DNA from: Candidatus Zambryskiibacteriota bacterium
Lineage (GTDB): Bacteria; Patescibacteriota; Minisyncoccia; Phycocordibacterales; DATDWN01
Assembly (NCBI GenBank): GCA_009694965.1
Contig: SIBV01000002.1
Span: 1-60,045, forward strand
Direction of reading: 5' to 3'
DNA length: 60,045 bases
Shown here: in pieces, positions 1 through 60,045 of the stretch
Layout of the letters: every line of letters begins with the position of its first letter
Position numbering within the stretch: the stretch's first letter is position 1
Notes under the pieces: generated by a model
The model's database searches: none
The model's input: only the letters and a program-made list of their open reading frames with translations
What the model was told of the DNA's origin: nothing
Translations under genes and position numbers: made by a program

Positions 1-67
1 CATAGAGATTACGCCTGCCAACATCAAATGGATAGGCATATATGAATTTTACTTTAGGTATTTCCAT
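1..67 (-). CDS. partial CDS, N-terminal 22 codons only (runs off left edge), product unknown
   Basis: Minus-strand ATG at 65-67 opens MEIPKVKFIYAYPFDVGRRNLY with no stop before position 1. Too short to assign. Confidence 0.25.
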   Translation of the reverse strand, partial: MEIPKVKFIYAYPFDVGRRNLY

Positions 68-104
68 ACCAAAAGTATACCAGTTCTTTCGTCAAATCAG
101 TACA

Positions 105-138
105 CAAAAAAAGAACCATATTTCTATGGTTCTTTTTC
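105..138. terminator. hairpin terminator, usable in both directions
   Basis: Perfect 9-bp stem agaaccata/tatggttct (112-120 / 125-133), loop tttc, with an A-run before and a T-run after. Lies downstream of the 283-1098 gene. Confidence 0.55.
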
Positions 139-282
139 GCTGCTCCGGATCGTAGAGGCTATTAGAACCTGGATTCAGATGAATACGGATAGCTTTTATG
201 TACCAGTTCTAAATTAGAGGGGGTGGGGGCTATAGAGAGGGGTAGGAGGAACATTCTCGGATTGATTTGGGTTTTGTTTACT

Positions 283-1098
283 TTAATAATTTTTATAAAA
301 ATATAAATTTACTGAAATGAGCGAAAACATAATAAATGAACCAACAAATGCTAGATTATATAGTCCAAATTGAATCGCACTTAAAGCATAAGAAAATGCA
401 AATACAGTGTAAATCATTATCGGTATAAGGAAAATGGGTTTGTTTAAAGGTAAAAACTTTTGAGGATAAAAATATTCAAACAATCGAAATGTGGCAGTAA
501 CAACTATAGTAACGATGAACCAACCGACAAAATTTCCCAGGGGCACTCCAAAATAAGCTCCTCCATGTAGCCAAACCCATGCCCCAGCTTTAACTTGGAT
601 AGGATCCATAAATAAATCTATGGTTGTGACGGTCAAACCATCTCCTACTATAAGCATAGCCAATAAAAACAATGCGGGGTTATTTTTATTTGGTTTATTT
701 TTATTAAACCAATACAAAAACGAATTTGTAATAGAGTATCCTAAATAAATAAAGAATATCCAATATAGGATTATTAGGAAAGGAACTCCAAAAACTAGTT
801 GCATTTTTAAGTTATAAATATACTCTCCTCCAAAAAATGTACCAGAGGAGAGGCCGTAGATTTCAAAAAATAACCCCATCAAACTTGCAAGAATAATAAA
901 AAATAAATTTCTGGGAATACTTAGTGTGTGAAAGGCATATAAAATTAATACAAAAAGTGGAAGATAGGTCGGAAGGATTATTCTGAAAAGGGAATTGTTA
1001 AAGAGTTGAAAATGAAACAATATACCAAAGATATTAAGTAAAGCCGTAAACAAATAAAGGTAAAAAATATACCAAATAGTTTTTTCTTCATTTTTCAT
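283..1098 (-). CDS. polytopic membrane protein, carotenoid-biosynthesis-protein-like (DUF422 / Caroten_synth type)
   Basis: 271-aa ORF with many hydrophobic segments. GTFFGGEYIY and FGVPLGNFVGWF resemble the family signature motifs as I recall them. Confidence 0.65.
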   Translation of the reverse strand: MKNEEKTIWYIFYLYLFTALLNIFGILFHFQLFNNSLFRIILPTYLPLFVLILYAFHTLSIPRNLFFIILASLMGLFFEIYGLSSGTFFGGEYIYNLKMQLVFGVPFLIILYWIFFIYLGYSITNSFLYWFNKNKPNKNNPALFLLAMLIVGDGLTVTTIDLFMDPIQVKAGAWVWLHGGAYFGVPLGNFVGWFIVTIVVTATFRLFEYFYPQKFLPLNKPIFLIPIMIYTVFAFSYALSAIQFGLYNLAFVGSFIMFSLISVNLYFYKNY

Positions 1099-1542
1099 AT
1101 TTTTATTTACTAATAATAAGTAAATTGTACCACTTATATAATAAATTTAATGTTAACCTATCTAATTAACTTATCCTAATTATATTCACACGCGTGATCA
1201 TCAGCCCAAACACAACCTCTTACTGTTTTATTGCTTTCAACTAATTTTTCTATATCTTTTTCTGTTGTCTCAATTATTTACGAACTTCACACAAAACTCC
1301 GTTTTGTTCCGCAACGCAAAAAACGCCTTTCAGCGTTTTTCTTGCTCGCTTGGAGGGATAACTTACGAACTATTAAATGGGAGGAAGTCTTTCCTTATCC
1401 TAGTGTTTCAATACAACAAATCAATCAATTATTGGCTTTACAACGCTAGTGTGTGGACTAGTGGCCACCTGTTGCTACTTGTCATTATTTACCTTGTAAG
1501 ATAAAGTTAATAAACTAATTTAGTTATTAATTCTAATAAACA

Positions 1543-2886
1543 ATGAAAATAGATAATTTTAGGACATATGATGAGTTGCCAGAGGAAGAAAGAGGTAAAT
1601 ATAAAAAAATAAGTAAAAAAGGTGACTTTGTTGAAGTGACCGCAATTGAAAACATTGAGGTGGCCCACAGAATAGCAAATATCGAAAATGAGACCTTCAA
1701 TACTTTAAATGAAATGATTAGACAAAGTGGTATTTCAGTTGAAGAGATAATAACAAAACTTGAAAACAAAAATCTACCGTATGATGAAAAAAACAGAATG
1801 CGTGAACTATTGTTTCAAAATGCCGATCTACAAAGAATGAGAGGTCAGCCTATAGACACAAGAATTGAAGATATTCTGAAAAAGACTTATACAAACCTAA
1901 GTTACTCAGACCTTTTAAAAGATAGACTAAAAAAAGAAGTCGAGGTTGGAGATGCTGAAGTCATTGGGGAACTATTAAAAGATGAAAAATTCAGAGCAGA
2001 TTGGACTATTTTAAAAAAATTAACAAATGACGATGAGCGAAAACTGGCATTTAACATATGTAAAGAACGAATAACTTCAGCCTGTTCAGTTATTGATGTC
2101 GTACAAGATATAGATTTAGCATTAGAAATGTATCATGAAACACTAGCTTATGCGGATGACGAATCGCACTCTGACCGCTACAATCTAGAATCTGCAGGTG
2201 GAAAACTCGCCAACAAATTATTCAACTCTGGCGCAATTGAAAGGCTTGTTGATCTGGTAAGATCCGGTACTTTTAAGTTGTCTTATTGTAAGGATTTTAT
2301 ACATAAATTTGGGGACAAGCCAGATATTATTGTTGAAATGGTAAGAAACTCAAGTTCTTTTGATGACATATCACACGCCATAAAGTTTGTGGTTGACTCA
2401 GAACTAATAACACAGCTTTCAAAAGATAGTAATGGTTTTAAAAAGTTGAAGCCGGATGAAGTAGAAAGAGTTTCTAAATACTTGGAACAAGTTGCAGCCG
2501 CCCTTAATGCTGAACCAGAAATAACAACTTTAGCCGATTTAATAGATGATGAACCAGATCAATACCATGACTTAATGCAGGCGAAAAATAAGTTCGTTGT
2601 AGGAATACAAAATGGTAAATACGTTATCGCTTGGAGTAATGTGAAAATACACGAATACCACAAAGATATTTTTGCTAGAATTGGTAGGGTTGATGTTAAA
2701 AGTGGCGGTTATATTAGTTTGAATAAAAAAGATGGAAAGATAGCAATAAGAATGGAGCAGTCGAGTGGGGATTTCGGTGTTTATAGCAGAGAATTGTTGG
2801 AACACTATCGTACTCAAATAAAAAAGGCTCTAACTGATGCTTTAGGGACCGAAGAAATAGAGTTGGATATTCAAGTATCCCGTTAG
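1543..2886 (+). CDS. hypothetical protein, 447 aa, no family recognised
   Basis: Long uninterrupted ORF with backbone-like AT-rich composition. Acidic and helical, no motif recognised. Confidence 0.7.
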   Translation: MKIDNFRTYDELPEEERGKYKKISKKGDFVEVTAIENIEVAHRIANIENETFNTLNEMIRQSGISVEEIITKLENKNLPYDEKNRMRELLFQNADLQRMRGQPIDTRIEDILKKTYTNLSYSDLLKDRLKKEVEVGDAEVIGELLKDEKFRADWTILKKLTNDDERKLAFNICKERITSACSVIDVVQDIDLALEMYHETLAYADDESHSDRYNLESAGGKLANKLFNSGAIERLVDLVRSGTFKLSYCKDFIHKFGDKPDIIVEMVRNSSSFDDISHAIKFVVDSELITQLSKDSNGFKKLKPDEVERVSKYLEQVAAALNAEPEITTLADLIDDEPDQYHDLMQAKNKFVVGIQNGKYVIAWSNVKIHEYHKDIFARIGRVDVKSGGYISLNKKDGKIAIRMEQSSGDFGVYSRELLEHYRTQIKKALTDALGTEEIELDIQVSR

Positions 2887-3040
2887 TTAATAATACATAC
2901 ACTGTAATTCCGCTGTGGCCAACCAGGCTGGCTTTCCGAACTTGTGAAGTGGGGTAATGAGATTGGTTTGAGTATAAAATGTTTAGAAGCAATGATACAA
3001 GCAGCTCCGTTGGATAGAGGATGTTAGAACCTGTTTTAGA

Positions 3041-3077
3041 TAAAAAGAAACCCGCCTCCGTAAGGATTTGGGTTTCT
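3041..3077 (-). terminator. rho-independent terminator of the 3098-3325 gene
   Basis: Minus strand reads gaaaccc-N16-gggtttc followed by ttttt. Confidence 0.6.
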
Positions 3078-3097
3078 CGGTAGAGACAGATTGGTGG

Positions 3098-3325
3098 TTA
3101 TCTGTAAGCCAGAAAAGTACCTTCGTACTTTCCTTGGTTGTATTCGTCAGCACAGGTAACCAAGTTCGGAGATTTGAACTTCTCCGAGCAAGGTGCCTGC
3201 CTCTCTGTCGTCGTTGCTCGTACGAAATTGTGTGTCCAACCGAGTGACGCCTGATACCAAGCGCCTCCGACAATGGTGCACACAAGAAGTGCAAGAATGG
3301 TTGCAAGCTTCTTACCGTTGGGCAT
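3098..3325 (-). CDS. small secreted or membrane-anchored protein (75 aa), GC-rich island A
   Basis: GGAGA SD 10 nt upstream of the ATG at 3325 (MPNGKKLATILALLVCTIVGG...). N-terminal hydrophobic anchor, two Cys in the mature part. Has its own promoter and terminator. Confidence 0.6.
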   Translation of the reverse strand: MPNGKKLATILALLVCTIVGGAWYQASLGWTHNFVRATTTERQAPCSEKFKSPNLVTCADEYNQGKYEGTFLAYR

Positions 3326-3348
3326 AGATATTTGTTCTCCTGTTTTCA

Positions 3349-3377
3349 ATCATATCACGACATAAGTACGATGTCAA
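3349..3377 (-). promoter_or_regulatory. sigma70-type promoter TTGACA-N17-TATGAT
   Basis: Minus strand: TTGACA (3372-3377), 17-nt spacer, TATGAT (3349-3354). The -35 starts 7 nt after the tRNA 3' end. Confidence 0.55.
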
Positions 3378-3383
3378 GTTTTG

Positions 3384-3697
3384 CTCCGCGGGTAGGGATC
3401 GAACCTACGACCAGTCGCTTACATTTGTTCCAAAGTTGCCTTTGGCATGGACTATATCATTATCCCTCTTGCGAGTAGGATATGGGGCGCTTCGCCTACT
3501 CACTTTCGTGACGGCTACTCTCTTTCGAGATAGTCTCTACACCTTCCCATGATTTTACTTGCTGTATTATCTTGGGCTTGGCTCGGGATTGTCCACATGG
3601 GAGTTCCCCGAATTCACCTCATTTTTCATCCTAAATTACTTTAGGAAGCTGCTGTACTTAGCAACAGGCGACTGCTCTACCACTGAGCTACCGCGGA
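3384..3697 (-). tRNA. tRNA-Asn(GUU) interrupted by a group I intron in the anticodon loop
   Basis: Exon 1 (3664-3697): TCCGCGG TA GCTCAGTGGTAGAGC A GTCGC CTGT. Exon 2 (3384-3421): TAA GCGAC TGGTC GTAGGTTCGATCCCTAC CCGCGGA G. Joined, they give a full cloverleaf with a 7-bp acceptor stem, loop CUGUUAA and discriminator G. CCA is not encoded. Confidence 0.85.
3422..3663 (-). ncRNA. group I intron (IC3-like, tRNA-intron type), ~242 nt, no ORF
   Basis: Contains GAATTCGGGGAAC, CCCGAGCCAAGCCC and GGGAAGGTGTAGAGACTATC. These closely resemble the J3/4-P4, P6-P7 and P7-P3 cores of the Azoarcus and cyanobacterial tRNA introns as I recall them. Ends in G (...ACAAATG). Splice sites are ambiguous by 1 nt. 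Confidence 0.75.
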
Positions 3698-3816
3698 ATG
3701 CTGTATTTATTTTAATCAAATAAACACATAAAGATGATACCAAAAACGGTAAAGAATGCAATTATGAGAGCTTTTGTTATACTTACTTATTCAAAGAAAA
3801 ATAATATAATAAAAAT

Positions 3817-4140
3817 ATGGATCTATCAAATAAAAAATGTATACCTTGTGAAGTAGGTGGAGTTGCTCTTAAGCCGGAAGAAGTTGCAATATTTTCTAGT
3901 GATCTTTTAAATTGGGAAGTTTTAGAAAATAAGAAGCTTTTTAGAAAATTTAAATTTAAAGATTTTAAGGAGTCAATAACTTTTGTAAATAAAGTGGCAG
4001 AAATTGCAGAAAAAGAAGGACATCACCCAGATATTGGTATAAATTACAATGAAGTAAATATTGAATTAACTACTCATGCGGTCGGAGGACTTACAGAGAA
4101 TGATTTTATTTTGGTGAGTAAAATAGATAAGATTATTTAA
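3817..4140 (+). CDS. pterin-4-alpha-carbinolamine dehydratase (PCD/DCoH)
   Basis: 107 aa with an EGHHPD motif and typical PCD length and layout. Confidence 0.85.
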   Translation: MDLSNKKCIPCEVGGVALKPEEVAIFSSDLLNWEVLENKKLFRKFKFKDFKESITFVNKVAEIAEKEGHHPDIGINYNEVNIELTTHAVGGLTENDFILVSKIDKII

Positions 4141-4312
4141 TACAAGGTGGAACCTTGTATTGGAATTCAAAATAAACTCTAGACTTTCTATATAATTTAT
4201 TTTATAAAAAGATTTCCACAGATTTTGAGTAGTTTTGAACAACTAATCCACAGGTTATTAACTGATTTCATTCACTTATACTCTTGACTCTTCATTTTAG
4301 AGCGAGATAATT

Positions 4313-4408
4313 ATGTTAAGCAAATCCTTGAAGATAAACTCTAATATTCAAAAACGTTTCGTTTATATCGAGAATTATGAACTCGAATTAGAAACAAAAA
4401 TTATATAA
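4313..4408 (+). CDS. possible 31-aa micro-ORF (MLSKSLKINSNIQKRFVYIENYELELETKII)
   Basis: TTGACT-N18-TAATTA ends directly at the ATG (leaderless-like). A plus-strand terminator follows at 4445-4486. No homology recognised. May instead be a small RNA. Confidence 0.2.
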   Translation: MLSKSLKINSNIQKRFVYIENYELELETKII

Positions 4409-4444
4409 AAGTAGTTTCCTCTTCATAAAAAGGATGAGCTGTTG

Positions 4445-4486
4445 AAACCAAGGCCCTTTGTGATTCACGGGGGCTTTTGGTTTTTA
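4445..4486 (+). terminator. rho-independent terminator
   Basis: aaaccaaggccc ... gggggcttttggttt followed by ttttt. A T-run is present only in the plus direction. Confidence 0.5.
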
Positions 4487-4505
4487 TTCATAATTTATTA
4501 AAGAA

Positions 4506-5174
4506 TTAATCCTTCATCATAAAACCCACTCCACGAACAGTGTGGACTAATGGTTTATCACCTTTTCTGTCTATCTTTGTTCGTAAGTAACGAATATGCA
4601 CGTTGAGCTCGTTGTTTGATTCCTTGAATTCTGGAGTCCAAACATTTGCGATAAGTTTTTCTCGGCTTATTGCCTCTCCTTTGTGAGTGAGCAACATGTT
4701 AAGAATTTTGTATTCTTTTGGTGTGAGATTAATATATTTTCCAGATCTTGTAACCTCATGTTTTATTCTATCCAAAACAAGGTCTTCTATTTTCCAAACA
4801 TCTGAATCTGTAGTCTTTCTCCTGCGTAAGATCGCCCTTATTCTTGCAAAAAGTTCTTGTATATCAAATGGTTTTATCATGCAATCGTCTGCGCCAACAT
4901 CAAGAGAATTAATTTTATCTTTTGTATTTTCATTTGAAGTAAGCATTATAATTGGAGTATGAATATTGCTTGATCGAAGCTCTTTACATACAGCAACTCC
5001 GTCCTTCTTTGGAAGCATAATGTCCAAAATTATAAGCTCATAAGTATTCTTTCGAGCCTTTACTAAGCCTTCCTCTCCGTCATAAGCCGTATCAACAGAA
5101 TAACGCTCCCCCTTTAGGGTTTTTTTAAGTATGTCTGATAGTTTTTTCTCGTCTTCTATAATTAAAATTGTCAT
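4506..5174 (-). CDS. OmpR-family two-component response regulator (receiver + winged helix)
   Basis: ILIIEDE...DLIILDIMLP...MLT...K receiver motifs and a C-terminal trans_reg_C-like LTPKEYKIL...VHIRYLRTKI. No histidine kinase is adjacent. Confidence 0.9.
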   Translation of the reverse strand: MTILIIEDEKKLSDILKKTLKGERYSVDTAYDGEEGLVKARKNTYELIILDIMLPKKDGVAVCKELRSSNIHTPIIMLTSNENTKDKINSLDVGADDCMIKPFDIQELFARIRAILRRRKTTDSDVWKIEDLVLDRIKHEVTRSGKYINLTPKEYKILNMLLTHKGEAISREKLIANVWTPEFKESNNELNVHIRYLRTKIDRKGDKPLVHTVRGVGFMMKD

Positions 5175-5401
5175 ACCATATTTATATTTCCCCTTTTAGG
5201 AAATTGCAAGGGCTTGATTAATTATATATTAACACAATACTTCCCTACCTCCTTGACTATGAAATCAATAAGGTTACAACTGTTAAATTAACATTAAATA
5301 ACAAAACACGCGCCCGCACGAAAAGCTGGCACGTGTTTTCTGTATGTTATAATTGGTTTATATAGGAAAAAACCTTTATCAAAATTGCTCATCATAAAAG
5401 T

Positions 5402-6259
5402 GTGGGGGTGGTCGCTGTAATACTTATATTGAGTTCTTTTGGTTACGCAGGATATTCATTTTGGTTAATACAAAAACAGTATCTAAATTCCGAAACAAAA
5501 GTTCTGAATTTGGAAAATGGCCTCTCAGTTTCACAAAAAAATCTTTCTGAGCTTAAATCCGAGTATCTAACAACGCTTGAGCTTTTAAAAAACGAAAAAC
5601 AAACTAACGCTTACTTTGAAGAAAAGATAAATACAATCTCAAGCACTGTGGGAATTTTGGAAAAACTTAGCAAAATAGATTCAGAACTTTTGAAAAAATA
5701 CTCTAAAGTATATTTTTTGAATGAAAACTACATACCACCTAGATTAACAGATATTCCAACCAACTATCTGTATGTAAAGGACAAACCATTACAATTTCAT
5801 GCAGATGCCTATCCCTTCTTGCAAAAATTACTAGACGCTTCAATAACTGAAGGTGTTCCGATTTTAGTAATATCTGCTTATAGATCATTTGGCACTCAGG
5901 CTTATTTAAAATCTAGTTACAAGGTAACTTATGGAATCGGAACTGCCAATAAATTTTCTGCGGATCAAGGTTATTCTGAGCATCAGTTAGGGACGACTGT
6001 GGATTTTACTACGCAAGTAACAGGATCGAATTTTGTGGGTTTTGATAAAACAGATGCCTACAAGTGGCTCTTAGCAAATGCTTACAAATACGGATTTGTA
6101 ATCTCCTACCCAAAGCAAAACACTTACTATTCATTTGAACCTTGGCACTGGAGATTTGTAGGAGTAGCACTTTCAGCTAGGCTTCAAAATGAAAACTTAA
6201 ATTTCTATTTCTTAGACCAAAGGGAGATAGATCAAAATCTAGTTAACCTATTTGATTGA
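5402..6259 (+). CDS. D-alanyl-D-alanine carboxypeptidase, peptidase M15B / VanY family, N-terminal TM anchor
   Basis: SAYRSFGTQ, SEHQLGTTVDF and PWHWRFVG motifs. The GTG start is uncertain. Confidence 0.8.
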   Translation: MGVVAVILILSSFGYAGYSFWLIQKQYLNSETKVLNLENGLSVSQKNLSELKSEYLTTLELLKNEKQTNAYFEEKINTISSTVGILEKLSKIDSELLKKYSKVYFLNENYIPPRLTDIPTNYLYVKDKPLQFHADAYPFLQKLLDASITEGVPILVISAYRSFGTQAYLKSSYKVTYGIGTANKFSADQGYSEHQLGTTVDFTTQVTGSNFVGFDKTDAYKWLLANAYKYGFVISYPKQNTYYSFEPWHWRFVGVALSARLQNENLNFYFLDQREIDQNLVNLFD

Positions 6260-6260
6260 T

Positions 6261-6300
6261 GTTCAAACAAAAACCCCAGAATTGGGGTTTTTGTTTGAAC
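6261..6300. terminator. bidirectional hairpin terminator
   Basis: Perfect 18-bp stem gttcaaacaaaaacccca / tggggtttttgtttgaac between convergent genes. Confidence 0.7.
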
Positions 6301-6321
6301 CTTAAATCAAAACGATTTAGA

Positions 6322-6537
6322 TTACATTTGTGAACCTGACATGCACTCCTTGCAATGTGACTTGTGTGTAAGTGCCAAATAAAGTGCTGAAAGTCCAACT
6401 AGAACGTAAACAACCATAACAACTGCTGGCCATGAACCTAGGAGGGACTCTACTAGGTTATAACCAAATGCTACTAATCCCCAGTTTAGACCTCCAACTA
6501 CCAATAAAACAAATGCAACCATATGTAATGATTTCAT
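6322..6537 (-). CDS. DUF378 family small membrane protein
   Basis: 71 aa with the GGLNWGLV signature and two TM segments. Confidence 0.8.
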   Translation of the reverse strand: MKSLHMVAFVLLVVGGLNWGLVAFGYNLVESLLGSWPAVVMVVYVLVGLSALYLALTHKSHCKECMSGSQM

Positions 6538-6550
6538 ATAAAATTTTCTT

Positions 6551-6688
6551 TATCCGCACACCAACTTTAGTATCGTTGCATTGTGTCAAAATATAGATTT
6601 ACTATCTATATCTTTTTATCTTTCATTACTCTATTTATTAATGACAGAAGCAACAGAAGACACAATACTAAAGTTGGTGTGCGGATGT
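6551..6688. repeat. L-family long hairpin element, copy L1 (termini TATCCGCACACC / GGTGTGCGGAT)
   Basis: ~35-nt arms tatccgcacaccaactttagtatcgttgcattgtg / cacaatactaaagttggtgtgcggatg around an AT-rich ~65-nt loop. Confidence 0.8.
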
Positions 6689-6749
6689 ACTTAATTAATA
6701 ACAAGTACATTATACCAAAAGAAAATCAAATAATCACGAGCGGACTGTG

Positions 6750-6889
6750 TATATCCGCACACTAACTTTTACATCATTTTTGTTGTAAATTTAATATAAC
6801 CAGTAAGTTGAGCTTAATTTCCATACTAAAAATATGGATAATTTACTATTAAAAAATAAGACAATGTAAAAGTTAGTGTGCGGATATAC
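6750..6889. repeat. L-family long hairpin element, copy L2
   Basis: Arms atatccgcacactaacttttacat / atgtaaaagttagtgtgcggatat. The termini are conserved and the inner arms differ from L1 but stay complementary. Confidence 0.8.
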
Positions 6890-6981
6890 TTTGAATCAGT
6901 TTTAAAGTCCTTAAAGTTCATAAAGTAAAATGCAGAAATGCATCCACTTTAAAAACTTTACAAACTTTTAACTTTATAACT

Positions 6982-7524
6982 TTATAACTTACTACCCCCC
7001 GTCTTATTTTGTTGAGCGAATATAATCTTGCGAACGTTCTCAGGGTGCCTCACAGAATTCATATAAAACTCAGTACTATCTTCACTCGCTGTTTGTACTT
7101 TAATATTTCCAAATCCTAAAAAAGTAGATATAAAACCGTGTATGTCTATCGTCACATCTTGGATTTTATCAAATCGAATATTAGAAACTACTCGATCAAA
7201 TATCCTCTTCTGATCGATCACAATAATACGCTTTTCTGTAACATACCAAACATCTAGGTAATATATTGTCCAATCAAGAAAAAATAAAATCCAGAGGCTA
7301 AGTAGCCACAAAATATACAGAAACAAAAACAGTGCAGAGACGTTTCCAGGAATATCAAACTGTGGAAGACTTATCTCAAACATCTTAGCAATTGTAAATA
7401 GTATAAACGGTAACAAAGCAGAAAATAAAAGTGCAATTGCTTGCCCAAAGAATACAATCCAGTGCTTTCTAACTTCAAATATGACACTTTCTCCTTCTTC
7501 TAAATGTAGTTGTTTGTATGACAT
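6982..7524 (-). CDS. membrane protein with bacterial PH domain (bPH_2 / YdbT-like)
   Basis: Two TM segments followed by YYLDVWYVTEKRIIVIDQKRIF...IQDVTI. Start moved to the ATG at 7524, 4 nt after the upstream stop. Confidence 0.7.
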   Translation of the reverse strand: MSYKQLHLEEGESVIFEVRKHWIVFFGQAIALLFSALLPFILFTIAKMFEISLPQFDIPGNVSALFLFLYILWLLSLWILFFLDWTIYYLDVWYVTEKRIIVIDQKRIFDRVVSNIRFDKIQDVTIDIHGFISTFLGFGNIKVQTASEDSTEFYMNSVRHPENVRKIIFAQQNKTGGSKL

Positions 7525-7528
7525 ACTT

Positions 7529-7777
7529 TTAATAATAACTAATGGCAAGTCCAGCAAAAACAAACAAGACTAGTGACACAAACAAGAAAAGGGTCTCAGC
7601 GACTAGTATTCCTGGATTTCTCATGCCATAGGCAGACCAGTGATAAACCAGAACTGAAGTAATAACAACATAAACAATAGAAAATAGAGCCAAAACGACA
7701 ATTAGTCCGGTTGTATTAATAAAAAAAGAAAGAGAGATGCTTGGGAAATTCGGCATTCCAAATGATGGTAATTCCAT
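7529..7777 (-). CDS. small hydrophobic membrane protein (82 aa)
   Basis: ORF with 2-3 TM segments, directly upstream of the PH-domain gene and probably co-transcribed. Confidence 0.5.
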   Translation of the reverse strand: MELPSFGMPNFPSISLSFFINTTGLIVVLALFSIVYVVITSVLVYHWSAYGMRNPGILVAETLFLFVSLVLFVFAGLAISYY

Positions 7778-7781
7778 AGAT

Positions 7782-7922
7782 TTATCCGAACACTAAATCT
7801 GGCATAGTTGCATGGTCTCTATTTTAAATTTCTAATATTAATCAAACTCTCACTAAATAATACTTTTGTGATTGTTTAATTTAGCAACATAGAGACAATG
7901 CCAGAATTAGTGTACGGATTTA
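7782..7922. repeat. L-family long hairpin element, copy L3 (diverged termini ATCCGAACAC / GTGTACGGAT)
   Basis: Arms tttatccgaacactaaatctggcatagttgcatggtctctat / atagagacaatgccagaattagtgtacggatttat. Confidence 0.75.
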
Positions 7923-7949
7923 TTATACCAAATAAAAGAAAAATATCAC

Positions 7950-8546
7950 TTAATTATTCTCTGTAAGAGATTTCCTAAGGCGCTTGCTTATAACAAAATA
8001 CATAATTACACCAATAAAAAGACTAAAAGTAAAAAACGCAATGTACTCCAAATAGCTATTTATTCTTTGATAGGAGTCACCGACATAATAACCAATAATA
8101 ATCAGAATCAGAGACTTGGGAAGTTGCCCCACTAGATTCCATTTTATGAATTCAAAATAATTCATTCTGGCAATGCCCGCTGTCGCCTGCACAGTGCCTC
8201 CAAGCCCATGAGTAAACTTGGCTGTAAGTAGTGTTTTGGCTGGATGTTTTATGAAATGCTCCTCGATATACTTTTCATTCTCATCACTATAACCCAAATT
8301 GCTGCCAATTTTTTTAAAAATACTCGATCTTCCGCCGTATCTACCTATTAGGTAATAGAGTGTATCCCCCACCAAATCTGCAAGAATAAGGAGTGGATAG
8401 ATTATGTAAAAATTAAAAGTCCCAAGATAGATCAAAAAACCAGAGATAACAGAAATTATAGGACCCTCAAAAACAGCTATGGGAAAGACTAGCCAATACT
8501 TATAATGTTCCAAAACAGCTAGGATGTTCTCTGGAGAGATGATCAT
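7950..8546 (-). CDS. DedA family (SNARE-associated) membrane protein
   Basis: 198 aa with VFEGPIISVISGFL and a TM pattern typical of DedA. Confidence 0.8.
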   Translation of the reverse strand: MIISPENILAVLEHYKYWLVFPIAVFEGPIISVISGFLIYLGTFNFYIIYPLLILADLVGDTLYYLIGRYGGRSSIFKKIGSNLGYSDENEKYIEEHFIKHPAKTLLTAKFTHGLGGTVQATAGIARMNYFEFIKWNLVGQLPKSLILIIIGYYVGDSYQRINSYLEYIAFFTFSLFIGVIMYFVISKRLRKSLTENN

Positions 8547-8727
8547 AAATTACTTATAAAACAATGACATTTTTTTAGTAACAAAACAAGTCAAAAGAAA
8601 GTTTGAGAGGTTTTAGTTGACTCAAACCCCAAAATTTGCTTTAATTAGCCAACTTCCGGCGGTTATGCCGGTTTTTAAATCATTATAATCTAATAAAACG
8701 ACCACTCTAGGAATTCGCACCATTTAA

Positions 8728-8835
8728 TTGAAGATTTGGATGCAATTCAAGGCGGAATGAGAAAATACGAAAAGCCTTACTCGTTGTAAGGTGACGAGCA
8801 TTTTTGAAATTCCAACGCAGAAGGGCGCCAAATAT
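8728..8835 (+). repeat. family-1 structured element, copy a
   Basis: AATTCAAGGCGG ... GCCTTAC-TCGTT-GTAAGGTGACGAG ... TTCCAACGCAGAAGGGCGCCAAAT. See the family-1 finding. Confidence 0.8.
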
Positions 8836-8847
8836 ACAATTAAACAT

Positions 8848-10635
8848 ATGGAAATAAGAAATATTGCGATAATAGCGCATGTTGACCATGGGAAAACCAC
8901 CCTTACGGATGCTCTCATGAAGCAAACTGGCATGACGACTGGCGACGTGACCATGGACTCAAACGCCCTTGAACAGGAGCGTGGTATTACTATTTATGCA
9001 AAAAACACTTCTGTTTACTACCCTCCAAAAGACTCAGGCAGAATCGTTACAAAAATCAACATAGTGGATACTCCGGGACACTCCGACTTCGGTTCAGAGG
9101 TTGAGCGAGTTTTGCGATCAATCGATACTGTTCTTCTCCTAGTCGATGCTCAGGAAGGACCTATGCCGCAGACTAGATTCGTACTCAAGAAATCACTTGA
9201 ACTAGGACTCAAGCCTATTGTTATCATAAACAAAATAGACAAGCCAGCTGCAAGGCCCGACGAAGTTCATGAGATGGTCTTGGAACTTTTCCTAGAACTA
9301 GGGGCCTCCGAAGAACAACTCGACTTCACTACTGTTTTCGCGATTGGACGAGAAGGAATAGCTAAAATGAAATTGACTGACGAGTCAAAGGACCTTACTC
9401 CCCTCTTAGAAACAATTCTTAGAGAAGTGCCAGCAGCAGGTGGAGACAAAACTAAGCCAGCAAAGATGCAATCCTTTAACCTTGCATACGACAACTTCCT
9501 TGGAAGACTGGCTGTTTGTAGAGTATATGAAGGTGTTATAAAAGTTGGAGACAATGTTTTTGTAAAACAGCATCACGACGAAAATGCTGCCAAAATCGTT
9601 CCTGGAAAACTAACAAAACTTTTTAGCTTTGAAGGCGTGAAGAGAGTGGAGACCAAAGAAGCATCTGCTGGAGATATTGTGATGATCGCAGGTCTTCCAA
9701 CTGTTTATATTGGAGACACTATCTGCCAAGACGAAACGACAGAACTCCTTCCATCTATAAACATCGATGAACCAACAATCTCACTTAACTTCCTTGTAAA
9801 CGACTCTCCTTTTGCTGGACGAGAAGGAAAGTTCGTAACTGGACGACAGATTCGCGACAGACTAGAGAAAGAACTCGAAGTAAACGTCGGCCTAAAAATT
9901 GATTGGAATAACAATGAATACTTTACTGTTTACGGACGCGGAGAACTTCACATTGCTATTCTCCTAGAAAACATGAGACGAGAAGGCTATGAAATGCAGG
10001 TCTCTCAACCACAAGTTATTATCAAAGAAGAAAACGGCGTGAAAACAGAGCCTTTCGAAGAAGTTACTGTGGATGTTCCTGATGCTGTAGCGAGCGCAGT
10101 TATCTCACGTCTCACAGAAAGAAAAGGCCTTCTTATGAATATCAAACAAGGTCACGGATCACAAAGACTTACTTTTGAAATCCCAACTCGAGGACTCTTG
10201 GGTTACAGAGGACAGTTTGTCGTTGATACAAAAGGACTAGGAATTCTATCATCTCGATTTATTGAATTTCGAGACTATGTTGGAGAAGTAAACAAAACAA
10301 CTTACGGATCAATGGTTTCAATGACAGCAGGAAAAGTTTTGGCTTTTGCACTAGACAACCTACAACAAAGAGGAACTCTGTACCTTGATCCAGGAGTTGA
10401 AGTTTACGAAGGAATGGTTATCGGAAACACCTCAAAAGGCGAAGACCTGTATGTGAATCCAACCAAAGGTAAGCAGTTAACAAACATGCGAGCGTCTGGC
10501 TCGGATGGAAGTGTTTACCTAGCAGCAACCTTTAAATTAGATATCGAAAAAGCTATGGAAATTATGTCAGGTGATGAATTTATTGAAATTACTCCAAAGT
10601 CTGTACGCCTCCGAAAGAAAGTTTTGAGGAAATAG
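8848..10635 (+). CDS. typA: translational GTPase TypA/BipA
   Basis: MEIRNIAIIAHVDHGKTTL, DTPGH, NKID, ~595 aa. Start placed at ATG 8848 because the ORF-track GTG at 8791 lies inside the repeat. Confidence 0.93.
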   Translation: MEIRNIAIIAHVDHGKTTLTDALMKQTGMTTGDVTMDSNALEQERGITIYAKNTSVYYPPKDSGRIVTKINIVDTPGHSDFGSEVERVLRSIDTVLLLVDAQEGPMPQTRFVLKKSLELGLKPIVIINKIDKPAARPDEVHEMVLELFLELGASEEQLDFTTVFAIGREGIAKMKLTDESKDLTPLLETILREVPAAGGDKTKPAKMQSFNLAYDNFLGRLAVCRVYEGVIKVGDNVFVKQHHDENAAKIVPGKLTKLFSFEGVKRVETKEASAGDIVMIAGLPTVYIGDTICQDETTELLPSINIDEPTISLNFLVNDSPFAGREGKFVTGRQIRDRLEKELEVNVGLKIDWNNNEYFTVYGRGELHIAILLENMRREGYEMQVSQPQVIIKEENGVKTEPFEEVTVDVPDAVASAVISRLTERKGLLMNIKQGHGSQRLTFEIPTRGLLGYRGQFVVDTKGLGILSSRFIEFRDYVGEVNKTTYGSMVSMTAGKVLAFALDNLQQRGTLYLDPGVEVYEGMVIGNTSKGEDLYVNPTKGKQLTNMRASGSDGSVYLAATFKLDIEKAMEIMSGDEFIEITPKSVRLRKKVLRK

Positions 10636-10636
10636 A

Positions 10637-10732
10637 ATTTTCCTTTCCTTACAGGAACTGTACACTTTTCGCATTTATTAAAATGTTCAAGGTCTTGCGA
10701 AATGATAATATCATTTCTCACCTAGTATCTAA
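10637..10732 (+). repeat. family-2 element, copy 2a (3' of typA)
   Basis: CCTTACAGGAACTGTACAC...GTTCAAGGTCTTGCGAA-[atgataatatcat]-TTCTCAC. Confidence 0.75.
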
Positions 10733-10769
10733 AGCAATTTTACTCTATTTTAAATAAGTTGAAGTTGAG

Positions 10770-10808
10770 AAAAACTCCTGATACCAAGTTGGTATCAGGA
10801 GTTTTTTC
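10770..10808. terminator. bidirectional hairpin terminator
   Basis: aaaaactcctgatacc aagtt ggtatcaggagttttt, a 16-bp stem with A/T runs on both sides. Confidence 0.75.
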
Positions 10809-10821
10809 AAATCAGTATGTC

Positions 10822-11142
10822 TTAGCGACGTCCCCGTCGTGAAAACACTCTGCCAAACTGACGCCGATCGATTTTACGGCTCGGTTTACGACTAACTTGC
10901 GTCATACCTTGCATGACCGCTCGAATGTCCATCTCGTGCTGGTAAAGCTTGAGAAACACCACAAGGCTCAGAAGCATCGCGAGATACTTCAACTGCTTTG
11001 TGAACTTTGGATCTTTTCCAAGATTCCGAAGGAACCTGGAACTCACCCCAACCTTACCGGCAAGTTTCTCCGGTCCCAGGCCCAATTGCTTACTAGTTCG
11101 CTGAACATCCTCTGCGATCACTGACAATCTGACTTCATGCAT
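10822..11142 (-). CDS. small HTH (XRE-like) protein with basic C-terminal tail, GC-rich island B
   Basis: AGGAGA SD 6 nt before the ATG at 11142. LGLGPEKLAGKVGVSSRFLRNL looks like a helix-turn-helix. Sits 26 nt downstream of the truB stop. Confidence 0.55.
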   Translation of the reverse strand: MHEVRLSVIAEDVQRTSKQLGLGPEKLAGKVGVSSRFLRNLGKDPKFTKQLKYLAMLLSLVVFLKLYQHEMDIRAVMQGMTQVSRKPSRKIDRRQFGRVFSRRGRR

Positions 11143-11168
11143 CAATACTCTCCTTTTTAATCTAATCA

Positions 11169-12077
11169 TTATTTGATAGAGTCTGCAACCCTGTATTCCC
11201 CTACTGAGCCTCTAACTATATGAAAAGTGGTGGCGACAGTTCCAAGTTGTTCTGCCAAGTCTTTTACAAATTGCCTCACATAGAAACCTGAAGAAACACT
11301 CATTCTCAAAGTATCTATAATAAACTTGCTACTATCCAACTGCGTTAACTCATTTAACCACTTCTCCCATATTTCTTTTTGCCGAAAATCTCCTCGCATT
11401 GACTCAATTTTGAATTTTATGTTAACTAATAGTTCTTCCTTCGATATTGTTCTTCTCGCGACAAAATTCATCTCATAAATTTCGACTATATGACTAGGAA
11501 TTATAACTTCCCCTATTCTCCCCTCTCTTGCCCACTGAAAAAGTGGTTTACCATTAACAGGCTTAGAAGAGTAGGCGGGATATTTCTGCTCAAACTTACC
11601 ATTCACTTCTTCCAGCTCCATTTGTAAATATTTTAGACTTGGAAAATTCGTTGAAGCAACAAGTTCTTTTGGAGCCTTTCGCAGAAGTTTAGAAAATAAC
11701 AATGGTACCCCATTGATTATTTTCTTGAACGACGAGAAGTTCGCTAGGCGAGCTCGCCTAGATAGATTGCTCCAAAAAAATTGTGCTGAGAAAGAATTTT
11801 CAGAAACTACCCCTAGCACATCCAGCGTATCCGTTTCAAATCCCCACAACACCTGAACTTCATAAGCTTTATTTAAATTCTGATATTTCTGCTTTTCTTT
11901 TATCTCGTCACCTGACACAACAAGTAGGAGCCCCTCAGCCATTGGGTCTAGTCTACCCGCATAGGTCATAGATACCTCTGCATATTCAGGATTATCTTTT
12001 TTGAACCTCAAAATCCTTTCGTTTGGCGTCTCCCCTAGGTTTTTATATAGTAAATGCAGGCCTTTATTTTGATTCAT
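11169..12077 (-). CDS. truB: tRNA pseudouridine synthase (TruB-like)
   Basis: YAGRLDPMAEGLLLV catalytic-Asp motif. Start moved to ATG 12077 (MNQNKG) to avoid overlap with hisS. Confidence 0.75.
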   Translation of the reverse strand: MNQNKGLHLLYKNLGETPNERILRFKKDNPEYAEVSMTYAGRLDPMAEGLLLVVSGDEIKEKQKYQNLNKAYEVQVLWGFETDTLDVLGVVSENSFSAQFFWSNLSRRARLANFSSFKKIINGVPLLFSKLLRKAPKELVASTNFPSLKYLQMELEEVNGKFEQKYPAYSSKPVNGKPLFQWAREGRIGEVIIPSHIVEIYEMNFVARRTISKEELLVNIKFKIESMRGDFRQKEIWEKWLNELTQLDSSKFIIDTLRMSVSSGFYVRQFVKDLAEQLGTVATTFHIVRGSVGEYRVADSIK

Positions 12078-12097
12078 ATTCTGATACAATAACTCAT

Positions 12098-13390
12098 ATG
12101 TCTGACAAAACAAAACTATCGACCGAAAGTTACAAAGGTGTCCGCGACTTCTATCCAGAAGACTTGTTTATTCAAAACTATATCTTCAACACCTGGAAAG
12201 AAGTGGTTGAGAAGTTTGGTTATGTAGAATATTCAGCTTCGCTATTAGAATCCGCAGAACTCTATCGAGCAAAATCTGGTGAAGAGATTGTGAATGAACA
12301 AACATACACCTTTACTGACAGGGGTGATAGAGAAGTGACCCTGCGTCCAGAAATGACTCCAACGGTTGCGCGATTAGTAGCCGCCAAAGAAAATGAACTC
12401 GCCTTCCCACTACGCTGGTATTCTATTCCCAACCTTTTCCGATACGAGAAACCTCAGAGAGGTAGGCTTCGTGAACATTGGCAATTAAATGTTGATCTTT
12501 TTGGAGTGGAAAATAGGTCTGCTGATACGGAAATTATAACTGTTGGATACGAAATTATGAAAAAGTTTGGAGCGAAGGATACAGACTTCTCTATAAAAAT
12601 AAATAACAGAAAGATAGTAAATGCTTTGTACGGAAAGTTCGGATTAAATCCAGAAAATTCCAACAAGGCTTCAAAAGTAATCGATAAAAAGGCCAAAATG
12701 TCTCCAGATGGTTTCGAAACTGCCTTGGAAGAACTCCTTAACGACAAAACAAAAGATTTTATCTCACTACTTGAATCAGATGAGAAACTACTTGAATACA
12801 TTGGCATAGAGAATCCAGATGTAAAAGATCTAGTTGCAACTATTGACGAACTTTTGAGTGCAGGAATAGAAAATATAGTTTTCGATCCTACACTTATGAG
12901 AGGCTTCGACTACTATACTGGTATGGTCTTTGAAGTTTTCGATTTAAGCCCTGAAAATAACAGATCGCTATTTGGTGGTGGAAGATACGACGACCTCACT
13001 TCCCTATTTGGCGAAAAGAAAATCCCAGCTGTTGGGTTCGGCGAAGGAGATGTAACTATGAAGGACTTCTTGGAAACGCACGAGCTACTTCCTAAATACA
13101 AACCAAGCACGGATTTATATATTTGCTTGTTGGGGGATGAATTCCGAAGTAAAGGGAACGAAATAGCAAAAAAGCTAAGAGAGAAAGGGGTGAACGTCGC
13201 CGTAGACTTAAGCCAGAAAAAACTCGGTGAACAAATAAAAATTGCCGACAGGCAAAAAATTCCTTTTATTATCTGCGTTGGAGAAAATGAAATAAACTCC
13301 GGCATATATCCACTCAAAAATATGCTAACTGGTGTCGAAAGCAAGATAAAAATCGAGGAAGTGTCTGCAATTATTCGTAACCATTCGTAG
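12098..13390 (+). CDS. hisS: histidyl-tRNA synthetase
   Basis: KGVRDFYPED, LRPEMTP, YEKPQRGRLREHWQ, GGGRYD, 430 aa from ATG 12098. Confidence 0.92.
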   Translation: MSDKTKLSTESYKGVRDFYPEDLFIQNYIFNTWKEVVEKFGYVEYSASLLESAELYRAKSGEEIVNEQTYTFTDRGDREVTLRPEMTPTVARLVAAKENELAFPLRWYSIPNLFRYEKPQRGRLREHWQLNVDLFGVENRSADTEIITVGYEIMKKFGAKDTDFSIKINNRKIVNALYGKFGLNPENSNKASKVIDKKAKMSPDGFETALEELLNDKTKDFISLLESDEKLLEYIGIENPDVKDLVATIDELLSAGIENIVFDPTLMRGFDYYTGMVFEVFDLSPENNRSLFGGGRYDDLTSLFGEKKIPAVGFGEGDVTMKDFLETHELLPKYKPSTDLYICLLGDEFRSKGNEIAKKLREKGVNVAVDLSQKKLGEQIKIADRQKIPFIICVGENEINSGIYPLKNMLTGVESKIKIEEVSAIIRNHS

Positions 13391-13423
13391 ATTTGCATCA
13401 TTCGTATATTTGTATATTTATTT

Positions 13424-14005
13424 ATGAAAAAGATTGTATTCGATATAGAAACCAGAAACATATTTCAAGATGTGGGTTCGAGAGATCCTGCTGACTTGGA
13501 CATATCTATAGTTGGCGTATACGACTACGAAACTGATAAGTATCACAGTTTCCTCCAAGAGGAATTCGATAAAATGTGGCCGTTTTTTAAAAAAGCAGAT
13601 CTCATGATTACTTTTAATGGAGAATACTTTGATATTCCACTTTTAAACAAGTACTACAAGAAGGCAGGGCTCGGAGATTTGAAAGACATTCGCTCACTTG
13701 ATCTATTCAAAGAGGTCAAAAATTCTTCTGGCAAATGGCTGAAGCTAGATAAAATTGCTGAAGGAACGTTTGGAATAAACAAAATCGCTGACGGACTTGA
13801 GGCAGTAGTTTGGTGGAGAAAAGGTGAAGTAGAAAAAATCCGTAAATATTGTTTGGACGATGTGAAGATTACGAAAGATGTTTATGAATACTCTCTGAAA
13901 AATAAGAAAATTATTTTCAAAGAAGGACCTTTTACCAAGGAAATAAAACTGGATACGAAACATTGGGAACCGACTTTCGAAATCAAAACTCAAAGTCTTT
14001 TCTAA
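13424..14005 (+). CDS. RNase H-like / DEDD 3'-5' exonuclease domain protein
   Basis: FDIET...FNGEYFDIPLL...YCLDDV acidic motifs typical of DnaQ/PolB-exo-like nucleases. Confidence 0.7.
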   Translation: MKKIVFDIETRNIFQDVGSRDPADLDISIVGVYDYETDKYHSFLQEEFDKMWPFFKKADLMITFNGEYFDIPLLNKYYKKAGLGDLKDIRSLDLFKEVKNSSGKWLKLDKIAEGTFGINKIADGLEAVVWWRKGEVEKIRKYCLDDVKITKDVYEYSLKNKKIIFKEGPFTKEIKLDTKHWEPTFEIKTQSLF

Positions 14006-14040
14006 AACCTTTAAATCTGACGCATTTTTTTGCCGCTCGT

Positions 14041-14125
14041 TCCGTTCCATTACATGGCCAGTATACCTTTCACATCTGATTACAGACGTTCAAGGTCTTG
14101 CGAAGTGATAACATCACTTCTCACC
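14041..14125 (+). repeat. family-2 element, copy 2b (3' of the exonuclease gene)
   Basis: ...GTATACCTTTCACATC...GTTCAAGGTCTTGCGAA-[gtgataacatcac]-TTCTCAC. Confidence 0.75.
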
Positions 14126-14283
14126 ATGCGCAGTATATTTATACAGCTTAGTCACAATACTCACTCGCTCCTCAAACTGCATTCAGATTATAAAAGTTTT
14201 AGATAAAGACTTACATTATTTTAAATAATAAAAAAGTGGGTCAATAGGGCCACACATGAGCCATAGAACTTTCAAATTTGGAT

Positions 14284-14335
14284 GCGACCTAATTTTCTTT
14301 AGCGAAGCTATTAGAAAATGGAAGTACTCCCGTGG
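14284..14335 (+). repeat. X element, copy 1
   Basis: gcgacctaattttctttagcgaagctattagaaaatggaagtactcccgtgg is the near-exact reverse complement of 54241-54296. Confidence 0.7.
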
Positions 14336-14363
14336 TGAAATCCAAGTTCGCCAAATATGGAAG

Positions 14364-15152
14364 TTATATAAAAAATATGGCTAAGCTCAGGGCTATTCTG
14401 TACCATATAAATACGTTTAAATTGTGGTTTTTGAGGTATTTTATAAGAAAATTTATAGCAAATAATGCCGTTACGAAAGAAATGACGGATCCTATAAATA
14501 ACACTAATCCAAATTCATTTGTAAAAAGTTCACTTCTGACTTCCCATACTTTCAGAGATCCAGCGCCTAAAAGAATTGGAAGTGATAACAAAAAACTAAA
14601 CCTAACCGCCATCTCGCGCGTAAGTCCTAATAGCAAACCTCCAGAAATAGTAGCTCCTGATCTAGAAATTCCAGGAACTAGTGCCAATGATTGAAAAAAT
14701 CCAATTACTATCCCCTTCTTCAAAGTTAATTCTTTATCATTTTTTGCAAACTTTTCAGCAATCCAAAAAAGCACACTACCAATAATTAAAGCTCCTGCTA
14801 CAAGATCAGTATTTCTAAAAATAGTTTCCATTTTGGTCTCTAGTAGCAAGCCGATCACAATAGCTGGTATAGTACCAAAAATAATTGCCAAAAATAATAT
14901 TTTTTCCGCCTTTTCTATCTTCTGTCTTGTAATCCATTTGAAAAAACTTAGGATTAAATTATAAATATCCTTTCTAAAATAAACTATAACTGCAAAAGAG
15001 GCTGAAAGTTGTAACACCGCATCAAAGGCTAAGCCTTCAAGTTGCAAACCTAAGAATTTGCGAGCTATTATGAGGTGCCCAGTTGAAGAGACAGGTATGA
15101 ATTCAGTTGCTCCTTCGATAAACCCTAGGATAATTGCTGAAATGATGTTCAT
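14364..15152 (-). CDS. uppP: undecaprenyl-diphosphate phosphatase (UppP/BacA)
   Basis: GFIEGATEFIPVSSTGHL and PGISRSG motifs. Start moved to ATG 15152 (MNIISAI). Confidence 0.9.
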   Translation of the reverse strand: MNIISAIILGFIEGATEFIPVSSTGHLIIARKFLGLQLEGLAFDAVLQLSASFAVIVYFRKDIYNLILSFFKWITRQKIEKAEKILFLAIIFGTIPAIVIGLLLETKMETIFRNTDLVAGALIIGSVLFWIAEKFAKNDKELTLKKGIVIGFFQSLALVPGISRSGATISGGLLLGLTREMAVRFSFLLSLPILLGAGSLKVWEVRSELFTNEFGLVLFIGSVISFVTALFAINFLIKYLKNHNLNVFIWYRIALSLAIFFI

Positions 15153-15190
15153 GTAGTAAAATTGTAGCATATCAGTAATCCATACATACA

Positions 15191-15883
15191 ATGACAATTG
15201 AGAAGTTATCAGTACCAATCGCAATCGTAATATCAGGAGCTCTAATAGCTGGGGCACTGTATTACTCAAATACAAAGAATTCACAACAAGTTGTTAGCCC
15301 AACACCTGTTGCTCAGAATACAGTTGAAGAATTAAGACCTGTTTCAAATGATGATCATATACTTGGTAATCCAGATTCTGACCTAATCATAGTTGAATAT
15401 TCAGATACTGAGTGTCCATTCTGCAAGGTATTTCACAAAACAATGCAAAGAGTCATGAGTGACTATGGAAAGAATGGAAAAGTGGCATGGGTTTACAGAC
15501 ACTTCCCTATTGATCAGCTACACAAAAAAGCACGCAAGGAAGCAGAAGCAATAGAATGCGCTACTGAATTAGGTGGATCAGCTAAATTCTGGGAATATAC
15601 GAATCTACTTTACGCAACAACCAACTCAAACGACTCTTTGGATCCTGCAGAACTACCAAAAATGGCAAAGTCAGTAGGTCTAGATGTTCAAGCTTTCAAC
15701 TCTTGCCTATCATCTGGAAAATATGCAGATAAAATTGAAGCTCACTACCAAGATGCCATAAAAGCAGGTGGAAGAGGAACACCAAACTCAATTATCGTCT
15801 CAAAGGACGGAACAAAGACTCAAATTCAAGGGGCACAGCCATATGAGTCAGTGAAAAGTATCATCGATGCACTACTTCAGTAA
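15191..15883 (+). CDS. DsbA-family thiol:disulfide oxidoreductase with N-terminal TM anchor
   Basis: Thioredoxin-fold CPFC active site and a hydrophobic N-terminus. Confidence 0.85.
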   Translation: MTIEKLSVPIAIVISGALIAGALYYSNTKNSQQVVSPTPVAQNTVEELRPVSNDDHILGNPDSDLIIVEYSDTECPFCKVFHKTMQRVMSDYGKNGKVAWVYRHFPIDQLHKKARKEAEAIECATELGGSAKFWEYTNLLYATTNSNDSLDPAELPKMAKSVGLDVQAFNSCLSSGKYADKIEAHYQDAIKAGGRGTPNSIIVSKDGTKTQIQGAQPYESVKSIIDALLQ

Positions 15884-18799
15884 TCTTTTATAACCACAGT
15901 ATCGGCAGTTTAAATCACCACAGTAATCCGTGGTGATTTTTACACTCCAAACACTATCTATGAGAGATTGAATTTCCTTTTTTGTTTGCTCTATATCCTC
16001 ATGTGCAACTGGAATAGTAACAATAGGGCATCTACCCTTTTCATCTGGAGAAATGAAAACTAATGAGGTATTTATTGACTTCATCTTCCACTCTGACCTA
16101 CCAGCAAGAAGCATTTTGTAAAAGATGAGCTGGCGGAAATAATTACGTTCACCACTCTTGTTTAAACCTTTTATTTTTTCAACAGTCATTCCCTGCTTGG
16201 TTTTGTAATCAAATACCGAAACTACTTCTCCATCATCAATCACAGCATCAAGTTTACCGTGGATTGGGATTATCAAATTCTTGCCTTCATATTCTGTGTC
16301 AAAAGGTGTCTCAAACCACCTCTCTGTTGAGATTATTCCCGAAGTATTAAAGTGCGACTCCAACGCGTTTGAGATTGGCTTAGCACTTTCAACTAATTCA
16401 TTTTTCAATAACATTTTATCATTTTGAGATAGTAGTGATTTGTCTATGTAAGCACTTGTAACAGAGATAATCACTTTTTCAATATTTTGAGCTGAGTGGT
16501 CCTTTTCAACCCAAATCCGAGACATAGCTTCATGCATCGCACTGCCCTTTTCAGAAAACAAAGATGGCGCTTGTGGCATTTTCAAAATACTTTCATACAA
16601 AAACTTACTTGGGCATTCTAGAAAGTGATTCAAAGCCGTCACTGATAAACCAGTTTTCAATAAAACGTTTTTTGCTTCACTCACTAAGAGCCTTTCTGCT
16701 CCACTTTCTGTGTATTCAGTGTTTTTCAAGTCCTTCAAGGAAACACTAGCTCTTCCGAGTCGAGTCTCCACAATATGTTCTTCTGGTAGCTCATTCACAA
16801 AACGTAGTTGAGAGAGCGTCTTCCCATCAGATTCCTCAGCAGAATAAAGTATGGTTGCATGTTTACGTGCTCTTGTTATCGCCACATAAAAAAGCCTCCT
16901 CATATCCTTAACATTATGGTCGTCAGATTTTGTAGTGGATAAAACAAAGGATGAACCTCTAGACTTTCCAACCCAAGATTCCTCGTTTGCGTATGGAGTA
17001 AAGACATAGTCAAACTCAAGACCTTTTGAACCATGTGCCGTCATGGCTTTAATAGGAAAATCTGGTGCTCCCACTGATACTTTTACCGTTTTAGACTCAG
17101 CAGACTGCTTATATTTGAGCATAGCCTCCATGAGTTCAGTGGGGTTAAGAATGTTACTATCACGAACCAAAGACTCAGCCAGGGTCACTATACCCTTCCA
17201 AACATGAACAAAAGACGGATCTCTGGAAACTAGACTAACGAAGCCTGATTCTTCAGCACAATGAATAATCCCTCCCAATGCCCCATCCCTAAGCATCCTA
17301 TCTCTTATATTTTTAATGGCTGGCAAGATAGTCTCAATACTTGAAACTCCTGACCTGATAGAGCGGATAAGTTCAACTGATTGCTCAAAAGTTGTACCCC
17401 ACATACCAACCACTAAAGTCTTTGCCAAATAGTCAGTTTTTGAAGGGTCACAGATATATTCAATCAAATCAAAAAATGCCACACCAATCGGATGATGAAA
17501 GATATCAAGACTACGCTCAGATGAAACTGGAATATTTTGTGATTCAAGCAACCTCAAAACTCTTTCCAATTCCCTATTTCGTCTTGTAATTATCGCCACT
17601 GTGGCCTCTGGTTCACTTTCAGTTATCTCCTTTAATTTCTTGACCAAATACTCCTCTATAGCTGGAGTATTTTCTCCAAAAACAATATCTAACGGACGTG
17701 AAGCGCTTTTTGTTCCAGATTTAAGCTTCACTCTGAGGTCTACATATTCCTCTCCCTCATAATTGTTTTCAATCATTTGGAAACTGGCGTCTAAGATTGA
17801 CTGGTGTGAACGATAGTTCGTATCCAAACTAATCAGTTTCATAGACGGCCAGCGTTTACGTAGTTTCAAAAAGTTCTCTACTGATGCGCCTTGAAACCTA
17901 TAAATCGCCTGCTTTTCATCTCCCACGATAAAGATATTGGGAGTATCAAAAAACTCTGCAATGAGACTGATGATAAAGTTTTGAGAATCATTTGTGTCTT
18001 GATGCTCGTCAACCAACAAATACAAAAATCTTTCCTGTATTAAACGAAGCAACAGTTCATTTTGTCTCATGGTAACCAAAAGCTCAATAATTAGGTCGTC
18101 ATAATCCTTCAGTTTCTTCATCTGTTTTTCTTCCTCATACTTTTCATAAACAAGAGCGAAGAGTAAAGTTTTTTCTAATTTCTCAATTTTATCTATCGCC
18201 TCTGCTTTTAAATTGCCCTTTGAGGCCCCTCTAGTTGAAATACTAGACTCATCACTTTTTATATTCTCAATTTCTTGTTTAGCAAATTCACGAACACTCA
18301 GAGGTGTAATTGCATCCTTCTTGGCATCAGAAATAGTTTTAATGATAGACAAAATATAAGTATCAGGTCTGCCAAGTGGACGGAGCGCAAGAAATGTTGG
18401 GTCAGCAATGATATTTCGGACTAATGACTCAGCATCAACATCAGTCATTTGTTTAAAATCACCAATTCTAATGAAATGGTCAGGATACTCTGACATCATT
18501 GCCGAAGCAAAACTGTGAAAGGTGTGAATGTAAACATCGTGTGCACGATTACCAATAATTTCCCGTAGTTTTGTTCTAATTGCACGTACACCTGCATCGG
18601 TATAAGTTATCGCTAAGATTCCATGAGCAGGTGTGTCAGTCTTTTGTAAAATCTCTGCAATACGCAGTGTCAAAATAGTAGTTTTACCTGTTCCAGGACC
18701 AGCAATAACTAAGACTGGCCCTTCAATAGTATCAACTGCAAGTTTCTGAGCCTTGTTGAGATTTTTATATTTTTCCTTAAAAACTAGGTCGTTCGACAT
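15872..18799 (-). CDS. UvrD/PcrA-type SF1 helicase fused to a C-terminal PD-(D/E)XK (Cas4/AddB-like) nuclease with a Cys cluster
   Basis: AGPGTGKTT, DEHQDT, YRS and TAHGSKGLEFD helicase motifs. C-terminal GKLDAV...DYKT plus C...CX4CX2C. Start at ATG 18799, since the longer ORF runs into repeat L4. Confidence 0.88.
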   Translation of the reverse strand: MSNDLVFKEKYKNLNKAQKLAVDTIEGPVLVIAGPGTGKTTILTLRIAEILQKTDTPAHGILAITYTDAGVRAIRTKLREIIGNRAHDVYIHTFHSFASAMMSEYPDHFIRIGDFKQMTDVDAESLVRNIIADPTFLALRPLGRPDTYILSIIKTISDAKKDAITPLSVREFAKQEIENIKSDESSISTRGASKGNLKAEAIDKIEKLEKTLLFALVYEKYEEEKQMKKLKDYDDLIIELLVTMRQNELLLRLIQERFLYLLVDEHQDTNDSQNFIISLIAEFFDTPNIFIVGDEKQAIYRFQGASVENFLKLRKRWPSMKLISLDTNYRSHQSILDASFQMIENNYEGEEYVDLRVKLKSGTKSASRPLDIVFGENTPAIEEYLVKKLKEITESEPEATVAIITRRNRELERVLRLLESQNIPVSSERSLDIFHHPIGVAFFDLIEYICDPSKTDYLAKTLVVGMWGTTFEQSVELIRSIRSGVSSIETILPAIKNIRDRMLRDGALGGIIHCAEESGFVSLVSRDPSFVHVWKGIVTLAESLVRDSNILNPTELMEAMLKYKQSAESKTVKVSVGAPDFPIKAMTAHGSKGLEFDYVFTPYANEESWVGKSRGSSFVLSTTKSDDHNVKDMRRLFYVAITRARKHATILYSAEESDGKTLSQLRFVNELPEEHIVETRLGRASVSLKDLKNTEYTESGAERLLVSEAKNVLLKTGLSVTALNHFLECPSKFLYESILKMPQAPSLFSEKGSAMHEAMSRIWVEKDHSAQNIEKVIISVTSAYIDKSLLSQNDKMLLKNELVESAKPISNALESHFNTSGIISTERWFETPFDTEYEGKNLIIPIHGKLDAVIDDGEVVSVFDYKTKQGMTVEKIKGLNKSGERNYFRQLIFYKMLLAGRSEWKMKSINTSLVFISPDEKGRCPIVTIPVAHEDIEQTKKEIQSLIDSVWSVKITTDYCGDLNCRYCGYKRLLK

Positions 18800-18819
18800 A
18801 CATATAGAATACCTTATTT

Positions 18820-18964
18820 TTATCCGCACACCAATTCTAGCATCGTTGTTTTTTTGTGTCACAACTACTCACTAATCACTTAGATTAAACTTAAATTTAC
18901 TACAGTATATTGTAGTAAAATAATCGCAACAACGACACTATGCTAGGTTTAGTGTTTGGATTAA
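18820..18964. repeat. L-family long hairpin element, copy L4 (right arm degenerate)
   Basis: tttatccgcacaccaattctagcatcgttg... / ...caacgacactatgctaggtttagtgtttggatta. Confidence 0.7.
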
Positions 18965-18975
18965 GACAAAAAAAG

Positions 18976-19038
18976 CCCAGATAGTAGAGCCTACCGCAGT
19001 ACTAGAGATTACTCAGTACACGGTTCACTCACTACTGG
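18976..19038 (+). repeat. H-family hairpin, copy H1
   Basis: cccagatagtagagcctaccgcagtactagagattactcagtacacggttcactcactactgg, with the central ~30 nt nearly identical to 50717-50778. Confidence 0.75.
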
Positions 19039-19090
19039 ACACGCCTCGTGCGGTGGAGTCCAACATAGACTCCACTCACACAAAACTTGC

Positions 19091-19246
19091 TCAAGCCTCT
19101 GGCTCATCTAGAGGCTTCGGTGTTTCGTCGATCGGCTTCCCGTCTGGCCCAATTTCCTCAAGCAGTCTGTAGCATTCCAGGCAGTGATTGTAATTGCCTA
19201 GCATGCCGATATTTACACCACCACAATACGGACAATGTTTCTCCAT
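19091..19246 (-). CDS. 51-aa zinc-ribbon protein (CxxC...CxxC) with Pro/Glu-rich tail, GC-rich island C; not in the ORF track
   Basis: GGGGGTGA immediately upstream of the ATG at 19246. MEKHCPYCGGVNIGMLGNYNHCLECYRLLEEIGPDGKPIDETPKPLDEPEA, TGA stop at 19091. Confidence 0.5.
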   Translation of the reverse strand: MEKHCPYCGGVNIGMLGNYNHCLECYRLLEEIGPDGKPIDETPKPLDEPEA

Positions 19247-19321
19247 TCACCCCCCAGAGTTAACTTCCCACTAAATAGTATCACAATGTTTAAAATTTTG
19301 GTGAGAAAAAACTCCGGATAG

Positions 19322-19347
19322 TAGAGCGGGATGAATCCCGCTCTACA
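19322..19347 (-). terminator. hairpin downstream of the phosphatase gene (H-family-like left flank)
   Basis: Perfect 11-bp stem gtagagcggga tgaa tcccgctctac. The T-run on the minus strand begins only 9 nt after the stem. Confidence 0.45.
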
Positions 19348-19390
19348 CAAACGAAGCATTAGCCCAAAACGGGTAGAAGAACTGAGTTCC

Positions 19391-19843
19391 CTACCACTTG
19401 GTCTTGAGTTCTGTAGCGATTTCTCGCATGTGGAACTCGACGAGCGCCGCGCAAGCCGTGTACGCAGCTGGGCCGAGCTGCCACGGATTGGGAACACCGT
19501 CCCCCTTCGCGTTAACTACTCGCACCCGAAAGCGCATTACCGGGTACGCGTTGCGGATTTGCTCAGCCTGCTCTTCACCTGCACACAGAATGATGTCGAA
19601 CAGTTCGACTGGCCCGACTGACCCAATGTGACGGCTCTTGTGTCCATCCACATGCAGCCCACGCAGTGCAAGTTCCTTGGCCGAGTCCACGTTTATCTCG
19701 TTGCCTTCGGAGCCTTTGTTTGTGCCCGCACTTTCGACGCAGACATCTCCCATTCCGAGTTTATCCAACTCGTTCTGCAGGATGGCCTGCATCATGGGCG
19801 AACGACAGGTGTTGCCGAAGCAAACACACAATACCTTTTTCAC
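19391..19843 (-). CDS. low-molecular-weight protein-tyrosine phosphatase / ArsC-like (LMWPc) family, GC-rich island C
   Basis: VLCVCFGNTCRSPM = CX5R(S/T) P-loop. GGAGGA SD 8 nt upstream of the GTG at 19843. The longer ATG-initiated ORF overlaps its own promoter. Confidence 0.8.
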   Translation of the reverse strand: MKKVLCVCFGNTCRSPMMQAILQNELDKLGMGDVCVESAGTNKGSEGNEINVDSAKELALRGLHVDGHKSRHIGSVGPVELFDIILCAGEEQAEQIRNAYPVMRFRVRVVNAKGDGVPNPWQLGPAAYTACAALVEFHMREIATELKTKW

Positions 19844-19864
19844 GGTTCGAATCCTCCGTTTTTT

Positions 19865-19894
19865 ACTATAGCACGAAAAATGCCTATTTGTCAA
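19865..19894 (-). promoter_or_regulatory. sigma70-type promoter TTGACA-N18-TATAGT
   Basis: Minus strand: TTGACA (19889-19894) and TATAGT (19865-19870). Confidence 0.55.
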
Positions 19895-19932
19895 CCATCA
19901 AAAAACCTCTCAGTTGAGAGGTTTTTTGATGG
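19895..19932. terminator. perfect 17-bp palindromic hairpin, bidirectional terminator/insulator
   Basis: ccatcaaaaaacctctc agtt gagaggttttttgatgg. Sits between the rpoD 3' region and the island C promoter. Confidence 0.7.
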
Positions 19933-19934
19933 TT

Positions 19935-20055
19935 TTAAAACTTGTTGAGCGCATATTATTTTTAGAGGCCCCGCAGCCGACGGGCGAGGATTTGAGAGAT
20001 TTTTCACCAGAAAAATCGCGTACTCTAAAAATGATATGCCGAAAAAGAGTTTTAA
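19935..20055 (+). repeat. family-1 structured element, copy k (divergent)
   Basis: GTTGAGCGC...ttatttttagAG-GCCC..GGGC-GAGG...ctctaaaaatgatatGCCgAAAA. Confidence 0.55.
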
Positions 20056-20058
20056 AAA

Positions 20059-21366
20059 TTAGTAGTAATTCCTTAAACGGTTTATCTTATCGTGTTGACG
20101 TATCTTTTCGTGAGCTTTGGCCTCAATCTGTCGGATACGTTCACGAGTCACTCCAAACTCCTTTCCTACTTCTTCTAGTGTATGTGTCACTCCGTCCACA
20201 AGTCCGTGTCGAAGTTCCAAAATCCTTCTCTCTTTTTCTGGAAGATCGTTTAGAATTTCTTTTACTTGATCAGAAATAATTCTTCTGGATGCCTCTTGTT
20301 CTGGAGATAGAATCTTGTCGTCAGCGAGGAAGTCTCCGAGTTTTGACTTACTATCATCCCCTTCTTCACCAATCGGCGTTTCAAGAGACAAAGTACTTTG
20401 GTCTATCTTTTCTATAGTATAAATCTTCTCAACTGCGAGATTCATTTCTGTCGCAATCTCTTCTGGAAGTGGATCTCTTCCTAAGTCTTGTGAAAGTCGT
20501 CGCACAACTTGTTTATACTTCGCAATAGTTTCCACCATATGCACCGGAACACGAATAGTTCTAGACTGGTCTGCCAGAGCTCTTGTAATCGCTTGCCTGA
20601 TCCACCAAGTCGCATAGGTTGAGAACTTGTAACCCTTGGTCCAATCAAACTTATCAACAGCCTTAAAGAGTCCAAGGTTTCCTTCCTGAATAAGATCGAG
20701 AAGAGTCAGGTCTGCTGACCTATTGGCATATTTCTTCGCGATAGACACAACGAGTCTGAGGTTTGCACGAGCAAGAAGATTTTTCGCTTCAACATCCCCT
20801 GCTTCTATTCTCTTTGCTAACTCTTTTTCCATTGCCCCAGAAATAAGTTGGTATTGTCCGATTTCTTTTAAATACATCTGAATTGAGTCGTAAGAAGACT
20901 CACTTGATTTTCCATAGGTATATTTCTTTGCAACCAAATCATCAGTATTTGGAGTTTCAAGCAAGCCTCCTCCTTCTAGAATATCAACTCCACTTCCAGA
21001 TAGTTTCTCGTAAAGTTCATCCAAGAATATAATATCTTCCTCAACCGTAGGAAACTCTTTCAAAATCTCATCATAAGTTACGTATCCACGCTCCTTACCT
21101 TTGAACAGAAGCTTCGCCATACCTTGCTCTTGTTTGTCTGCTCTTTTCAAAACTGGTGCGTTCCTCTTTGACACAGTTTTTTCTGCTCTCATAGCAAGAG
21201 AAGATTTGTTCTTTTTCTTTGTCCGAATTTTTGGCATCACAAATTTCTTCAGCTTTCGTAGCTTACGCCTTACAGGTTTATGAGGCGCTTTTTTCATAAC
21301 CTTTTTAAGCTTTGTGATCTTTATCGCCTTTGTTTTGCTTTTTGCTTTGTATTTCTTATTTTTCAT
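20059..21366 (-). CDS. rpoD: RNA polymerase sigma-70 factor RpoD with Lys-rich N-terminal extension
   Basis: Region 1.2-4 motifs: [49 protein letters not shown]. Confidence 0.93.
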
Positions 21367-23068
21367 ATGAGTTTTTAATTTTGTTAATTTGTTGAGAGAT
21401 TCTTTGGCACTCTTCTAAATACTTGGCTATCTCGTCTGTACTTTTTGATTGTTCTGCCTTCTGAAGATTGACCATCGAAACTGAGAATTCTTTTTTAAGA
21501 TACTCCTCTTCTAGCCCTAGAAGTAAGTAGTTTATGTCTTTACTTAAATCTGTTTTGTTACTGTAGTAACTCTCTATCTCAAACATTAACAAGTCCTTTT
21601 CCTTTTCAAAATAACTTTCTAACTCCTGCATTCTTTCTTTGAAAATTTCTTTGGCTTTTTCCTCTATCTCACTTATATTTATATTGGGGTCTTTATCCTT
21701 CTTTCCCCTCTGCCACATTATTACTCCCATCACTTTCCTCTCAATCGACTCTACCCTTTTTAACCCAGGTGACTCCTCGGCGCGAAGGGGTGGACTCGAG
21801 AAGCCAGTCTCTACTCTTTGTAGGTCATCCCATAAGGCATCTTCTTTTATAAAAGCCTTCTGTGCAATGCTTTTTATAAAGTGAGATTTTTCTATCTGAC
21901 TTGTAAGTATCGCAATGTAAGGCAATACGTTTTTTTTAATTTCTTGTCCCAACTCACGAGACGGAATGGAACGGAGTAGTAGTGAGTCTGTATAGAAATC
22001 TATAATGTGTTTTGACCCGCGTAGAGACTCCTTCAATTTTTCCAAATCCTCCCGCGCCAAATCCGCAGGGTCTTTCCCTTCTGGCATCTGCGCAATCTTC
22101 AAGTCCATTCCGAGGGCTAGAGCAATCTGTGCACTTCTGTTTGATGCTGTGAATCCCGCAGAATCACCGTCATAAGCCATGATAATGCGGTTCGAAAGTC
22201 TGCGAAGTTTTACAAGATGGTTTTCCGTAAGTGCTGTACCAGAAGAAGCCACTGTGTTTTCTATGCCTACTTGGTGAAGCATTACTAGGTCCATCTGCCC
22301 TTCTACGAGAATTGAATAATCTTTTATTCTTATTCCATTTTTTGCCTTATCTAAGCCAAAAAGAATATCGGATTTATTAAATAGAACTGTTTCTGGACTA
22401 TTGAGATACTTGGGAGACTTATCGTCTGGAATAAGTATTCTTCCTGAAAAACCAACCACTCTTCCAGTAGAGTCGTTTATTGGAAACATGATACGTCCAC
22501 GGAAAGTGTCATAAAAAGAATCCGTACCTTCCTTTCTTTTTATGAGACCAACTGCAAGCATATTTTTTTCTGTAACGCCTCTATCTAGTAAGTATTGGTA
22601 TAATTCTCTCCATTCAGCAGGGGCTAATCCTATTCTAAAATCTTTTATAGTTTCTGCTTTTAGTCCGCGACTTTCTAAGTATTTCAATGCGTCCTTATTT
22701 TCAGACATGTTTTTCTCGTAGAAGAAAACTGCTTGTTCCAAAACTTGATGCAAGGCTTGCTTCTCTGATTTTTCACCTTTGTCGTATTGATCCAGCGAAA
22801 CCCCTGCCTTATCTGCGAGAACTTTGAGTGAACCAATGAAATCCAGTCCTTCAAACTCTTGAACAAAAGAAAATATATCCCCCTTGGCATGGCATCCAAA
22901 ACAATAATAACTACCTCTATCAGGTGACACGAAAAAGGATGGCGTCTTCTCATTATGAAAAGGACACCGACCTTTAAAGTTTGTTCCTGCCTTTTCCAAC
23001 TTTATATAAGATGAAACCAGGCTAACAATATCTATTTTTGATTTTATTTGGTCAACAGATGAGGACAT
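21356..23068 (-). CDS. dnaG: DNA primase DnaG
   Basis: Zn-finger [11 protein letters not shown]...CFGC, TOPRIM EGQMD...DGDSAG. Overlaps the rpoD start by 11 nt. Confidence 0.93.
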
Positions 23069-23199
23069 GATTTGTGATAATTTTAAATTTTTAATTTACA
23101 ATTTCCAATCAATTACAAATGTCCTAATTTTCAATTTTTAAAATTGATTCATTGAAAATTCAATGAAAATTCTAAATTGAAAATTGAAAATTTAGATTT

Positions 23200-26100
23200 C
23201 TACTGAAATCTACTTCTTTCTTCGTAAACTACTGGTCTGTTCGCTCTCATCTCCGCAATCATCGCCGCCTTTCTGCTTCCCTTGAATCCTGTTCCCGCTG
23301 GAATAAGTCTTCCAAGAATAACGTTCTCCATAAGTCCTGACAGTTCGTCTGCGTTGCCTCGGATTGAGCTAGAGATAAGCATTCTGGTTGTGTGTTGGAA
23401 TGATGCAGCTGCAAGGAAGCTCTTTCTTGAAAGTGATACGTCTGTAATACCCATCACAACTCCTTCTGCTTTCGCTTCATCAAGTCCTTCTGCTTTCAAT
23501 CTTGCGTTCTCTTCGAGTAGGAATGCTGTCTCGACAACGTCTCCGGCTAGGAATACTGAGTCACCTGCAGTCTTCACTCTCTTTCGAGCAAACATTTGTC
23601 GTACGATTGTTTCGATGTGCTTTCGTGACACTGTTTCTCCTTGAAGTTCGTAAGGTTTGTTTATTTCAGAAATAATATAATCAATAGTTTTCTCTCTTCC
23701 AGCATATTTGTATAGTTCATCAATGTCGGCTGATCCGTCAGTTAGCATATCTCCCTTCTTTACCTCATCCCCAGCTCTTACCCACACAGTTCTGTTGAAA
23801 GAAACTGAATACTCGATTTGGTCCTTTGTTTTTGTTCTATCTTCTAGGTTTGGAGTGATAACAATAACTTTTTCCTTGTCAGTAACCCTAATCTCTGTAA
23901 TCATTCCAGAAACTGAAGAAATGATGCTCGGATTCTTTGGCTTTCTCTTCTCAAACAACTCTTCAACACGCGGAAGACCTTGAACAATGTCTCCAGAAAT
24001 AGAAGCTCCAGTCGCGTGTTTAGTGTTCATGGTTAATTGTGTTCCAGGTTCACCAATCGCTTGTCCTGCAACTGTTCCAACTGCTTCACCTAATTCTACT
24101 ACTTTGTTTTTACCTAGGTCTGCTCCGTAGCACTTAATACAAATACCATTGAGTGTTTTACATGAGAGTGGCGATCGCACAAAAACTTTTGTAACTCCTG
24201 AAGCTTCAACTGCTTGAGCATCTGCTTTTGAAAGATAGTGTTCTTTTTTGAACATCACTGTTCCATCAGCCTTTACTACATCTTGCGATAGGAATCGGCC
24301 TTTTGCGTGCTTCACGATAGAAACTTCCATTCCTGATGAGCCATTTTTGTCGATTACAATTCCTTCTTTTGTTCCACAATCTTCTTCCGTAATAATTGTG
24401 TCTTGTGCTACAACGAAAAGCTTTCGAGTTAGGTATCCTGCCTTCGCTGTGTTGAGAGCGGTGTCAGTAAGACCCTTTCGTGAACCGTGAGTAATAATGA
24501 AATACTCAAGAGGTGTTAGACCTTCTTTTGAACAAGATAGAATTGGGAATTCAATAGTCTCTCCTGCGTTGTTTGCGATAAGTCCCATCATACCCGCCAT
24601 TTGTGTCACGTTTGCCATAGATCCTCTAGCTCCAGAAAGTATAATGTCAGCAACGGATCCGTTCTTTGGAAGAGTGGCTGGAATAAGTTTTTCAACTTCA
24701 GCTTTTGCTCCGTGCCAAATCTCTGTAATCATTCTGATTCTTTCTTGCTTCGAAAGTAGACCGTTGTGGAAGTTATTGACCACTCGTTCTGCTTTTACCT
24801 TTGCTTTATTAACAATATCTGTTCTTCCTTCAGGTGTAATAACATCATCAATACCCCACGTAATACCAGAGTGTGTGGCATATTTGAATCCAAAAGTTTT
24901 TATCTTATCAATAATAACTGGAGTATTCTCTATTCCATATTTATCAGCAACGTCGTCAATAAATACTGAAATCTTCTTTCTATCAACCTCATTATTTATG
25001 AAAGGATAATCGTTAGGTAAAACAGAATTGAAAAGTAGCCTTCCAACAGTTGTGTCGAAGATTTTTCCATCAAACTGCTTATACTTAGCTGAAACAGGTG
25101 CCAAAACTTTTATTTTTGTTCTAAATGAAACTGCGCCTAGGTCATATGCCATGATTGCAGAGTTTGGAGTGGCAAAAAACTTTCCTTCACCTTTTTCACC
25201 AACAATCTCCTTAGTCATCCAATAACAACCCAAAACAATATCAAGCATTTTTGCAGAAACAGTAGGGTCTCCTGATCCCGGTTTCAAAATGTTCTTATCC
25301 GATGCCATGATTTCTTTAGCTTCCAACTGAGCTTCATCAGAAAGCGGTACGTGAACAGCCATTTGGTCACCATCGAAGTCCGCGTTAAAAGCAAAACAAA
25401 CTAGTGGATGAACTTGAATAGCGTTGCCTTCAATTAGAATAGGCTGGAAAGCTTGGATGCCTAGTCTATGTAGAGTAGGAGCACGGTTTAGTAGGACGAA
25501 TCTGTCTCGAATTACGTCTTCAAGGATTGCCCATACTTCTGGAATACCGTCTTCGATAAGTTTTGAAGCTCCTCGGATATTGTATGCCAATTCTTTCTGT
25601 AAGAGTTGTGAAATAACGAAAGGTTTAAACAATTCCAGTGCCATGTGCTTTGGCAATCCACACTGACTGAGTTTCAAGTCTGGTCCCACAACGATCACTG
25701 ATCGTCCTGAGTAGTCCACACGCTTTCCAAGTAGGTTCTGTCGGAAGATTCCTCTCTTGCCCTTCAGGTTATCTGCAAGAGATTTCAAAGGTCTTCGCTG
25801 AGACTGATTGACCGCGCCCGATGCTGATCCGTGTCGAATAGAGTTGTCTATTAGAGCATCCACAGCTTCTTGTAGAATTCTTTTTTCGTTTCGCAAAATA
25901 ACATCAGGAGCGTGAATCTCCTTCAACTTCTTTAAGCGATTGTTTCGGTTGATAACTCTTCGGTATAGGTCGTTAACATCAGAGGTTGCGTATCTTCCTC
26001 CATCAAGTGGTACCATAGGTCGAAGGGCCGGAGGTATAACTGGAATATTAAGTAGGAACATCCACTCTGGGCGAATATTTGAGATAATCATTGCAGAAAT

Positions 26101-26874
26101 AACACTAATTCTTTTATTCACTTTTACAACTTCTAGACTGCTTGCCTTTTCTAGTTCTTGTTTAAGTTGCTCCAAAAGCTTTGGCAGGTCAATTCTTTTG
26201 AAAATATTGTAAATTGCCTCAGCACCGATTGATGCTTCAAACATAGTTCCATATTTCATTCCGAAGTTATAGTACTCAACCTCGTCCAAAACACGTCCTT
26301 CTTGTATAGACTCGATATCTCTCTTGGCAGTTAGAAGCATTTCTTTCACAGCTTCTTTTGTTTTCTCATCTTGAAGAGACTTCACCTTTGCTTTGTATTC
26401 TGAATCTAAATCTTTCAGGTATCGTGTTCTGTCTTCTTCTGAAACCTTTGTGATGATGTAGCCTGCAAAGTAGATGACTTTTTCGATGTCAGATACTGGA
26501 ATACCTAATACAGAACTGATTCGACTTGGCATTGATTTCAAAAACCAGATGTGAGAAACCACAGTCGCAAGTTCAATGTGACCCATTCTCTCTCGTCGAA
26601 CAATTGATCGAGTGATTTCCACTCCACATTTTTCACAAACTATTCCCTTGTATCGAATACCTCGATATTTTCCACAGTAACATTCGTAGTCTTTATCTGG
26701 GCCGAAGATCTTTTCATCAAACAAACCTGACTTTTCACTTCTTTGAGTTCTGTAGTTAATAGTTTCTGGCTTTGTAACCTCGCCGAATGACCATTCCTTG
26801 ATTCTCTCAGGAGATGCGATTTTCAGCGCTATTGTTTCGAAATCGTTTGAATCTGTTGTTATTCTTTTTTTCAT
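23200..26874 (-). CDS. rpoC: DNA-directed RNA polymerase subunit beta-prime
   Basis: 1224 aa with NADFDGDQM catalytic motif and Zn-binding CYCGKY...CEKCGV. Confidence 0.97.
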
Positions 26875-26883
26875 AGTGTTTTA

Positions 26884-26990
26884 TACGAATATGCGAATAA
26901 TTTCCGAAATTACGAATGTTTCCGAATGAATTCCCGAGGCTTTGTCTTATTCGTAGCCATTCGTATCATTGGTTCATTCGTATATTCGTA
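26884..26990. repeat. array of TACGAAT / ATTCGTA heptamers forming a large imperfect palindrome (rpoB-rpoC spacer)
   Basis: Four to five (T/C)(A/C)CGAAT copies on the left half and four ATTCGTA copies on the right half around 26930-26945. Confidence 0.7.
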
Positions 26991-26993
26991 TCT

Positions 26994-29900
26994 TTATGTC
27001 ATTTTTTCACTGTTTATTTCTTTCGACCCTCTTTTGATTTGAACATCCAATGCAAGACCTCTCAAATTGTTTAGAAGAACATTAAACGATGCAGGAGTAT
27101 TGAGCTGTGTGATAGGCAAGCCTTTCACAATAGCGTCGAATGCTGCTGATCTACCTACAATGTCATCTGACTTTATTGTCAAAATTTCCTGCAATGTATG
27201 TGCTGCTCCGTGACCAAGTAATGCCCACACTTCCATTTCTCCAAATCTCTGTCCTCCGTTCTGAGCTTTTCCTCCAAGTGGTTGTTGTGTAATTAGAGAG
27301 TATGGCCCAATAGATCTCATGTGAATCTTGTCCTCAACCATGTGGTGAAGTTTCAAGATATACATATAACCAACGGCAATCTCTTGCTCAAATGCCTCTC
27401 CTGATCTTCCGTCAAATAGTTTCATCTTTCCTGTTTCCTTGAATCCTGCCTTCACAAGCTCTTCTTTGATTTCATCTCCAGTTGCACCTGCGAATGGAGG
27501 AACAATTGCTTGGTAGCCAAGAGTGTGTGCTGCAAGACCTAGGTGTAATTCCAAAATCTGTCCAAGGTTCATACGTGATGGCACCCCGAGCGGAGTAAGA
27601 ATCACATCGATAGGTGTTCCGTCTACCATGTATGGCATATCTTCCTCAGGAAGGATTCTTGAAATAACTCCTTTGTTTCCGTGTCGTCCAGCAAGTTTAT
27701 CTCCCACTGAAACGTTTCGAAGTTGCGCTACTTCTATATGAATTCTCTTGATAATTCCTGAATCAAGTTTGTCCCCCTTTTCTCTTGAGAATATTTGAAC
27801 TTTAATAACTCTTCCTCTTTTTCCTCCTTCCATTCTCTTTGATGTATCTTTTACATCGTGAGCCTTTTCACCGAATAGTGATCGAAGGAGTCTTTCTTCT
27901 GGAGTAAGTTGTGTCTCACCCTTTGGAGTAATTTTTCCAACTAGGATGTCTCCTGGTCGAACTTCTGCTCCAACTTGAACAATACCGTCTTCTGCAAGGT
28001 TCTTTAGTTTACTTTCTCCAACATTAGGAATGTCGCAGGTAGTAACTTCTGGACCAAGTTTTGTGTCTCGGACATTCACAACGAATTCTTCAATATGAAT
28101 AGACGTGAATTTGCTATCCTTTACCACTTTTTCTGAAATAATAATAGCGTCTTCATAGTTAGATCCACTCCATGACATAAAAGCCACGAGCATATTTTGG
28201 CCGATTGCAGATTGTCCGTTTTCTGATGCTGATGTGTCTGCTAGTAGGTCACCCTTCTTTACTTTGTCTCCTACGTTTACTGCTGGTCTTTGGTGGAAGG
28301 CTGTGAATCCGTTTGTTCGAGAAAATCTTACTAGTTTGTGCTCCTTTTCTTTACCCTTACTATTTTTAACTGTCACTTTTAATCCATCAGCGTGCATAAC
28401 CACTCCATCTTCTAGAGCAATCACGAGTCTTCCTGTGTCTTTCAACGCATCTTTCTCCATTCCTGTTGCTACCAAAGGTGCTTCTGGCACAATACAAGGT
28501 GTAGCTTGCTTCTGCATGTTCGATGCCATCAAAGCTCGGTCAGCTTTGTCGTGGTTTAGAAATGGAATCATAGATGTCGCAATAGAAAATGCCTGAAATG
28601 TTGCCACATCCATATAATCCACCTTATCTTTTGAAATTGTGTGAGGCTCTCCCTCGATTCTAACCTCCACATCGTCAACTAATATTTTTCCGTCGCTATC
28701 CACTGAAGTAGCAGCGTGAGCAATAGCAAATCCTTCTTCCTCAGATGCATTCATATACTGTATCTCAGAAGTGACCTTACCATTTTTTACTTTTACATAA
28801 GGAGTCTCAATCATTCCGAAACTATTAATTCTTGCATAAATGGCAAGTCGAAGAACCAATCCGATGTTCGGACCTTCTGGTGTGTGGATTGGACAAAGTC
28901 GTCCATAATGAGAAGTGTGAACGTCTCGAACTTCGAATCCTGCTCGAGTTCTGTTCAAACCTCCTGGTCCAAGAGCTGAAACAGTTCGAAGGTGTTCCAT
29001 CTCGTTCAATGGATTGAATTGCTCCATGAAGTGTGAGAGTTGGTTTGTAGTAAAAAACTCTTTGATTCTCGCCTGTAATGGCTTTGGAGAAATAAATTGC
29101 ACGGGGAGAGTTACATCTGTATCGATGGTCGACATTCTGTTTTGAATGTTTCTTTTTATCTGCGCCATACCTGTTCGAATTTTTTGTTGAAACAATTCTC
29201 CGACAAATCGAACTCGTCTTGTTCCCAAGTGGTCGATGTCATCCTCAACTGCATGTGGTGTGTTGTTTAGTAATGCAATGTTTGAAATTATTGAAACAAC
29301 ATCTTCTATTGATATAGTCTTTCGTTTTAGTTCCTTCTCTGTCATCGGCTTTCCGAATCTCTTGTTGAACATATGTCGTCCAACTGGTGAAAGGTCGTAT
29401 CGCTCTCCGTCAAAAATAGAGTTAACGAACTCTTTTGCGTTGTCTGCTGTAGCCAAGTCACCGTCACGGAGCCTCTTGTGGATGTCTATATATGCCTCTT
29501 CTACAGTCTTATCTTTATCCTTTAGTAGAGTCTTTTCAATTGCTTGGCTCGCAAATTCATCACCTACAAATAATTTCTTAATAGAAGCATCATCCTTGGC
29601 ACCCAAAACTCGGAGAAGGGTTGTTCCTGGAAACTTTCGCTTTCTATCTATACGCACGTAGATCATTCCTTCTGCATCTGACTCAATTTCTACCCATGCT
29701 CCTCGAGATGGTATGATTTTTGCACCGAATAGTTTTCGTCCTTTAACTTCTGAAGCTGTAAAGAATATTCCGTATGACCTAGCTAGCTGAGGTACGATCA
29801 CTCTCTCAATTCCTGAAATAATAAATGTTCCATGAGAGGTCATAAGAGGGAAATCCGCCATGAAAATTTCTTGCTCTTTTTCTGTGCCTAAAATGTGGTT

Positions 29901-30200
29901 CTTTAGCCTTACCTTAACTTTAAGAGGGGCTTCGTAGGAGAGTTTATTGTCCTTTGCATAGTATTCATCATGTTTTGGTTGTGACAACTCAAAACCAGTG
30001 AAATCAAGAGTAAACTTCTTTTCAGAGAAATCTTTTATTGAAGAAAACTCATCAAATACTTCTTTCAAACCCTTTTCGGTAAGTTCTTTGAAAGAGTTGA
30101 GTTGTGGCTCAACGAAGTTTGGTGTCGCTTGCAACGGCTTTTTGAAACGACTGAAAAACTTCTGCGGACGTGCTGTTGTAGCAGTAGATAAATTTTGCAT
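26994..30200 (-). CDS. rpoB: DNA-directed RNA polymerase subunit beta
   Basis: 1068 aa with GRHGNKGV, SRMNLGQ and FGEMEVWAL motifs. Confidence 0.97.
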   Translation of the reverse strand: MQNLSTATTARPQKFFSRFKKPLQATPNFVEPQLNSFKELTEKGLKEVFDEFSSIKDFSEKKFTLDFTGFELSQPKHDEYYAKDNKLSYEAPLKVKVRLKNHILGTEKEQEIFMADFPLMTSHGTFIISGIERVIVPQLARSYGIFFTASEVKGRKLFGAKIIPSRGAWVEIESDAEGMIYVRIDRKRKFPGTTLLRVLGAKDDASIKKLFVGDEFASQAIEKTLLKDKDKTVEEAYIDIHKRLRDGDLATADNAKEFVNSIFDGERYDLSPVGRHMFNKRFGKPMTEKELKRKTISIEDVVSIISNIALLNNTPHAVEDDIDHLGTRRVRFVGELFQQKIRTGMAQIKRNIQNRMSTIDTDVTLPVQFISPKPLQARIKEFFTTNQLSHFMEQFNPLNEMEHLRTVSALGPGGLNRTRAGFEVRDVHTSHYGRLCPIHTPEGPNIGLVLRLAIYARINSFGMIETPYVKVKNGKVTSEIQYMNASEEEGFAIAHAATSVDSDGKILVDDVEVRIEGEPHTISKDKVDYMDVATFQAFSIATSMIPFLNHDKADRALMASNMQKQATPCIVPEAPLVATGMEKDALKDTGRLVIALEDGVVMHADGLKVTVKNSKGKEKEHKLVRFSRTNGFTAFHQRPAVNVGDKVKKGDLLADTSASENGQSAIGQNMLVAFMSWSGSNYEDAIIISEKVVKDSKFTSIHIEEFVVNVRDTKLGPEVTTCDIPNVGESKLKNLAEDGIVQVGAEVRPGDILVGKITPKGETQLTPEERLLRSLFGEKAHDVKDTSKRMEGGKRGRVIKVQIFSREKGDKLDSGIIKRIHIEVAQLRNVSVGDKLAGRHGNKGVISRILPEEDMPYMVDGTPIDVILTPLGVPSRMNLGQILELHLGLAAHTLGYQAIVPPFAGATGDEIKEELVKAGFKETGKMKLFDGRSGEAFEQEIAVGYMYILKLHHMVEDKIHMRSIGPYSLITQQPLGGKAQNGGQRFGEMEVWALLGHGAAHTLQEILTIKSDDIVGRSAAFDAIVKGLPITQLNTPASFNVLLNNLRGLALDVQIKRGSKEINSEKMT

Positions 30201-30261
30201 ATATAATTTTGTACTTTTTTATTAAATAAAACTATCCTCATACTAAAACCTAAAAAACAAT

Positions 30262-30372
30262 AAAATTAGTTCAGATGCTAGGCGCAGAAGATTTTGTGAG
30301 CGAGCCTTATTCGATATAAGGTGAGCGAACAAAATTGAACTGCAACAACGCAGATGAATTGATTTTGTTGTT
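30262..30372 (+). repeat. family-1 structured element, copy f
   Basis: AGTTCAGATGCTAGGCGCAGAAGATTTTGTGAGCGAG-CCTTAT-TCGAT-ATAAGG-TGAGCGAACAAAATTGAACTGCAACAACGCAGATGAA. Confidence 0.75.
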
Positions 30373-30693
30373 TTTTAAAATAACAGACGAAAATAAGACC
30401 CTTTCCCCAAAGAGCCTCTATTTTCTGTTAGTTTTTATTAGCGATTGAAATGCAAAATAGTTCGAGAAACTATTAACCTAATGTTGCCTTCGCATTTGCC
30501 AAAACACAATCGTATGAAGTCAAGTAAGAGTATACTGGAAATAGGTATATCTTGTCAACAACTAAGTCAATGGAGTTATCCACATACTGTTCACGGTCAA
30601 TTTGACTTGAGTTACGCCATCCTAGGGTCTTTTTAATTGACTTAGTTGCTTGCTCATAATATCGTTATATATGGAAAGAATGGAGACCAATTC

Positions 30694-30918
30694 GTGCCAA
30701 TGACATCCGACAACCAATTTCTCTCAGGGATTTCAATTCGAGAGAACACCAACTCCATCCATCCGCGGTGGCGTTTCCTCGGAAGGGGCAAACTGACTGC
30801 TTCAAGCGGCGAAGTAAAATTCGTCCGTAGTTACGGAGAGACGGAGCGCGAAGCCTTGAAACTTCTGGCATGCCCAGACAACATGTCGCGACTGACTCCC
30901 GAAGAAGAAGTTAAGTAA
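30694..30918 (+). CDS. hypothetical 74-aa protein, GC-rich island D
   Basis: GGAGA SD 7 nt before the in-frame GTG at 30694. Terminator follows at 30984-31012. No family recognised. Confidence 0.45.
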   Translation: MPMTSDNQFLSGISIRENTNSIHPRWRFLGRGKLTASSGEVKFVRSYGETEREALKLLACPDNMSRLTPEEEVK

Positions 30919-30983
30919 TTCACCTGCTAAGTTTTCTGTCATTGAGAAAACCCATTCGAGTGGACTTCGACCACCCGCTCTAA

Positions 30984-31012
30984 AGCCCAAGGCTAATCCC
31001 TTGGGCTCTTTC
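30984..31012 (+). terminator. rho-independent terminator of island D
   Basis: agcccaagg ctaatc ccttgggct followed by ctttc. Confidence 0.55.
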
Positions 31013-31079
31013 ATATCTATTTACTTCCAAGTTCCAATATTCTTTTAAAATAAATCTGTATAATTTTACTCATTCTATT

Positions 31080-31703
31080 TTATATTACCTCAAACACATC
31101 TTTGGCTAGAGCTAAAAATTGGTCGCGTGTTTCAGGATTTTTGTCATAATGCATTGTAATAATCTTTCCAATTTTCCTGAATTTCTTCGCAAAATCAAAC
31201 GCCTCGTTAGGACCAAACGTATAAAATCCTCCAACAGGTAACAATAGATAATCTACCTCCAAGTCAGTTATGCCTATACCAGAAGCATAAAACATATCAC
31301 CAGCAAAATAAATAGTTTTTCCATCAACATTAAATAGAAAACCAAAATTCTCTGCTATTGGCGCAGAAATATTTGGCCCGTGGTCCACGTTAAAGGTTTT
31401 CACTGTGAAGTTAGTAGACAAGAATATGTCATTGTCAGATTCAATCTGAACTATTTTAAGCGCTGAATCATCCTCTCCCTCTACTTCGATACATTCTTTA
31501 TTTAAATAAACTATTTGAGGACTTAGTTTCTTAATATTTTCCATATGAAAGTGGTCTCCGTGAATATGCGAGACAAGGATCGCATCGACCTTGATGCCTT
31601 CTAGTTTTTCGGTTGGTGTTTTGTTTCCTATGTCAAAAGCAAGTCTAAACCCACTCTCTGTTTCTAATATAAACCCTGATTGTTCAAATTTTGTTAGTTT
31701 CAT
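31080..31703 (-). CDS. MBL-fold metallo-hydrolase
   Basis: VSHIHGDHF (HxHxDH) motif, 207 aa. Confidence 0.85.
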   Translation of the reverse strand: MKLTKFEQSGFILETESGFRLAFDIGNKTPTEKLEGIKVDAILVSHIHGDHFHMENIKKLSPQIVYLNKECIEVEGEDDSALKIVQIESDNDIFLSTNFTVKTFNVDHGPNISAPIAENFGFLFNVDGKTIYFAGDMFYASGIGITDLEVDYLLLPVGGFYTFGPNEAFDFAKKFRKIGKIITMHYDKNPETRDQFLALAKDVFEVI

Positions 31704-31705
31704 AA

Positions 31706-32320
31706 TTATTTTAAAAGATTAGATAAAACTGGATATACGCGGGACTCTATTATTTCATAACCTGCGTCATTTGGGTGGATTGTATCAGACATATATTTAT
31801 TATTTGCGAATAAACCGTCTAAAACATTCGGAACAAATGCTGTATTGTATTTCTCACTCAATTCTTCAAATCTTGAATCAAATTTATCATTAAACAATCC
31901 TCCCCGAATACCCAGAAGTAAAACTATAGCCCCTCTACTTTGAATATTTTTTATAATTTTTTCTAGATTACTAAATGTTTCATTAATAGAGACCTTATTT
32001 AGATAATCATTACCTCCCAGAAGAAGAATTACTACTTTGGGATTATATTTGTCCAAGTCCTCTATTCGAGCCAGTCCATCTTGGGTTGTATTGCCCGATA
32101 CTCCAAGATTTATTATTGGTTTTCCAATCTTCTTGGACAAAAGCGAAATAAAATCATTATCCGTTGAGGCGCCATCACCAACAATAAGACTATCCCCAAA
32201 AGCTATTAAATCAACGCCGAGAGACGAGGCATTTTTTATATCTTTATCACCCCCAAAGAAGGAAATTAAAACCAAAACTAGTAGAGCTCCCACAACAGGA
32301 TATGAAATCTTTTTATTCAT
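31706..32320 (-). CDS. SGNH/GDSL-family hydrolase with N-terminal TM or signal segment
   Basis: FGDSL, GGNDY and DTIHPN blocks. Start moved to ATG 32320 (MNKKISYPVVG). Confidence 0.8.
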   Translation of the reverse strand: MNKKISYPVVGALLVLVLISFFGGDKDIKNASSLGVDLIAFGDSLIVGDGASTDNDFISLLSKKIGKPIINLGVSGNTTQDGLARIEDLDKYNPKVVILLLGGNDYLNKVSINETFSNLEKIIKNIQSRGAIVLLLGIRGGLFNDKFDSRFEELSEKYNTAFVPNVLDGLFANNKYMSDTIHPNDAGYEIIESRVYPVLSNLLK

Positions 32321-32406
32321 ATCACTATCATAACATTTTTGAACTTTCGTAAGTTTACCCCCCCCGTCTAACTTTATAATTTGAGACAAGGTCGCGTATA
32401 AAATCT

Positions 32407-32482
32407 GAAGTTGAATCCGAGCCTGCCTGAGTGTGCAGGTGAGGAAAAACTTTGGATTTTAGACGATGAGATTGGCCAAATT
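32407..32482 (+). repeat. family-1 structured element, copy h (short)
   Basis: AAGTTGAATCCGAG-CCTGC-CTGAGTG-TGCAGG-TGAGG...GACGATGAGATTGGCCAAAT. Confidence 0.65.
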
Positions 32483-32492
32483 TGAAAGTTAA

Positions 32493-33074
32493 CTAATATT
32501 TTCGGATTACTCCGCGAACTATTGCAGCAATCTTCAAATCATACGCGGGATAAAGCGGTGCATAGTTTTTGTTCGCAGGTCTGAGATATATCAGAGCTCC
32601 TTTTTTCTTGAAATACTTCATCGTCCAACCACCATCTATCTCTGCTATCACAATGTCTCCGTCCTTTGGATCACCTCTTATCTCAACTAGAACTAAATCG
32701 CCTTCGTGAATCCCCTCATCTATCATAGAGTCTCCTTTTACCTCAAGTAAGTACTGAGAACTTTTCCTGTCACCTGTCAGATACTCGTCGATACTAAGTG
32801 ACTCTGAGTTGTCCTGGTCAACCTGTGTCGGTATTCCCGCCTCTACAAGTCCCAAGAGTGGAACCTGGCCGAATATTTTCATAGGAGTAAGTTTGCCGTT
32901 CGAATCCTTGTCTACTATTCCATCGTCAACAAGTTTGTTAATAAGTTTATAAACAGCATTTTTGGATTTGAATCCAACTAATGCCATAATTTCTTTGTAA
33001 CCAGGCATGCGTCTGTTCTTCCGATAGAAGTTTAGAATCTTATCTCGATAGTTTGAATATTTTTCTCCTTCCAT
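32493..33074 (-). CDS. lexA: LexA-like repressor (winged HTH + S24 peptidase)
   Basis: N-terminal PGYKEIMALVGFKSKNAVYKLINKL. C-terminal VKGDSMIDEGIHEGDLVLV ... MKYF (Ser/Lys dyad context). Confidence 0.85.
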   Translation of the reverse strand: MEGEKYSNYRDKILNFYRKNRRMPGYKEIMALVGFKSKNAVYKLINKLVDDGIVDKDSNGKLTPMKIFGQVPLLGLVEAGIPTQVDQDNSESLSIDEYLTGDRKSSQYLLEVKGDSMIDEGIHEGDLVLVEIRGDPKDGDIVIAEIDGGWTMKYFKKKGALIYLRPANKNYAPLYPAYDLKIAAIVRGVIRKY

Positions 33075-33104
33075 ATATGTTTGAGAAATTCTTAATTTGA
33101 GTAA

Positions 33105-33194
33105 AGTTCGAGGCGGATGATGAATTTAATTCGAGTCGTACACCTAGTACGGTGAGGATTAAATTTTGAAATCCAACAAAGAAATTTGCCAAAT
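33105..33194 (+). repeat. family-1 structured element, copy d
   Basis: AGTTCGAGGCGGATGATGAATTTAATTCGAG-TCGTAC-ACCTA-GTACGG-TGAGGATTAAATTTTGAAATCCAACAAAGAAATTTGCCAAAT. Confidence 0.8.
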
Positions 33195-33207
33195 TTAGAA
33201 TTTCTAA

Positions 33208-33414
33208 TTAGATAATGCTAAATGTGCTAATAGACCTACCAAACCATCCTGACCCAGTTTGTTCTCTACGAATGTCCGATAAATTATTTAGAATAAACTT
33301 GTGTCTTCTCGCTTCCTTTGCATATGACAAACCTTTTATTATTTTCTGATCTATCACATCATTCAAAACTTCCAACTCATTCTTCAATGCTCTTTCAAAA
33401 TTTTGTTTACTCAT
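33208..33414 (-). CDS. hypothetical 68-aa protein
   Basis: AT-rich backbone-like ORF bracketed by family-1 copies d and e. No family recognised. Confidence 0.45.
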   Translation of the reverse strand: MSKQNFERALKNELEVLNDVIDQKIIKGLSYAKEARRHKFILNNLSDIRREQTGSGWFGRSISTFSII

Positions 33415-33479
33415 TGTGTGTGTAATTTAAAGTAATAATATTAATCGGATGGAACACAAGAAATTGCAGAGATGAGTGC

Positions 33480-33568
33480 AGTTCGAGGCAGAATGTAAAA
33501 AAGAATTCGAGTCGTACACCTAGTACGGTGAGGATTATTTTTTATATTCTAACGATGAAATGTGCCAT
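33480..33568 (+). repeat. family-1 structured element, copy e
   Basis: AGTTCGAGGCAGAATGTAAAAAAGAATTCGAG-TCGTAC-ACCTA-GTACGG-TGAGGATTATTTTTTATATTCTAACGATGAAATGTGCCAT. Confidence 0.8.
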
Positions 33569-33581
33569 CTATCCAATTTCG

Positions 33582-33614
33582 TATAATATAAGTATAGGTG
33601 AACTCAAGTTCACC
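33582..33614 (+). promoter_or_regulatory. TATAAT -10 hexamer followed by a GAAC-N4-GTTC palindrome (Cheo-type SOS-box core)
   Basis: TATAAT at 33582-33587. ggtGAACtcaaGTTCacc at 33597-33614 is a perfect 7+7 inverted repeat, ~70 nt upstream of the island E first gene and ~520 nt from lexA. Confidence 0.45.
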
Positions 33615-33685
33615 GTCAATCACTTTGTACCGGAAGGTTGTGGATAACTCAAAATTCTGCTAAGTTTTGAGATGGAGGAACGCAT

Positions 33686-33916
33686 TTGGAAATAAGAGAC
33701 CGACATCCCGTAAAGATCACTGCTGATCAGGCTCGACTACTGGCGGGTAGTAACTTGATTACCTGGATTGTGCCTGACAACGTAGTCATCAGTGCGCAGG
33801 ATTTCATTCGGTGGTCCTGCGAAGAGACAGGCCAAAACGGGACCGCTAAGGTTTCGTCAATCAGAATGAGTGGTGGTTGTAGACCAGTGGCTGTACTTTT
33901 CCAGCACACTCCATAA
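33686..33916 (+). CDS. hypothetical 76-aa protein, GC-rich island E gene 1
   Basis: GGAGGA SD 6 nt before the TTG start at 33686. Strong terminator follows immediately. Confidence 0.55.
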   Translation: MEIRDRHPVKITADQARLLAGSNLITWIVPDNVVISAQDFIRWSCEETGQNGTAKVSSIRMSGGCRPVAVLFQHTP

Positions 33917-33917
33917 G

Positions 33918-33960
33918 AAAACGCCCGCCGTACACAACCCGTGTGACAGGCGGGTTTTGT
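33918..33960 (+). terminator. rho-independent terminator
   Basis: aaaacgcccgcc ... ggcgggtttt + gtgttt. Confidence 0.65.
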
Positions 33961-34037
33961 GTTTATAAAAAACTTTTTTTCATTTATTGACAATATTTAG
34001 TAAATATGCCACTATTGTAAATGGAGGATCTCGACAC

Positions 34038-34238
34038 ATGCCACAGCACTCAAACCCCAACCGCAAGGTTCATGGGGATGTGAAAGGCATCATTGTTCAC
34101 AGCCACGAGGCGAAGAACAAAGATGTGCGCCGACCCGCTTTCAGTCAGCCCAATGGAGGGAACTGGACTCTGCCCCGACGAGGAGCATGGAGTCCTGAAC
34201 TCCACGAGCAGACTGAGAAACAAGTCTCGAAGTACTAA
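34038..34238 (+). CDS. hypothetical 66-aa basic protein, GC-rich island E gene 2
   Basis: GGAGGA SD 9 nt before ATG 34038. TTGACA at 33987-33992 (the ORF-track TTG start is this -35 box). Confidence 0.5.
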   Translation: MPQHSNPNRKVHGDVKGIIVHSHEAKNKDVRRPAFSQPNGGNWTLPRRGAWSPELHEQTEKQVSKY

Positions 34239-34281
34239 AACAGTTCCCGCAACAACAATCCGCCAGTCCCCCGCAACACAA

Positions 34282-34309
34282 AGGCCATCACTCTCGAGAG
34301 TGGTGGCCT
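34282..34309 (+). terminator. hairpin terminator after island E gene 2
   Basis: aggccatcactctc gag agtggtggcct then ccttccttttc. Confidence 0.5.
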
Positions 34310-34347
34310 CCTTCCTTTTCAATCAATAAGCTGACATCGCACCAGCA

Positions 34348-34375
34348 AAATGGCCGCTCAAGAGAGCGGCCATTT
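34348..34375. terminator. bidirectional hairpin terminator
   Basis: aaatggccgctc aaga gagcggccattt with T-runs in both directions, between convergent units. Confidence 0.65.
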
Positions 34376-34378
34376 CTT

Positions 34379-34552
34379 TTATTTTTCTTTTCGAACTCCC
34401 TTAAATTTTTCCTGGTCGTCTTTCACATCTATAAACTGTCCGTCCTCAGTATTTCTTTTAACATGTCGTTTGGTTTTCGGGTTTAACACTTGAGAACGAT
34501 TTTTCACTTGCCCTTTTCTTGCGTCATCACCCTCTTGTTTATTTTTCGCCAT
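34379..34552 (-). CDS. small Lys-rich hydrophilic protein (57 aa)
   Basis: MAKNKQEGDDARKG... from ATG 34552. No family recognised. Confidence 0.4.
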   Translation of the reverse strand: MAKNKQEGDDARKGQVKNRSQVLNPKTKRHVKRNTEDGQFIDVKDDQEKFKGVRKEK

Positions 34553-35033
34553 GATTTTTTGTCTGGCTAGAATCAAACTGTAAACTCAGAATGCAACTGC
34601 TCAAAATCTGGTCTGCTATTTTTGGATGATGCTTAAAGTCTGGATCACTTCCAAAATTCTTTACATCCTTGGCATCTAGGTAAATGAGAACTCTCGGTAT
34701 CGCTGGATCGGTTGGCTTCATTTCATCCAAACGCACAAAAGGCCTTGCTCGCATTTCGTTTAACTTTTTCTCTCTAACATCTCTGAACGATGTCGTCGTA
34801 ATCTGAACACCCATCGCCGGTCGTCCCTCATAGTATGTAACAGCGTCGATAGTTTGCTTTGGACCAATATCTCTAGTTCCACTATCTTCCGATGCCGTGG
34901 ATAGTCGTGTATCAAAACCGATTGCATTGAAAAAATCCACAGTCAAATCTTCCGCCGGAAATCCCTGCCCCGCGAGATTATTTTCTCGCACACTATCCAA
35001 GTTATGAATATATTCTCCTTCAGGACTTCCCAT
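34539..35033 (-). CDS. hypothetical protein (164 aa)
   Basis: Start placed at ATG 35033 (MGSPEGEY), preceded by TATACT-N7. No SD, intermediate GC. No family recognised. Confidence 0.5.
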   Translation of the reverse strand: MGSPEGEYIHNLDSVRENNLAGQGFPAEDLTVDFFNAIGFDTRLSTASEDSGTRDIGPKQTIDAVTYYEGRPAMGVQITTTSFRDVREKKLNEMRARPFVRLDEMKPTDPAIPRVLIYLDAKDVKNFGSDPDFKHHPKIADQILSSCILSLQFDSSQTKNHGEK

Positions 35034-35115
35034 GTAAATAAGTATACTACTTTGTATTTTTTTACAAAAGAAAAAGCCTGAATAGAGTACCGACACAAAA
35101 TGTGTGGTGACCTAA

Positions 35116-35496
35116 TCAAGCCTTCTTGGGTTGTGGGGTAACGAGATCGAGATAATGAGCCATGATTTCCATAAGTCCCGTGAAGTCACGCCCGTTCGTC
35201 TGTTGAACGCAATACTGGTACTGTTCTGAATTTCTCCCAACAATAGTTGATATGCACGCTGCTTTGAGTGCGTGGTTATACCTCTTCATCTTCATAACCA
35301 AGACAGTGGATTTCAACAGACCGTTAGTGACGATAAGCTGAGGCCTACCGCGAATTACAAGTCTCTCAACGTCTTCATTATTGTTTGCAAAAATCCAGTC
35401 CTCACCTTTCTTGTACTTGGTTCCTAACAACGTCTCGCACACGAGATTCTTTGTCTGTCTTGCAGTGAATACAATCACGCGAATCGCTTTCGGCAC
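35116..35496 (-). CDS. receiver-like (CheY-fold) protein lacking the phospho-acceptor Asp, paralog 2, GC-rich island F
   Basis: GGAGGG SD 4 nt before the GTG at 35496. IRVIVFTA...PQLIVTNGLL aligns with paralog 1 (VRVILFTT...FQLLVTGLIF). Confidence 0.6.
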   Translation of the reverse strand: MPKAIRVIVFTARQTKNLVCETLLGTKYKKGEDWIFANNNEDVERLVIRGRPQLIVTNGLLKSTVLVMKMKRYNHALKAACISTIVGRNSEQYQYCVQQTNGRDFTGLMEIMAHYLDLVTPQPKKA

Positions 35497-35512
35497 AAAA
35501 CCCTCCAGTAGT

Positions 35513-35541
35513 TTTATATATTTAAAAAGAAACAAAGTCAA
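35513..35541 (-). promoter_or_regulatory. sigma70-type promoter TTGACT-N17-TATAAA
   Basis: Minus strand: TTGACT (35536-35541), 17-nt spacer, TATAAA (35513-35518), immediately after the upstream terminator. Confidence 0.55.
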
Positions 35542-35554
35542 ATTTTTAAAATAA

Positions 35555-35583
35555 CCGTCCGCGCCTGACTTCGGCGCGGACGG
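35555..35583 (-). terminator. rho-independent terminator of paralog 1
   Basis: ccgtccgcgcc gaagtca ggcgcggacgg followed by ttatttt on the minus strand. It lies inside the over-long ORF-track call 35116-35592. Confidence 0.7.
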
Positions 35584-35604
35584 ATTACCCAACCTCGCAC
35601 AAAA

Positions 35605-35991
35605 CTAGAGATTGGCTCTCACTTCCTCAAGAAATTTATGCATCAAGGGAACTAGTGCCGTGGAACAATTTCGGACACCCGGACTCCTGGTAACGAGGAT
35701 ATCGTATGCAGGATTTGCGACTGGCAAGGAAATGAAGCTCGCCGTTTTCAAGCTTGAGTTCTTCTGCTTCATTCGCTCTGCGAACTCTTGAGATTTCCTG
35801 TGATTGCCGAAGATAAGGCCCGTTACAAGAAGTTGGAAACGGCCGGGCACAATCAGTTCTTCTGCCTGTGTCTCGCTTGCCACCACCTTGTAGTCGAGAC
35901 CGTCGGTGAACCGAGCCTGCCTCAAACTGGCCTTAGTATCTTTTGTGTCTCCACCGGAAGTAGTAAAGAGTATTACTCGAACCAGATCCAT
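35605..35991 (-). CDS. receiver-like (CheY-fold) protein lacking the phospho-acceptor Asp, paralog 1, GC-rich island F
   Basis: GGAGG SD 5 nt before the ATG at 35991. Beta-alpha repeat pattern with Thr where the receiver Asp would be. Confidence 0.6.
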   Translation of the reverse strand: MDLVRVILFTTSGGDTKDTKASLRQARFTDGLDYKVVASETQAEELIVPGRFQLLVTGLIFGNHRKSQEFAERMKQKNSSLKTASFISLPVANPAYDILVTRSPGVRNCSTALVPLMHKFLEEVRANL

Positions 35992-36132
35992 AGTCGCCTC
36001 CAGAAGCTATTACATCACATCTATTAAAAAAAGTAAATTCTATAAAAGCAGTCGTGCCGTCCATCCTCACAGCAAGCTGACGGGGTATTTCTCGAATAAA
36101 ACTTTAAGATTAGGATGTTGTTCGAGACTGAC

Positions 36133-36190
36133 AAAAAAATAATAGAAAAGGCCGGCACGCGAGTTGGAATCGCGCACCGGACTTTGGGCC
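36133..36190 (-). terminator. rho-independent terminator of the DksA/TraR-like gene
   Basis: Minus strand: ccggtgcgcga ttccaac tcgcgtgccgg (two G-U pairs), then ccttttctattattttttt. Confidence 0.6.
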
Positions 36191-36206
36191 TTGTGATAAA
36201 CATGCA

Positions 36207-36521
36207 CTAGTTAGGGCTAATGCCCTGAGACTTGTGAAGTTTCTGGCAACCTTTGCAACGAATGTACATGAAGTATTCATCGAGTCGATCTTCCTCAATT
36301 TCTTCATTACAGTCGTAGCAATAACCGTACTCACCACGCGCAAGTCGCTGTTGGGCGAGCTGGAGGTAAAACAGAAGCCCGTGCTTCATGTGCCCCCAAT
36401 ACGACTGGGGATGATCGAGTTCGGGCAGCGACGGTTTTTGTGCTTCTGCTTGTGCTAACTTGCACTCCAGCATTTCTCGGAGCACAGTTTGCCGAAGATT
36501 AAAACTCTGTGTCATAGTCAT
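36207..36521 (-). CDS. DksA/TraR-family C4 zinc-finger protein, GC-rich island F
   Basis: YGYCYDCNEEIEEDRL...RCKGCQ (CxxC-N17-CxxC). GGAGA SD 8 nt upstream of the ATG. Confidence 0.75.
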   Translation of the reverse strand: MTMTQSFNLRQTVLREMLECKLAQAEAQKPSLPELDHPQSYWGHMKHGLLFYLQLAQQRLARGEYGYCYDCNEEIEEDRLDEYFMYIRCKGCQKLHKSQGISPN

Positions 36522-36594
36522 AGCTCACGTCTCCTCTCTCTGAATGTGCATCTATCTTAATATTACATTTTATTTATCCAAAAACAAACTACTT

Positions 36595-37578
36595 CTACAA
36601 TTCAAAATTACACTTCTGGTGTTCTAAATTATTCAAAAACTTTTCGCAAAAACTGTCTTTCTCAGTACCCATCATAAAATCAAGCGCGAATAATTTTATT
36701 TTAAATGGAAAAAGCGTAAATGTTGCCCTACCATCTCTCCACTCTACACCAGCACCCAAACCAGTGGTTGTCTCTCCAAAGTTTTGATCAAAAACAAAAT
36801 TACCAAGAGAATAAAAGATTGCCTTACCTTTGTATGTTCTTACTGGCTGTATCACATGAGGATGGTGCCCGAAAATAACATCCGCACCACTGTCTATTAG
36901 TTTGTGGGCAATATTCCTCTGAGACTCCGACTCGACCAGCGCATACTCTGTTCCCCAATGGATATTCACCACAACATAATCATTCTCATTTTTAAGTTTT
37001 TCAATTAGACCGTAAAAACTAGAAACAGGTACAACTTGAACAGTCTCGTCAATTCCCACAAAAACCACTTTTTTATTATTTATAATCTTTACTATATAAC
37101 TCTTGTCCAAAACAGAGTCGCCTACGTAATCAATACCTGACTGAATTAAATACTTTTTCGTACTTTCAAAACCCGCCTTATAACAATCATAACTGTGATT
37201 ATTAGCAATACTCACCATGCTTATCCCAACACTTTTCAAAATATCTCCTGTATTACTCCTGAACTGGAAATTATAAGCTTTACTCTGACACAATCTTCTA
37301 TCCATCTCAACTATGGGACCTTCGAGGTTTGCAATAACCACATCAAACTTTTTTAGTATATCCAAATTCTTTTTTATGTATTCAAACGGGTCTCTTCCTC
37401 GGTTTTCCATGATATTCCTCACTCCTCGATCAAACATCACATCTCCAAAGTTCAAAACAGACACGCTTTGTGATATGGGCAATGCTTCCAAAACAACATC
37501 CTCAATTTTTTTGAAATTAAAAAAAATAAAAATTAGTAGCATAATGATGAATCCAAAAAATAAATGGATTTTATTCAT
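36595..37578 (-). CDS. CapA-family (PGA_cap metallophosphatase-like) protein with N-terminal TM anchor
   Basis: NLEGPI, ANNHSYD, HWGTEY and GHHPHV motifs. Confidence 0.85.
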   Translation of the reverse strand: MNKIHLFFGFIIMLLIFIFFNFKKIEDVVLEALPISQSVSVLNFGDVMFDRGVRNIMENRGRDPFEYIKKNLDILKKFDVVIANLEGPIVEMDRRLCQSKAYNFQFRSNTGDILKSVGISMVSIANNHSYDCYKAGFESTKKYLIQSGIDYVGDSVLDKSYIVKIINNKKVVFVGIDETVQVVPVSSFYGLIEKLKNENDYVVVNIHWGTEYALVESESQRNIAHKLIDSGADVIFGHHPHVIQPVRTYKGKAIFYSLGNFVFDQNFGETTTGLGAGVEWRDGRATFTLFPFKIKLFALDFMMGTEKDSFCEKFLNNLEHQKCNFEL

Positions 37579-37579
37579 T

Positions 37580-39247
37580 TTATTTATCTATAAATAGTCG
37601 AGCCAACCTTATCTTCAAATAACTTGGTTTTTTCTTCTGTTTTAAGAGTAAATTGTAAACTGGAGAGAGCGTGGTTGTTTCTGTTTTCTGGAATGCTTTC
37701 ATGATGTCTTCTAACTCACTTCGTTTCAGTTCCCTTTTCAAATAATCAATATCTGGGCAATTATTTTCAATTTTTAAATCTTCAATATGTGAAACGATTG
37801 TTTCCTCTTTTACTCCTCTAGCTTCTGCGATATCTTTGAGTGACACTTCGTGTTCAAGCATTCGACGTGTAATCTCTTGCGTTGAAACCTTGAGTTCCTT
37901 CTCTTTTTTCTTGATTTTTACTTTTTCTTCCGGCTCAATTTTCTTCATCCAGCGCGCCTGCTCTTCTTCAATATCCTCACGCGACATTTCTTTCAAATCG
38001 TTTACAGCATCTGTCGATTTATCCTGAAACTGCATATCCATTTCCAAAACTTCAGGATCAATTTGGAGCGACATATCGTTGAATCCTAGCAGCTTCATCC
38101 CGCCGAGTGACCTGACACGCGACAGGGCAACATAACCCATCCCTTTGGTAAACGCTTTCGACAAATCAACTTCCATAGCATCGAGAGACATGCCCTGACT
38201 TTTGTGAACTGTGATAGCCCAAGCCAAACGGAGCGGATACTGACTTATCTCAGCTTTCATTTTTCCATCTTCTTCTATCTTCCAAGATTGTTGTGAGACT
38301 GATAAATTCATTCCGCTGTTCGTCTCTACTATCGGGTCTCCAAAAGAATTAAAGTCCTTAACAATTCCCAATGTTCCATTTACATACATTCCTTCTGGAT
38401 GGTTTTTGGTAAACATGACTCGAGCACCCTTTTTCAAAACAAGTTTCTCAGGCGACAAACAACTTTTTATAAGGCTCTGTGCTAACCCTTGAGAGCCCTT
38501 CCATATCATTTGGTATGACTTCTCATCTGCCTTTATGAGGTCGAGGTGTCTCATATTCACGACATCCACATCGATGTTGTGAGTGTACAGCCTCGTTGAT
38601 TCACCGCCTGATTCTGGGTCTTTATTAAAACGGGTTTTGAGTAGCTCGATTGTATTTTTTGTCACTTTGTTTTGACGTATCTGATTCAAAATAGATAAAT
38701 AAGTATTATCTTTTTGGCGATGCTGTTCTGACAAATAACAAATAGTAAATTTGGACGCAAGCCAACTTTCTGATTTATACGCAAACTCTGATTCCAAAAC
38801 TTCTCCACGTGATACTGGAGGAAGCTGGAAAAAATCTCCACATACAATAATCTGCATTCCACCAAAAGGCTTTTCGTTATGCTTCATCTGCCTGCAAATC
38901 CACTCAATGAGGTCTAGCCGGAAATGATGCAGCATCGAGACTTCATCGATTATCAAAACTTTGGTTCTCTCGAATCTTTTATACAAATACTGTCGTTCCA
39001 TCAGTTCCTCGATGTCATAATCAGTTAGCACATCTCTAACTCCAATCCCTGACCAGGAGTGTATTGTCATGCCACCAATGTGCGTTGCTGCAATGCCCGT
39101 AGACGCTGTCACCGCGACATCGACGGCGTGTGACTTCAAAAATTTCACATATGCATTTAGTACATGAGTTTTTCCACTTCCCGCAGGGCCTGTTAGAAAA
39201 ACATTTTTTCCCAGCTTCAAAATATCGAGTGCTTCAGCTTGAGTCAT
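37580..39247 (-). CDS. Pif1/RecD-like SF1B helicase with C-terminal HTH region
   Basis: GPAGSGKTH, LIIDEVSML, CGDFFQLPPV, TVHKSQGMSLD, YVALSRVRS. Start at ATG 39247. Confidence 0.88.
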   Translation of the reverse strand: MTQAEALDILKLGKNVFLTGPAGSGKTHVLNAYVKFLKSHAVDVAVTASTGIAATHIGGMTIHSWSGIGVRDVLTDYDIEELMERQYLYKRFERTKVLIIDEVSMLHHFRLDLIEWICRQMKHNEKPFGGMQIIVCGDFFQLPPVSRGEVLESEFAYKSESWLASKFTICYLSEQHRQKDNTYLSILNQIRQNKVTKNTIELLKTRFNKDPESGGESTRLYTHNIDVDVVNMRHLDLIKADEKSYQMIWKGSQGLAQSLIKSCLSPEKLVLKKGARVMFTKNHPEGMYVNGTLGIVKDFNSFGDPIVETNSGMNLSVSQQSWKIEEDGKMKAEISQYPLRLAWAITVHKSQGMSLDAMEVDLSKAFTKGMGYVALSRVRSLGGMKLLGFNDMSLQIDPEVLEMDMQFQDKSTDAVNDLKEMSREDIEEEQARWMKKIEPEEKVKIKKKEKELKVSTQEITRRMLEHEVSLKDIAEARGVKEETIVSHIEDLKIENNCPDIDYLKRELKRSELEDIMKAFQKTETTTLSPVYNLLLKQKKKPSYLKIRLARLFIDK

Positions 39248-39333
39248 ACAATCAGTGTAACAAACAACCACACCCAAACAAAATCAAGGTAAATTATATT
39301 CCTCTGTGCATCCGTCTTTTTTCGAAACATAAC

Positions 39334-40044
39334 TTACCTTGATTTAATCTTCCAAGCTTCTATTTTTTTATGATTTCCTGACAACAATATTTTAGGTACT
39401 CTGTACTTCTTTTTTTTGTATTCAAATACTTCAGGCCGAGTATAAACATCATGACTCGAAATTCTAGACTCTTCAAGTGAATCGAAGTTCCCTAAAACGC
39501 CTTCTATTTGTCTAGCAACACAATCTAGTACAACCATCGCAGGCAATTCTCCGCCAGTTAGAACAAATGGTCCAACAGAAATATCTTCCATTTTGAAAAT
39601 CTTTTTTACTCTAGCGTCGATGCCTTCATACCTTCCGGATACCAAGATAATATCAGTAAATTTTTTGGCAGCATTCTTAGCATAAGTTGTATCAAACTGT
39701 TTTCCGGACGGAGAAAAGAAAACTATTTTAGTAGAAGTTGGAATTAAGAATTTAGAATTTAGTTTTTTAGAATTCTCTTTTTTATTCCTCATTCTTAATT
39801 CTCTCTTCTTGATTCTATCCAAAGCTTTTTCAATCGCTTTAACTGTAGGCAGTGCTTGAATTACCATCCCTGGTCCTCCGGCATAAGGTTTTTGATCTAC
39901 TCTTTTCCATTTATCATCGCTGTAGTCCCGAGGATTATAAAAGGAAACAGAAATTTTCTTGTCTTCTATCGCTCGTGAAATAATAGACTCATTTAGATAT
40001 GAGTCGAAGGCCCCCGGAAATAAAGTAATGATGTGAAATCTCAT
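39334..40044 (-). CDS. trmD: tRNA (guanine37-N1)-methyltransferase TrmD
   Basis: MRFHIITLFPGAF, GGPGMV, GRYEGIDAR, LTGGELPAM. Confidence 0.93.
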   Translation of the reverse strand: MRFHIITLFPGAFDSYLNESIISRAIEDKKISVSFYNPRDYSDDKWKRVDQKPYAGGPGMVIQALPTVKAIEKALDRIKKRELRMRNKKENSKKLNSKFLIPTSTKIVFFSPSGKQFDTTYAKNAAKKFTDIILVSGRYEGIDARVKKIFKMEDISVGPFVLTGGELPAMVVLDCVARQIEGVLGNFDSLEESRISSHDVYTRPEVFEYKKKKYRVPKILLSGNHKKIEAWKIKSR

Positions 40045-40061
40045 GTCGAATTTATAATATA

Positions 40062-40150
40062 GCGTATTTCTTTGTTGCAGTTCAAAAAATATTCCTCACC
40101 TTACAACTAAGTAAGGCTCGTCTTATTTTTCTCTTGCGCCTCGAACTACA
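40062..40150 (-). repeat. family-1 structured element, copy g (the only minus-oriented copy)
   Basis: Reverse complement reads AGTTCGAGGCGCAAGAGAAAAATAAGACGAG-CCTTAC-TTAGTT-GTAAGG-TGAGGAATATTTTTTGAACTGCAACAAAGAAATACGC. Confidence 0.75.
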
Positions 40151-40210
40151 TCTATATTATTAATTCTTAGTTCTTAGCCTTTAACTTATACCACAAAAAA
40201 TTGAATTAGT

Positions 40211-40234
40211 AAAAGGGCGCTTAAGCGCCCTTTT
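40211..40234. terminator. bidirectional hairpin terminator
   Basis: aaaagggcgc ttaa gcgccctttt. Confidence 0.7.
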
Positions 40235-40244
40235 AACCATTCGT

Positions 40245-40421
40245 CTAGAACACTTCCGTGTGAAGTGTTGGAGGTGCTGGTTCCGTCTTGCGCGGAGTCT
40301 CAACCTGAGATGCAGTCTCCCAGTCGCTCAGGAACCTGTGGCACTTTGGGCATTTTTGGTTCCCACTCCACATCCAGCTTTCTCCACAATTGCTACAGAC
40401 TATGACTGGTGGTATCGGCAT
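40245..40421 (-). CDS. 58-aa zinc-ribbon protein (CxxC...CxxC) with Pro-rich tail, GC-rich island G
   Basis: GGGAGGTG SD 4 nt before the ATG at 40421. MPIPPVIVCSNCGESWMWSGNQKCPKCHRF... Confidence 0.6.
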   Translation of the reverse strand: MPIPPVIVCSNCGESWMWSGNQKCPKCHRFLSDWETASQVETPRKTEPAPPTLHTEVF

Positions 40422-40468
40422 GTGCACCTCCCTTTCCATATAAAATTATATCACGAAAATTTTTGTAT

Positions 40469-40496
40469 AAAAAAAGAGGGGTTTGCTGTCCCCCTC
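40469..40496 (-). terminator. rho-independent terminator of the 40518-40922 gene
   Basis: Minus strand: gagggg gacagcaaa cccctc ttttttt. Confidence 0.6.
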
Positions 40497-40517
40497 CCAA
40501 ACCGAACATCTAGACCG

Positions 40518-40922
40518 TCAGGCCGGCGCAGGAACGGCACCACGATGGATGTGGCCATCCGTCGGCACCTTGCGCCAGTCACCGATTTCCACGACCTTCC
40601 GTGACATCGGCAAACGAACGATCTTCTTCTGGGCACCACCGCCATCGTGTCCAGTCGGCGGATCGCCACCACCGCCCTTCTCGAACGCCCGCTCGAAGCG
40701 GAGGCTTTCGCGAAGGGAGATGGCCACAAAAAGGACCATCATCGTCACGGCCGTCATGGCAACGCCGAGACCGAAATCCAACCAGCTCATCGGATGAGTC
40801 TGGTTGTAGGCGATGTATTGTGCCGCCAGTGCCGGTGCCGCCTTCCATGCCATGTAACCCTTCAGGGAAGACAGCAGAACCACCACGAGGAGCGCAAGCG
40901 CCCTTTTCACACGATTGCTCAT
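40518..40922 (-). CDS. two-TM membrane protein with Gly/Pro-rich cytoplasmic tail (134 aa), GC-rich island G
   Basis: AGGAGG SD 5 nt before the ATG at 40922. Two hydrophobic helices. Several overlapping ORF-track calls here are high-GC artefacts. Confidence 0.6.
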   Translation of the reverse strand: MSNRVKRALALLVVVLLSSLKGYMAWKAAPALAAQYIAYNQTHPMSWLDFGLGVAMTAVTMMVLFVAISLRESLRFERAFEKGGGGDPPTGHDGGGAQKKIVRLPMSRKVVEIGDWRKVPTDGHIHRGAVPAPA

Positions 40923-41039
40923 CGGAACCTCCTAACCTAGCCATAACATATATATCAGAAAATGCAAGTCAAACAAAAAACACCCGTTTGGGAGTCTTCT
41001 GTTTATTTATCTAAATTTTTAAAACTATAATTTTGGATG

Positions 41040-41122
41040 AAGTTCAAGGCACGATGTTTTGTTTGCGACCAAGCTGTAGAATACTACTGCGCGTGGAGAA
41101 AACAAAACGAGCAACGCAGAAA
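41040..41122 (+). repeat. family-1 structured element, copy i
   Basis: AGTTCAAGGCACGATGTTTTGTTTGCGACC...GGAGAAAACAAAACGAGCAACGCAGAAATTCGCCAAAA. Confidence 0.7.
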
Positions 41123-41132
41123 TTCGCCAAAA

Positions 41133-41450
41133 TTAGAGTTTTAAGTCGTTCATGGCGTCATCGAGTGATTTGGTCGCACTAACCGGTCTAGCCTCTTGCA
41201 TCCCTCCTGCCGGCTCATTTATTTTCAAATTTACTCTTGCGTTGTTCTTCATGCCAACCACTCGAAGTAATGTTCTGATCGCTTTCGCTGTGTTTCCCTC
41301 GCGTCCTATGATTTTACCCATATCGTCTCGATGAACATCTAGTGTCATCAGAACTCCCATCTCATCTACCGTTCTAGTAATCTTTACATCGTCAGGATTT
41401 TCAACAAGCGCTTTTACTACAAAATCTAAAAACTTTACATCATTTTCCAT
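41133..41450 (-). CDS. KH-domain RNA-binding protein (YlqC/UPF0109 type)
   Basis: ALVENPDDVKI...GKIIGREGNTAKAIRTLL. Conserved neighbour of rpsP. Confidence 0.85.
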   Translation of the reverse strand: MENDVKFLDFVVKALVENPDDVKITRTVDEMGVLMTLDVHRDDMGKIIGREGNTAKAIRTLLRVVGMKNNARVNLKINEPAGGMQEARPVSATKSLDDAMNDLKL

Positions 41451-41581
41451 GTTGGTATCTAATCAGTTAATTTTAATTCTTTTAGGGTCTACAACCGCCA
41501 TCAATCGGCTGCAGTCATACGACTACTGCTCGGCTATGCACGGTTGCATTATAATTGTAATAACAAAAAACGGATGAGTCA

Positions 41582-41653
41582 ACCCGGTAGTGAATTTTGG
41601 CATCGACTTCGTCAGTACGAAATGTCGTGCAATGCCAAAATCTACTACTGGGT
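41582..41653. repeat. H-family hairpin, copy H3
   Basis: acccggtagtgaattttggcat ... atgccaaaatctactactgggt, a ~21-bp stem immediately 3' of the rpsP stop. Confidence 0.7.
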
Positions 41654-41661
41654 CAACAAGC

Positions 41662-42117
41662 CTATGCAACTGGTTCCTTAGTAACTTCTGGAGCAGGTGA
41701 AACTTCTGCAGGAGTCTCAGTAGGTTCCTGTGTAGGAGTTTCAATTGGAGCTTCGACAACTTCTGGGAACTCTTCCTTTGTTTCTATTTTTGAAGATTCA
41801 ACTACCTTTGGAGCCTCCTCAGCTGGAGCATCCTTAACAATAGCTTTTTGCAAAGGAAGTGCGTTAAGTTTCTTTCCTGTTGTAATTTTCTTCGTTATAA
41901 GTAAATTGTGAACAGTTGTTGATGTTTGAGCCCCCTGCTTCATCCAGTGTGTAATTCTGTCTGCTTTAAATGTTGAAACCTCTCCTCTTCTCGCGTCATA
42001 GTTTCCTAGATTTTCTAGATATTTACCGCTTTTTGTTCCATTCTTTGAGTCGGTCAAAACAAGGCGAAATGTTGGCTCTGCCTTGCGTCCTACTCTTTGT
42101 AATCGTATTTTTAACAT
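41662..42117 (-). CDS. rpsP: 30S ribosomal protein S16 with Glu/Pro/Thr-rich C-terminal extension
   Basis: MLKIRLQRVGRK...FRLV. Start moved to ATG 42117 because the longer ORF runs through hairpin H4. Confidence 0.9.
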   Translation of the reverse strand: MLKIRLQRVGRKAEPTFRLVLTDSKNGTKSGKYLENLGNYDARRGEVSTFKADRITHWMKQGAQTSTTVHNLLITKKITTGKKLNALPLQKAIVKDAPAEEAPKVVESSKIETKEEFPEVVEAPIETPTQEPTETPAEVSPAPEVTKEPVA

Positions 42118-42153
42118 GTTCGCAATTGTAGCAGAACAAGAAGAATGGGTCAA

Positions 42154-42223
42154 CCCGGTAGTAGAAATCAGTTTCATAGATAGTTAACATGTCACGAAAG
42201 TTAAAAACTGATTTCACTACCGG
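42154..42223. repeat. H-family hairpin, copy H4
   Basis: cccggtagtagaaatcagttt ... aaactgatttcactaccgg. Confidence 0.7.
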
Positions 42224-42229
42224 ACTAGT

Positions 42230-42300
42230 CCAGTAGTGAGAAGAGCCTTATAACTTTTTCATAATTCTAAGCCTCAAGAATGCTCTTCTCTACTACTGGG
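42230..42300. repeat. H-family hairpin, copy H5
   Basis: ccagtagtgagaagagc ... gctcttctctactactggg. Confidence 0.7.
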
Positions 42301-42312
42301 TTATCTGTTACA

Positions 42313-44238
42313 ATGGCCAATATGAAAGACGAAAATCTCCAAGGTTCTATCAGTATAAGCTCAAAAGGCGTAGGATATTTTGATATAGAAGGCAGAGATG
42401 ACAGCATAGAAATCCAACCTCAATACGTAAACAGAGCACTTCACGGTGATACCGTAGAAGTTGTTTTGACCAATGAAAAAATCCGAAATCGTGATCAGGG
42501 AAAAGTGGTGAGGGTAATTAAGAGAGCCAGGGATGAGTTCGTGGGAGTTATGATGGTGAAAGACGGTAAGACTTTTGTGTCCCCTGACGATAAGAGATTG
42601 TATGTAGATATTCCCCTTTTGGACGGAGAAGTTGCAGAAGCTGGGAACAAAGTTCTGGTAAAGATTGTTGATTGGGAAACATTGTCTGGTAAAATCGTAA
42701 AAGTGATAGGTAAAAAGGGCGAGAACAATACAGAAATGGAGTCGATTGTTTTGGAAAAGGGTTTTCGTATTGAATTCCCTCATGCTGTTGAAGAAGAGGC
42801 AGAAAAAATAAAACAAGAATACGTTAAAAATTTTGATGTAGAAGTAAAAAAACGAAAAGATATGCGGGGCATTACCACGATCACTATAGATCCTGATACC
42901 GCAAAAGATTTTGATGATGCAATATCGTTTCAAGATTTAGGTGACAACAAATATGAAATCGGTGTGCATATTGCTGATGTGTCCCACTTTGTTACCCCAG
43001 GGACAGAGCTTGATCGTGAATCTGAAAAGCGTGGACTTTCTGTTTATCTCGTAGATAGAACTATACCCATGCTTCCTGAGGTTCTTTCAAACGACCTATG
43101 TTCTCTAAACGCACACGAAGATAAGTTTACTTTTTCAGCTGTTTTCACCATGACAGGAGATGGAGAAGTCCTAACAGAATGGTTTGGAAGGACAGTCACT
43201 CACAGTGACAGACGCTTCACTTATGAGGACGCTCAGGAAGTGATAGACGGCAAACAGGACGGCCCATACCAAGAGGAGCTCCGAACACTCAGAAATATTG
43301 CGCAGAAACTGGAAAAGAAAAAAGTTCAGAGCGGTGCGATGGTTTTTGAAACTGACGAAGTGAAATTCCTTCTAGACGAAACGGGAAAGCCAATCAAAGT
43401 CTATAAGAAAAGTAGATTGGAAACTCACAAACTAGTAGAGGAGTTTATGCTTCTTGCGAACAGAGCTGTAGCAAAGTTTATTTATGATTCACAAATTAAA
43501 GATCTCAAAAAGAAGGGTTCTCAGTCTGTTTACAGAATTCACCCCGCTCCGGACGTAGATAGAATCCAAAGTTTAGCAGTATTTATGAAAGCAATTGGTT
43601 TTGAGTTAAAAAATAAAGATGGAAAAGTTACCTCACGTGACCTCAACGAACTCTTAGCACAAGCAAAAGGAACACCGAACGAGGACCTCATAAACACTGC
43701 AACGGTCCGCAGTATGGCGAAAGCGATTTACTCCACCAAGAATATCGGTCATTTCAGTTTGGCTTTTACATATTACACACACTTCACTTCTCCTATCAGA
43801 AGATATCCTGATGTTTTGGTTCACAGATTTCTAGAGCGTGAATTAAATGGAGGCAAAATTGAAATTGATGAATATTCGAAATTTGAAAGAATCTGCCTAG
43901 CTTCATCAGAATTAGAGAAAAAAGCCTCCGACGCAGAGCGTGCTTCCATCAAATACAAACAGGTTGAATACATGATGGATCATATTGGAGAAACTTTCCC
44001 TGGAACAATCACCGGTGTTACTGAATGGGGCATCTATGTCGAGGAGAAAGAAACCAAATGCGAAGGCATGATAAAAATCAGAGACTTGGGTGATGACTTC
44101 TATCAGTTAGATGAAAAGAACTACACAATAAGAGGCGAGAAAACTGGCAAGAAATTTACTCTAGGTGACTCAATCAAATTCAAAGTTGTTTCTGCTGACA
44201 TGGAAAAACGAGTTTTAGACTACGGAATTGTGAACTAA
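42313..44238 (+). CDS. rnr: ribonuclease R (RNB family exoribonuclease with C-terminal S1 domain)
   Basis: TIDPDTAKDFDDA, HFTSPIRRYPD, S1-like C-terminus. Start at ATG 42313, after hairpin H5. Confidence 0.9.
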   Translation: MANMKDENLQGSISISSKGVGYFDIEGRDDSIEIQPQYVNRALHGDTVEVVLTNEKIRNRDQGKVVRVIKRARDEFVGVMMVKDGKTFVSPDDKRLYVDIPLLDGEVAEAGNKVLVKIVDWETLSGKIVKVIGKKGENNTEMESIVLEKGFRIEFPHAVEEEAEKIKQEYVKNFDVEVKKRKDMRGITTITIDPDTAKDFDDAISFQDLGDNKYEIGVHIADVSHFVTPGTELDRESEKRGLSVYLVDRTIPMLPEVLSNDLCSLNAHEDKFTFSAVFTMTGDGEVLTEWFGRTVTHSDRRFTYEDAQEVIDGKQDGPYQEELRTLRNIAQKLEKKKVQSGAMVFETDEVKFLLDETGKPIKVYKKSRLETHKLVEEFMLLANRAVAKFIYDSQIKDLKKKGSQSVYRIHPAPDVDRIQSLAVFMKAIGFELKNKDGKVTSRDLNELLAQAKGTPNEDLINTATVRSMAKAIYSTKNIGHFSLAFTYYTHFTSPIRRYPDVLVHRFLERELNGGKIEIDEYSKFERICLASSELEKKASDAERASIKYKQVEYMMDHIGETFPGTITGVTEWGIYVEEKETKCEGMIKIRDLGDDFYQLDEKNYTIRGEKTGKKFTLGDSIKFKVVSADMEKRVLDYGIVN

Positions 44239-44246
44239 TTTTGTAT

Positions 44247-44278
44247 CAAAAAAGCCCGTGGTATATTCACACGGGCTA
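44247..44278. terminator. bidirectional hairpin terminator
   Basis: aaaaaagcccgtg gtatattca cacgggct between convergent genes. Confidence 0.6.
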
Positions 44279-44282
44279 TGTG

Positions 44283-44636
44283 CTAGAAGGTGTCATACTT
44301 GCTTGTGGGCAGGAAGTGGATTCTCTGCTCAATCGTGCTGAAGAAATCATGCCAGGAAATAAATCCCTGATCTGTCTTAACCACCAACTCTGGCTTGAAG
44401 CCAAAATTTAGTTCGATTGTTTTTTCCAAATCCAGAAGGATAGGAAGTGACAAAGTTTCGTGATCTTCGAAATAGACGATTTCCTGTCCACTGAGACTGA
44501 GAAACCTCATTATGAGTATATTTTCCTTCTTGATGAAGGGAAATATACTGTTTTTTTTATTGAGAGACACTTCCCTCACAGTTTCTGCTAGAACACCTTT
44601 CGTCGTCTCCCACCGAACACCCATAACCATAGTCAT
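44283..44636 (-). CDS. hypothetical protein (~115 aa), moderately GC-enriched unit J
   Basis: ORF with its own TTGACA-N17-TACAAT promoter. AAAGGA precedes three alternative ATGs, so the start is uncertain (44636 or 44630). Confidence 0.5.
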   Translation of the reverse strand: MTMVMGVRWETTKGVLAETVREVSLNKKNSIFPFIKKENILIMRFLSLSGQEIVYFEDHETLSLPILLDLEKTIELNFGFKPELVVKTDQGFISWHDFFSTIEQRIHFLPTSKYDTF

Positions 44637-44678
44637 GTCCTTTCGAAGGAAGACTGGGCAATCCAGATTCCACTAAAT

Positions 44679-44707
44679 ATTGTATGTCGCCATAAATTTA
44701 TTGTCAA
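44679..44707 (-). promoter_or_regulatory. sigma70-type promoter TTGACA-N17-TACAAT
   Basis: Minus strand: TTGACA (44702-44707), 17-nt spacer, TACAAT (44679-44684). Confidence 0.55.
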
Positions 44708-44725
44708 GTCAAGTTTTAGCTCTTA

Positions 44726-44845
44726 GCTCTGAAGATTTTTGTTTAAGTTCGAGGCGCAAGTGAGTAATGCGACTAAGGTGTATAGAAATACTCTGCAGGA
44801 GCATACGGAGCACAGCAACGAAGAAATGAGACAAAAAGATCAGAG
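44726..44845 (+). repeat. family-1 structured element, copy j (long outer stem)
   Basis: gctctgaagatttttgt...AAGTTCGAGGCGCAAG...GCAACGAAGAAATGAG acaaaaagatcagag. Confidence 0.65.
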
Positions 44846-44850
44846 ATAAA

Positions 44851-47115
44851 CTATTTTGCTATGGTGACAGCTTGATCAAAAGCTACCGACAAAAGTTTAG
44901 AGCCCCCACCAAGTCCCATCGTTACTCCATAAAGAATTCCAGCTCGCGACATAGTCTCTCGGTTGTGAGTAATTACAATTAATTGAGAATATTTTGAAAG
45001 ATTCTCAATCATATCGGCATATTTCTTTGAATTCGCTTCGTCTAGCGCCGCATCTGTTTCGTCGAGAATAATAAATGGTGGAGGATTCACTTGCGAGATT
45101 GCGAACAAAAGCGCAATAGAAGTAAGTGCTCTTTCTCCACCAGACAGCATCATGAGCCCCTTTATCTTTTTCTTTGGAAGATTTACTTCGATGTCTATAC
45201 CCTCAGTCGTAGCGTCCGCCTCAGCTGTTAAGGAATCAACGTCGGTGTTAGCGAAATCTTCATCATTCATTATTAAATCAACATCTTTTTTCTTTTTTAC
45301 AGGTACAGATACAGACAGATGTGCTTCCCCTCCTCCGAACATCAAAGCAAAGTATTCTTTAAACTGAGTATTTATTTTATCTAATCCAGATTTGAATTCG
45401 GTTGAAAGTCTCACATCCAAATCGGTAATAAGCTCAGTGAGAGAAACAGCAGACTTTTCCAAATCCTTTATTTCCTTTTGTAAAAAAGCATCACGCTCTG
45501 TCGCTTCTGTGTATTCCTTCAGTACATCATCTCCGCCAATCCCTCCTGAATCTTCTAGACGAATCTTTATTTTCTCAATTTTTCTTCGTCGCTCATCTTG
45601 TAAATTTCTAGGCTCAGTAAAATCATATGAGAGTAAATCAAACTGCAAGATGTGAGTTCCCAACATATGTCCAAGCTCTGTAATCTCTCTTTTGAAATCT
45701 TCTTTGAGCAACCTAAGAATCTCTTCCTGGTTTGCAATGTCGTGAAGCTTGGATCGAACTTCTTGTGACTCTGCCATAATACGAAAAACTGCTTTTTCTG
45801 CATCACGGTTTGAGTCTTTTTCTTTTTCAATATTATCTTTGAGTGTATTGTACTGAGACGACAATCTGTTCTCGTTTACTTTTAAGTCATTAAGGGACTT
45901 CTCAATCTTATTTTTAGAATCTTTCAAACTCTCTATATCCTTGCGACTGTCCTCTAAAAGCGACATATCCACCTTGTCTTTATTGTGATCAATAAAGTTT
46001 GTCAGAATTTCTGTTACTTCGTCTAATGTTTGAATTAAAACTTCTATTTTGTCAGATTTCTTGGATTCTATAATTTTATTCTCTATCTCTGCTGCAATCG
46101 ACTCCACTGAAACCAAAGTGACTGTTTTGTGTTCATACGAGTGAGCAACTTCCTCCTGTTTCTTCACCATCTTCACAAGAGACGTTACTTCACCATCGAG
46201 TCTCCCAAGTTCTCGAAATAAATTGTCTTTATCATCTCTAACTTTATGTAAATCATTTTCAAGAGTTATAAGTTCCTCAGATTTAGCATCCTTGTGCTCT
46301 GCATTCTCGAGAATTTTCTTAGCGTGTTCTAATTCATTATTTAATTCTTTCTCTATGTGAATCAAGGGCGTTTTTTCTCGATGAACTTTGTCGGTTATGG
46401 TTTTTATATAGTGATCTTCTCTTTTGCAATATTCCAAAGCTTCTTTGGTAAGCTCATCACGTAGTTCAAGACCCTTTTGCACTTTTTCTACTTGTTTCTT
46501 CAAAAATCGAATGTGCGGAGTGATTTCTCGTCTTAGAGATTCTACCTGAGCAATATTCTCTCGAGTCTTCACTAATTTTTTTTCACTCTCTTGTTTCTTG
46601 TACTGATACATTTTGAGGCCGAGTGCGTCCTCAATCATAGACTTTCTTTCTTTGATCGTCGCATTCAAAATCCTGTCAGCTTCACCCTGAGAAATAATAT
46701 GGTGTCCAGAAGAACCAATATGGGCAGACGCTAGAAGCTCCACAATATCACGGAGGCGAACCTGAGAGCCGTTTATAAGATACTCATTGACTGAGTCACG
46801 ATGAACCACACGCTCAATTGTGACATTTTCATAATCTAGTGGAAGGAACTTCGAACTATTATCAAATGTTACTTTGACTGACGCTCTGTTTCCACGAGGC
46901 ATGTCTCCCGCTCCGTTCCATATAAGATCCTCACCTTTTTTACCTCTCAAAGACTTGATGGATTGTTCTCCCAACACAAATCGAAATGCCTCAGCAACAT
47001 TCGACTTTCCTGAGCCATTCGGTCCAACAATCGCTGAAACTTTTGAGGAAAAATTAAGCTCGCTCTTTTTTGCGAATGATTTAAAGCCTGATAGTTCAAT
47101 AGATTTCAAATACAT
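44851..47115 (-). CDS. smc: SMC-family chromosome segregation ATPase, unusually short (754 aa)
   Basis: N-terminal FKSF...GPNGSGKSN, C-terminal LSGGERALTSIALLFA...ILDETDAALD. Start at ATG 47115 (MYLKSIEL). Confidence 0.85.
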   Translation of the reverse strand: MYLKSIELSGFKSFAKKSELNFSSKVSAIVGPNGSGKSNVAEAFRFVLGEQSIKSLRGKKGEDLIWNGAGDMPRGNRASVKVTFDNSSKFLPLDYENVTIERVVHRDSVNEYLINGSQVRLRDIVELLASAHIGSSGHHIISQGEADRILNATIKERKSMIEDALGLKMYQYKKQESEKKLVKTRENIAQVESLRREITPHIRFLKKQVEKVQKGLELRDELTKEALEYCKREDHYIKTITDKVHREKTPLIHIEKELNNELEHAKKILENAEHKDAKSEELITLENDLHKVRDDKDNLFRELGRLDGEVTSLVKMVKKQEEVAHSYEHKTVTLVSVESIAAEIENKIIESKKSDKIEVLIQTLDEVTEILTNFIDHNKDKVDMSLLEDSRKDIESLKDSKNKIEKSLNDLKVNENRLSSQYNTLKDNIEKEKDSNRDAEKAVFRIMAESQEVRSKLHDIANQEEILRLLKEDFKREITELGHMLGTHILQFDLLSYDFTEPRNLQDERRRKIEKIKIRLEDSGGIGGDDVLKEYTEATERDAFLQKEIKDLEKSAVSLTELITDLDVRLSTEFKSGLDKINTQFKEYFALMFGGGEAHLSVSVPVKKKKDVDLIMNDEDFANTDVDSLTAEADATTEGIDIEVNLPKKKIKGLMMLSGGERALTSIALLFAISQVNPPPFIILDETDAALDEANSKKYADMIENLSKYSQLIVITHNRETMSRAGILYGVTMGLGGGSKLLSVAFDQAVTIAK

Positions 47116-47174
47116 AACTGATTTATTATAACAAATTTTTTGAGTAACAGAAAAAGCACACTCCTTACCTATGT

Positions 47175-47203
47175 TTGACAAATACTCTTAAGGGGTGTAT
47201 AAT
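47175..47203 (+). promoter_or_regulatory. perfect consensus sigma70 promoter TTGACA-N17-TATAAT
   Basis: TTGACA 47175-47180, 17-nt spacer, TATAAT 47198-47203. Drives island H. Confidence 0.65.
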
Positions 47204-47269
47204 TTAATATGGAAGGTTTTGGCTGTGCCAGAACCAATAAAGTGAGCTGTGCTCACAGGAGAGAGTGAC

Positions 47270-47605
47270 ATGCAACAAATCGTAAAGTTCGCAGGAATTA
47301 CTGCTGTTCAGGTAGCTTCCCTTGACGCAATTCTCAAGGAGGACTTCGTCAGTGCTCATGTTAGCAAATTGCGAGTTCGTAGCGTCGGTGATAGCTACAC
47401 TTACGAACTCTCCGTGCACATGGGTGATACCCAAACCGAAGTCCAATATTTCTACTTTCACAGAAGTTCCCGAATTCACACCAGGTTGACTTCTCGAAGT
47501 GTCATGATTGCTATCTACGACGCCCTTCAGGTTTTTCCGGAACAGGCCGTAGATGAATATACCGAGTGGGTCGAGATCCAGAACGCTCCAAGTAACTCGT
47601 ATTAG
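47270..47605 (+). CDS. hypothetical 111-aa protein, GC-rich island H
   Basis: AGGAGA SD 7 nt before ATG 47270. Promoter and terminator present. The antisense ORF 47204-47611 is rejected. Confidence 0.6.
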   Translation: MQQIVKFAGITAVQVASLDAILKEDFVSAHVSKLRVRSVGDSYTYELSVHMGDTQTEVQYFYFHRSSRIHTRLTSRSVMIAIYDALQVFPEQAVDEYTEWVEIQNAPSNSY

Positions 47606-47666
47606 CGGCAAATCTGCTTCTTACTCTTGTTACTGAAGAGAGATCCTCGTCATAAGGTCAATAAAT

Positions 47667-47697
47667 CAGGCGCTGGAGAAATCCGGCGCCTTTTCTT
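47667..47697 (+). terminator. rho-independent terminator of island H
   Basis: aggcgc tggagaaatcc ggcgcc ttttctt. Confidence 0.55.
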
Positions 47698-47761
47698 ATA
47701 TATACTTTACAAAATATTCAATTTCTTGACAGACTTTCAGATTTGATTTATTTGTATTTTT

Positions 47762-47881
47762 GCTCTGAGGATTTTTGGTTTAGTTCAAGGCGGAATGAGA
47801 AAAGGCGAGGAGCCTTACTCGTTGTAAGGTGACGAGGATTTTTGAGATTCCAACGCTGAAATCGGACAAAAAGACCAGAGC
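47762..47881 (+). repeat. family-1 structured element, copy b (most complete)
   Basis: gctctgaggatttttgg TTTAGTTCAAGGCGGAATGAGAAAAGGCGAGGAG-CCTTAC-TCGTT-GTAAGG-TGACGAGGATTTTTGAGATTCCAACGCTGAAATCGG acaaaaagaccagagc. Confidence 0.85.
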
Positions 47882-48570
47882 TACTGCCAACCGCGAGTGA
47901 CGAGAGCTGCACGGGCGGCAAGTTGCTCTGCATCTTGTTTCGATTCCCCTTCTCCAGTTCCAACTAAATCCTTTCCAACATAAACCCCAACTGTAAATTT
48001 CTTTTCGTGATCAGGTCCAGTCTCTTTGATTGTTTTGTATGAAGGCGTAACGCCGTCGAACTCTTGGGCTTTTTCTTGAAACAAACTCTTTGCATCTATA
48101 AAACTTTTTGCAGAAATAATACTTTCAATCATTGGAGTAAAATTCTTTTCAATAAATTCATGTGCTTTTTCTAATCCTTGGTCAATATAAATAGCGCCAA
48201 TCAGAGCTTCCAGTGCATTCGCGAGTATGTATTGTCTAGCTCGTCCCGTATCTTTTGTTTCTCCTTTTGAAAGCATTAGATAATCTCCCATTTCCAAACT
48301 AGTGGCAATTTTTGCACAGGTATCAGCATTTACAAGTGCCGATCTATAAGCTGTAAGCTCTCCCTCAGCCTTGTCAGTGTACTTTTTGTATAGAAAATCA
48401 GTAATAACCAGTTCAAGCACGGCGTCGCCTAAAAACTCCAATCTTTCATTGTGAGAAAGTCCAGACTGCTTGTTCTCGTTTATATATGAACGATGAACAA
48501 AGGCCTGAGTTAAGAGGCTCAAGTCCTTGAAAGTGATGCTTATTTTGTTTTGAAACTCTGTAAAATCCAT
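47881..48570 (-). CDS. rnc: ribonuclease III
   Basis: NERLEFLGDAVL signature and a C-terminal dsRBD. Confidence 0.93.
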   Translation of the reverse strand: MDFTEFQNKISITFKDLSLLTQAFVHRSYINENKQSGLSHNERLEFLGDAVLELVITDFLYKKYTDKAEGELTAYRSALVNADTCAKIATSLEMGDYLMLSKGETKDTGRARQYILANALEALIGAIYIDQGLEKAHEFIEKNFTPMIESIISAKSFIDAKSLFQEKAQEFDGVTPSYKTIKETGPDHEKKFTVGVYVGKDLVGTGEGESKQDAEQLAARAALVTRGWQ

Positions 48571-48640
48571 AAAATCAATATATACGAATATGCGAATTAT
48601 GCAAACCTACGAATGGCAACGAATAAATGCCTTTTGAATT

Positions 48641-49528
48641 TTATTTTTTCAAAAGTATATTAATGGCCTTTGTCACTAAGGGCAGGATATCATTATAAAA
48701 GTTAAGGTCAAGTATATCCGCAAGTTTGAACCACTTTGCATCATCCAAGCCTCCCTTTATTTCTCTTACAATATCTTTGTACTCTGACTCTGCCAAGAAG
48801 AAAACTACATGTTTTTTTATCTTTCCTCTTTCTGGATGATAAGCAATGTACTCGTTCTCTCCAAGCTTTTCCTTGAGTGTAACATCGAGACCCAACTCCT
48901 CTTTTATTCCTCGAACAGTTCCCGCCTCAACTTCTTCACCAGGTTGCATCTTTCCTTTGGACAATGTCCATCGGCCAAACACGTCATGTATCAAGGCTAG
49001 ATAAACTTCATCGCCGTCCTTTGCGTAAACAACAGCTCCCCCAAGGTGTTCAGTTGGCACTGGACCGACTATCTTCTTTTTATCCTTTGTAGTTTCATCC
49101 TTTCCTGGCTCACCCAGTTCTTTGTAAACTGCACCCAATACTCCGTTCACGAACTTACTAGATGTTTCTCCGCCGAAGGCCTTTGATAATTCAATCGCCT
49201 CATTGATAGCTACTTTTGGTGGAACTTGTGTTCTATCAGAAAAAAGAAGTTCGTATAATCCGATTCTCAATATGTTTCTATCGATAATGCTTATCTTATC
49301 TATTGGCCAATCTGGAGCCGCTTTCTCTATAATCAAATCTATATCTTTTTGTTTTTCCAAAACTCCATTCAAGAGAGTTTCCATAAAAGAAAAATCCCCG
49401 TGGCCTGGTGCAAATTCTTCAGCATTACGCCTAAAAATCGCATCAGCCTCGGGGCTTTTCTTAGAACCAAAATCCCACTCAAAAAGGGATTGTAGAACTA
49501 TTGATCTGGAAAGGTGCCTGTTTGCCAT
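48641..49528 (-). CDS. nusB: NusB antitermination factor fused to a C-terminal NUDIX hydrolase domain
   Basis: N-terminus RHLSRSIVLQSLFEWDF...AINEAIELSKAFG (NusB). C-terminus GKMQPGEEVEAGTVRGIKEELGL (NUDIX box). Start at ATG 49528. Confidence 0.85.
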   Translation of the reverse strand: MANRHLSRSIVLQSLFEWDFGSKKSPEADAIFRRNAEEFAPGHGDFSFMETLLNGVLEKQKDIDLIIEKAAPDWPIDKISIIDRNILRIGLYELLFSDRTQVPPKVAINEAIELSKAFGGETSSKFVNGVLGAVYKELGEPGKDETTKDKKKIVGPVPTEHLGGAVVYAKDGDEVYLALIHDVFGRWTLSKGKMQPGEEVEAGTVRGIKEELGLDVTLKEKLGENEYIAYHPERGKIKKHVVFFLAESEYKDIVREIKGGLDDAKWFKLADILDLNFYNDILPLVTKAINILLKK

Positions 49529-49676
49529 AATGGAATGCTTCTCACTTAGTATAACAAACGATAATTTAGTTATCAATGAAAATATAGCTGGAATATCAAC
49601 ACTCCTTAATTTTCAATTTAAAATTTAGAATTTAAAAATTAATTTTAAATTCTAAATTAAAAATTATAAATTGTTA

Positions 49677-49904
49677 TTATCTACCCTCTTTTGTAGCCTG
49701 CTTTGCTTTCTTAGTTTTTTTGGCTAATTTCGCTTGTACATCGATAACCATTCGCCCCTTGTACTGACCCGTAACTAAAGACGCTCTGTGTCGCAAATGC
49801 GGAACAGCAGTTGCCTTGTCCATAGTGATAGCAGGTTTAGCTAAACGATGGTGAGATCGAGTTCTGTTTCGCTGACTCTTTGTATGACGCATTCTTACTA
49901 CCAT
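49677..49904 (-). CDS. rpmF: 50S ribosomal protein L32 (Cys-less type) with Lys-rich tail
   Basis: RHTKSQRNRTRSHHRL and PHLRHRA...GQYKGRMV parallel E. coli L32 (RSKRGMRRSHDAL, KHLRHH...GYYRGRKV) as I recall it. Start at ATG 49904. Confidence 0.8.
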   Translation of the reverse strand: MVVRMRHTKSQRNRTRSHHRLAKPAITMDKATAVPHLRHRASLVTGQYKGRMVIDVQAKLAKKTKKAKQATKEGR

Positions 49905-50027
49905 AGTGAAAAGTAATATACCACTAGTGGTAAAAAAACACAACTATGAAAACTCCAGCTTCCGTTTTCCTCAACTGGCCTTAATTTTCAATTTCTAATT
50001 TTTAATTTTTAAATAATGACCAATGAT

Positions 50028-50621
50028 TTAATTTTTAAATTTTTTACAAAATGTTTTTCTGTGTATATCCGAAAATCCATACTTCTGTACGGCCTGCCTG
50101 TGTTCTAAAGTTCCGTAACCCTTATGCTTCTCTAATCCATATTGAGGGTACTTTTTGGAGAGTTTTACCATAAGGGAGTCCCGAGAAACTTTGGCTAGGA
50201 TTGACGCCCACGCTATTATCCTCTCTTTCTCATCCCCTTTTATGATTGTAGTTTGGTTCTTGAATTCTAATGGAGCTCTGAGTCCCCCATCAAGCAAAAC
50301 TTTGCAATTATTAGGATCTAACTTTAACTTTTCTAATCCTGTATTTATTGCCCTTCTGATTGAAAAAGAAATCCCTTTTTTATCAATAATTTTACTAGAA
50401 ACATGCACCACTACATAGGGTACCCCTATGTAGTTGAGGGTTTCGGCGTATTTTAGACGATCTGAAGCTTTCAGTTTTTTACTATCTTTTCCGAGTGGTG
50501 GTAGTCGCTTATCTTTTTTTAATTTCTTATAAATTTCATAACCGCAGGCAACAATACAAATAGTTACCGGTCCAGCTAGAGGGCCACGACCGACTTCATC
50601 AATCCCTACAATAGTTCTCAT
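50028..50621 (-). CDS. rnhB: ribonuclease HII
   Basis: IVGIDEVGRGPLAGPV and DSKKL motifs. Confidence 0.92.
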   Translation of the reverse strand: MRTIVGIDEVGRGPLAGPVTICIVACGYEIYKKLKKDKRLPPLGKDSKKLKASDRLKYAETLNYIGVPYVVVHVSSKIIDKKGISFSIRRAINTGLEKLKLDPNNCKVLLDGGLRAPLEFKNQTTIIKGDEKERIIAWASILAKVSRDSLMVKLSKKYPQYGLEKHKGYGTLEHRQAVQKYGFSDIHRKTFCKKFKN

Positions 50622-50716
50622 TTAATTATTTTAACATATAAAAAGAGCATTATGTCAATAAAAGAATCTATTTATCCTACATGTTATACTAGAAAAAATA
50701 TGGCCTAAAAATTTAT

Positions 50717-50778
50717 CCCAGTAGCAGAGCAAACCGCAGTACTAGAGTAAACTCAGTACACGGTTCGCTCGCTACGGG
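50717..50778 (+). repeat. H-family hairpin, copy H2 (immediately upstream of dnaE)
   Basis: cccagtagcagagcaaaccgcagtactagagtaaactcagtacacggttcgctcgctacggg. Confidence 0.75.
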
Positions 50779-50792
50779 ACAGGCCCACCAAC

Positions 50793-53700
50793 ATGTCACG
50801 ATTTACACACTTACATACACATAGTCATTACAGCTTACTGAACGCATTACCGAAAATTGATGCGCTGGTGGATATTGCAAAGAAAAACGACATGAAAGCT
50901 TTGGCGCTCACAGATAACTGCAATCTATACGGGGCAATAGAGTTCTACATAAAGTGCTTAAAAAAAGAAATTAAACCTATTATTGGTATAGACTCATATG
51001 TCGCTTACCGCAGTCGCAAAGACAAAGAATCTATAGATAAGGAGAGATACCGACTGGTATTACTCGCAAAAAATGACAAGGGTTACAAAAACTTAATTCA
51101 GCTTGTTACCCTTGCTCACATGGAAGGTTTTTATTACAAACCACGCATCGACAAAGAACTCTTGGAAAAATATAGCGAAGGACTTATCGCCATAGCACCA
51201 TCTTTTTCAAGTGACATTGTGAAGTCACTCCAACTGGAAAACATTGACCAAGCCATGGAACGCCTAGCTTTTTATAAAAAAGTTTTTGGTGAGACTGATG
51301 GAGAGCCCAATTTCTTTTTGGAAGTCACTCATCACCCAGAAATCAAAGGTCACGAAGAGAATATGAAAAAGTTAGTGGATTTCGCCAAGAAAACAAATAC
51401 TCCAATCGTTGCAGCTCATGATGTGTACTACCTTGCAAAGGAGGATCGCATCGCAAGAGAAACAATGATTGCAATCCAATCTCAAAATGATGATAAAATC
51501 GAAGACGGTGAGGACGATTTTTCTTTCATTACACAAAAACAGGCTGAGAAGTATTTTAAAAACCGGCCAGAGGCACTAGAAAATGTGGAGAAGATTGTGG
51601 AGAGATGTAACTTAGAAATTTCTATAGGTAAATGGTCTCTTCCAAACTATATAGTAGAGAGCGGGCTTTCATACGACGACGAACTGCGGAGGATTACCGA
51701 GGAAGGCATTGCAAAAAGAAGCCTTACAAAAACTCCAGAAATATCTGAAAGAATAGAGTATGAACTAAAAATTATTAAAGACAAAGGTTATGCTCCATAT
51801 TTCCTTGTAGTGTGGGACCTTCTAAACTACGCACATCAGCATGGAATTCTAACAACCATCAGAGGATCTGTTGCTGGTTCCCTCGTTACTTATCTTTCAA
51901 ACATTACGAACGTAAACCCGATTGAATACCTTTTGCCGTTCGAGAGATTCCTAAACCCAGAGAGACCATCCGCACCTGATATCGATATGGACTTTGCTGA
52001 CAACAGACGTGACGAGATGATTGAGTATACAAAAGAAAAGTATGGGAGAGATAAAGTGGCACAGATTGGAACCTTTGGAACTATGGCTGCTCGTGGCGCT
52101 GTGCGAGATGTAACTCGGGCTCTAGGTTTCCCGTATGGAGTTGGAGACACGATTGCAAAACTAATCCCTATGGGAGCTCAGGGTTTTCCTATGACTCTTG
52201 AACGTGCGCTGAAAGAAGAGCCTGAACTCAAGAAAATGTACGATGCTGAGCCCGACGTCAAAAAAATAATTGATATGGCAAAGAAAATCGAAGGTTGTAC
52301 TCGCCACATCTCTGTGCATGCAGCAGGAGTTGTTATCGCTCCAACTCCACTCATAAACTATGTTCCACTACAATTTGATACAAAAGGCGATAACAAGATT
52401 ATTACCCAGTACGACATGAATGACGTGGGGGAAGATGGAGTTGGACTCCTTAAGTTTGATTTTCTTGGGATACGAAACCTATCCATCCTTGCTGATGCAG
52501 TGAAACTGACAGAAAAGTTGGAAGGGATAAAAATTGATATTGAAAACATTCCTGTGGATGATAAAAAAACTTTTGAGATGCTCGCCCGTGGTGAAACTGA
52601 AGGATTGTTCCAGTTGAACGGTGACGGTATGACTCGTGCGCTTAAAGAACTTAAACCAACTGTAATTCACGACATAAACGTGATGGTGGCTCTCTACCGT
52701 CCCGGACCGATGGATAACATTCAGGAATATATTGCGAGAAAACATGGCAAGAAACCTGTGACTTACCTTCATCCAAAAATGAAAAGTTTCCTTGATAAAA
52801 CTTATGGCGTGCTTGTTTACCAAGACGACCTTCTTTACACTGCTATCGAAGTTGCTGGTTACAACTGGGGAGAAGTGGATAAGTTCCGAAAGGCGGTTGG
52901 AAAGAAAATTCGTGAGGAGATGGCAAAGCAACATATCAGGTTCGTAGATGGCTGTCAGTCGCACGGAGGAATGACAAAACAAAAAGCTGAGGAGTTGTGG
53001 AAACTTTTTGAACCTTTCCAGGGATACGGATTCAACAAAGCACATGCTGCGAGTTATGGAAAAGTGGCGTATCAAACTGCATATATGAAGGCGAACTTTC
53101 CTGCTATATATATGTCTGCGGTTTTGACTGCGGAGTCCGGTGACACAGACACAATCGCCCAAATAATTGCTGAGTGTAAGAGAATGAACATTCCTGTGTT
53201 ACCTCCAGATGTGAATGGGTCATTTGAAGGCTTCACTGTAGTTAAATCAAATAACGAGGTACGAAGTACGAGTGACGAAAAAAATCCTTCGAACATCGTG
53301 CATCGTGCATTAAACCTCGATTCTATTAGATTTGGACTAACCACAATCAAAAACTTTGGTGAAGGAGTGGGAACTTCCATTATTAATGAGAGAAAGAAAA
53401 ATGGACCATTCAAGTCCCTCACGGATTTCCTAAAAAGGATTAAGGATAAGAATTTAAACAAGAAATCTATGGAGTCACTTATTAAAACTGGAGCTATGGA
53501 TGCATTCGGTGACAGAAATTTGTTGTTACAAAACCTTGAACACATCCTCGCCTTCAACAAAGAAGAAAGGAGTAAAGGAAGTGATCAGGATTCCCTTTTC
53601 GGAGCAAGTCTCAATGTTCAAGCAAACGATATAAAACTCGAGCCAGCACCTGCGGCTTCACAGGCCGATAAGTTGATGTGGGAAAAAGAACTTCTAGGAT

Positions 53701-54038
53701 TGTATATTTCTGGGCATCCACTCGATTCATTCAAAGATAAACTGGAAGGAAAAGAAACTAATATTAAAAAAATAAAAGAAACTGCCAAGGAAAAAACTCC
53801 GGTAGTAATAGCAGGAATTGTTGAAGAGATAAGACCTGTTATGACTAAAAAGGGTGAGAAAATGATTTTCCTGAAAGTCGCAGATCTTACTGACTCGATA
53901 GATATGGTGGCTTTTCCAAAAATATTTGAAGAGTTTCAAGGAATTCTGGTTCCAGAGAGCTGTATTGTGATTAAGGGAACCATGTCACTGCGAAACGGAG
54001 AAAAATCTATTTTGATAGATAAGGTGAAAAGTATGTAG
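50793..54038 (+). CDS. dnaE: DNA polymerase III alpha subunit (DnaE type, N-terminal PHP domain)
   Basis: FTHLHTHSHYSLL PHP start, PDIDMDF catalytic motif, 1081 aa. Confidence 0.96.
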   Translation: MSRFTHLHTHSHYSLLNALPKIDALVDIAKKNDMKALALTDNCNLYGAIEFYIKCLKKEIKPIIGIDSYVAYRSRKDKESIDKERYRLVLLAKNDKGYKNLIQLVTLAHMEGFYYKPRIDKELLEKYSEGLIAIAPSFSSDIVKSLQLENIDQAMERLAFYKKVFGETDGEPNFFLEVTHHPEIKGHEENMKKLVDFAKKTNTPIVAAHDVYYLAKEDRIARETMIAIQSQNDDKIEDGEDDFSFITQKQAEKYFKNRPEALENVEKIVERCNLEISIGKWSLPNYIVESGLSYDDELRRITEEGIAKRSLTKTPEISERIEYELKIIKDKGYAPYFLVVWDLLNYAHQHGILTTIRGSVAGSLVTYLSNITNVNPIEYLLPFERFLNPERPSAPDIDMDFADNRRDEMIEYTKEKYGRDKVAQIGTFGTMAARGAVRDVTRALGFPYGVGDTIAKLIPMGAQGFPMTLERALKEEPELKKMYDAEPDVKKIIDMAKKIEGCTRHISVHAAGVVIAPTPLINYVPLQFDTKGDNKIITQYDMNDVGEDGVGLLKFDFLGIRNLSILADAVKLTEKLEGIKIDIENIPVDDKKTFEMLARGETEGLFQLNGDGMTRALKELKPTVIHDINVMVALYRPGPMDNIQEYIARKHGKKPVTYLHPKMKSFLDKTYGVLVYQDDLLYTAIEVAGYNWGEVDKFRKAVGKKIREEMAKQHIRFVDGCQSHGGMTKQKAEELWKLFEPFQGYGFNKAHAASYGKVAYQTAYMKANFPAIYMSAVLTAESGDTDTIAQIIAECKRMNIPVLPPDVNGSFEGFTVVKSNNEVRSTSDEKNPSNIVHRALNLDSIRFGLTTIKNFGEGVGTSIINERKKNGPFKSLTDFLKRIKDKNLNKKSMESLIKTGAMDAFGDRNLLLQNLEHILAFNKEERSKGSDQDSLFGASLNVQANDIKLEPAPAASQADKLMWEKELLGLYISGHPLDSFKDKLEGKETNIKKIKETAKEKTPVVIAGIVEEIRPVMTKKGEKMIFLKVADLTDSIDMVAFPKIFEEFQGILVPESCIVIKGTMSLRNGEKSILIDKVKSM

Positions 54039-54093
54039 CGTCATCACACTATCATTTTTTAAAACGTGTATAAATCGCTGTTGCGATTTTACT

Positions 54094-54168
54094 ATTCCTT
54101 ACAGGAACTGTACACCTTTCACATCTTAGTAAAGATGCTCAAGGTCTTGCGAAGCTGCGCTTCTCACT
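54094..54168 (+). repeat. family-2 element, copy 2c (3' of dnaE)
   Basis: CCTTACAGGAACTGTACACCTTTCACATC...GCTCAAGGTCTTGCGAA-[gctgcgc]-TTCTCAC. Confidence 0.75.
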
Positions 54169-54240
54169 CGTTAATCAAGAAAACAGTCTCCTAAATACAT
54201 AACCTTCTCGCAAACTCGCTCCCCACCACACGGGCACTAA

Positions 54241-54296
54241 CGTGCCTCTCGAGTACTTCAAATTTCTAATCGCTTCGCTCAAGAAATTTAGGTCGC
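54241..54296 (-). repeat. X element, copy 2 (inverted relative to 14284-14335)
   Basis: Reverse complement gcgacctaaatttcttgagcgaagcgattagaaatttgaagtactcgagaggcacg matches copy 1 at most positions. Confidence 0.7.
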
Positions 54297-54472
54297 TCAC
54301 ACAATGCTTCAGGTTTATTTTATCTTCGTCGTTGTTTTCTAATTTCCTGCGCAATGTTTTAAAAAATGATAGTTTGATTCAAGTGTGAAGATTTTGTAAA
54401 TTTGAAAGTTTATATAAAACAAAAGAGTCTCACGCAAACAGAGAATGAAACTCCCTTGCCTAAGACTCGTTA

Positions 54473-55474
54473 TTATCGGCAGACTCCACTGCCAGAATCG
54501 GAGAAAGAACCAGTAGCGGGTAGGAATCGGAACTCGTATGTTCTAGCCCCTAGCGCCACCACGGTTACTCCCCATGATGTGTTATTGAAAGCGACGCTAT
54601 TCTGTCGACGACGAAATAGTGGTCGTAACTCGGCTCCACCTGTTCCACTCACGATTTCTAAAACACCCTTCTTGTGGTCCAGTTCTTCGTTCGGACCTTG
54701 CGGCAGAAACCTTTCGTAGTTGTGATCGTGGCCCACAACAAGAAGTTCCACGTGGTGTTTGTAGAGGATAGCGAAGTCTTCCGTGACAGCACCAATGTTG
54801 CCCCCAATACCCGAAGAAAATCTTGGGTAGTGGAAGTAGACCAGAGTGCACGGTCGTGCGGAATTCGCGAGAAGGTCTTGTTCGAGCCATTGGAGGTAGG
54901 CGGTTTTCGCTCTACCCACAAGATTACTGTTTCCAGAAATCACGTGCCAGTAATCCCCTGGCGGATTCCAACTGTAGTAACCCAAGCCAGACAGCCCAGC
55001 CGCAGTTCCAAAGTAAGAGAAATAGCCGGATGCGCCTATGGTCTCATACTCATGGTTTCCTGGTGTTGGTCGAGTGAAAGCTTTCCAACGACCATAAACA
55101 GGATCGTAACAGTTGCGAAACTGTATCGCACTTCCTTGAAAGTAAACGATGTCTCCAATCGGTAGAAACATTCGACTCACTCCATCAAGTCCGAGACGAC
55201 CCAACAGTTCTCCAACATACTCATGGCCCTTTTTACCATTGAGTATGTTGTTATGACCTGGTTCACAGTTCGCAATATCCCCTGCGAAGTAATAAGTCAC
55301 CTGCGGCTGGAACATTGCGGGAGCAGGAACCGCTGTTTCTGTTGGCGAAACCGTAGTCACTACCACATCTGGTGTTGGATTTTCTGAGGGAGAACTAGGA
55401 GTCTTAGGATGGCTGCAATTCGTCGCAACCATTTGAAGGGTCACGACGAATATGGCGAACCATTTTTGTGCCAT
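54473..55474 (-). CDS. calcineurin-like metallophosphoesterase, probable lipoprotein, GC-rich island I
   Basis: Lipobox-like MVATNC after a signal peptide. GDI, GDIVY, GNHEY and GHDHNYER motifs. GAGAGGT SD 6 nt upstream of the ATG. Confidence 0.85.
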   Translation of the reverse strand: MAQKWFAIFVVTLQMVATNCSHPKTPSSPSENPTPDVVVTTVSPTETAVPAPAMFQPQVTYYFAGDIANCEPGHNNILNGKKGHEYVGELLGRLGLDGVSRMFLPIGDIVYFQGSAIQFRNCYDPVYGRWKAFTRPTPGNHEYETIGASGYFSYFGTAAGLSGLGYYSWNPPGDYWHVISGNSNLVGRAKTAYLQWLEQDLLANSARPCTLVYFHYPRFSSGIGGNIGAVTEDFAILYKHHVELLVVGHDHNYERFLPQGPNEELDHKKGVLEIVSGTGGAELRPLFRRRQNSVAFNNTSWGVTVVALGARTYEFRFLPATGSFSDSGSGVCR

Positions 55475-55494
55475 CTTAAAACCTCTCTGCCCTC

Positions 55495-55522
55495 ACAATA
55501 TGCTTAATATATAAAGTGTCAA
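55495..55522 (-). promoter_or_regulatory. sigma70-type promoter TTGACA-N16-TATTGT
   Basis: Minus strand: TTGACA (55517-55522) and TATTGT (55495-55500). Confidence 0.5.
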
Positions 55523-55562
55523 CGGCTATTTTCTTTTGCATAAAAAGTGTTACACTGAATAA

Positions 55563-56825
55563 ATGACAACAGATAACAATAAAGAAGATAGTGAAATGCA
55601 CGCTGGTGATCACAGAGTCATCGGCAAAGAATTAGGACTATTTACTTTTTCTGATACGGTTGGGAAAGGTCTCCCCCTCTACACCGAAAAAGGTGCTGCG
55701 ATCAGACGCGAGTTAGAAAGATTTATCGTGGACCTTGAAATCAAGCGGGGTTACAAACACGTTATCACACCGGACATTGCAAAGTTGGGTCTATATGAAA
55801 AATCAGGTCACTATCCTTATTACAAAGACACGATGTACGCACCTATTGTAATAGATGATGAAGAGTTTATGTTGCGACCGATGACTTGTCCTCACCACTT
55901 TGAACTTTATCTTTCAAAGCCTCACTCATACCGAGAGCTTCCTATGAGAATTGCTGAACTTGCAAAACTTTACAGATACGAGGCATCAGGAAATCTTTCT
56001 GGACTTGTCCGAGTTAGATCATTCTGTCTCGCTGACTCACATATTATTTGTGCCGACAAAGAACAAGCAAAGTTCGAGGTGGCTAGTGTTTTGGAACTTA
56101 TCGAAGAAGTGGCTGGGACATTCGGACTCAAAAAGGGAGAAGATTTCTGGTATAGACTATCTTTGGGAGACAGAAATGACGATAAAAAGTATGTAAAAGA
56201 CGATGCTTCTTGGGACGAATCGGAACAAGCCCTCCGAGAAGTCTTACAAAATACTGGCGTAAAATTTGTTGAAGCAAAAGATGAGGCCTCATTCTACGGA
56301 CCAAAGATTGATATCCAAATGAAAGATGTGCGTGGGATAGAAAATACCGCTTTTACAGTGCAGTACGATTTCGTGATGCCAAAAAGATTTAATTTGGTTT
56401 ACACAGCAAAGGACGGAGCAGAAAAACTAGTAACAGTTGTGCATCGATCAAGTATTGGAGCAATCGAGAGAGTAATGGCGTTTATTATCGAGAAATATGT
56501 GGGCGCTTTCCCTCTATGGCTTTCCCCTGTTCAAGTTAAAGTTATTCCTGTTAGAGAAAATCACAATGAGAAAGCTGAAGAAGTTTACAAAATGCTATTA
56601 GAGGCGGGTATCCGAGTTGAGTTCGACAACGCTGATGAAAATCTAGGAGGAAAAGTCCGTGACGCAAAGAACAACAAAATCCCTTACTGGATTGTCTTGG
56701 GTGATAAGGAAATAGAAGCCGGCAAGGTCACTCTTGAATCTCGTGATGCAGGACAACTCGGTCAAATGACAATGGAGGAGGTGCTCGCGAAGCTACAATC
56801 AGAAATTAAAGAAAAAAAAAGGTAA
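55563..56825 (+). CDS. thrS: threonyl-tRNA synthetase, catalytic + anticodon-binding domains only (no N-terminal TGS/editing region)
   Basis: Begins DHRVIGKELGLF, right at the class II core. RPMTCPHH, YRYE and FYGPKID motifs. 420 aa. Confidence 0.88.
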   Translation: MTTDNNKEDSEMHAGDHRVIGKELGLFTFSDTVGKGLPLYTEKGAAIRRELERFIVDLEIKRGYKHVITPDIAKLGLYEKSGHYPYYKDTMYAPIVIDDEEFMLRPMTCPHHFELYLSKPHSYRELPMRIAELAKLYRYEASGNLSGLVRVRSFCLADSHIICADKEQAKFEVASVLELIEEVAGTFGLKKGEDFWYRLSLGDRNDDKKYVKDDASWDESEQALREVLQNTGVKFVEAKDEASFYGPKIDIQMKDVRGIENTAFTVQYDFVMPKRFNLVYTAKDGAEKLVTVVHRSSIGAIERVMAFIIEKYVGAFPLWLSPVQVKVIPVRENHNEKAEEVYKMLLEAGIRVEFDNADENLGGKVRDAKNNKIPYWIVLGDKEIEAGKVTLESRDAGQLGQMTMEEVLAKLQSEIKEKKR

Positions 56826-56829
56826 TAAC

Positions 56830-57252
56830 ATGAAGATAATCTTCACAAACCATGCAAAATATCGCTTGATGGAGCGTAATATTTCTGCTGAAGTTGTAAG
56901 GCAAGTAATCAAATCTGGAGTGTAGAAAAGCGATAAATATGGTATGATGACATCAAGAAAAGTGCTGGGAAAAAAGAAGATAGTAGTGGTCCATAAAATA
57001 CAGGGAACAAATTATATTATAATAACTGCTTATTATAAAATTAATTACGACCAAACAGCTGATGCTGTATACATATCATTAAAAAAAGGGTCTATAAAAA
57101 AGACTGTGCATTTTTCTCCACTAGTAAACGCTGATTTAGATAAAAATGGTAAAGTTTTGGGTATTGAAATACTGAGTGCATCTTTGAAATTTTCAAAAAA
57201 GAAAAATGACTTTAAATCAGTTTTCAACATCCCAGTTTCAGTAACTGTTTAA
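56830..57252 (+). pseudogene. DUF4258-like toxin fused in frame to a DUF2283-like antitoxin, interrupted by one in-frame TAG (56923-56925)
   Basis: MKIIFTNHAKYRLMERNISAEVVRQVIKSGV-TAG-KSDKYGMM...IVVVHKIQGTNYIIITAYY-KINYDQTADAVYISLKKG...DKNGKVLGIEILSAS. One reading frame throughout. Confidence 0.5.
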
Positions 57253-57256
57253 TATT

Positions 57257-57493
57257 ATGAAAAAGTTATATAAAAGTAACAAGGATAAAGTTCTAGCTGG
57301 AATAATAGGTGGACTAGGAGAATACTTTGATGTTGACCCAACTCTTCTTCGACTAGCATTTATACTCCTAGTAGTTCTAACTGGAGTCTTTCCTGGCGTT
57401 ATAGGATACATAATCGCAGCATTAGTTGTCCCAAAGAATCAAAGTGTTCATCACGAAGCTCATTACACTGAACCAAGTTCAGAAACTAAGTAA
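57257..57493 (+). CDS. PspC-domain membrane protein
   Basis: KLYKSNKDKVLAGIIGGLGEYFDVDPTLLRLAF followed by a TM segment. Confidence 0.85.
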   Translation: MKKLYKSNKDKVLAGIIGGLGEYFDVDPTLLRLAFILLVVLTGVFPGVIGYIIAALVVPKNQSVHHEAHYTEPSSETK

Positions 57494-57502
57494 TTTAAAA
57501 AC

Positions 57503-57608
57503 TTTCAGATTTGGATGAAATCCGACGTGAGAAATTAAAAATGTGAGGAGCCTTACTCGTTGTAAGGTGACGAGAATTTTTAATTTGGGAACGAGGAGTT
57601 CGCCAAAG
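57503..57608 (+). repeat. family-1 structured element, copy c
   Basis: ...GTGAGAAATTAAAAATGTGAGGAG-CCTTAC-TCGTT-GTAAGG-TGACGAGAATTTTTAATTTGGGAACGAGGAGTTCGCCAAAG. Confidence 0.75.
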
Positions 57609-57615
57609 ATGGAAG

Positions 57616-59745
57616 TTATATATCGAGGGTTGCTTTGGTTGCGTTGGACTGGATAAAAGACTTTCTCGCCGGCACATCCGTTCCCATAAGCACATCAAAA
57701 ACCTTGTCCGCTACGGCAGTGCTCTCCACAGCCACTTGTTTAAGGATTCTTCGAGCAGGATCCATAGTTGTTTCCCACAACTCGTCAGAGTTCATTTCTC
57801 CGAGACCTTTGTATCTCTGAGTCGGAGGCAATTTATTTTTATTTGGTTTTTTATCTTTCTTTGCTTCTTCATCAGACTCCTCTCCTTCTTCTTCTGTAAG
57901 TTCAGTTTCTACTACCCCCTCAATTACATTTTTATTTATTTTAGATAAATCATAACCTAAATTTTTATATATACTATCTCTATCTGAATCAGAATATGCA
58001 TAAAAAACTTCTTTCCCAGATTTTATTTTATAAAGTGGTGGTTGAGCGATATAGACAAAGCCTCCATCGATAAGTGGTCGAAAGAATCGATAAAGCAAAG
58101 TCAAAATAAGTGTTCGGATGTGCGCACCGTCCACGTCCGCGTCCGTCGCTATAATAATTTTGTGATAGCGCAGTTTAGAAATATCGAAAGTATCTCCAAT
58201 CGCTGTTCCTAAAGCGATCACCAAGTTCTTGATTTGCTCTGATTCAAGCATCCGATCGAGTCGCGCTCTCTCAATGTTGAGAATCTTGCCTCGAAGTGGC
58301 AGAATCGCCTGTGTGCGTCTGTCTCTTCCAGTTTTCGCCGTACCTCCCGCAGAGTCTCCCTCCACAATAAAGATTTCTGATTCTTCTGCTGACTTTGACT
58401 GACAGTCCGCGAGCTTTCCAGGCAAAGTCATACCTTCCAACGCGCCCTTTCGTAACACAGAGTCTTTCGCTGCCTTCGCCGCCTTGCGAGCTTTGAGGGC
58501 CAAAACTACTTTGTTAATAATCGCTTTGGCGTCATCTGGATTCTCCTCCAAGAAATACATAAAAGCTTCTGAGAAAATAGTATTCACTGACCCCTGTGCT
58601 TCCACAGTTCCCAGTTTTCCTTTGGTCTGACCTTCAAATTGAATCTCGCGTAGTTTCACTGATACAACTGCCGTCAAACCTTCAAGCACATCTTCACCTG
58701 TAAAATTATCCTCACTTTCTTTAATTAAATTATTCTTGCGTCCGTATGAGTTAAGAATTCTCGTCAGTGCGGTTTTGAAACCAGTGACATGAGTTCCTCC
58801 TTCTGGAGTATTGATGTTGTTAGCGAAAGCAGAAAGTCTGCATGTAATGTCATCCACGTATTGGAGTGATACTTCCACTGATTCCCATTCGTTGGTTTTC
58901 TTTTCTACATAAAAAACATTTTTGTGAACAGGCTTTTGAGTACTGTTCATAAACTTCACGAGTGAAAGTAATCCTCCTTCAAAATAGAATGATAGTGATG
59001 GAACCTCCAGTTCTAATTCTCGGATTTTAAAAACATCCTCTTCTTTTATTTTGCCTGTGTACTGTGTTGCATCGATAACAGTAATGCGCAAACCTTTTAC
59101 AAGGTACGCTTGCTGTCGCATGTGGTCCATTACTCTATTTGGATTGAATTCGATGATTGGGAAAATAGCTGGATCTGGCTCAAACACGACTATTGTTCCA
59201 TTCTTTTTAGTTGAACCTATTTTTTTGACAAGGGCTTTTTTCTTGCCTTGTGAATACTCCTGCATATAAATGCCACCCTCTTTGTGAACAGTCACTTTAC
59301 AATAAATAGAAAGTGCATTTACCACAGATGCTCCCACTCCGTGTAGTCCTCCAGAAACTTTGTAACCTCCATCTTCACCTCCGAACTTTCCTCCAGCATG
59401 GAGGGTTGTCATAATAGTTTCAAGAGCAGAAACTTTTGTTTGTTTGTGAATATCAACTGGAATTCCTCGTCCGTTGTCTGTGACTCTAATTCTGTTTCCA
59501 GGAAGGAGTGTAACCTCGATATCATCGGCAAAACCACCCATGGCTTCGTCGCGAGAGTTGTCAAAAATTTCTGTAATAAGGTGATGTAGACCGTCGAGTC
59601 CTGTCGTACCAATATACATTCCAGGTCGCTTTCTAACCGGCTCTAGGCCCTCTAAAATCTGGATCGCACTAGCCCCGTAGGAGTCTTTGGTATTTGATTT
59701 CTTTGCTACATTATTATCTTGTTTTTTCTCTTCTTTCTTCGCCAT
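57616..59745 (-). CDS. gyrB: DNA gyrase subunit B
   Basis: YGASAIQILEGLEPVRKRPGMYIG, GGLHGVGASVVNALS, EGDSAGG, PLRGKILN, DADVDGAHI. Confidence 0.96.
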   Translation of the reverse strand: MAKKEEKKQDNNVAKKSNTKDSYGASAIQILEGLEPVRKRPGMYIGTTGLDGLHHLITEIFDNSRDEAMGGFADDIEVTLLPGNRIRVTDNGRGIPVDIHKQTKVSALETIMTTLHAGGKFGGEDGGYKVSGGLHGVGASVVNALSIYCKVTVHKEGGIYMQEYSQGKKKALVKKIGSTKKNGTIVVFEPDPAIFPIIEFNPNRVMDHMRQQAYLVKGLRITVIDATQYTGKIKEEDVFKIRELELEVPSLSFYFEGGLLSLVKFMNSTQKPVHKNVFYVEKKTNEWESVEVSLQYVDDITCRLSAFANNINTPEGGTHVTGFKTALTRILNSYGRKNNLIKESEDNFTGEDVLEGLTAVVSVKLREIQFEGQTKGKLGTVEAQGSVNTIFSEAFMYFLEENPDDAKAIINKVVLALKARKAAKAAKDSVLRKGALEGMTLPGKLADCQSKSAEESEIFIVEGDSAGGTAKTGRDRRTQAILPLRGKILNIERARLDRMLESEQIKNLVIALGTAIGDTFDISKLRYHKIIIATDADVDGAHIRTLILTLLYRFFRPLIDGGFVYIAQPPLYKIKSGKEVFYAYSDSDRDSIYKNLGYDLSKINKNVIEGVVETELTEEEGEESDEEAKKDKKPNKNKLPPTQRYKGLGEMNSDELWETTMDPARRILKQVAVESTAVADKVFDVLMGTDVPARKSFIQSNATKATLDI

Positions 59746-59971
59746 TTTTATGTGTTATTTATTGGACCATTATAGCAAAAACCCCTCTCTAAAACAAGCG
59801 AAAATTGACTTTGTTGTAGCCAATATCGAAGTCGAAATCAACGGTGAAAATGTGTATTTCCATCGCGAACTGGACCTGCCCTTACTACCGTCGAGCGAGT
59901 AGAATAGGATTATTAATTACGTGAAGACAGAAAGTTTTACATTGTTCCCGTAGCACTCCACCAAACGAAAC

Positions 59972-60045
59972 ATGAAGAAGAAGGTTGCAATATTTGATAT
60001 TGATGGGACCATTTTCCGCTCTAGTCTATTGATAGAACTGGTAAA
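59972..60045 (+). CDS. partial CDS, HAD-superfamily hydrolase N-terminus (runs off right edge)
   Basis: MKKKVAIFDIDGTIFRSS, with the DxDGT motif I of HAD phosphatases. Confidence 0.6.
   Translation, partial: MKKKVAIFDIDGTIFRSSLLIELV

Follow-up and report, generated by a model that had tools for sequence, protein, structure and literature searches.

The window analyzed here, a stretch of 60,045 nucleotides, is a chromosome segment of a Candidatus Zambryskibacteria-like member of the tiny-celled Parcubacteria/Paceibacteria (Patescibacteria, CPR); its TrmD is 78–81% identical to that of Zambryskibacteria genome bins. Approximately 42 AT-rich housekeeping and conserved genes without Shine-Dalgarno (SD) sequences form the backbone (283–59745), including typA, a pif1-like helicase gene, dnaG, rpoC, rpoB, lexA, capA, trmD, a KH-domain gene, rpsP, rnr, smc, rnc, nusB-NUDIX, rpmF, rnhB, dnaE, hisS, and gyrB. 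The order dnaE-rnhB-rpmF-nusB-rnc-smc-rnr-rpsP-KH-trmD-pif1-capA-lexA-rpoB is retained in 80 genomes. Set into this backbone are the GC-rich islands A–I and a marginal unit, J, whose ORF products include zinc ribbons, membrane proteins, a DksA/TraR-like protein, and a few phosphatases.

Island A (3041–3377, minus strand) has the promoter TTGACA-N17-TATGAT with a TG extension (3377 to 3349), the SD AGGAGA (ΔG −7.4), and the ORF A1 (3098–3325, minus), encoding 75 residues with a hydrophobic N-terminal segment, with a T-run hairpin at approximately 3041–3076. The island begins 4 nt beyond the 3′ terminus of a tRNA-Asn gene that contains an intron. Island B (10822–11142, minus) contains B1, an ORF of 106 residues with the SD AAGGAGA (ΔG −9.1) and only a weak HTH/antitoxin-like match. 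Island C (19091–19894, minus) consists of two units. C1 (19391–19843, minus) encodes a low-molecular-weight phosphotyrosine phosphatase (LMW-PTP) of 150 residues (LMWPc, 1.6e-18) with the SD GGAGGA, the promoter TTGACA-N18-TATAGT plus TG (19894 to 19865), and a hairpin terminator at approximately 19310–19350, and C2 (19091–19246, minus) encodes a CxxC..CxxC zinc ribbon of 51 residues with the extended −10 element TGTGATACTAT and the SD GGGGGTGA.

Island D (30637–31012, plus) starts with TTGACT-N17-TATCGT (30637–30665), followed by the SD GGAGA (ΔG −6.4), the 74-residue orphan D1 (30694–30918, plus), and a terminator (30984–31007). Island E (33582–34375, plus) holds two putative units, E1 (33686–33916, plus; 76 residues, TTG start, terminator 33936–33956) and E2 (34038–34238, plus; 66 residues, terminators 34282–34309 and 34348–34375), both with the SD GGAGGA. 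The three units of island F (35116–36521, minus) all have GGAG(G) SDs: F1 (36207–36521, minus) encodes a DksA/TraR-type zinc finger protein of 104 residues (terminator 36180 to 36152), and F2 (35605–35991, minus; 128 residues, terminator 35583 to 35555) and F3 (35116–35496, minus; 126 residues) are tandem paralogues with 31% identity. F2 had only about 30 distant representatives among 1.84 billion proteins.

Island G (40211–40972, minus) lies between trmD and the KH-domain gene and has two units with SD energies of −10.9 and −12.6. G1 (40518–40922, minus; GC 0.60) encodes a membrane protein of 134 residues with the promoter TTGACT-N16-TATGTT (40972 to 40945), the SD AGGAGGT, and a terminator at 40494 to 40477; G2 (40245–40421, minus) encodes a 58-residue zinc ribbon with the extended −10 element TGATATAAT, the SD GGGAGGTG, and a bidirectional hairpin (40211–40236). 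The marginal unit J (44283–44707, minus) has the promoter TTGACA-N17-TACAAT (44707 to 44679) and the ORF J1 (44283–44636, 117 residues), with a GC content of only 0.41, a GC3 of 0.51, and a weak SD (ΔG −5.3). Island H (47175–47697, plus) carries a perfect TTGACA-N17-TATAAT (47175–47203), the SD AGGAGA, a terminator (47668–47691), and H1 (47270–47605, plus), a true orphan of 111 residues for which no homologue was found in 5.8 billion protein clusters. Island I (54425–55522, minus) has TTGACA-N16-TATTGT (55522 to 55495), the weak SD GAGAGGT (ΔG −7.2), and I1 (54473–55474, minus), a secreted-type calcineurin-like metallophosphoesterase of 333 residues with homologues at about 45% identity in Gemmatimonadota and other non-CPR bacteria. 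D, E, and J were assigned as coding from an ORF plus signals only; E, for which homologues were not found, is the least certain of the islands.

The mean GC content was 0.50 for 15 island genes (minimum 0.41) versus 0.37 for 41 backbone genes (maximum 0.418; p=1e-8), and the respective GC3 values were 0.54 and 0.32. Four-fold sites were near uniform in island genes and heavily A/T-biased in backbone genes. By unit, the GC content was 0.46 for A, 0.50 for B, 0.51 for C, 0.48 for D, 0.48 for E, 0.46 for F, 0.55 for G, 0.455 for H, and 0.49 for I, as compared with 0.389 for the whole window and 0.32–0.43 for the unit flanks. Thus, the GC excess that the first-pass annotation had ascribed to all of the units was clear for A–I and marginal for J (0.405).

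The same annotation had described GGAGG-type SDs on the island genes and none on the backbone. When SD strength was scored as the duplex energy with ACCUCCUUA, which may differ from the 3′ end of the lineage's own 16S rRNA, over positions −20 to −1, the mean was −8.9 kcal/mol for 15 island starts, which had been picked in part for carrying an SD, versus −0.5 for 42 backbone starts (Mann-Whitney p=7e-9). Choosing the most favorable start within the first 60 codons of each backbone gene lowered the backbone mean to only −3.9 (p=2e-7). Energies of −6 or below were found at 93% of the island starts versus 11% of random 20-mers within the islands. Both parts of the description thus held, with weak SDs in I and J. 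GC, GC3, and SD energy together separated the two gene classes of the window almost fully, and two compositions and two modes of translation initiation lie side by side in this chromosome, as had been proposed. In addition, SD-like words were depleted within the coding regions of the backbone (observed/expected for AGGAG 0.78, z=−8, versus 1.04–1.20 for control words) when compared with a synonymous shuffle in which dinucleotides spanning two codons are not conserved. As judged from this avoidance, the ribosome of the lineage likely reads SDs.

The total number of consensus promoter matches in the window did not exceed that in shuffled sequences. Of the five matches of at least 11/12, four were at island starts and the fifth was upstream of rpoB; H scored 12/12, J, A, and C 11/12 (A and C with the TG extension), and I 10/12, in line with the near-consensus promoters noted earlier. 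Between 30 and 50 kb there were 36 terminator-like sites versus 14.3 ± 3.8 expected, the strongest at the ends of D, E, F, and H. The view of the units as self-sufficient, each with promoter, SD, and terminator, was upheld. The minimum free energy of start regions (−30 to +30) was −3.8 kcal/mol in the backbone and −8.8 in the islands, the latter close to backbone gene interiors (−8.2). Backbone starts lie in unstructured, very AT-rich surroundings, and a subset of them has a −10 box only 6–7 nt upstream of the ATG, suggesting that the corresponding mRNAs are leaderless.

The split characterizes the Zambryskibacteria-like clade as a whole and is not an oddity of one genome. In the 80 related genomes the backbone was syntenic and SD-less, with none of 208 starts (and none of 85 in a second set) at −8 or below. 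Among the longest ORFs in the gaps between the same core genes, 63% of those with a GC excess above a cut-off of 0.08 had a start preceded by an SD, as compared with 24% and 19% for offset control positions (p~1e-11), and gap ORFs without GC excess showed no signal (13% versus 11–12%). The SD core most often lay 4–8 nt from the start. The synteny comparison also revealed clean presence/absence of GC-rich inserts in the same core-gene intervals, often among close relatives, which supports acquisition: a 1063 bp insert (GC 0.46) in one relative (L028) corresponds to 0 bp in another (L065), and a 1190 bp insert (GC 0.53) in a third (L005) is missing from a fourth (L024). A homologue in another species was found for 26% of the GC-rich gap ORFs (median identity 32%) versus 39–53% of the AT-rich ones (identity about 60%), and the island families had a mean identity of 38% versus 77% for their flanks.

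The proposed likeness to phage morons holds by analogy only, since neither phage, integrase, nor donor was found. The islands had no DNA match among 50,697 phage records, three island proteins had no relatives in IMG/VR, and PHROG returned a single weak match, for island F (phrog_54, 1.6e-6). As the annotation had noted for integrases and transposases, none flanks any island in the window, and the same was true of att-like repeats and target duplications. The donor search yielded no nameable lineage, the majority of the island proteins being orphans. Horizontal transfer and genomic islands have been reported before in Patescibacteria (PMC12455944).

We consider it probable that the islands are autonomous accessory micro-cassettes drawn from a shared gene pool that is not equilibrated with its hosts. 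Backbone translation begins without an SD from extremely AT-rich, unstructured leaders, some of the mRNAs probably being leaderless. Cassettes of 0.3–1.4 kb, usually with one autonomous gene per unit, occupy the gaps between core genes; in the usual cassette a short ORF is led by a near-consensus sigma-70 promoter (often with an extended −10) and a GGAGG-type SD 4–8 nt from the start, and ends in an intrinsic terminator. The pool would be lineage-restricted and of fast turnover, with approximately 47–50% GC and unbiased codon third positions, and cassettes would be acquired, lost, and swapped at fixed core-gene hotspots, possibly through illegitimate recombination of exogenous DNA that the cells take up. 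Since GC-rich start regions fold about as strongly as backbone interiors, the structure-free, SD-less route would be closed to them, and a strong SD would be needed; only copies with one would be expressed and kept, which may account for the coupling of SD and GC. Such a need implies that the ribosome of the lineage still reads SDs.

It is possible, but rather unlikely, that the islands are instead a native class of vertically inherited, lineage-specific, very fast-evolving genes, perhaps for host interaction or regulation, in which selection for structured or stable mRNAs and SD-dependent (possibly conditional) translation, or GC-biased gene conversion where recombination is frequent, would maintain both composition and SD use, and presence/absence would reflect loss during genome streamlining. 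The lack of mobility genes, repeats, and donors would fit, as would the finding that homologues of GC-rich gap ORFs, where found, were in the same gap in 83% of cases. Four families (11, 22, 25, and 26) each occupy one gap in 4–6 species at 31–42% identity with SD and extra GC kept, and one relative has an I1 homologue of 57% identity, also GC-rich, at the same hisS/dnaE site; thus, not all islands are recent imports, and the interpretation given in the annotation is supported only in part. Some cassettes are old yet undrifted in composition, which a pure recent-import model would not predict. Furthermore, LMW-PTP homologues are GC-rich (0.58–0.60) within other low-GC, SD-poor backbones, and SDs do not decay with gene age (−11.0 for shared SD-led ORFs, −10.5 for orphans). 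However, AT-biased mutation should push weakly constrained fast genes toward AT, not GC. The GC of SD-led ORFs (~0.47) ignored backbone GC (slope −0.06, hosts below 0.45 GC), as expected of a pool unequilibrated with the host, whereas that of ORFs without an SD followed it (slope 0.78). The GC excess was slightly higher in orphans (0.128) than in shared SD-led ORFs (0.100), which together with the host-independent GC fits import followed by slow drift to host composition. Finally, where the flanking proteins of two genomes were 93.5% identical, the island proteins shared only 37% identity or the site was empty, which looks like replacement or gain rather than clock-like divergence. Island identity correlated weakly with backbone identity (rho 0.30, p=0.07).

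The micro-cassette reading, with its functional SDs, is challenged by the report that the anti-SD motif could be found in just 48% of Parcubacteria 16S rRNAs, about half being reported without it (PMC9297842). If the 16S rRNA of this lineage lacked the motif, the islands could be recently captured foreign DNA, e.g. scavenged host DNA, with SDs, promoters, and terminators as unused donor leftovers and many ORFs unexpressed. The wholly SD-less backbone, the predominance of orphans among the island ORFs, and the omission of E and J by the external gene caller (ENA contig listing) would agree with this. It is nevertheless improbable, since the SDs are position-specific (4–8 nt) and kept in orthologues whose proteins are 31–42% identical, a divergence at which neutral upstream sequence would be randomized, since backbone genes avoid internal SD-like words, and since host-derived DNA should show close database homologues, which most island proteins lack.

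Chimeras are possible in genome bins, and RNA genes often make up the GC-rich patches of AT-rich genomes, but that the islands are chimeric joins, contaminating reads, or GC-rich structured non-coding RNAs is largely refuted and very hard to credit, as more than 100 further genomes show this architecture. The 36–57.5 kb stretch, with F1, G, J, H, I, and their junctions, was 99.8–100% identical in independent Logan assemblies from several sequencing runs, which excludes chimerism for these islands, and the ENA contigs had the same gene order as the window. Rfam returned no RNA family in any island, and the island ORFs carry Pfam domains or belong to conserved protein families. One GC-rich patch of the window is a group I intron within a tRNA gene.

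The window (60,045 bp, GC 38.9%) encodes typA, a pif1-like helicase, dnaG, rpoC, rpoB, lexA, capA, trmD, a KhpA-type KH protein, rpsP, rnr, smc, rnc, a nusB-NUDIX fusion, rpmF, rnhB, dnaE, hisS, and gyrB. Its TrmD was 78–81% identical to those of bins labelled Candidatus Zambryskibacteria, Parcubacteria, or Paceibacterota, which places the organism in the Patescibacteria (CPR); 81% was the best TrmD identity to the window in the genome and metagenome scans. The order dnaE-rnhB-rpmF-nusB-rnc-smc-rnr-rpsP-KH-trmD-pif1-capA-...-lexA-rpoB was kept in 80 species-level relatives. The stretch 36072–57534, which holds the accessory units (islands) G, J, H, and I, the ORF F1 of island F, and the junctions, was recovered at 99.8–100% identity in Logan assemblies from several sequencing runs. 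The same gene order was present on ENA contigs, and the ORFs A1, B1, and C1 were also found on independent contigs. The islands are not an assembly artefact.

The first-pass annotation had described islands A–J as GC-richer than their surroundings, and the sliding GC profile peaked at each of them, J being marginal. The GC content was 0.46 in A, 0.50 in B, 0.51 in C, 0.48 in D, 0.48 in E, 0.46 in F, 0.55 in G, 0.455 in H, 0.49 in I, and 0.405 in J, and that of the flanks 0.32–0.43. The 15 island ORFs had a GC of 0.50 and a GC3 of 0.54, compared with 0.37 and 0.32 for 41 genes of the AT-rich backbone, and the per-gene GC distributions hardly overlapped (p~1e-8). Four-fold degenerate sites were near uniform in the islands (A.23, C.23, G.25, T.29) and dominated by A and T in the backbone (A.37, C.12, G.14, T.37). 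At the protein level, Cys was 3.6 times as frequent in the islands, Trp, Pro, and His were also enriched, and Lys, Ile, and Asp were depleted.

Shine-Dalgarno (SD) motifs had been noted at the island starts and none at the backbone starts, and the calculations bore this out. The mean anti-SD pairing energy (dG) of the −20 to −1 region, computed against the canonical 16S tail, from which the tail of this lineage may differ, was −8.9 kcal/mol at island starts vs −0.5 kcal/mol at backbone starts (p=7e-9); the island starts were chosen partly for their SD, which somewhat inflates the contrast, yet no plausible start precedes them in their ORFs. A dG of −6 or lower was found at 93% of the island starts and at only 11% of random 20-mers within the islands. 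The backbone start regions (26% GC) were near unstructured, with −3.8 kcal/mol over 60 nt compared with −8.2 inside the same genes. Island start regions folded at −8.8 kcal/mol, so that a structure-free route of initiation is closed to them. We infer that GC-rich sequence in this genome would need an SD alongside it, which would mean that the ribosome must read SDs.

The total number of promoter-consensus matches was discarded as evidence, since it did not exceed that in shuffled sequences, and only the top-scoring tail was informative. Four of the five matches of at least 11/12 in the window lay at island starts (H 12/12; J, A, and C 11/12), the fifth being upstream of rpoB, and the promoters of A and C carried a TG extension. 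Terminator-like hairpins were enriched (36 observed vs 14.3±3.8 expected, 30–50 kb), and the longest GC-rich ones closed D, E, F, and H. As read from the sequence, C and G each comprise two separate promoter-SD-ORF-terminator units. The islands thus have a promoter and a terminator of their own and a composition unlike that of their surroundings, as expected of the self-sufficient cassettes initially proposed. External gene calls on the ENA contig placed no gene in E or J and gave different starts for C1, G1, and H1.

Among 322 starts, a −10-like hexamer peaked 6–7 nt before the ATG (TANNNT 11% vs a baseline of ~4.5%; TATAAT with at most one mismatch 12.7% vs ~2.5%). The signal within the window was modest (8/27 genes vs 4/27 at the control offset). 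In the relatives, the hexamer preceded the ATG of trmD in 45%, lexA in 71%, rnhB in 67%, and dnaE in 62%, and it was lacking before the KH gene that follows rpsP. The position of the hexamer suggests that a subset of backbone genes, including these four, has leaderless mRNAs. Several backbone start codons are also immediately preceded by copies of a 'ATTCGTATAT/ATTCGCATATTCGTATA' motif (at 13371–13421 and 26947–26997, before rnc at ~48571–48600, and before rpoC at ~26875–26900), which may be a shared promoter/operator or a leaderless-start context.

The backbone starts of the relatives, found by alignment, were SD-less (0/208 at dG of −8 or lower, mean −0.6), and the same was true of an independent metagenome set (0/85 at this threshold). 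The gaps between the same core genes ranged from a few bp to several kb, and 300-bp GC peaks within them reached +0.29 over the local backbone, whereas backbone genes never exceeded +0.12. A first count of 249 'SD-led ORFs' in the gaps (best of four starts, dG of −8 or lower) was rejected because chance matches in GC-rich DNA had raised it (same-gap null, 12% vs 13%). It was replaced by a test controlling for local composition, applied to gap ORFs of 60 aa or more (n=465; the longest ones, without overlap). The true upstream window of each ORF was compared with control windows shifted either upstream or into the ORF itself, an SD being a dG of −8 or lower. When the GC excess of the ORF over the backbone was above 0.08, 63% of the starts had an SD, compared with 24% and 19% of the offset controls (p~1e-11). 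The corresponding values were 44% and 16% at an excess of 0.04–0.08 (p no higher than 5e-4), and 13% and 11–12% at an excess of zero or less, which was not significant. The distance from the SD core to the start peaked at 4–8 nt. Extra GC and an SD are thus coupled across the clade; what was seen for the islands is real and not limited to the window.

Presence and absence were scored in the equivalent gaps of other close pairs, as there was no relative above 81% TrmD identity for scoring the exact islands of the window. In pairs with ~80–85% nucleotide identity in core genes, the alignments broke exactly at GC-rich inserts present in one of the genomes (for example, 1063 bp with a GC of 0.46 vs 0 bp, 702 bp with a GC of 0.51 vs 100 bp, and 1190 bp with a GC of 0.53 vs none). 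Of the GC-rich gap ORFs, only 26% had a homologue elsewhere among the 80 species, with a median identity of 32%, compared with 39–53% of the AT-rich ones, with an identity of ~60%. When families were built without regard to SD, two classes emerged: one AT-rich, without SD, and 50–84% identical, the other GC-rich (+0.09 to +0.19), SD-led in 50–100% of its members, and 31–42% identical. The GC-rich families were almost always confined to one gap, and their members averaged 38% identity, compared with 77% for the flanking core proteins; in one pair, the flanks were 93.5% identical and the island proteins only 37%.

Three features of the sequences suggest that the clade still reads SDs: the SD is kept in orthologues too diverged for neutral conservation, its signal is position-specific, and backbone genes avoid SD-like words within their coding sequences (observed/expected 0.78 for AGGAG, z=−8, and 0.76 for AAGGAG, compared with 1.04–1.20 for control words). 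The anti-SD motif is reportedly absent from some half of the 16S sequences of Parcubacteria (PMC9297842), and neither 16S rRNA nor rpsU occurred in the window or in the 174 relative loci. It is an unlikely reading that the ribosome keeps a working anti-SD unused by the core and that SD initiation is a channel reserved for an accessory pool that is hypervariable and distinct in composition. By analogy, such a channel could be switched on and off as a block by the state of the ribosome, as happens for rpsU with the bS21-free ribosomes of Bacteroidia. If true, translation in this clade would have two built-in tiers, one for core and one for accessory genes, which could be the reason why the anti-SD persists in SD-less lineages.

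Horizontal acquisition, proposed in the first-pass annotation, is the best-supported explanation for the origin of the islands, but only partly so. Position-specific SD-led ORFs had a GC of ~0.42–0.52 regardless of the backbone GC of the host (slope −0.06, hosts below 0.45), whereas ORFs without SD tracked host GC (slope 0.78); this fits a gene pool that has not equilibrated with each resident genome, and the presence/absence pattern likewise favors acquisition. Orphans were slightly GC-richer than shared ORFs (excess 0.128 vs 0.100), and the SD strength did not decay (−10.5 vs −11.0), which is the trend that slow drift to host composition together with selection on the SD would give. What did not hold is a traceable source, as no donor or vector was found for the islands, and some islands are ancient. 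A less likely alternative is that the islands are a native class of fast-evolving genes at a compositional equilibrium of their own, and the age of certain cassettes agrees with this possibility. The nearest relatives of I1 were in CPR-like contigs, one of them at the same hisS/dnaE site and still GC-rich. The relatives of C1 were metagenome proteins, and its homologues were GC-rich genes in lower-GC, SD-poor backbones. Some cassettes are therefore old.

A donor of I1 among non-CPR soil bacteria was considered because of ~45% homologues in Gemmatimonadota and other diverse members of that group, but the nearest relatives being CPR-like spoke against it. A phage or mobile-element origin received no support: the nine main islands, concatenated, did not match any of 50,697 phage records, IMG/VR scans with F1, C1, and G1 gave nothing, and the only PHROGs match was F1, which is DksA-like. 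Integrase or transposase ORFs were not found at the islands, the direct and inverted repeats at their borders were only chance 8–12-mers, and H1 had no homologue at all. Non-coding RNA was dismissed, as the sole family in an Rfam scan of the window was a group I intron outside the islands.

Flexible genomic islets between conserved core genes are known from bacterial pangenome studies as core-gene hotspots of accessory turnover. As in these hotspots, the same core pair brackets different, atypically composed accessory genes, which are present or absent in close relatives and are often orphans. Unlike them, the islands are very small (one to three genes), have no integrases, repeats, or tRNA-linked att sites (A, beside a tRNA, excepted), and differ from the core in their mode of translation initiation, which is not known as a property of hotspots. 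Phage morons are likewise autonomous promoter-gene-terminator units of deviating composition placed between conserved genes, whereas the neighbors of the islands are cellular housekeeping genes syntenic in 80 genomes, with no prophage and no phage homologues. The term 'moron', used in the first-pass annotation, therefore stands as an analogy and not as a class. Integron gene cassettes have an attC site, a nearby integron integrase, and a promoterless arrangement in an array; the present units are scattered, carry their own promoters, and have neither an integrase nor a shared cassette-end repeat. Of the features of classical genomic islands, atypical composition and presence/absence among relatives (in the equivalent gaps) were found, whereas an integrase or transposase, att repeats, and tRNA insertion were not, only A abutting a tRNA. 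Horizontal transfer and genomic islands have been described in Patescibacteria (PMC12455944). The islands resemble accessory genes of core-gene hotspots in their behavior and morons in their anatomy.

With respect to initiation, GeneMarkS-2 'group C' genomes (e.g. Actinobacteria and Deinococcus) mix leaderless and SD-led genes. What the present clade shares with them is a −10 box 6–7 nt ahead of the ATG in some first genes, along with SD-led genes elsewhere in the genome. The SDs of group C, however, serve native internal operon genes, whereas here they are confined to GC-rich single-gene accessory units, and internal operon genes such as KH after rpsP are SD-less. Rare SD-led genes also occur with the 'SD-blind' ribosomes of Bacteroidia such as Flavobacterium johnsoniae (PMC7797042, PMC9976891, PMC13000453). 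The near SD-free genome, the A/T-rich unstructured starts, both of which we found in the backbone, and the strong SDs in a small minority of genes, giving two initiation modes, are common to both; in Bacteroidia, however, the SD-led gene is rpsU (bS21), autoregulated through the canonical anti-SD, which bS21/bS18/bS6 sequester, whereas here these genes are variable, foreign-like accessory cassettes. Parcubacteria with reduced ribosomes and frequent anti-SD absence belong to the same superphylum and have an SD-less core genome, but that study describes no SD-bearing gene class (Tsurumaki et al. 2022, PMC9297842). No description of a coupling between composition and initiation mode was found in the literature searched.

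In this ultra-small CPR clade, the core and a fast-turnover accessory class can thus be told apart by base composition and translation initiation mode, which travel together. A gene finder that has been trained on the SD-less, AT-rich core will probably overlook the accessory genes or call them wrongly, and composition-based bin cleaning may flag the islands as contamination. Whether Parcubacteria with SD-less core genes still read the SD, why the anti-SD is retained, and from where these reduced symbionts obtain new genes become testable questions. The accessory zinc ribbons, small membrane proteins, phosphatases, and DksA/TraR-like proteins make a natural place to seek host-interaction or defence functions.

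Several further observations were made. A tRNA-Asn(GUU)-like gene at 3382–3697 (−) has its anticodon loop split by a group I intron of ~275 nt (RF00028, 66.7 bits). ARAGORN misses the unspliced form, and trial splicing gave a 73-nt tRNA-Asn. The promoter of island A begins 4 nt past its 3' end, A being the only island that abuts a tRNA gene. An intergenic repeat family of 65–100 nt, with a conserved hairpin (CTCGTTGTAAGGTGACGAG) followed by a T-run, looks like a terminator. It occurs in both orientations, often beside islands E, G, and H (8735–8854, 33096–33215, 33499–33591, 47773–47875, and 57538–57602, with an inverted copy at 40038–40107), and a copy lies at an island border in the relative L028 (5250–5320). 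Other dispersed intergenic repeats (the D6, D7/D12/D13, and 'TATCCGCACAC' families) are located at 18982–19045/50722–50785, 10635–10722/14050–14125/54085–54154, 6544–6889, 7776–7810, and 18814–18848, several of them adjoining islands B, C, and I.

Among the coding sequences, F2 and F3 (35116–35991, −) are tandem paralogues (31% identity, E=3e-9) of a family of ~125-aa proteins with only about 30 representatives among 1.84 billion proteins. Two phosphatase homologues of C1, in L092 (5001–5396) and L093 (2074–2511), have a GC of 0.58–0.60 in contigs of 0.39–0.44, and both adjoin PEP-utilising-enzyme genes. C2 (19091–19246) and G2 (40245–40421), both on the minus strand and each the second unit of a two-unit island, are CxxC...CxxC zinc-ribbon mini-proteins with an acidic proline-rich 'ETP(K/R)' tail; similar mini-ORFs are present in L055 and L060, in the latter immediately upstream of trmD. 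In the window, nusB is fused to a NUDIX domain (48641–49576, −; Pfam NusB + NUDIX, external gene calls), and relatives have a separate GC-rich, SD-led NUDIX-like gene in the rnhB/rpmF gap (family 25). A DUF2283/DUF4258-like pair between hisS and a PspC-domain gene (56944–57252 and a small upstream ORF at ~56850–56940) has a very low GC of 0.29, a deviation opposite to that of the islands, and is possibly a toxin-antitoxin module.

Follow-up and report, generated by a model that had tools for sequence, protein, structure and literature searches.

A candidate IA2-like group I intron within the anticodon of a tRNA-Asn(GUU) gene from a Candidatus Zambryskiibacteriota bacterium

A tRNA-Asn(GUU) gene in a Candidatus Zambryskiibacteriota bacterium is split by a 242-nt insert that has the features of a group I intron. 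The gene occupies positions 3697..3384 on the minus strand of the DNA under study, a stretch of 60,045 nucleotides that we refer to as the window, and its two halves flank the insert. An earlier note on this DNA had proposed that a group I intron interrupts the anticodon loop of a tRNA-Asn(GUU), at the site CUGU|UAA, and this proposal is borne out by a match to the Rfam family RF00028, by a unique solution under the group I splice rules and by uninterrupted genes at the same site in relatives. Judged from sequence, the host is tRNA-Asn(GUU) and the intron lies between anticodon nucleotides 35 and 36. We infer with high confidence that the locus is an interrupted but functional gene. It would be expressed, its transcript would be processed through catalysis by the group I ribozyme, and splicing would be essential if the genome has no other tRNA-Asn gene.

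Results

The window is an ordinary chromosomal segment that carries typA, truB, hisS and other such genes and, to judge by the size and order of its open reading frames, probably also rpoB and rpoC. The closest named relatives of its TypA protein (85 to 89% identity) come from metagenome-assembled genomes labeled Patescibacteria, Parcubacteria, Minisyncoccia, Paceibacterota and Zambryskibacteria, which makes the host a CPR (Patescibacteria) bacterium of the Parcubacteria type. All features of the split gene described below lie on the minus strand, and a weak match to the promoter consensus is located upstream of it (3829..3801).

The 5′ exon (3664..3697; 34 nt) comprises the 5′ strand of the acceptor stem, the D arm, the 5′ strand of the anticodon stem and the loop residues C32, U33, G34 and U35. 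The 3′ exon (3384..3421; 38 nt) comprises U36, A37 and A38, the 3′ strand of the anticodon stem, the variable loop, the T arm, the 3′ strand of the acceptor stem and the discriminator G73. Read from 3697 to 3384, the 5′ half is TCCGCGG-TA-GCTC-AGTGGTA-GAGC-A-GTCGC-CTGT, followed by the 242 nt of the intron (3422..3663) and then by the 3′ half, TAA-GCGAC-TGGTC-GTAGG-TTCGATC-CCTAC-CCGCGGA-G. Every element of the cloverleaf that had been listed for the two halves, 242 nt apart, is present; the strand, which had been left unstated, is minus. The reported likeness to Escherichia coli is also accurate, in that asnT of strain K-12 has the U1-A72 pair, G73 and the loop CTGTTAA. The gene lacks CCA, the bases after the 3′ exon being CAAAAC, and a CCA-adding enzyme is therefore needed to complete the tRNA.

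With default settings, ARAGORN called no tRNA in the whole 60-kb window, and ARAGORN and Rfam together found no tRNA there besides the split tRNA-Asn. Once the 242 nt were deleted, ARAGORN returned tRNA-Asn(GTT), folded as a canonical cloverleaf with 7 nt in the anticodon loop. The Rfam search that had been suggested as a check gave a match to RF00028 (Intron_gpI) of 66.7 bits (gathering score, 50; E value, 9.3e-15), and this was the sole Rfam family to reach its gathering score in the window. Because P1 and P2 are mis-assigned in this alignment, its 5′ end extends to 3731, in DNA upstream of the true splice site. When the spliced tRNA was compared with E. coli genomes by BLAST, the best matches were partial ones to tRNA-Lys and tRNA-Thr genes (74 to 79% coverage); the tRNA body alone is thus not isotype specific, and it is the anticodon and the orthologues that identify the gene as tRNA-Asn. 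In the best 25 phage records, the spliced tRNA was matched over at least 99% of its length, and every annotated feature under the match was a tRNA-Asn (80 to 84% identity), the remaining records being unannotated there.

To locate the splice sites, we applied three rules: a U precedes the 5′ site, a guide consisting of G plus the reverse complement of the previous three exon bases lies within the first 45 nt of the intron, and the intron ends in G. Of all the deletions in the window that leave a legal tRNA, a single one obeys these rules; it gives tRNA-Asn(GUU), interrupted between nucleotides 35 and 36. When every U...G deletion was listed without the guide rule, many spurious anticodons resulted, and it was the guide rule that made the result decisive. 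The intron so defined contains the motifs GAATTCGGGGAAC, CCCGAGCCAAGCCC and GGGAAGGTGTAGAGACTATC and ends in G, as had been noticed earlier.

Relatives that lack the insert define its boundaries independently of these rules. L282, whose TypA is 96% identical to that of the window, has an uninterrupted tRNA-Asn(GTT) gene in which 71 of 73 positions are the same as in the predicted ligated exons; the other two make up one compensatory pair in the anticodon stem. Two BLAST segments, at window positions 3379-3421 and 3663-3699, join the two loci, and on L282 they meet at one base. In a second relative, L288 (TypA, 89%), the intron is 246 nt long and shares 88% identity with the window intron; the ligated exons of L288 are identical at 73 of 73 positions to the intronless tRNA-Asn of L287 (TypA, 88%). 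The intronless orthologues read CTGTTAA in the anticodon loop. These empty-site genes fix the intron boundaries and indicate that the intron is optional: at one and the same site, it is present in the window and L288 and absent from L282 and L287.

[quoted passage not shown] Standard pairs accounted for 90.8% of the alignment cells, compared with 76.7 ± 0.4% in shuffled alignments and 37 to 45% when pairing partners were slid by 1 to 3 columns. Compensatory double changes were found in 51 of the 88 model pairs, and none of 500 shuffles reached the observed value on any measure. All intron helices were 85 to 100% paired, with compensatory changes in P3, P4, P5, P6a and P8, while all four tRNA stems were 97 to 100% paired and covarying. 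This pairing places the insert among the group I introns, with a pseudoknotted P3-P7 core, foldable as the earlier reading presupposed, together with P4-P6 and P8. In the thermodynamic centroid fold of the window intron, P2, P4-P6, P7.1, P7.2, P8 and P9 were recovered (z = -2.5).

In P1 (3649..3667), exon residues C32-U35 (3667..3664) pair with the guide GCAG (3652..3649), with a U35·G wobble at the 5′ splice site, and these four exon pairs are invariant (35/35). Intron nucleotides 1 and 2 extend P1 by pairing with the dinucleotide 5′ of the guide, and the pair of nucleotide 1 covaries (CG in 12 sequences, AU in 10, GC in 10, GU in 2 and UA in 1). P2 (3629..3646) is a hairpin closed by a GUAA tetraloop; compensatory changes occur in 6 of its 7 pairs. 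The 5′ strand of P3 (AUGAGGUG; 3615..3622) pairs with the 3′ strand (CGCCCCAU; 3489..3482), and two of its pairs covary. The P4-P5-P4′ segment (3583..3611), with J4/5 AA and J5/4 CAAU, is 99% paired, with three covarying pairs, and is followed by P6/P6a/P6b (3542..3581), of which P6b is an 11-nt lineage-specific extension. P8 (3462..3481), a hairpin with a GCAA loop and a 2-nt bulge, has 5 of 6 pairs covarying, its distal part being poorly aligned by MAFFT. At the 3′ end (3422..3448), a 2-bp P9.0 (3448-3447 with 3424-3423) involves the bases directly before the omega-G and covaries (AU 33, GU 1 and GC 1 for one pair; CG 25 and UA 8 for the other). P9 itself (3445..3430; GCAA loop) has 5 of 6 pairs covarying, and the omega-G at 3422 is invariant (35/35).

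The 5′ strand of P7, G-A(bulge)-GACUA (3531..3537), pairs with the 3′ strand UAGUCC (3454..3449), which is preceded by J8/7 AAUGAUA; GATATAGTCC is invariant. All six P7 pairs are likewise invariant in the 35 sequences, so that they neither support nor contradict the model. By homology with P7 of the Tetrahymena and Twort introns, P7 is presumed to be the guanosine-binding helix. Between P7 and P3′ lie P7.1 (3530..3519; UCUC-GAAA-GAGA), a G-U-A linker (3518..3516) and P7.2 (3515..3494; GCCGUCAC-GAAA-GUGAGUAGGC). Covariation was observed in 3 of 4 pairs of P7.1 and in all 3 pairs at the base of P7.2, and the sequence AGUA is invariant.

The intron had been described as IC3-like, a classification that its architecture does not sustain. 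Introns of subgroup IA2 are recognized by P7.1 and P7.2 hairpins linked by G-U-A (Kong 2012, PMC3428280), and this P7.1-GUA-P7.2 arrangement is what the window intron has between the 5′ strand of P7 and P3′. In IC3 introns, P7 leads straight into P3′; 37 nt intervene here, a distinction that is architectural only. Among the matches listed, about 100 canonical tRNA introns (Leu-UAA, Arg-CCU and CAU) have nothing between P7 and P3′. In crude global alignments to the window intron, intron 2 of Twort orf142 (IA2; AF132670) scored 152 (71% identity over 194 columns), the best pairwise score among the characterized introns compared, against 106 to 130 for IC3 introns, even though the latter had been preselected by a 21-nt motif shared with the window.

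In the Twort intron, the elements are arranged as in the window intron, with P7.1, then the G-U-A linker, then P7.2 (ACUAU-UCCGAUAGGA-AGUAG-GG... in Twort and ACUAU-CUCGAAAGAGA-GUAG-CC... in the window), and the two introns share the GUAA loop of L2, a GNRA loop in L9 and the J8/7-P7′ sequence GAUAUAGUC. The Twort intron self-splices in vitro, and its crystal structure was reportedly solved by Golden and colleagues in 2005. Twort and other IA2 introns reside in phage protein-coding genes, whereas the window intron resides in a chromosomal tRNA gene. The window intron also differs in having no P9.1/P9.2-type 3′ extension and in its J6/7-P7 sequence, which is GUAGAGACUA, as in IC3 introns, and not GCAACGACUA.

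The motifs that had been recognized as shared with the Azoarcus-type intron are real: AAUUCGG.GAA, CCGAGCCAAGC and GAAGGUGUAGAGACU occur both in the window intron and in the Azoarcus-type copies L009, L055, L060 and L114. Like the window intron, IC3/Azoarcus-type bacterial tRNA introns are small (200 to 250 nt), contain no open reading frame, lie in the anticodon loop, form P1 with anticodon-loop nucleotides and have GNRA loops in L2 and L9; the tRNA-Leu intron, too, sits inside the anticodon itself. They differ from it in host and site, tRNA-Asn and 35/36 in the window, and in lacking the 37-nt P7.1-GUA-P7.2 segment. Their hosts are Proteobacteria and Cyanobacteria, in contrast to the named hosts of tRNA-Asn introns, which are CPR bacteria. 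Classed on its architecture, rather than with a subgroup-specific model, the window intron would be IA2-like, with an IC3-type J6/7-P7 sequence.

With the locus as query, blastn returned nothing from 50,697 phage records at an E value of ≤1e-5. The likeness to phage introns is one of motif and architecture. An architecture-specific motif was detected in 38 IMG/VR viral contigs, none of the occurrences being in a tRNA gene. In the five contigs checked, the upstream genes encoded a helicase, a DNA polymerase III alpha subunit, a T7-like RNA polymerase or a ribonucleotide reductase.

On this model, transcription of the minus strand would give a precursor of about 315 nt, in which the insert would fold into a compact group I ribozyme (P1 to P9.0/P9 plus an IA2-type P7.1-P7.2 clamp) while the acceptor, D, T and anticodon stems of the tRNA form around it. 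In the Twort ribozyme, P7.1 and P7.2 wrap the guanosine-binding pocket (PMC1995217). Once the anticodon-loop residues C32-U35 are paired with the guide GCAG, exogenous guanosine or GTP, bound in P7, would attack after U35, at the U·G wobble. P9.0 would dock the terminal G (3422) into the guanosine site of P7, and U35 would attack the 3′ splice site, joining U35 to U36 and restoring the loop CUGUUAA and the anticodon G34-U35-U36. RNase P and the CCA-adding enzyme would complete the tRNA. The exon register is probably set mainly by the anticodon stem, because P10 could comprise at most 1 to 2 bp. A similar role of the anticodon stem in aligning the exons was reportedly described for Anabaena pre-tRNA-Leu by Zaug and colleagues in 1993.

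Splicing could require a host protein in vivo, a chaperone or a maturase-like factor, in which case the intron would not be truly self-splicing. A dependence on proteins in vivo is common among group I introns (Hausner 2014, PMC3984707), and the near absence of P10 and a mismatch in P3 would agree with such a need. The ribozyme is compact and Twort-like, however, with GNRA loops in L2, L7.1 and L9 (as well as L7.2) and the P7.1-P7.2 clamp, and no candidate gene for a cofactor is linked to the locus. On balance, we consider dependence on a protein unlikely.

The insert might instead be a relic in decay that has lost the ability to splice, with the locus a tRNA pseudogene and asparagine decoded through another tRNA-Asn gene in the genome. 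The mismatch in P3, a single A·C, could be read in this way, and so could the missing homing-endonuclease reading frame. Close relatives do well without the intron, and the window covers 60 kb of the genome, so a second tRNA-Asn copy is possible. CPR genomes are small, however, and usually have single tRNA copies. The P3 pair is A-U in 33 of the 35 family members, and the closest relative, L288, has the same mismatch despite 12% divergence of its intron, so that it looks tolerated. At positions conserved in at least 90% of the family, the window departs in three respects: a compensated P3 pair, the U-to-C change that gives the A·C in P3 and a peripheral insertion in P6b. All such positions of the catalytic core are intact save the P3 mismatch base. 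The exons, moreover, are those of a functional-looking orthologue, that of L282, apart from the one compensatory change. The window intron, as far as its sequence tells, bears no sign of decay, and a relic is improbable.

A tRNA-Thr reading was the outcome of running ARAGORN in intron mode, as had been recommended earlier; it gave tRNA-Thr(GGU), and it was from the spliced sequence that the program returned tRNA-Asn(GTT). The call places the insert one base earlier, and in several relatives that end in ...GUG|UAA and so allow an alternative omega-G, placement two bases earlier would give UGU. In the window, these alternatives leave U or A, not G, at the 3′ end of the intron. Placement one base earlier violates the omega-G rule and is at odds with the guide pairing, in which GCAG meets CUGU with its wobble on U35 in 35 of 35 sequences, as well as with the orthologues. 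Furthermore, the covariation of P9.0 involves the two bases that directly precede the omega-G chosen here, and the CTGTTAA loops of the empty-site genes already refute the threonine reading, which we consider very improbable. Chance resemblance or an assembly chimera, which could be entertained for a sequence whose source is a metagenome assembly, is next to impossible given an Rfam E value of 9e-15, more than 40 homologous loci with covariation and the same 242-nt insert in an identical locus of an independent assembly from another sequencing run (Logan SRR8561391, L001), which shows that the insert is not an artifact of assembly.

Within its 242 nt, the tRNA-Asn intron contains only short, spurious open reading frames and none that is credible, in agreement with the earlier description. 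Introns at the same tRNA-Asn site in L040, L199 and L211 carry in the P1 loop an open reading frame of about 100 to 130 codons with a CxxC...HH...CxxCH pattern. A Pfam scan of the L199 and L211 reading frames assigned the former to HNH (22.8 bits; cutoff, 21.4) and matched the latter to no family at an E value of ≤0.01. As regards the hallmarks of a homing intron, the window intron has no endonuclease reading frame and does show the presence/absence polymorphism. HNH reading frames in relatives, together with intron-plus and intron-minus alleles at 88 to 96% TypA identity, fit a homing family in which most copies are devoid of an endonuclease. The window intron would fit into it as an optional, formerly mobile element that has lost its endonuclease. 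A similar situation is represented by the Synechocystis tRNA-fMet intron (I-Ssp6803I), which belongs to a family of tRNA group I introns with a homing endonuclease in some members; its endonuclease is directed at the anticodon region of tRNA genes that lack the intron (PMC1995217). That enzyme is of the PD-(D/E)XK type, whereas the tRNA-Asn relatives have an HNH reading frame in the P1 loop and the window intron has none.

We ran two motif scans, one with the J6/7-P7 motif over one genome per GTDB species and one over metagenomes with a motif specific to the intron architecture; both patterns bias the samples toward copies with the exact J6/7-P7 motif. Beyond the window, 40 or more tRNA-Asn genes were found to carry a homologous intron at the same site; wherever an organism was named, it was a CPR bacterium. 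In the GTDB-species scan, most of the matches listed were classical tRNA introns (Leu-UAA, CAU and Arg-CCU), and at least eight were tRNA-Asn loci with the intron at the same site, in Saccharibacteria, Staskawiczbacteria, Nomurabacteria, Parcubacteria and Paceibacterota. The metagenome scan yielded at least about 36 further tRNA-Asn cases and, in addition, at least about 31 cases in tRNA-Phe(GAA), with the intron after U33. The earlier characterization of tRNA-Asn as an unusual host is right with respect to the literature; in CPR genomes such introns are common, with at least 40 further cases.

Discussion

Group I introns in bacterial tRNA genes are attributed to four hosts in reviews and surveys (PMC1995217; PMC8450103; PMC3984707). 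The host described here falls outside the published "four different tRNA genes" (Haugen 2007, PMC1995217), as the earlier note had supposed. One paper mentions in a passing remark that group I introns occur in CPR tRNAs and make these harder to detect (Lui et al. 2021, PMC8172020). In the literature searched, which included few subscription journals, we found neither tRNA-Asn nor tRNA-Phe described as a host, and no account of the 35/36 site or of tRNA introns of the IA2 type.

Mechanistically, the intron is ordinary; what it extends is the known host range, insertion site and ribozyme subclass. The classic list of bacterial hosts (Leu, fMet, Ile and Arg) grows by tRNA-Asn and tRNA-Phe, and the position between the second and third anticodon nucleotides is a new insertion site. 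A phage-type, IA2-like ribozyme would, besides IC3, be able to occupy tRNA genes, which would link the introns of phage protein-coding genes with those of cellular tRNA genes. The compact 242-nt ribozyme, its natural intron-plus and intron-minus alleles and its relatives with HNH reading frames also make up a ready system for the study of homing into tRNA genes.

The authors of tRNAscan-SE state that the detection of group I introns was not among its design aims (PMC8450103). Taken together with the blank result of ARAGORN under default settings, this suggests that tRNA-Asn and tRNA-Phe genes "missing" from CPR genomes may be an artifact of annotation, one that would distort inferences on genome completeness and codon usage.

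We lean, with a slight preference, toward the wider view that CPR bacteria harbor a widespread and as yet undescribed lineage of phage-type, IA2-like introns, at site 35/36 of tRNA-Asn(GUU) and after U33 of tRNA-Phe(GAA), that has been spread by HNH homing endonucleases recognizing tRNA anticodon regions. If this is true, many ultrasmall genomes would depend on a ribozyme for the maturation of two tRNAs that are probably encoded in single copy, and that standard pipelines would report as missing.

Genomic neighborhood of the tRNA-Asn gene

The tRNA-Asn gene (3384-3697 in the window) has a neighborhood in common with its counterpart (1413-1487) in L282, the relative with an uninterrupted tRNA-Asn gene. 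In both genomes, the tRNA gene lies a few kilobases upstream of a block encoding a response regulator, VanY, and TypA, and its orientation relative to this block is opposite between the two. The top sigma-70-like match of the region (3349-3377, minus strand; TTGACA-17-TATGAT with an upstream TG, 11/12) adjoins the tRNA gene on its downstream side and points toward two small open reading frames (ORFs) at 3098-3349 and 2983-3306. In this CPR genome, for which a minimal metabolism is expected, the region is flanked by genes for a CruF/Caroten_synth-family membrane protein (283-1098, minus strand; weak NCBIfam matches) and a pterin-4a-carbinolamine dehydratase (3817-4140, plus strand).

Related introns in other tRNA genes

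A sister family of the window's intron, which carries the P7.1 and P7.2 hairpins between P7 and P3', interrupts tRNA-Phe(GAA) after U33, in the splice context GGACU/GG...G/GAAAAUCC (slashes mark the splice sites). Among the matches listed, we found tRNA-Phe introns at four genome contig loci (L067, L079, L113, and L121); at a further tRNA-Phe-type locus, L077, the 5' exon is cut off. The metagenomes contributed at least approximately 31 tRNA-Phe loci (within L123-L242). Every named host among the matches listed was a CPR bacterium (Taylorbacteria, Ryanbacteria, or Saccharibacteria), the exception being that of L067, which lies in a metagenome-assembled genome (MAG) titled Bdellovibrionales. 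Like tRNA-Asn, tRNA-Phe is not on the published list of host tRNA genes (PMC1995217).

Within the GTDB sample, several canonical introns, which lack P7.1, also appear to be located in tRNAs beyond the classical four (Leu(UAA), fMet, Ile(CAU), and Arg(CCU)), as judged from putative splice sites. Examples of these putative hosts are Arg(UCU) and Lys(CUU/UUU), together with some ambiguous calls of Thr(GGU)/Arg(ACG)/Gln. The putative nonclassical loci are L112 (Vibrio agarilyticus), L046 (Rhodothermaceae), L034 and L008 (Pyrinomonadaceae, Sphingomonas), L029, and L042.

Similar introns in viral and protein-coding contexts

The motif AAGGTGTAGAGACTAT followed by P7.1 and AGTA was present in 38 IMG/VR viral contigs (L243-L280), in none of which (0/38) was it located in a tRNA. 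In the cases checked, the upstream ORFs encoded a DEAD/SNF2-type helicase, DNA polymerase III alpha, a T7-like RNA polymerase, and the ribonucleotide reductase large subunit. An intron in a Lachnospiraceae MAG (Firmicutes; L065, JAGAKD010000294.1, 3900-4500) lies inside a PHP/DNA-polymerase-III-alpha gene, possibly within a prophage, and its P7.1 hairpin, ATCTCGAAAGAGAGTAG, is identical to that of the window's intron. Separately, a Methanosarcinaceae archaeon MAG (L082, JAIPUR010000020.1) contains a group I core motif (minus strand, approximately 1640-1673) with one hairpin only between P7 and P3'; this motif lies outside any tRNA, with an ORF directly upstream.

HNH-type ORFs in tRNA-Asn introns

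In the relatives L040, L199, and L211, the P1 loop of the tRNA-Asn intron holds an ORF of about 100 to 130 codons with the HNH-type pattern CxxC...HH...CxxCH. The ORF spans intron nucleotides 37-330 in L199 and 33-330 in L211, and the L040 insert measures about 394 nt from the 5' exon to the core. The Pfam scan covered L199 and L211: the L199 ORF matched Pfam HNH with 22.8 bits (cutoff, 21.4), and the L211 ORF had no Pfam match. The reading frame extends into the guide sequence and P2. The P1-loop ORF may encode a homing endonuclease specific for tRNA genes.

Follow-up and report, generated by a model that had tools for sequence, protein, structure and literature searches.

Among described bacterial repeats, MITEs such as the ISNme1-derived ATR of Neisseria, Correia/NEMIS, ERIC, RUP and bcr1 come closest to the element reported here, being likewise small, non-coding and multicopy. 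They share with it terminal inverted repeats, short target duplications, nested insertions and insertion polymorphism, and they also lie in intergenic regions next to terminators and form a long hairpin once transcribed. REP/BIME/REPIN sequences, which are mobilised by RAYT, resemble it as abundant intergenic imperfect palindromes whose RNA hairpins affect mRNA stability and whose orientation matters. Integron attC sites, at 60-140 nt, are recognised by structure and combine a strand-specific fold and unpaired bases with variable sequence on a conserved structure. Structured RNAs scattered on mobile DNA, namely the HEARO/IscB omega RNA, the IS605-orfB/TnpB omega RNA and the IS110 bridge RNA, offer a further likeness, and they often occur without their protein gene. 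MITEs are usually taken as lineage-restricted junk that is known by its ends, whereas in the element described here the conserved part is the interior.

A repeated intergenic element is confirmed as a real family in the window, the whole stretch of 60,045 nt that was analysed (Table 1). An earlier note, made from the letters alone, had listed 11 copies, and the sequences found there agree with its description. A covariance model (R1), seeded with 14 copies that all came from genomes other than the window's, recovered ten of the 11; with filters off, these ten matched at 21-87 bits and nothing else fell below E = 1. The remaining hairpin, copy k, is ruled out as a family member, as it has no R1 match, lacks both boxes and is a different hairpin, whose apex reads GAGG-stem-GAGG and whose outer ends (TTAAAACT/AGTTTTAA) resemble those of copy i. 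The P3 core motif has four matches in the window versus none in shuffles, and the 5' box has 11 versus a shuffle mean of 2.9. The element has multiplied recently in the window's genome, which belongs to Parcubacteria/Paceibacterota, with ten copies in 60 kb versus seven in 207 kb of syntenic relatives.

Table 1 Copies of the element in the window, parts of copy b, and the excluded hairpin k
Feature	Position	Strand	R1 match	Bits	Remarks
Copy a	8723..8844	+	8729-8838	63.4	sense, typA/bipA 5' leader
Copy f	30251..30377	+	30259-30369	61.6	antisense, 59 nt upstream of rpoB start (30200)
Copy h	32369..32491	+	32374-32486	21.3	E 0.005; antisense, degenerate; 5' box eroded
Copy d	33084..33205	+	33090-33199	87	antisense; flanked by 68-aa gene and S24 peptidase gene
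Copy e	33460..33580	+	33465-33575	72.4	antisense, 51 nt upstream of 68-aa gene
Copy g	40048..40166	-	40053-40161	77	sole minus-strand copy in the window; sense to trmD
Copy i	41019..41145	+	41027-41137	49.1	antisense; between khpA and next gene of rpsP-khpA-trmD cluster
Copy j	44726..44845	+	44732-44841	51.7	convergent region between SMC-like gene and RNase R gene
Copy b	47761..47883	+	47768-47876	84.2	full hairpin, whole unit
Copy b, outer stem	47762-47777 / 47867-47881	+
Copy b, 5' box	47782-47792	+			AGTTCAAGGCG
Copy b, P2a	47792-47796 / 47847-47851	+
Copy b, P3	47812-47818 / 47824-47830	+			loop 47819-47823
Copy b, 3' box	47851-47862	+			CAACGCTGAAAT
Copy c	57496..57622	+	57505-57613	34.5	divergent subfamily, boxes AAATCCGACGTG / GGGAACGAGGAGTT
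Hairpin k	19935..20055	+			separate 120-nt hairpin, own fold -42 kcal/mol

Copy b is flanked by a convergent pair, a 118-aa gene (47249-47605, +) and rnc (47881-48570, -), and copy c by a convergent pspC-like gene and gyrB; the outer arms of copy j (GCTCTGARGATTTTTG / CAAAAAGAYCAGAG) are identical to those of copy b. Copy f sits within an 880-nt stretch without a called gene, and copy h has an S24 peptidase gene and a GDSL lipase gene as neighbours. Copies d and e have P3 in common and differ in P2 and P0. Two copies lie in leaders: the R1 match of copy a stops 10 nt short of the typA ATG at 8848, and copy g, which follows a -10-like box (TGTGGTATAAG) and precedes the trmD ATG at 40044, has an R1 match that stops 8 nt short of that ATG. 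The same arrangement in the typA leader is seen in L048, L132 and L133.

Each copy is a single long interrupted hairpin with purine-rich internal loops. From the outside to the apex, the rod comprises P0 with a tandem G-A loop, an A-U, a G.A, P1 (UUC/GAA), a conserved internal loop rich in purines (RAGGC / AACRNA), P2a, a purine loop, P2b, GA-[P3]-GA and the apical loop, and the arms are almost constant in length (37-39 nt and 37-41 nt). In a MAFFT seed alignment, 84.5% of cells are paired versus 36-44% when the arms are slid, with double changes in 24 of 35 pairs. Across 123 distinct sequences the paired share is 86.6% versus 36-44% in slid controls, and 32 of the 35 modelled pairs change on both sides (0/500 shuffles). 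The orthologous copies in L098 and L100 differ by compensatory pairs. Mismatches at paired positions are asymmetric, with 248 of G-U type versus 98 of A-C type and 216 G-A versus 38 C-U, and purines make up 73% of the unpaired consensus columns. The sense strand folds more stably in 115 of the 123 copies (mean -36.1 versus -28.7 kcal/mol); within the window, sense and antisense energies are -39.8 versus -27.6 kcal/mol for copy b, -25.8 versus -14.4 for copy d and -31.1 versus -16.1 for copy e.

These alignments bear out the apical-stem covariation, the P2 covariation (in both the MAFFT seed and the 123-sequence alignment), the purine-rich internal loops and the plus-sense G-U pairs that the earlier note had described. 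The pairing it proposed between GGC of the 5' box and GCC at the 3' end found no support; instead, the bases 3' of GAAAT covary with those 5' of the AGTTC box and constitute the outer helix P0. Nor is an outer stem special to copies b and j, as all copies have one, 5-9 bp beyond the model. The covariation supports helices on one strand, that is, a structure probably under selection, and the alignments show a fold that compensatory change has kept in different phyla, irrespective of the terminal repeats. Because interiors have been homogenised within each genome, part of the apparent compensatory change may be gene conversion or subfamily replacement rather than selection in place.

The copies arose by transposition: the unit moves at the DNA level and generates short target-site duplications. 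The unit is 120-170 bp in size, non-coding and multicopy, and its terminal inverted repeats are lineage-specific: GAGACCTTTGCAAAA... in Neisseria, GAYGG...CCRTC in Desulfobacterales, and both GGACTTAC...GTAAGTCC and GCTCTGARG...CAGAG in the CPR (candidate phyla radiation). Exact direct repeats of 5-7 bp flank 13 of 21 copies in Desulfobacterales versus 9 of 420 control pairs, 4 of 7 in Bacillaceae versus 1 of 42, and 7 of 16 in Neisseria versus 17 of 240. Inspection of the flanks of the window's own copies revealed no clear direct repeats. In Neisseria the element carries literal ISNme1 termini, GAGACCTTTGCAAAA / TTTTGCAAAGGTCTC being identical to the inverted repeats listed for this IS5-family element in the literature (PMC4596501, Table 2), and the same termini also enclose unrelated interiors. 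Because these are IS5-family ends, a transposase encoded elsewhere presumably mobilises the element there. The CAGAT...CAGAT repeats inside the Neisseria copies were considered as an inner target duplication, but they are better read as the structural AGAU/AGAU tandem G-A loop, which other lineages have as well.

Nested insertions were found, and orthologous sites are polymorphic. At the typA leader, the window, L132 and L133 carry a copy, and L131, L134 and L136 have an empty site. Copies b, c, g and j have no counterpart at the orthologous sites of L138-L140, which are syntenic relatives: the site of copy b is empty in all three, that of copy g in L138 and L139, and that of copy j in L138, where the whole hairpin including its arms is missing. 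The site of copy i is empty in L139 and filled in L138, with the orientation kept but a c-type interior. GCA_034680565.1 has a near-identical variant of copy c elsewhere, in its typA leader and its khpA spacer. No transposase recurs among the neighbouring genes (752-ORF comparison), and a parent transposase or IS for the Parcubacteria copies was not found. Nor does any locus show an autonomous version, in which a gene would part the 5' box from the 3' box; the apical insertions found measure only 30-50 nt.

Given the target duplications, the ISNme1-type ends and the empty sites, we class the element as a MITE-like transposon whose ends are specific to each lineage and enclose a conserved core that is selected for its structure. 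The earlier note had seen a selected structure rather than a simple duplication, and had recognised no REP/MITE class. Strand-specific selection stands, on the covariation and the mismatch asymmetry; the contrast with duplication does not, as the copies have transposed. The statement on MITEs also fails, in view of target duplications in three lineages, ISNme1 ends, nesting and presence/absence polymorphism.

A pattern scan together with the model retrieved over 150 copies, from isolates and MAGs whose labels span approximately 12 phyla, including Patescibacteria, Desulfobacterota, Proteobacteria, Bacillota, Chlamydiota, Chlorobiota and Planctomycetota. Up to four copies lie within 8 kb in Desulfobacterales. 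In the window, no Rfam 15 family overlaps any copy, whether the search used the gathering threshold or E <= 5, in line with the earlier note, which knew no named RNA family for it. At the gathering threshold, 18 foreign loci gave no overlap except for a 10-nt end shared with the adjacent Bacillaceae-1 RNA in L030. The families without a match include hammerhead, twister, hatchet, pistol, HDV-like, HEARO, IS605-orfB, T-box and Y RNA. Using blastn, copy b and seven concatenated variants had no match in plasmid and phage collections, and of eight matches in a pattern scan of viral contigs only L128 was real by covariance model; hence, the element is not phage- or plasmid-borne in those sets. No recurrent partner gene emerged when the 752 ORFs next to the copies were compared all against all by BLASTP, nor from Pfam scans of the flanking genes. 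Full-text literature searches with the box and terminal-repeat sequences matched only the ISNme1 inverted-repeat table, and a topic-level search found no description of the family. With the same core in approximately 12 phyla and no Rfam match, the element is unusually widespread for a structured one.

The setting of the copies relative to transcription is biased. Between co-directional genes, 34 copies are antisense versus 13 sense, a count that is built on crude ORF calls and in which many loci come from related MAGs. Transcripts through the antisense copies within such pairs carry the weaker complement. Sense copies are placed directly before start codons or at 3' ends, with the R1 match ending 8-16 nt before the start codon in copies a and g and in L048, L132, L133 and L135. 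One copy is placed between two co-oriented tRNA genes. GC skew in the window is negative where genes lie on the minus strand, so that gene orientation and replication direction are confounded there and the orientation bias could be replicative.

We favour, at a probability of roughly 60%, a non-autonomous MITE-type element with a conserved fold whose folded form matters as sense-strand RNA. Lineage-specific terminal inverted repeats would wrap a conserved core of ~80 nt, and a transposase encoded elsewhere would move the whole as DNA. From a core that does not co-vary with the transposase-specific ends, together with the orientation bias, we infer that the relevant folded form is sense-strand RNA, which would be made whenever the element and neighbouring genes share a transcript. 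Like REP, ERIC and Correia elements, the folded RNA may be a module that binds a factor or governs how flanking transcripts are stabilised or processed. How the fold acts is our reading of these patterns, and an RNA-level role seems most likely. More tentatively, the core of ~80-105 nt could be a new structured nucleic-acid class with its own activity, spread to at least a dozen bacterial phyla as 'cargo RNA' in unrelated MITE shells. Such a core might bind a universally conserved cellular factor, or self-cleave or be processed, and its function would then explain why many transposon backbones carry it.

The alternative that survives best, although we consider it unlikely, is that the fold acts as single-stranded DNA, in the manner of integron attC sites, IS200/IS605 ends and REP/RAYT: as a transposition or replication intermediate, the substrate of a structure-specific enzyme or a priming signal, with selection on mobility. 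The hairpin does reach the extreme ends of the unit, with outermost arms that are complementary yet subfamily-specific. The 5' arm is repeatedly found duplicated, in Desulfobacterales, Clostridia, Neisseria and L132. Insertions are located within or next to hairpins and terminators of the host, and in Clostridia such a hairpin, of 18-30 bp, is duplicated whole. The orientation is, moreover, biased on a strand that is also correlated with GC skew. DNA hairpins tolerate G-T and G-A pairs, and as G-T and sheared G-A pairs are stable in single-stranded DNA too, the strand asymmetry alone cannot separate RNA from single-stranded DNA. However, IS5-type inverted repeats and target duplications of the staggered-cut kind speak for the usual DDE mechanism on double-stranded DNA, and a core conserved under differing terminal repeats is not the transposase-specific part. 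IS200/IS605-type elements use the lagging-strand template, whereas the folding strand in the window is the complement of the G-rich (leading) strand and is therefore not a template of that type.

Rather improbable is a core that is a free-standing functional RNA (an sRNA, a protein-sequestering RNA or a self-cleaving ribozyme) hitch-hiking in MITE shells. It would account for helix covariation, constant geometry and internal-loop sequence conserved across phyla (AGUUCRAGGCG; CAACRNAGAAAU; GA-stem-GA near the apex), a box invariance that is overstated because most foreign copies were retrieved by a pattern requiring both boxes. It would also suit the same-orientation tandems in L003, L022, L033 and L072 and the copy within a tRNA operon. 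In Clostridia, the hairpin is immediately preceded by a 5' module (TTGACA-N15-TGATAGGCT) and has a host terminator downstream, but the motif went uncalled when two Clostridial copies were scanned for promoters and terminators, which leaves an own promoter as a lead only. Across lineages no promoter or terminator is conserved, the window hairpins are followed by no U-tract, and the fold matches no known ribozyme or RNA family. Operon-internal copies are mostly antisense to the sole obvious transcription, and no protein gene recurs beside the copies.

An ordinary palindromic MITE without selection on its fold, its complementarity due to inverted-repeat origin, repair or gene conversion, is already disfavoured and very improbable. 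MITEs are commonly near-palindromic, and the homogenised interiors would fit. Such a palindrome should accumulate symmetric mismatches, whereas G-U exceeds A-C 2.5-fold and G-A exceeds C-U 5.7-fold, on one strand, and asymmetric internal loops and arm lengths are kept across phyla and under differing terminal repeats. Least probable of all is an intrinsic or bidirectional terminator copied around the genome: copies b, j and c do lie between convergent genes and insertions elsewhere adjoin terminators, but no U-tract (T-run) follows any window hairpin in the sense direction, and sense copies lie between promoter and start codon in the leaders of the expressed genes typA and trmD, of which trmD is essential and hence at least still expressed despite its leader copy.

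If the fold is a functional RNA, it would be among the most widely distributed unannotated RNA motifs of bacteria; if it is a DNA intermediate, it would imply a structure-dependent step within an otherwise ordinary DDE transposition. Several cultured strains carry the element, allowing tests; among them are Neisseria shayeganii 871, N. dentiae, Lentibacillus kapialis JCM 12580, Oceanobacillus locisalsi, Brevibacillus sp. H7, Wukongibacter sp. M2B1 and Thiomicrorhabdus sp. ZW0627. In practical terms, its copies generate spurious ORFs, occupy the typA and trmD leaders, break assemblies and confuse the annotation of reduced CPR genomes, in which the element fills a visible share of the scarce intergenic space.

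Set against known systems, several likenesses fall away. REPs are 20-40 nt long, have a GTAG-type head and no target duplication and are tied to RAYT; REP/REPIN identity is ruled out for an element of 120-170 bp that has target duplications and no RAYT-like neighbour in the loci seen. An attC site is ruled out as well, given that no RYYYAAC...GTTRRRY boxes pair at the base and the 5' GTTC and 3' CAAC of the element are not paired to one another; in contrast to attC, its copies are not in gene cassettes but beside rpoB, typA, trmD, rnc and gyrB, and it is present in Bacillota. Single-strand elements of IS200/IS605 type (PATEs) have no target duplication, a fixed flanking tetra- or pentanucleotide and subterminal hairpins, and are ruled out by the variable direct repeats that flank the copies. 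The transposon-associated RNAs differ in that the element has target duplications, conserved internal loops in place of variable guides, and neither an Rfam match nor an associated nuclease or recombinase gene. Likenesses by eye to attC, hammerhead, hairpin ribozyme, sarcin-ricin and SRP were dropped because box order or pairing did not fit and Rfam was silent. The 5' box AGUUCRAGGCG agrees with the T-loop pattern GUUCRANNC, but the secondary-structure model pairs its UUC with GAA, without T-loop closure. We take the 5'-GA-[stem]-GA-3' and AGAU/AGAU loops to resemble tandem sheared G-A or kink-turn-like pairs. The nearest known systems are the MITEs, but each of their known families is restricted to one genus or family and is defined by its ends, whereas here the ends vary with lineage and an interior of ~80 nt is conserved across ~12 phyla in sequence, geometry and strand-specific pairing.

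The window, a stretch of bacterial chromosome with ~39% G+C, carries rpoB, rpoC, dnaG, dnaE, gyrB, rnc, trmD, khpA, typA and an RNase R gene, and named relatives of its TypA and RNase III place it in Parcubacteria/Paceibacterota, near Zambryskibacteria. The repeated intergenic hairpin studied here (the element) had been described in an earlier note as a family of eleven copies (a–k), all of whose sequences read as reported there, and its core motif and 5′ box (AGTTCRAGGC-type) are far commoner in the window than in shuffles. An independent covariance model, built from 14 copies that all came from other genomes, recovered ten of the eleven with filters off (d, b, g, e, a, f, j, i, c and h; 21–87 bits), nine on the plus strand and one (g) on the minus strand, and matched nothing else in the window at E < 1. 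Copy k was rejected as a member: it gives no model match and is a different hairpin, with neither box. Its outer ends (TTAAAACT/AGTTTTAA) are similar to those of copy i, and k may combine a similar shell with another interior, as happens in Neisseria.

The family is not confined to the window's genome. Scanning one genome per species for AGTTCRAGGC-N40-70-CAACRNWGAAAT returned at least 120 loci (L-numbers below), in which the model confirmed about 150 copies and rejected a few chance matches. Judged by record titles, in which MAG labels can be wrong, carriers are many CPR groups (Saccharibacteria included), Desulfobacterales and other Thermodesulfobacteriota, Methylococcales, Methylophaga, Thiomicrorhabdus, several commensal Neisseria, Arcobacter, Bacillaceae, Clostridia, Simkania and other Chlamydiia, Chlorobium, Brocadiia, Phycisphaeraceae, Elusimicrobia, Melainabacteria, one Bacteroidetes MAG and one Bacteriovoracaceae MAG. 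The apparent invariance of the boxes is inflated, because the retrieval pattern requires both; box drift is evident in the model-only copies c, h, f, L133 and L138. No match was found in Rfam 15 (gathering score or E ≤ 5) or in plasmid and phage collections, and one of eight pattern matches in viral contigs was real by the model.

The element has the size, inverted repeats and insertion polymorphism of a MITE, with target duplications in three lineages. Among Desulfobacterales copies, which have GAYGG...CCRTC as their boundaries, 13 of 21 lie between exact direct repeats of 5–7 bp specific to each copy (mismatched control pairs, 9 of 420). Bacillaceae show 6-bp repeats in 4/7 copies (controls, 1/42) and Neisseria 4–5-bp repeats in 7/16 (six of them 5 bp; controls, 17/240); target duplications could not be demonstrated for the window's own copies. 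Some copies are nested one inside another, and Clostridial elements lie beside intrinsic terminators, with an 18–30-bp stretch that includes the entire terminator hairpin repeated on both sides. At the typA leader the window, L132 (TypA identity 89%) and L133 (88%) carry a copy, and L131 (96%), L134 and L136 have an empty site. Three syntenic relatives have no element at the sites of b, j, g and c; at the site orthologous to j the whole hairpin is missing, outer arms too. Density is 10 copies per 60 kb in the window versus 7 in 207 kb of the relatives' loci. The typA leader spot has received at least three element variants, and in its insertion-free forms (L131, L134, L136) the attenuator-like hairpin lies ~15–35 nt before the ATG.

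The Neisseria termini GAGACCTTTGCAAAA / TTTTGCAAAGGTCTC are the published ends of ISNme1, a member of the IS5 family that has been proposed to be the parent of the ATR MITE (PMC4596501). They also enclose unrelated interiors in L029 and L035, so the shell here is, demonstrably, that of a generic IS5-type MITE, and Neisseria is the only lineage for which a parent IS can be named. Since terminal repeats vary by lineage, the interior is kept and the Neisseria shell is generic, the core is not the transposase-specific part. In Desulfobacterales, Clostridia, nested Neisseria copies and L132 the 5′ arm is duplicated upstream of the hairpin; the duplicate could serve as an extra transposase site or as an alternative partner for the 3′ arm. 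In L030 a Bacillaceae-1 RNA stands where Bacillaceae copies usually have their left terminal repeat, which may mean that two repeat families are nested.

Each copy is a single long interrupted hairpin, with arms of 37–39 nt and 37–41 nt in nearly all copies. From the base, an outer helix P0, often with an AGAU/AGAU-type tandem G-A loop, is followed by an invariant A-U pair and a G.A mismatch, by P1 (UUC/GAA) and by a conserved internal loop in which RAGGC faces AACRNA with one G-C pair within. Then come P2a, a purine-rich loop, P2b of variable length and 5′-GA-[P3]-GA-3′, where P3 has conserved U-A/A-U pairs and is capped by a variable loop of 3–8 nt. The 5′ box resembles a T-loop (GUUCRANNC), and the GA-stem-GA loops likewise resemble known RNA motifs. 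Two structural proposals of the earlier note found no support: the GCC thought to pair with GGC of the 5′ box is part of P0, where it covaries with the bases preceding the AGTTC box, and the outer stem credited to b and j occurs in all copies, 5–9 bp beyond the model. Insertions beside the apical stem occur at several loci; L110 has two, each partly the reverse complement of the other, which suggests a mobile hairpin of still smaller size.

No recurrent protein family lies beside the copies. Between co-directional genes, by crude ORF calls, 34 copies are antisense and 13 sense. By database gene calls for the window, five copies (d, e, h, f and i) are antisense and flanked by minus-strand genes, three (b, j and c) occupy spaces between convergent genes, and a and g are sense, directly before start codons. 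The model match ends 8–16 nt before the ATG in six sense copies (a, g, L048, L132, L133, L135). The bias in orientation fits selection acting on transcripts, but in the window gene direction is confounded with GC skew, and the cause may instead be replicative. Copy g lies between a −10-like box and the trmD start, and the same box is 7 nt from the ATG in L139, which suggests a leaderless trmD mRNA there; in the window copy g turns the leader into a ~150-nt structured one. The copy in L050 would be co-transcribed with its neighbouring tRNA genes and freed by tRNA processing. A Clostridial 5′ module (L079, L106, L112, L086, L082) contains a small hairpin, TTGTTGACAAAGTCAACAA, and shows TTGACA-N15-TGATAGGCT directly before the main hairpin, promoter-like with an extended −10 box; a standard promoter scan, which needs a 16–18-nt spacer, did not call it.

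Structural selection is clearest in the MAFFT seed, which was not fitted to any structure: 84.5% of cells are paired versus 36–44% with partners slid, and 24 of 35 pairs have changed on both sides. The model-aligned set of 123 distinct sequences, which leans toward the model, gives 86.6% versus 36–44% and 32 of 35 pairs, values reached by 0 of 500 shuffles. Mismatches are one-sided (G-U type 248 versus A-C type 98; G-A 216 versus C-U 38), unpaired consensus columns are 73% purine, and in 115 of 123 copies the sense strand gives the more stable fold (means −36.1 versus −28.7 kcal/mol). Since a neutral DNA palindrome would not give such asymmetry, the target of selection is a single-stranded form of one strand; RNA and DNA forms are alike compatible with these data. 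Interiors are more alike within one genome than between orthologues. The typA and khpA sites hold canonical interiors in the window and divergent c-type ones, in the same orientations, in GCA_034680565.1, and within the window one P3 is common to a, b, c and g and another to d and e, regardless of P0. This indicates gene conversion or repeated replacement, and therefore not every compensatory difference is an independent in-place event.

We favour, at a probability of about 0.6, a MITE-type non-autonomous transposon whose conserved interior is maintained for its single-strand fold. Its mobility and the selection on its structure are shown; we infer that the fold most probably acts as RNA on flanking transcripts, through stability, processing or factor binding, as in REP, ERIC and Correia elements. 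That the fold is instead a single-stranded DNA intermediate or recognition form is unlikely, even if the mismatch spectrum suits it equally. We give little credence to the core as a free-standing functional RNA or ribozyme with MITE shells as vehicles. A neutral palindrome is very improbable, as a one-sided mismatch spectrum is not expected of it. A terminator is scarcely credible: trmD is essential and must still be expressed with sense copy g in its leader, so the sense RNA is not a strong terminator, and no U-tract follows the hairpin in the window copies.

Two further features of the window are separate from the element. The group I intron locus is probably an intron-split tRNA gene, and ARAGORN called no tRNA, either across the window or in the intron flanks once joined. 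The hairpins and palindrome at 6256-6889, with sub-threshold matches to microRNA models from plants and animals, seem to be a second family of palindromic repeats.

Coordinates of the element and of neighbouring features in the window and in loci from other genomes
Feature	Location	Strand	Description
Copy b	window 47761..47883	+	element
Copy k hairpin	window 19935-20055		120 nt, −42 kcal/mol; apex GAGG-stem-GAGG
Group I intron	window 3429-3731 (flanks 3340-3428)	−	Rfam 66.7 bits; sequence directly 3′ resembles tRNA 3′ half (GGTCGTAGGTTCGATCCCTACCCGCGGAGCA)
Palindrome	window 6256-6305		23 bp, near-perfect
Tandem hairpins	window 6548-6690, 6749-6889		two of ~140 nt, another repeat family; arms GTATATCCGCACACYAACTTT..., 83–96% complementary
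typA leader	window 8600-8690; L131-L136		conserved in Parcubacteria; TTGACT...AAATTTGCTTTAAT, promoter-like, then CCGGC-loop-GCCGG hairpin and T-run, attenuator-like
typA leader insertion	L135 ~9790-10060		different ~190-nt palindromic insertion, arms CTTAATCACATCTTTTTGGAG / CTCCAAAAAGATGTGATTAAG
Upstream of rpoB	window 30201-31081		880 nt without called gene; only copy f and a 90-aa plus-strand ORF; no rplJ/rplL at this usual place
trmD start	L139 18700-18750 versus window 40044-40200		start codon 7 nt after TGGTATAAAT in L139
Apical insertions	L110 814-956, 2459-2600; L051 2784-2951; L026 2189-2319; L063 3335-3468; L066 ~2356-2540		30–60 nt
Bacillaceae-1 RNA	L030 6308-6374	−	Bacillus sp. REN16; RF01690, 40.6 bits; abuts element's 5′ side
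Element between tRNA genes	L050 1807-2159	−	Chlorobium MAG; two co-oriented tRNA genes, same strand

Tests for membership in REP/REPIN, attC, IS200/IS605-type elements, intrinsic terminators (no U-tract) and every Rfam family all came out negative. The searchable literature yielded no description of the family, which is weak evidence of absence given its partial coverage. Known MITE families have a narrow host range and are defined by their ends, whereas this element spans phyla and keeps a structure-constrained interior under varying ends.
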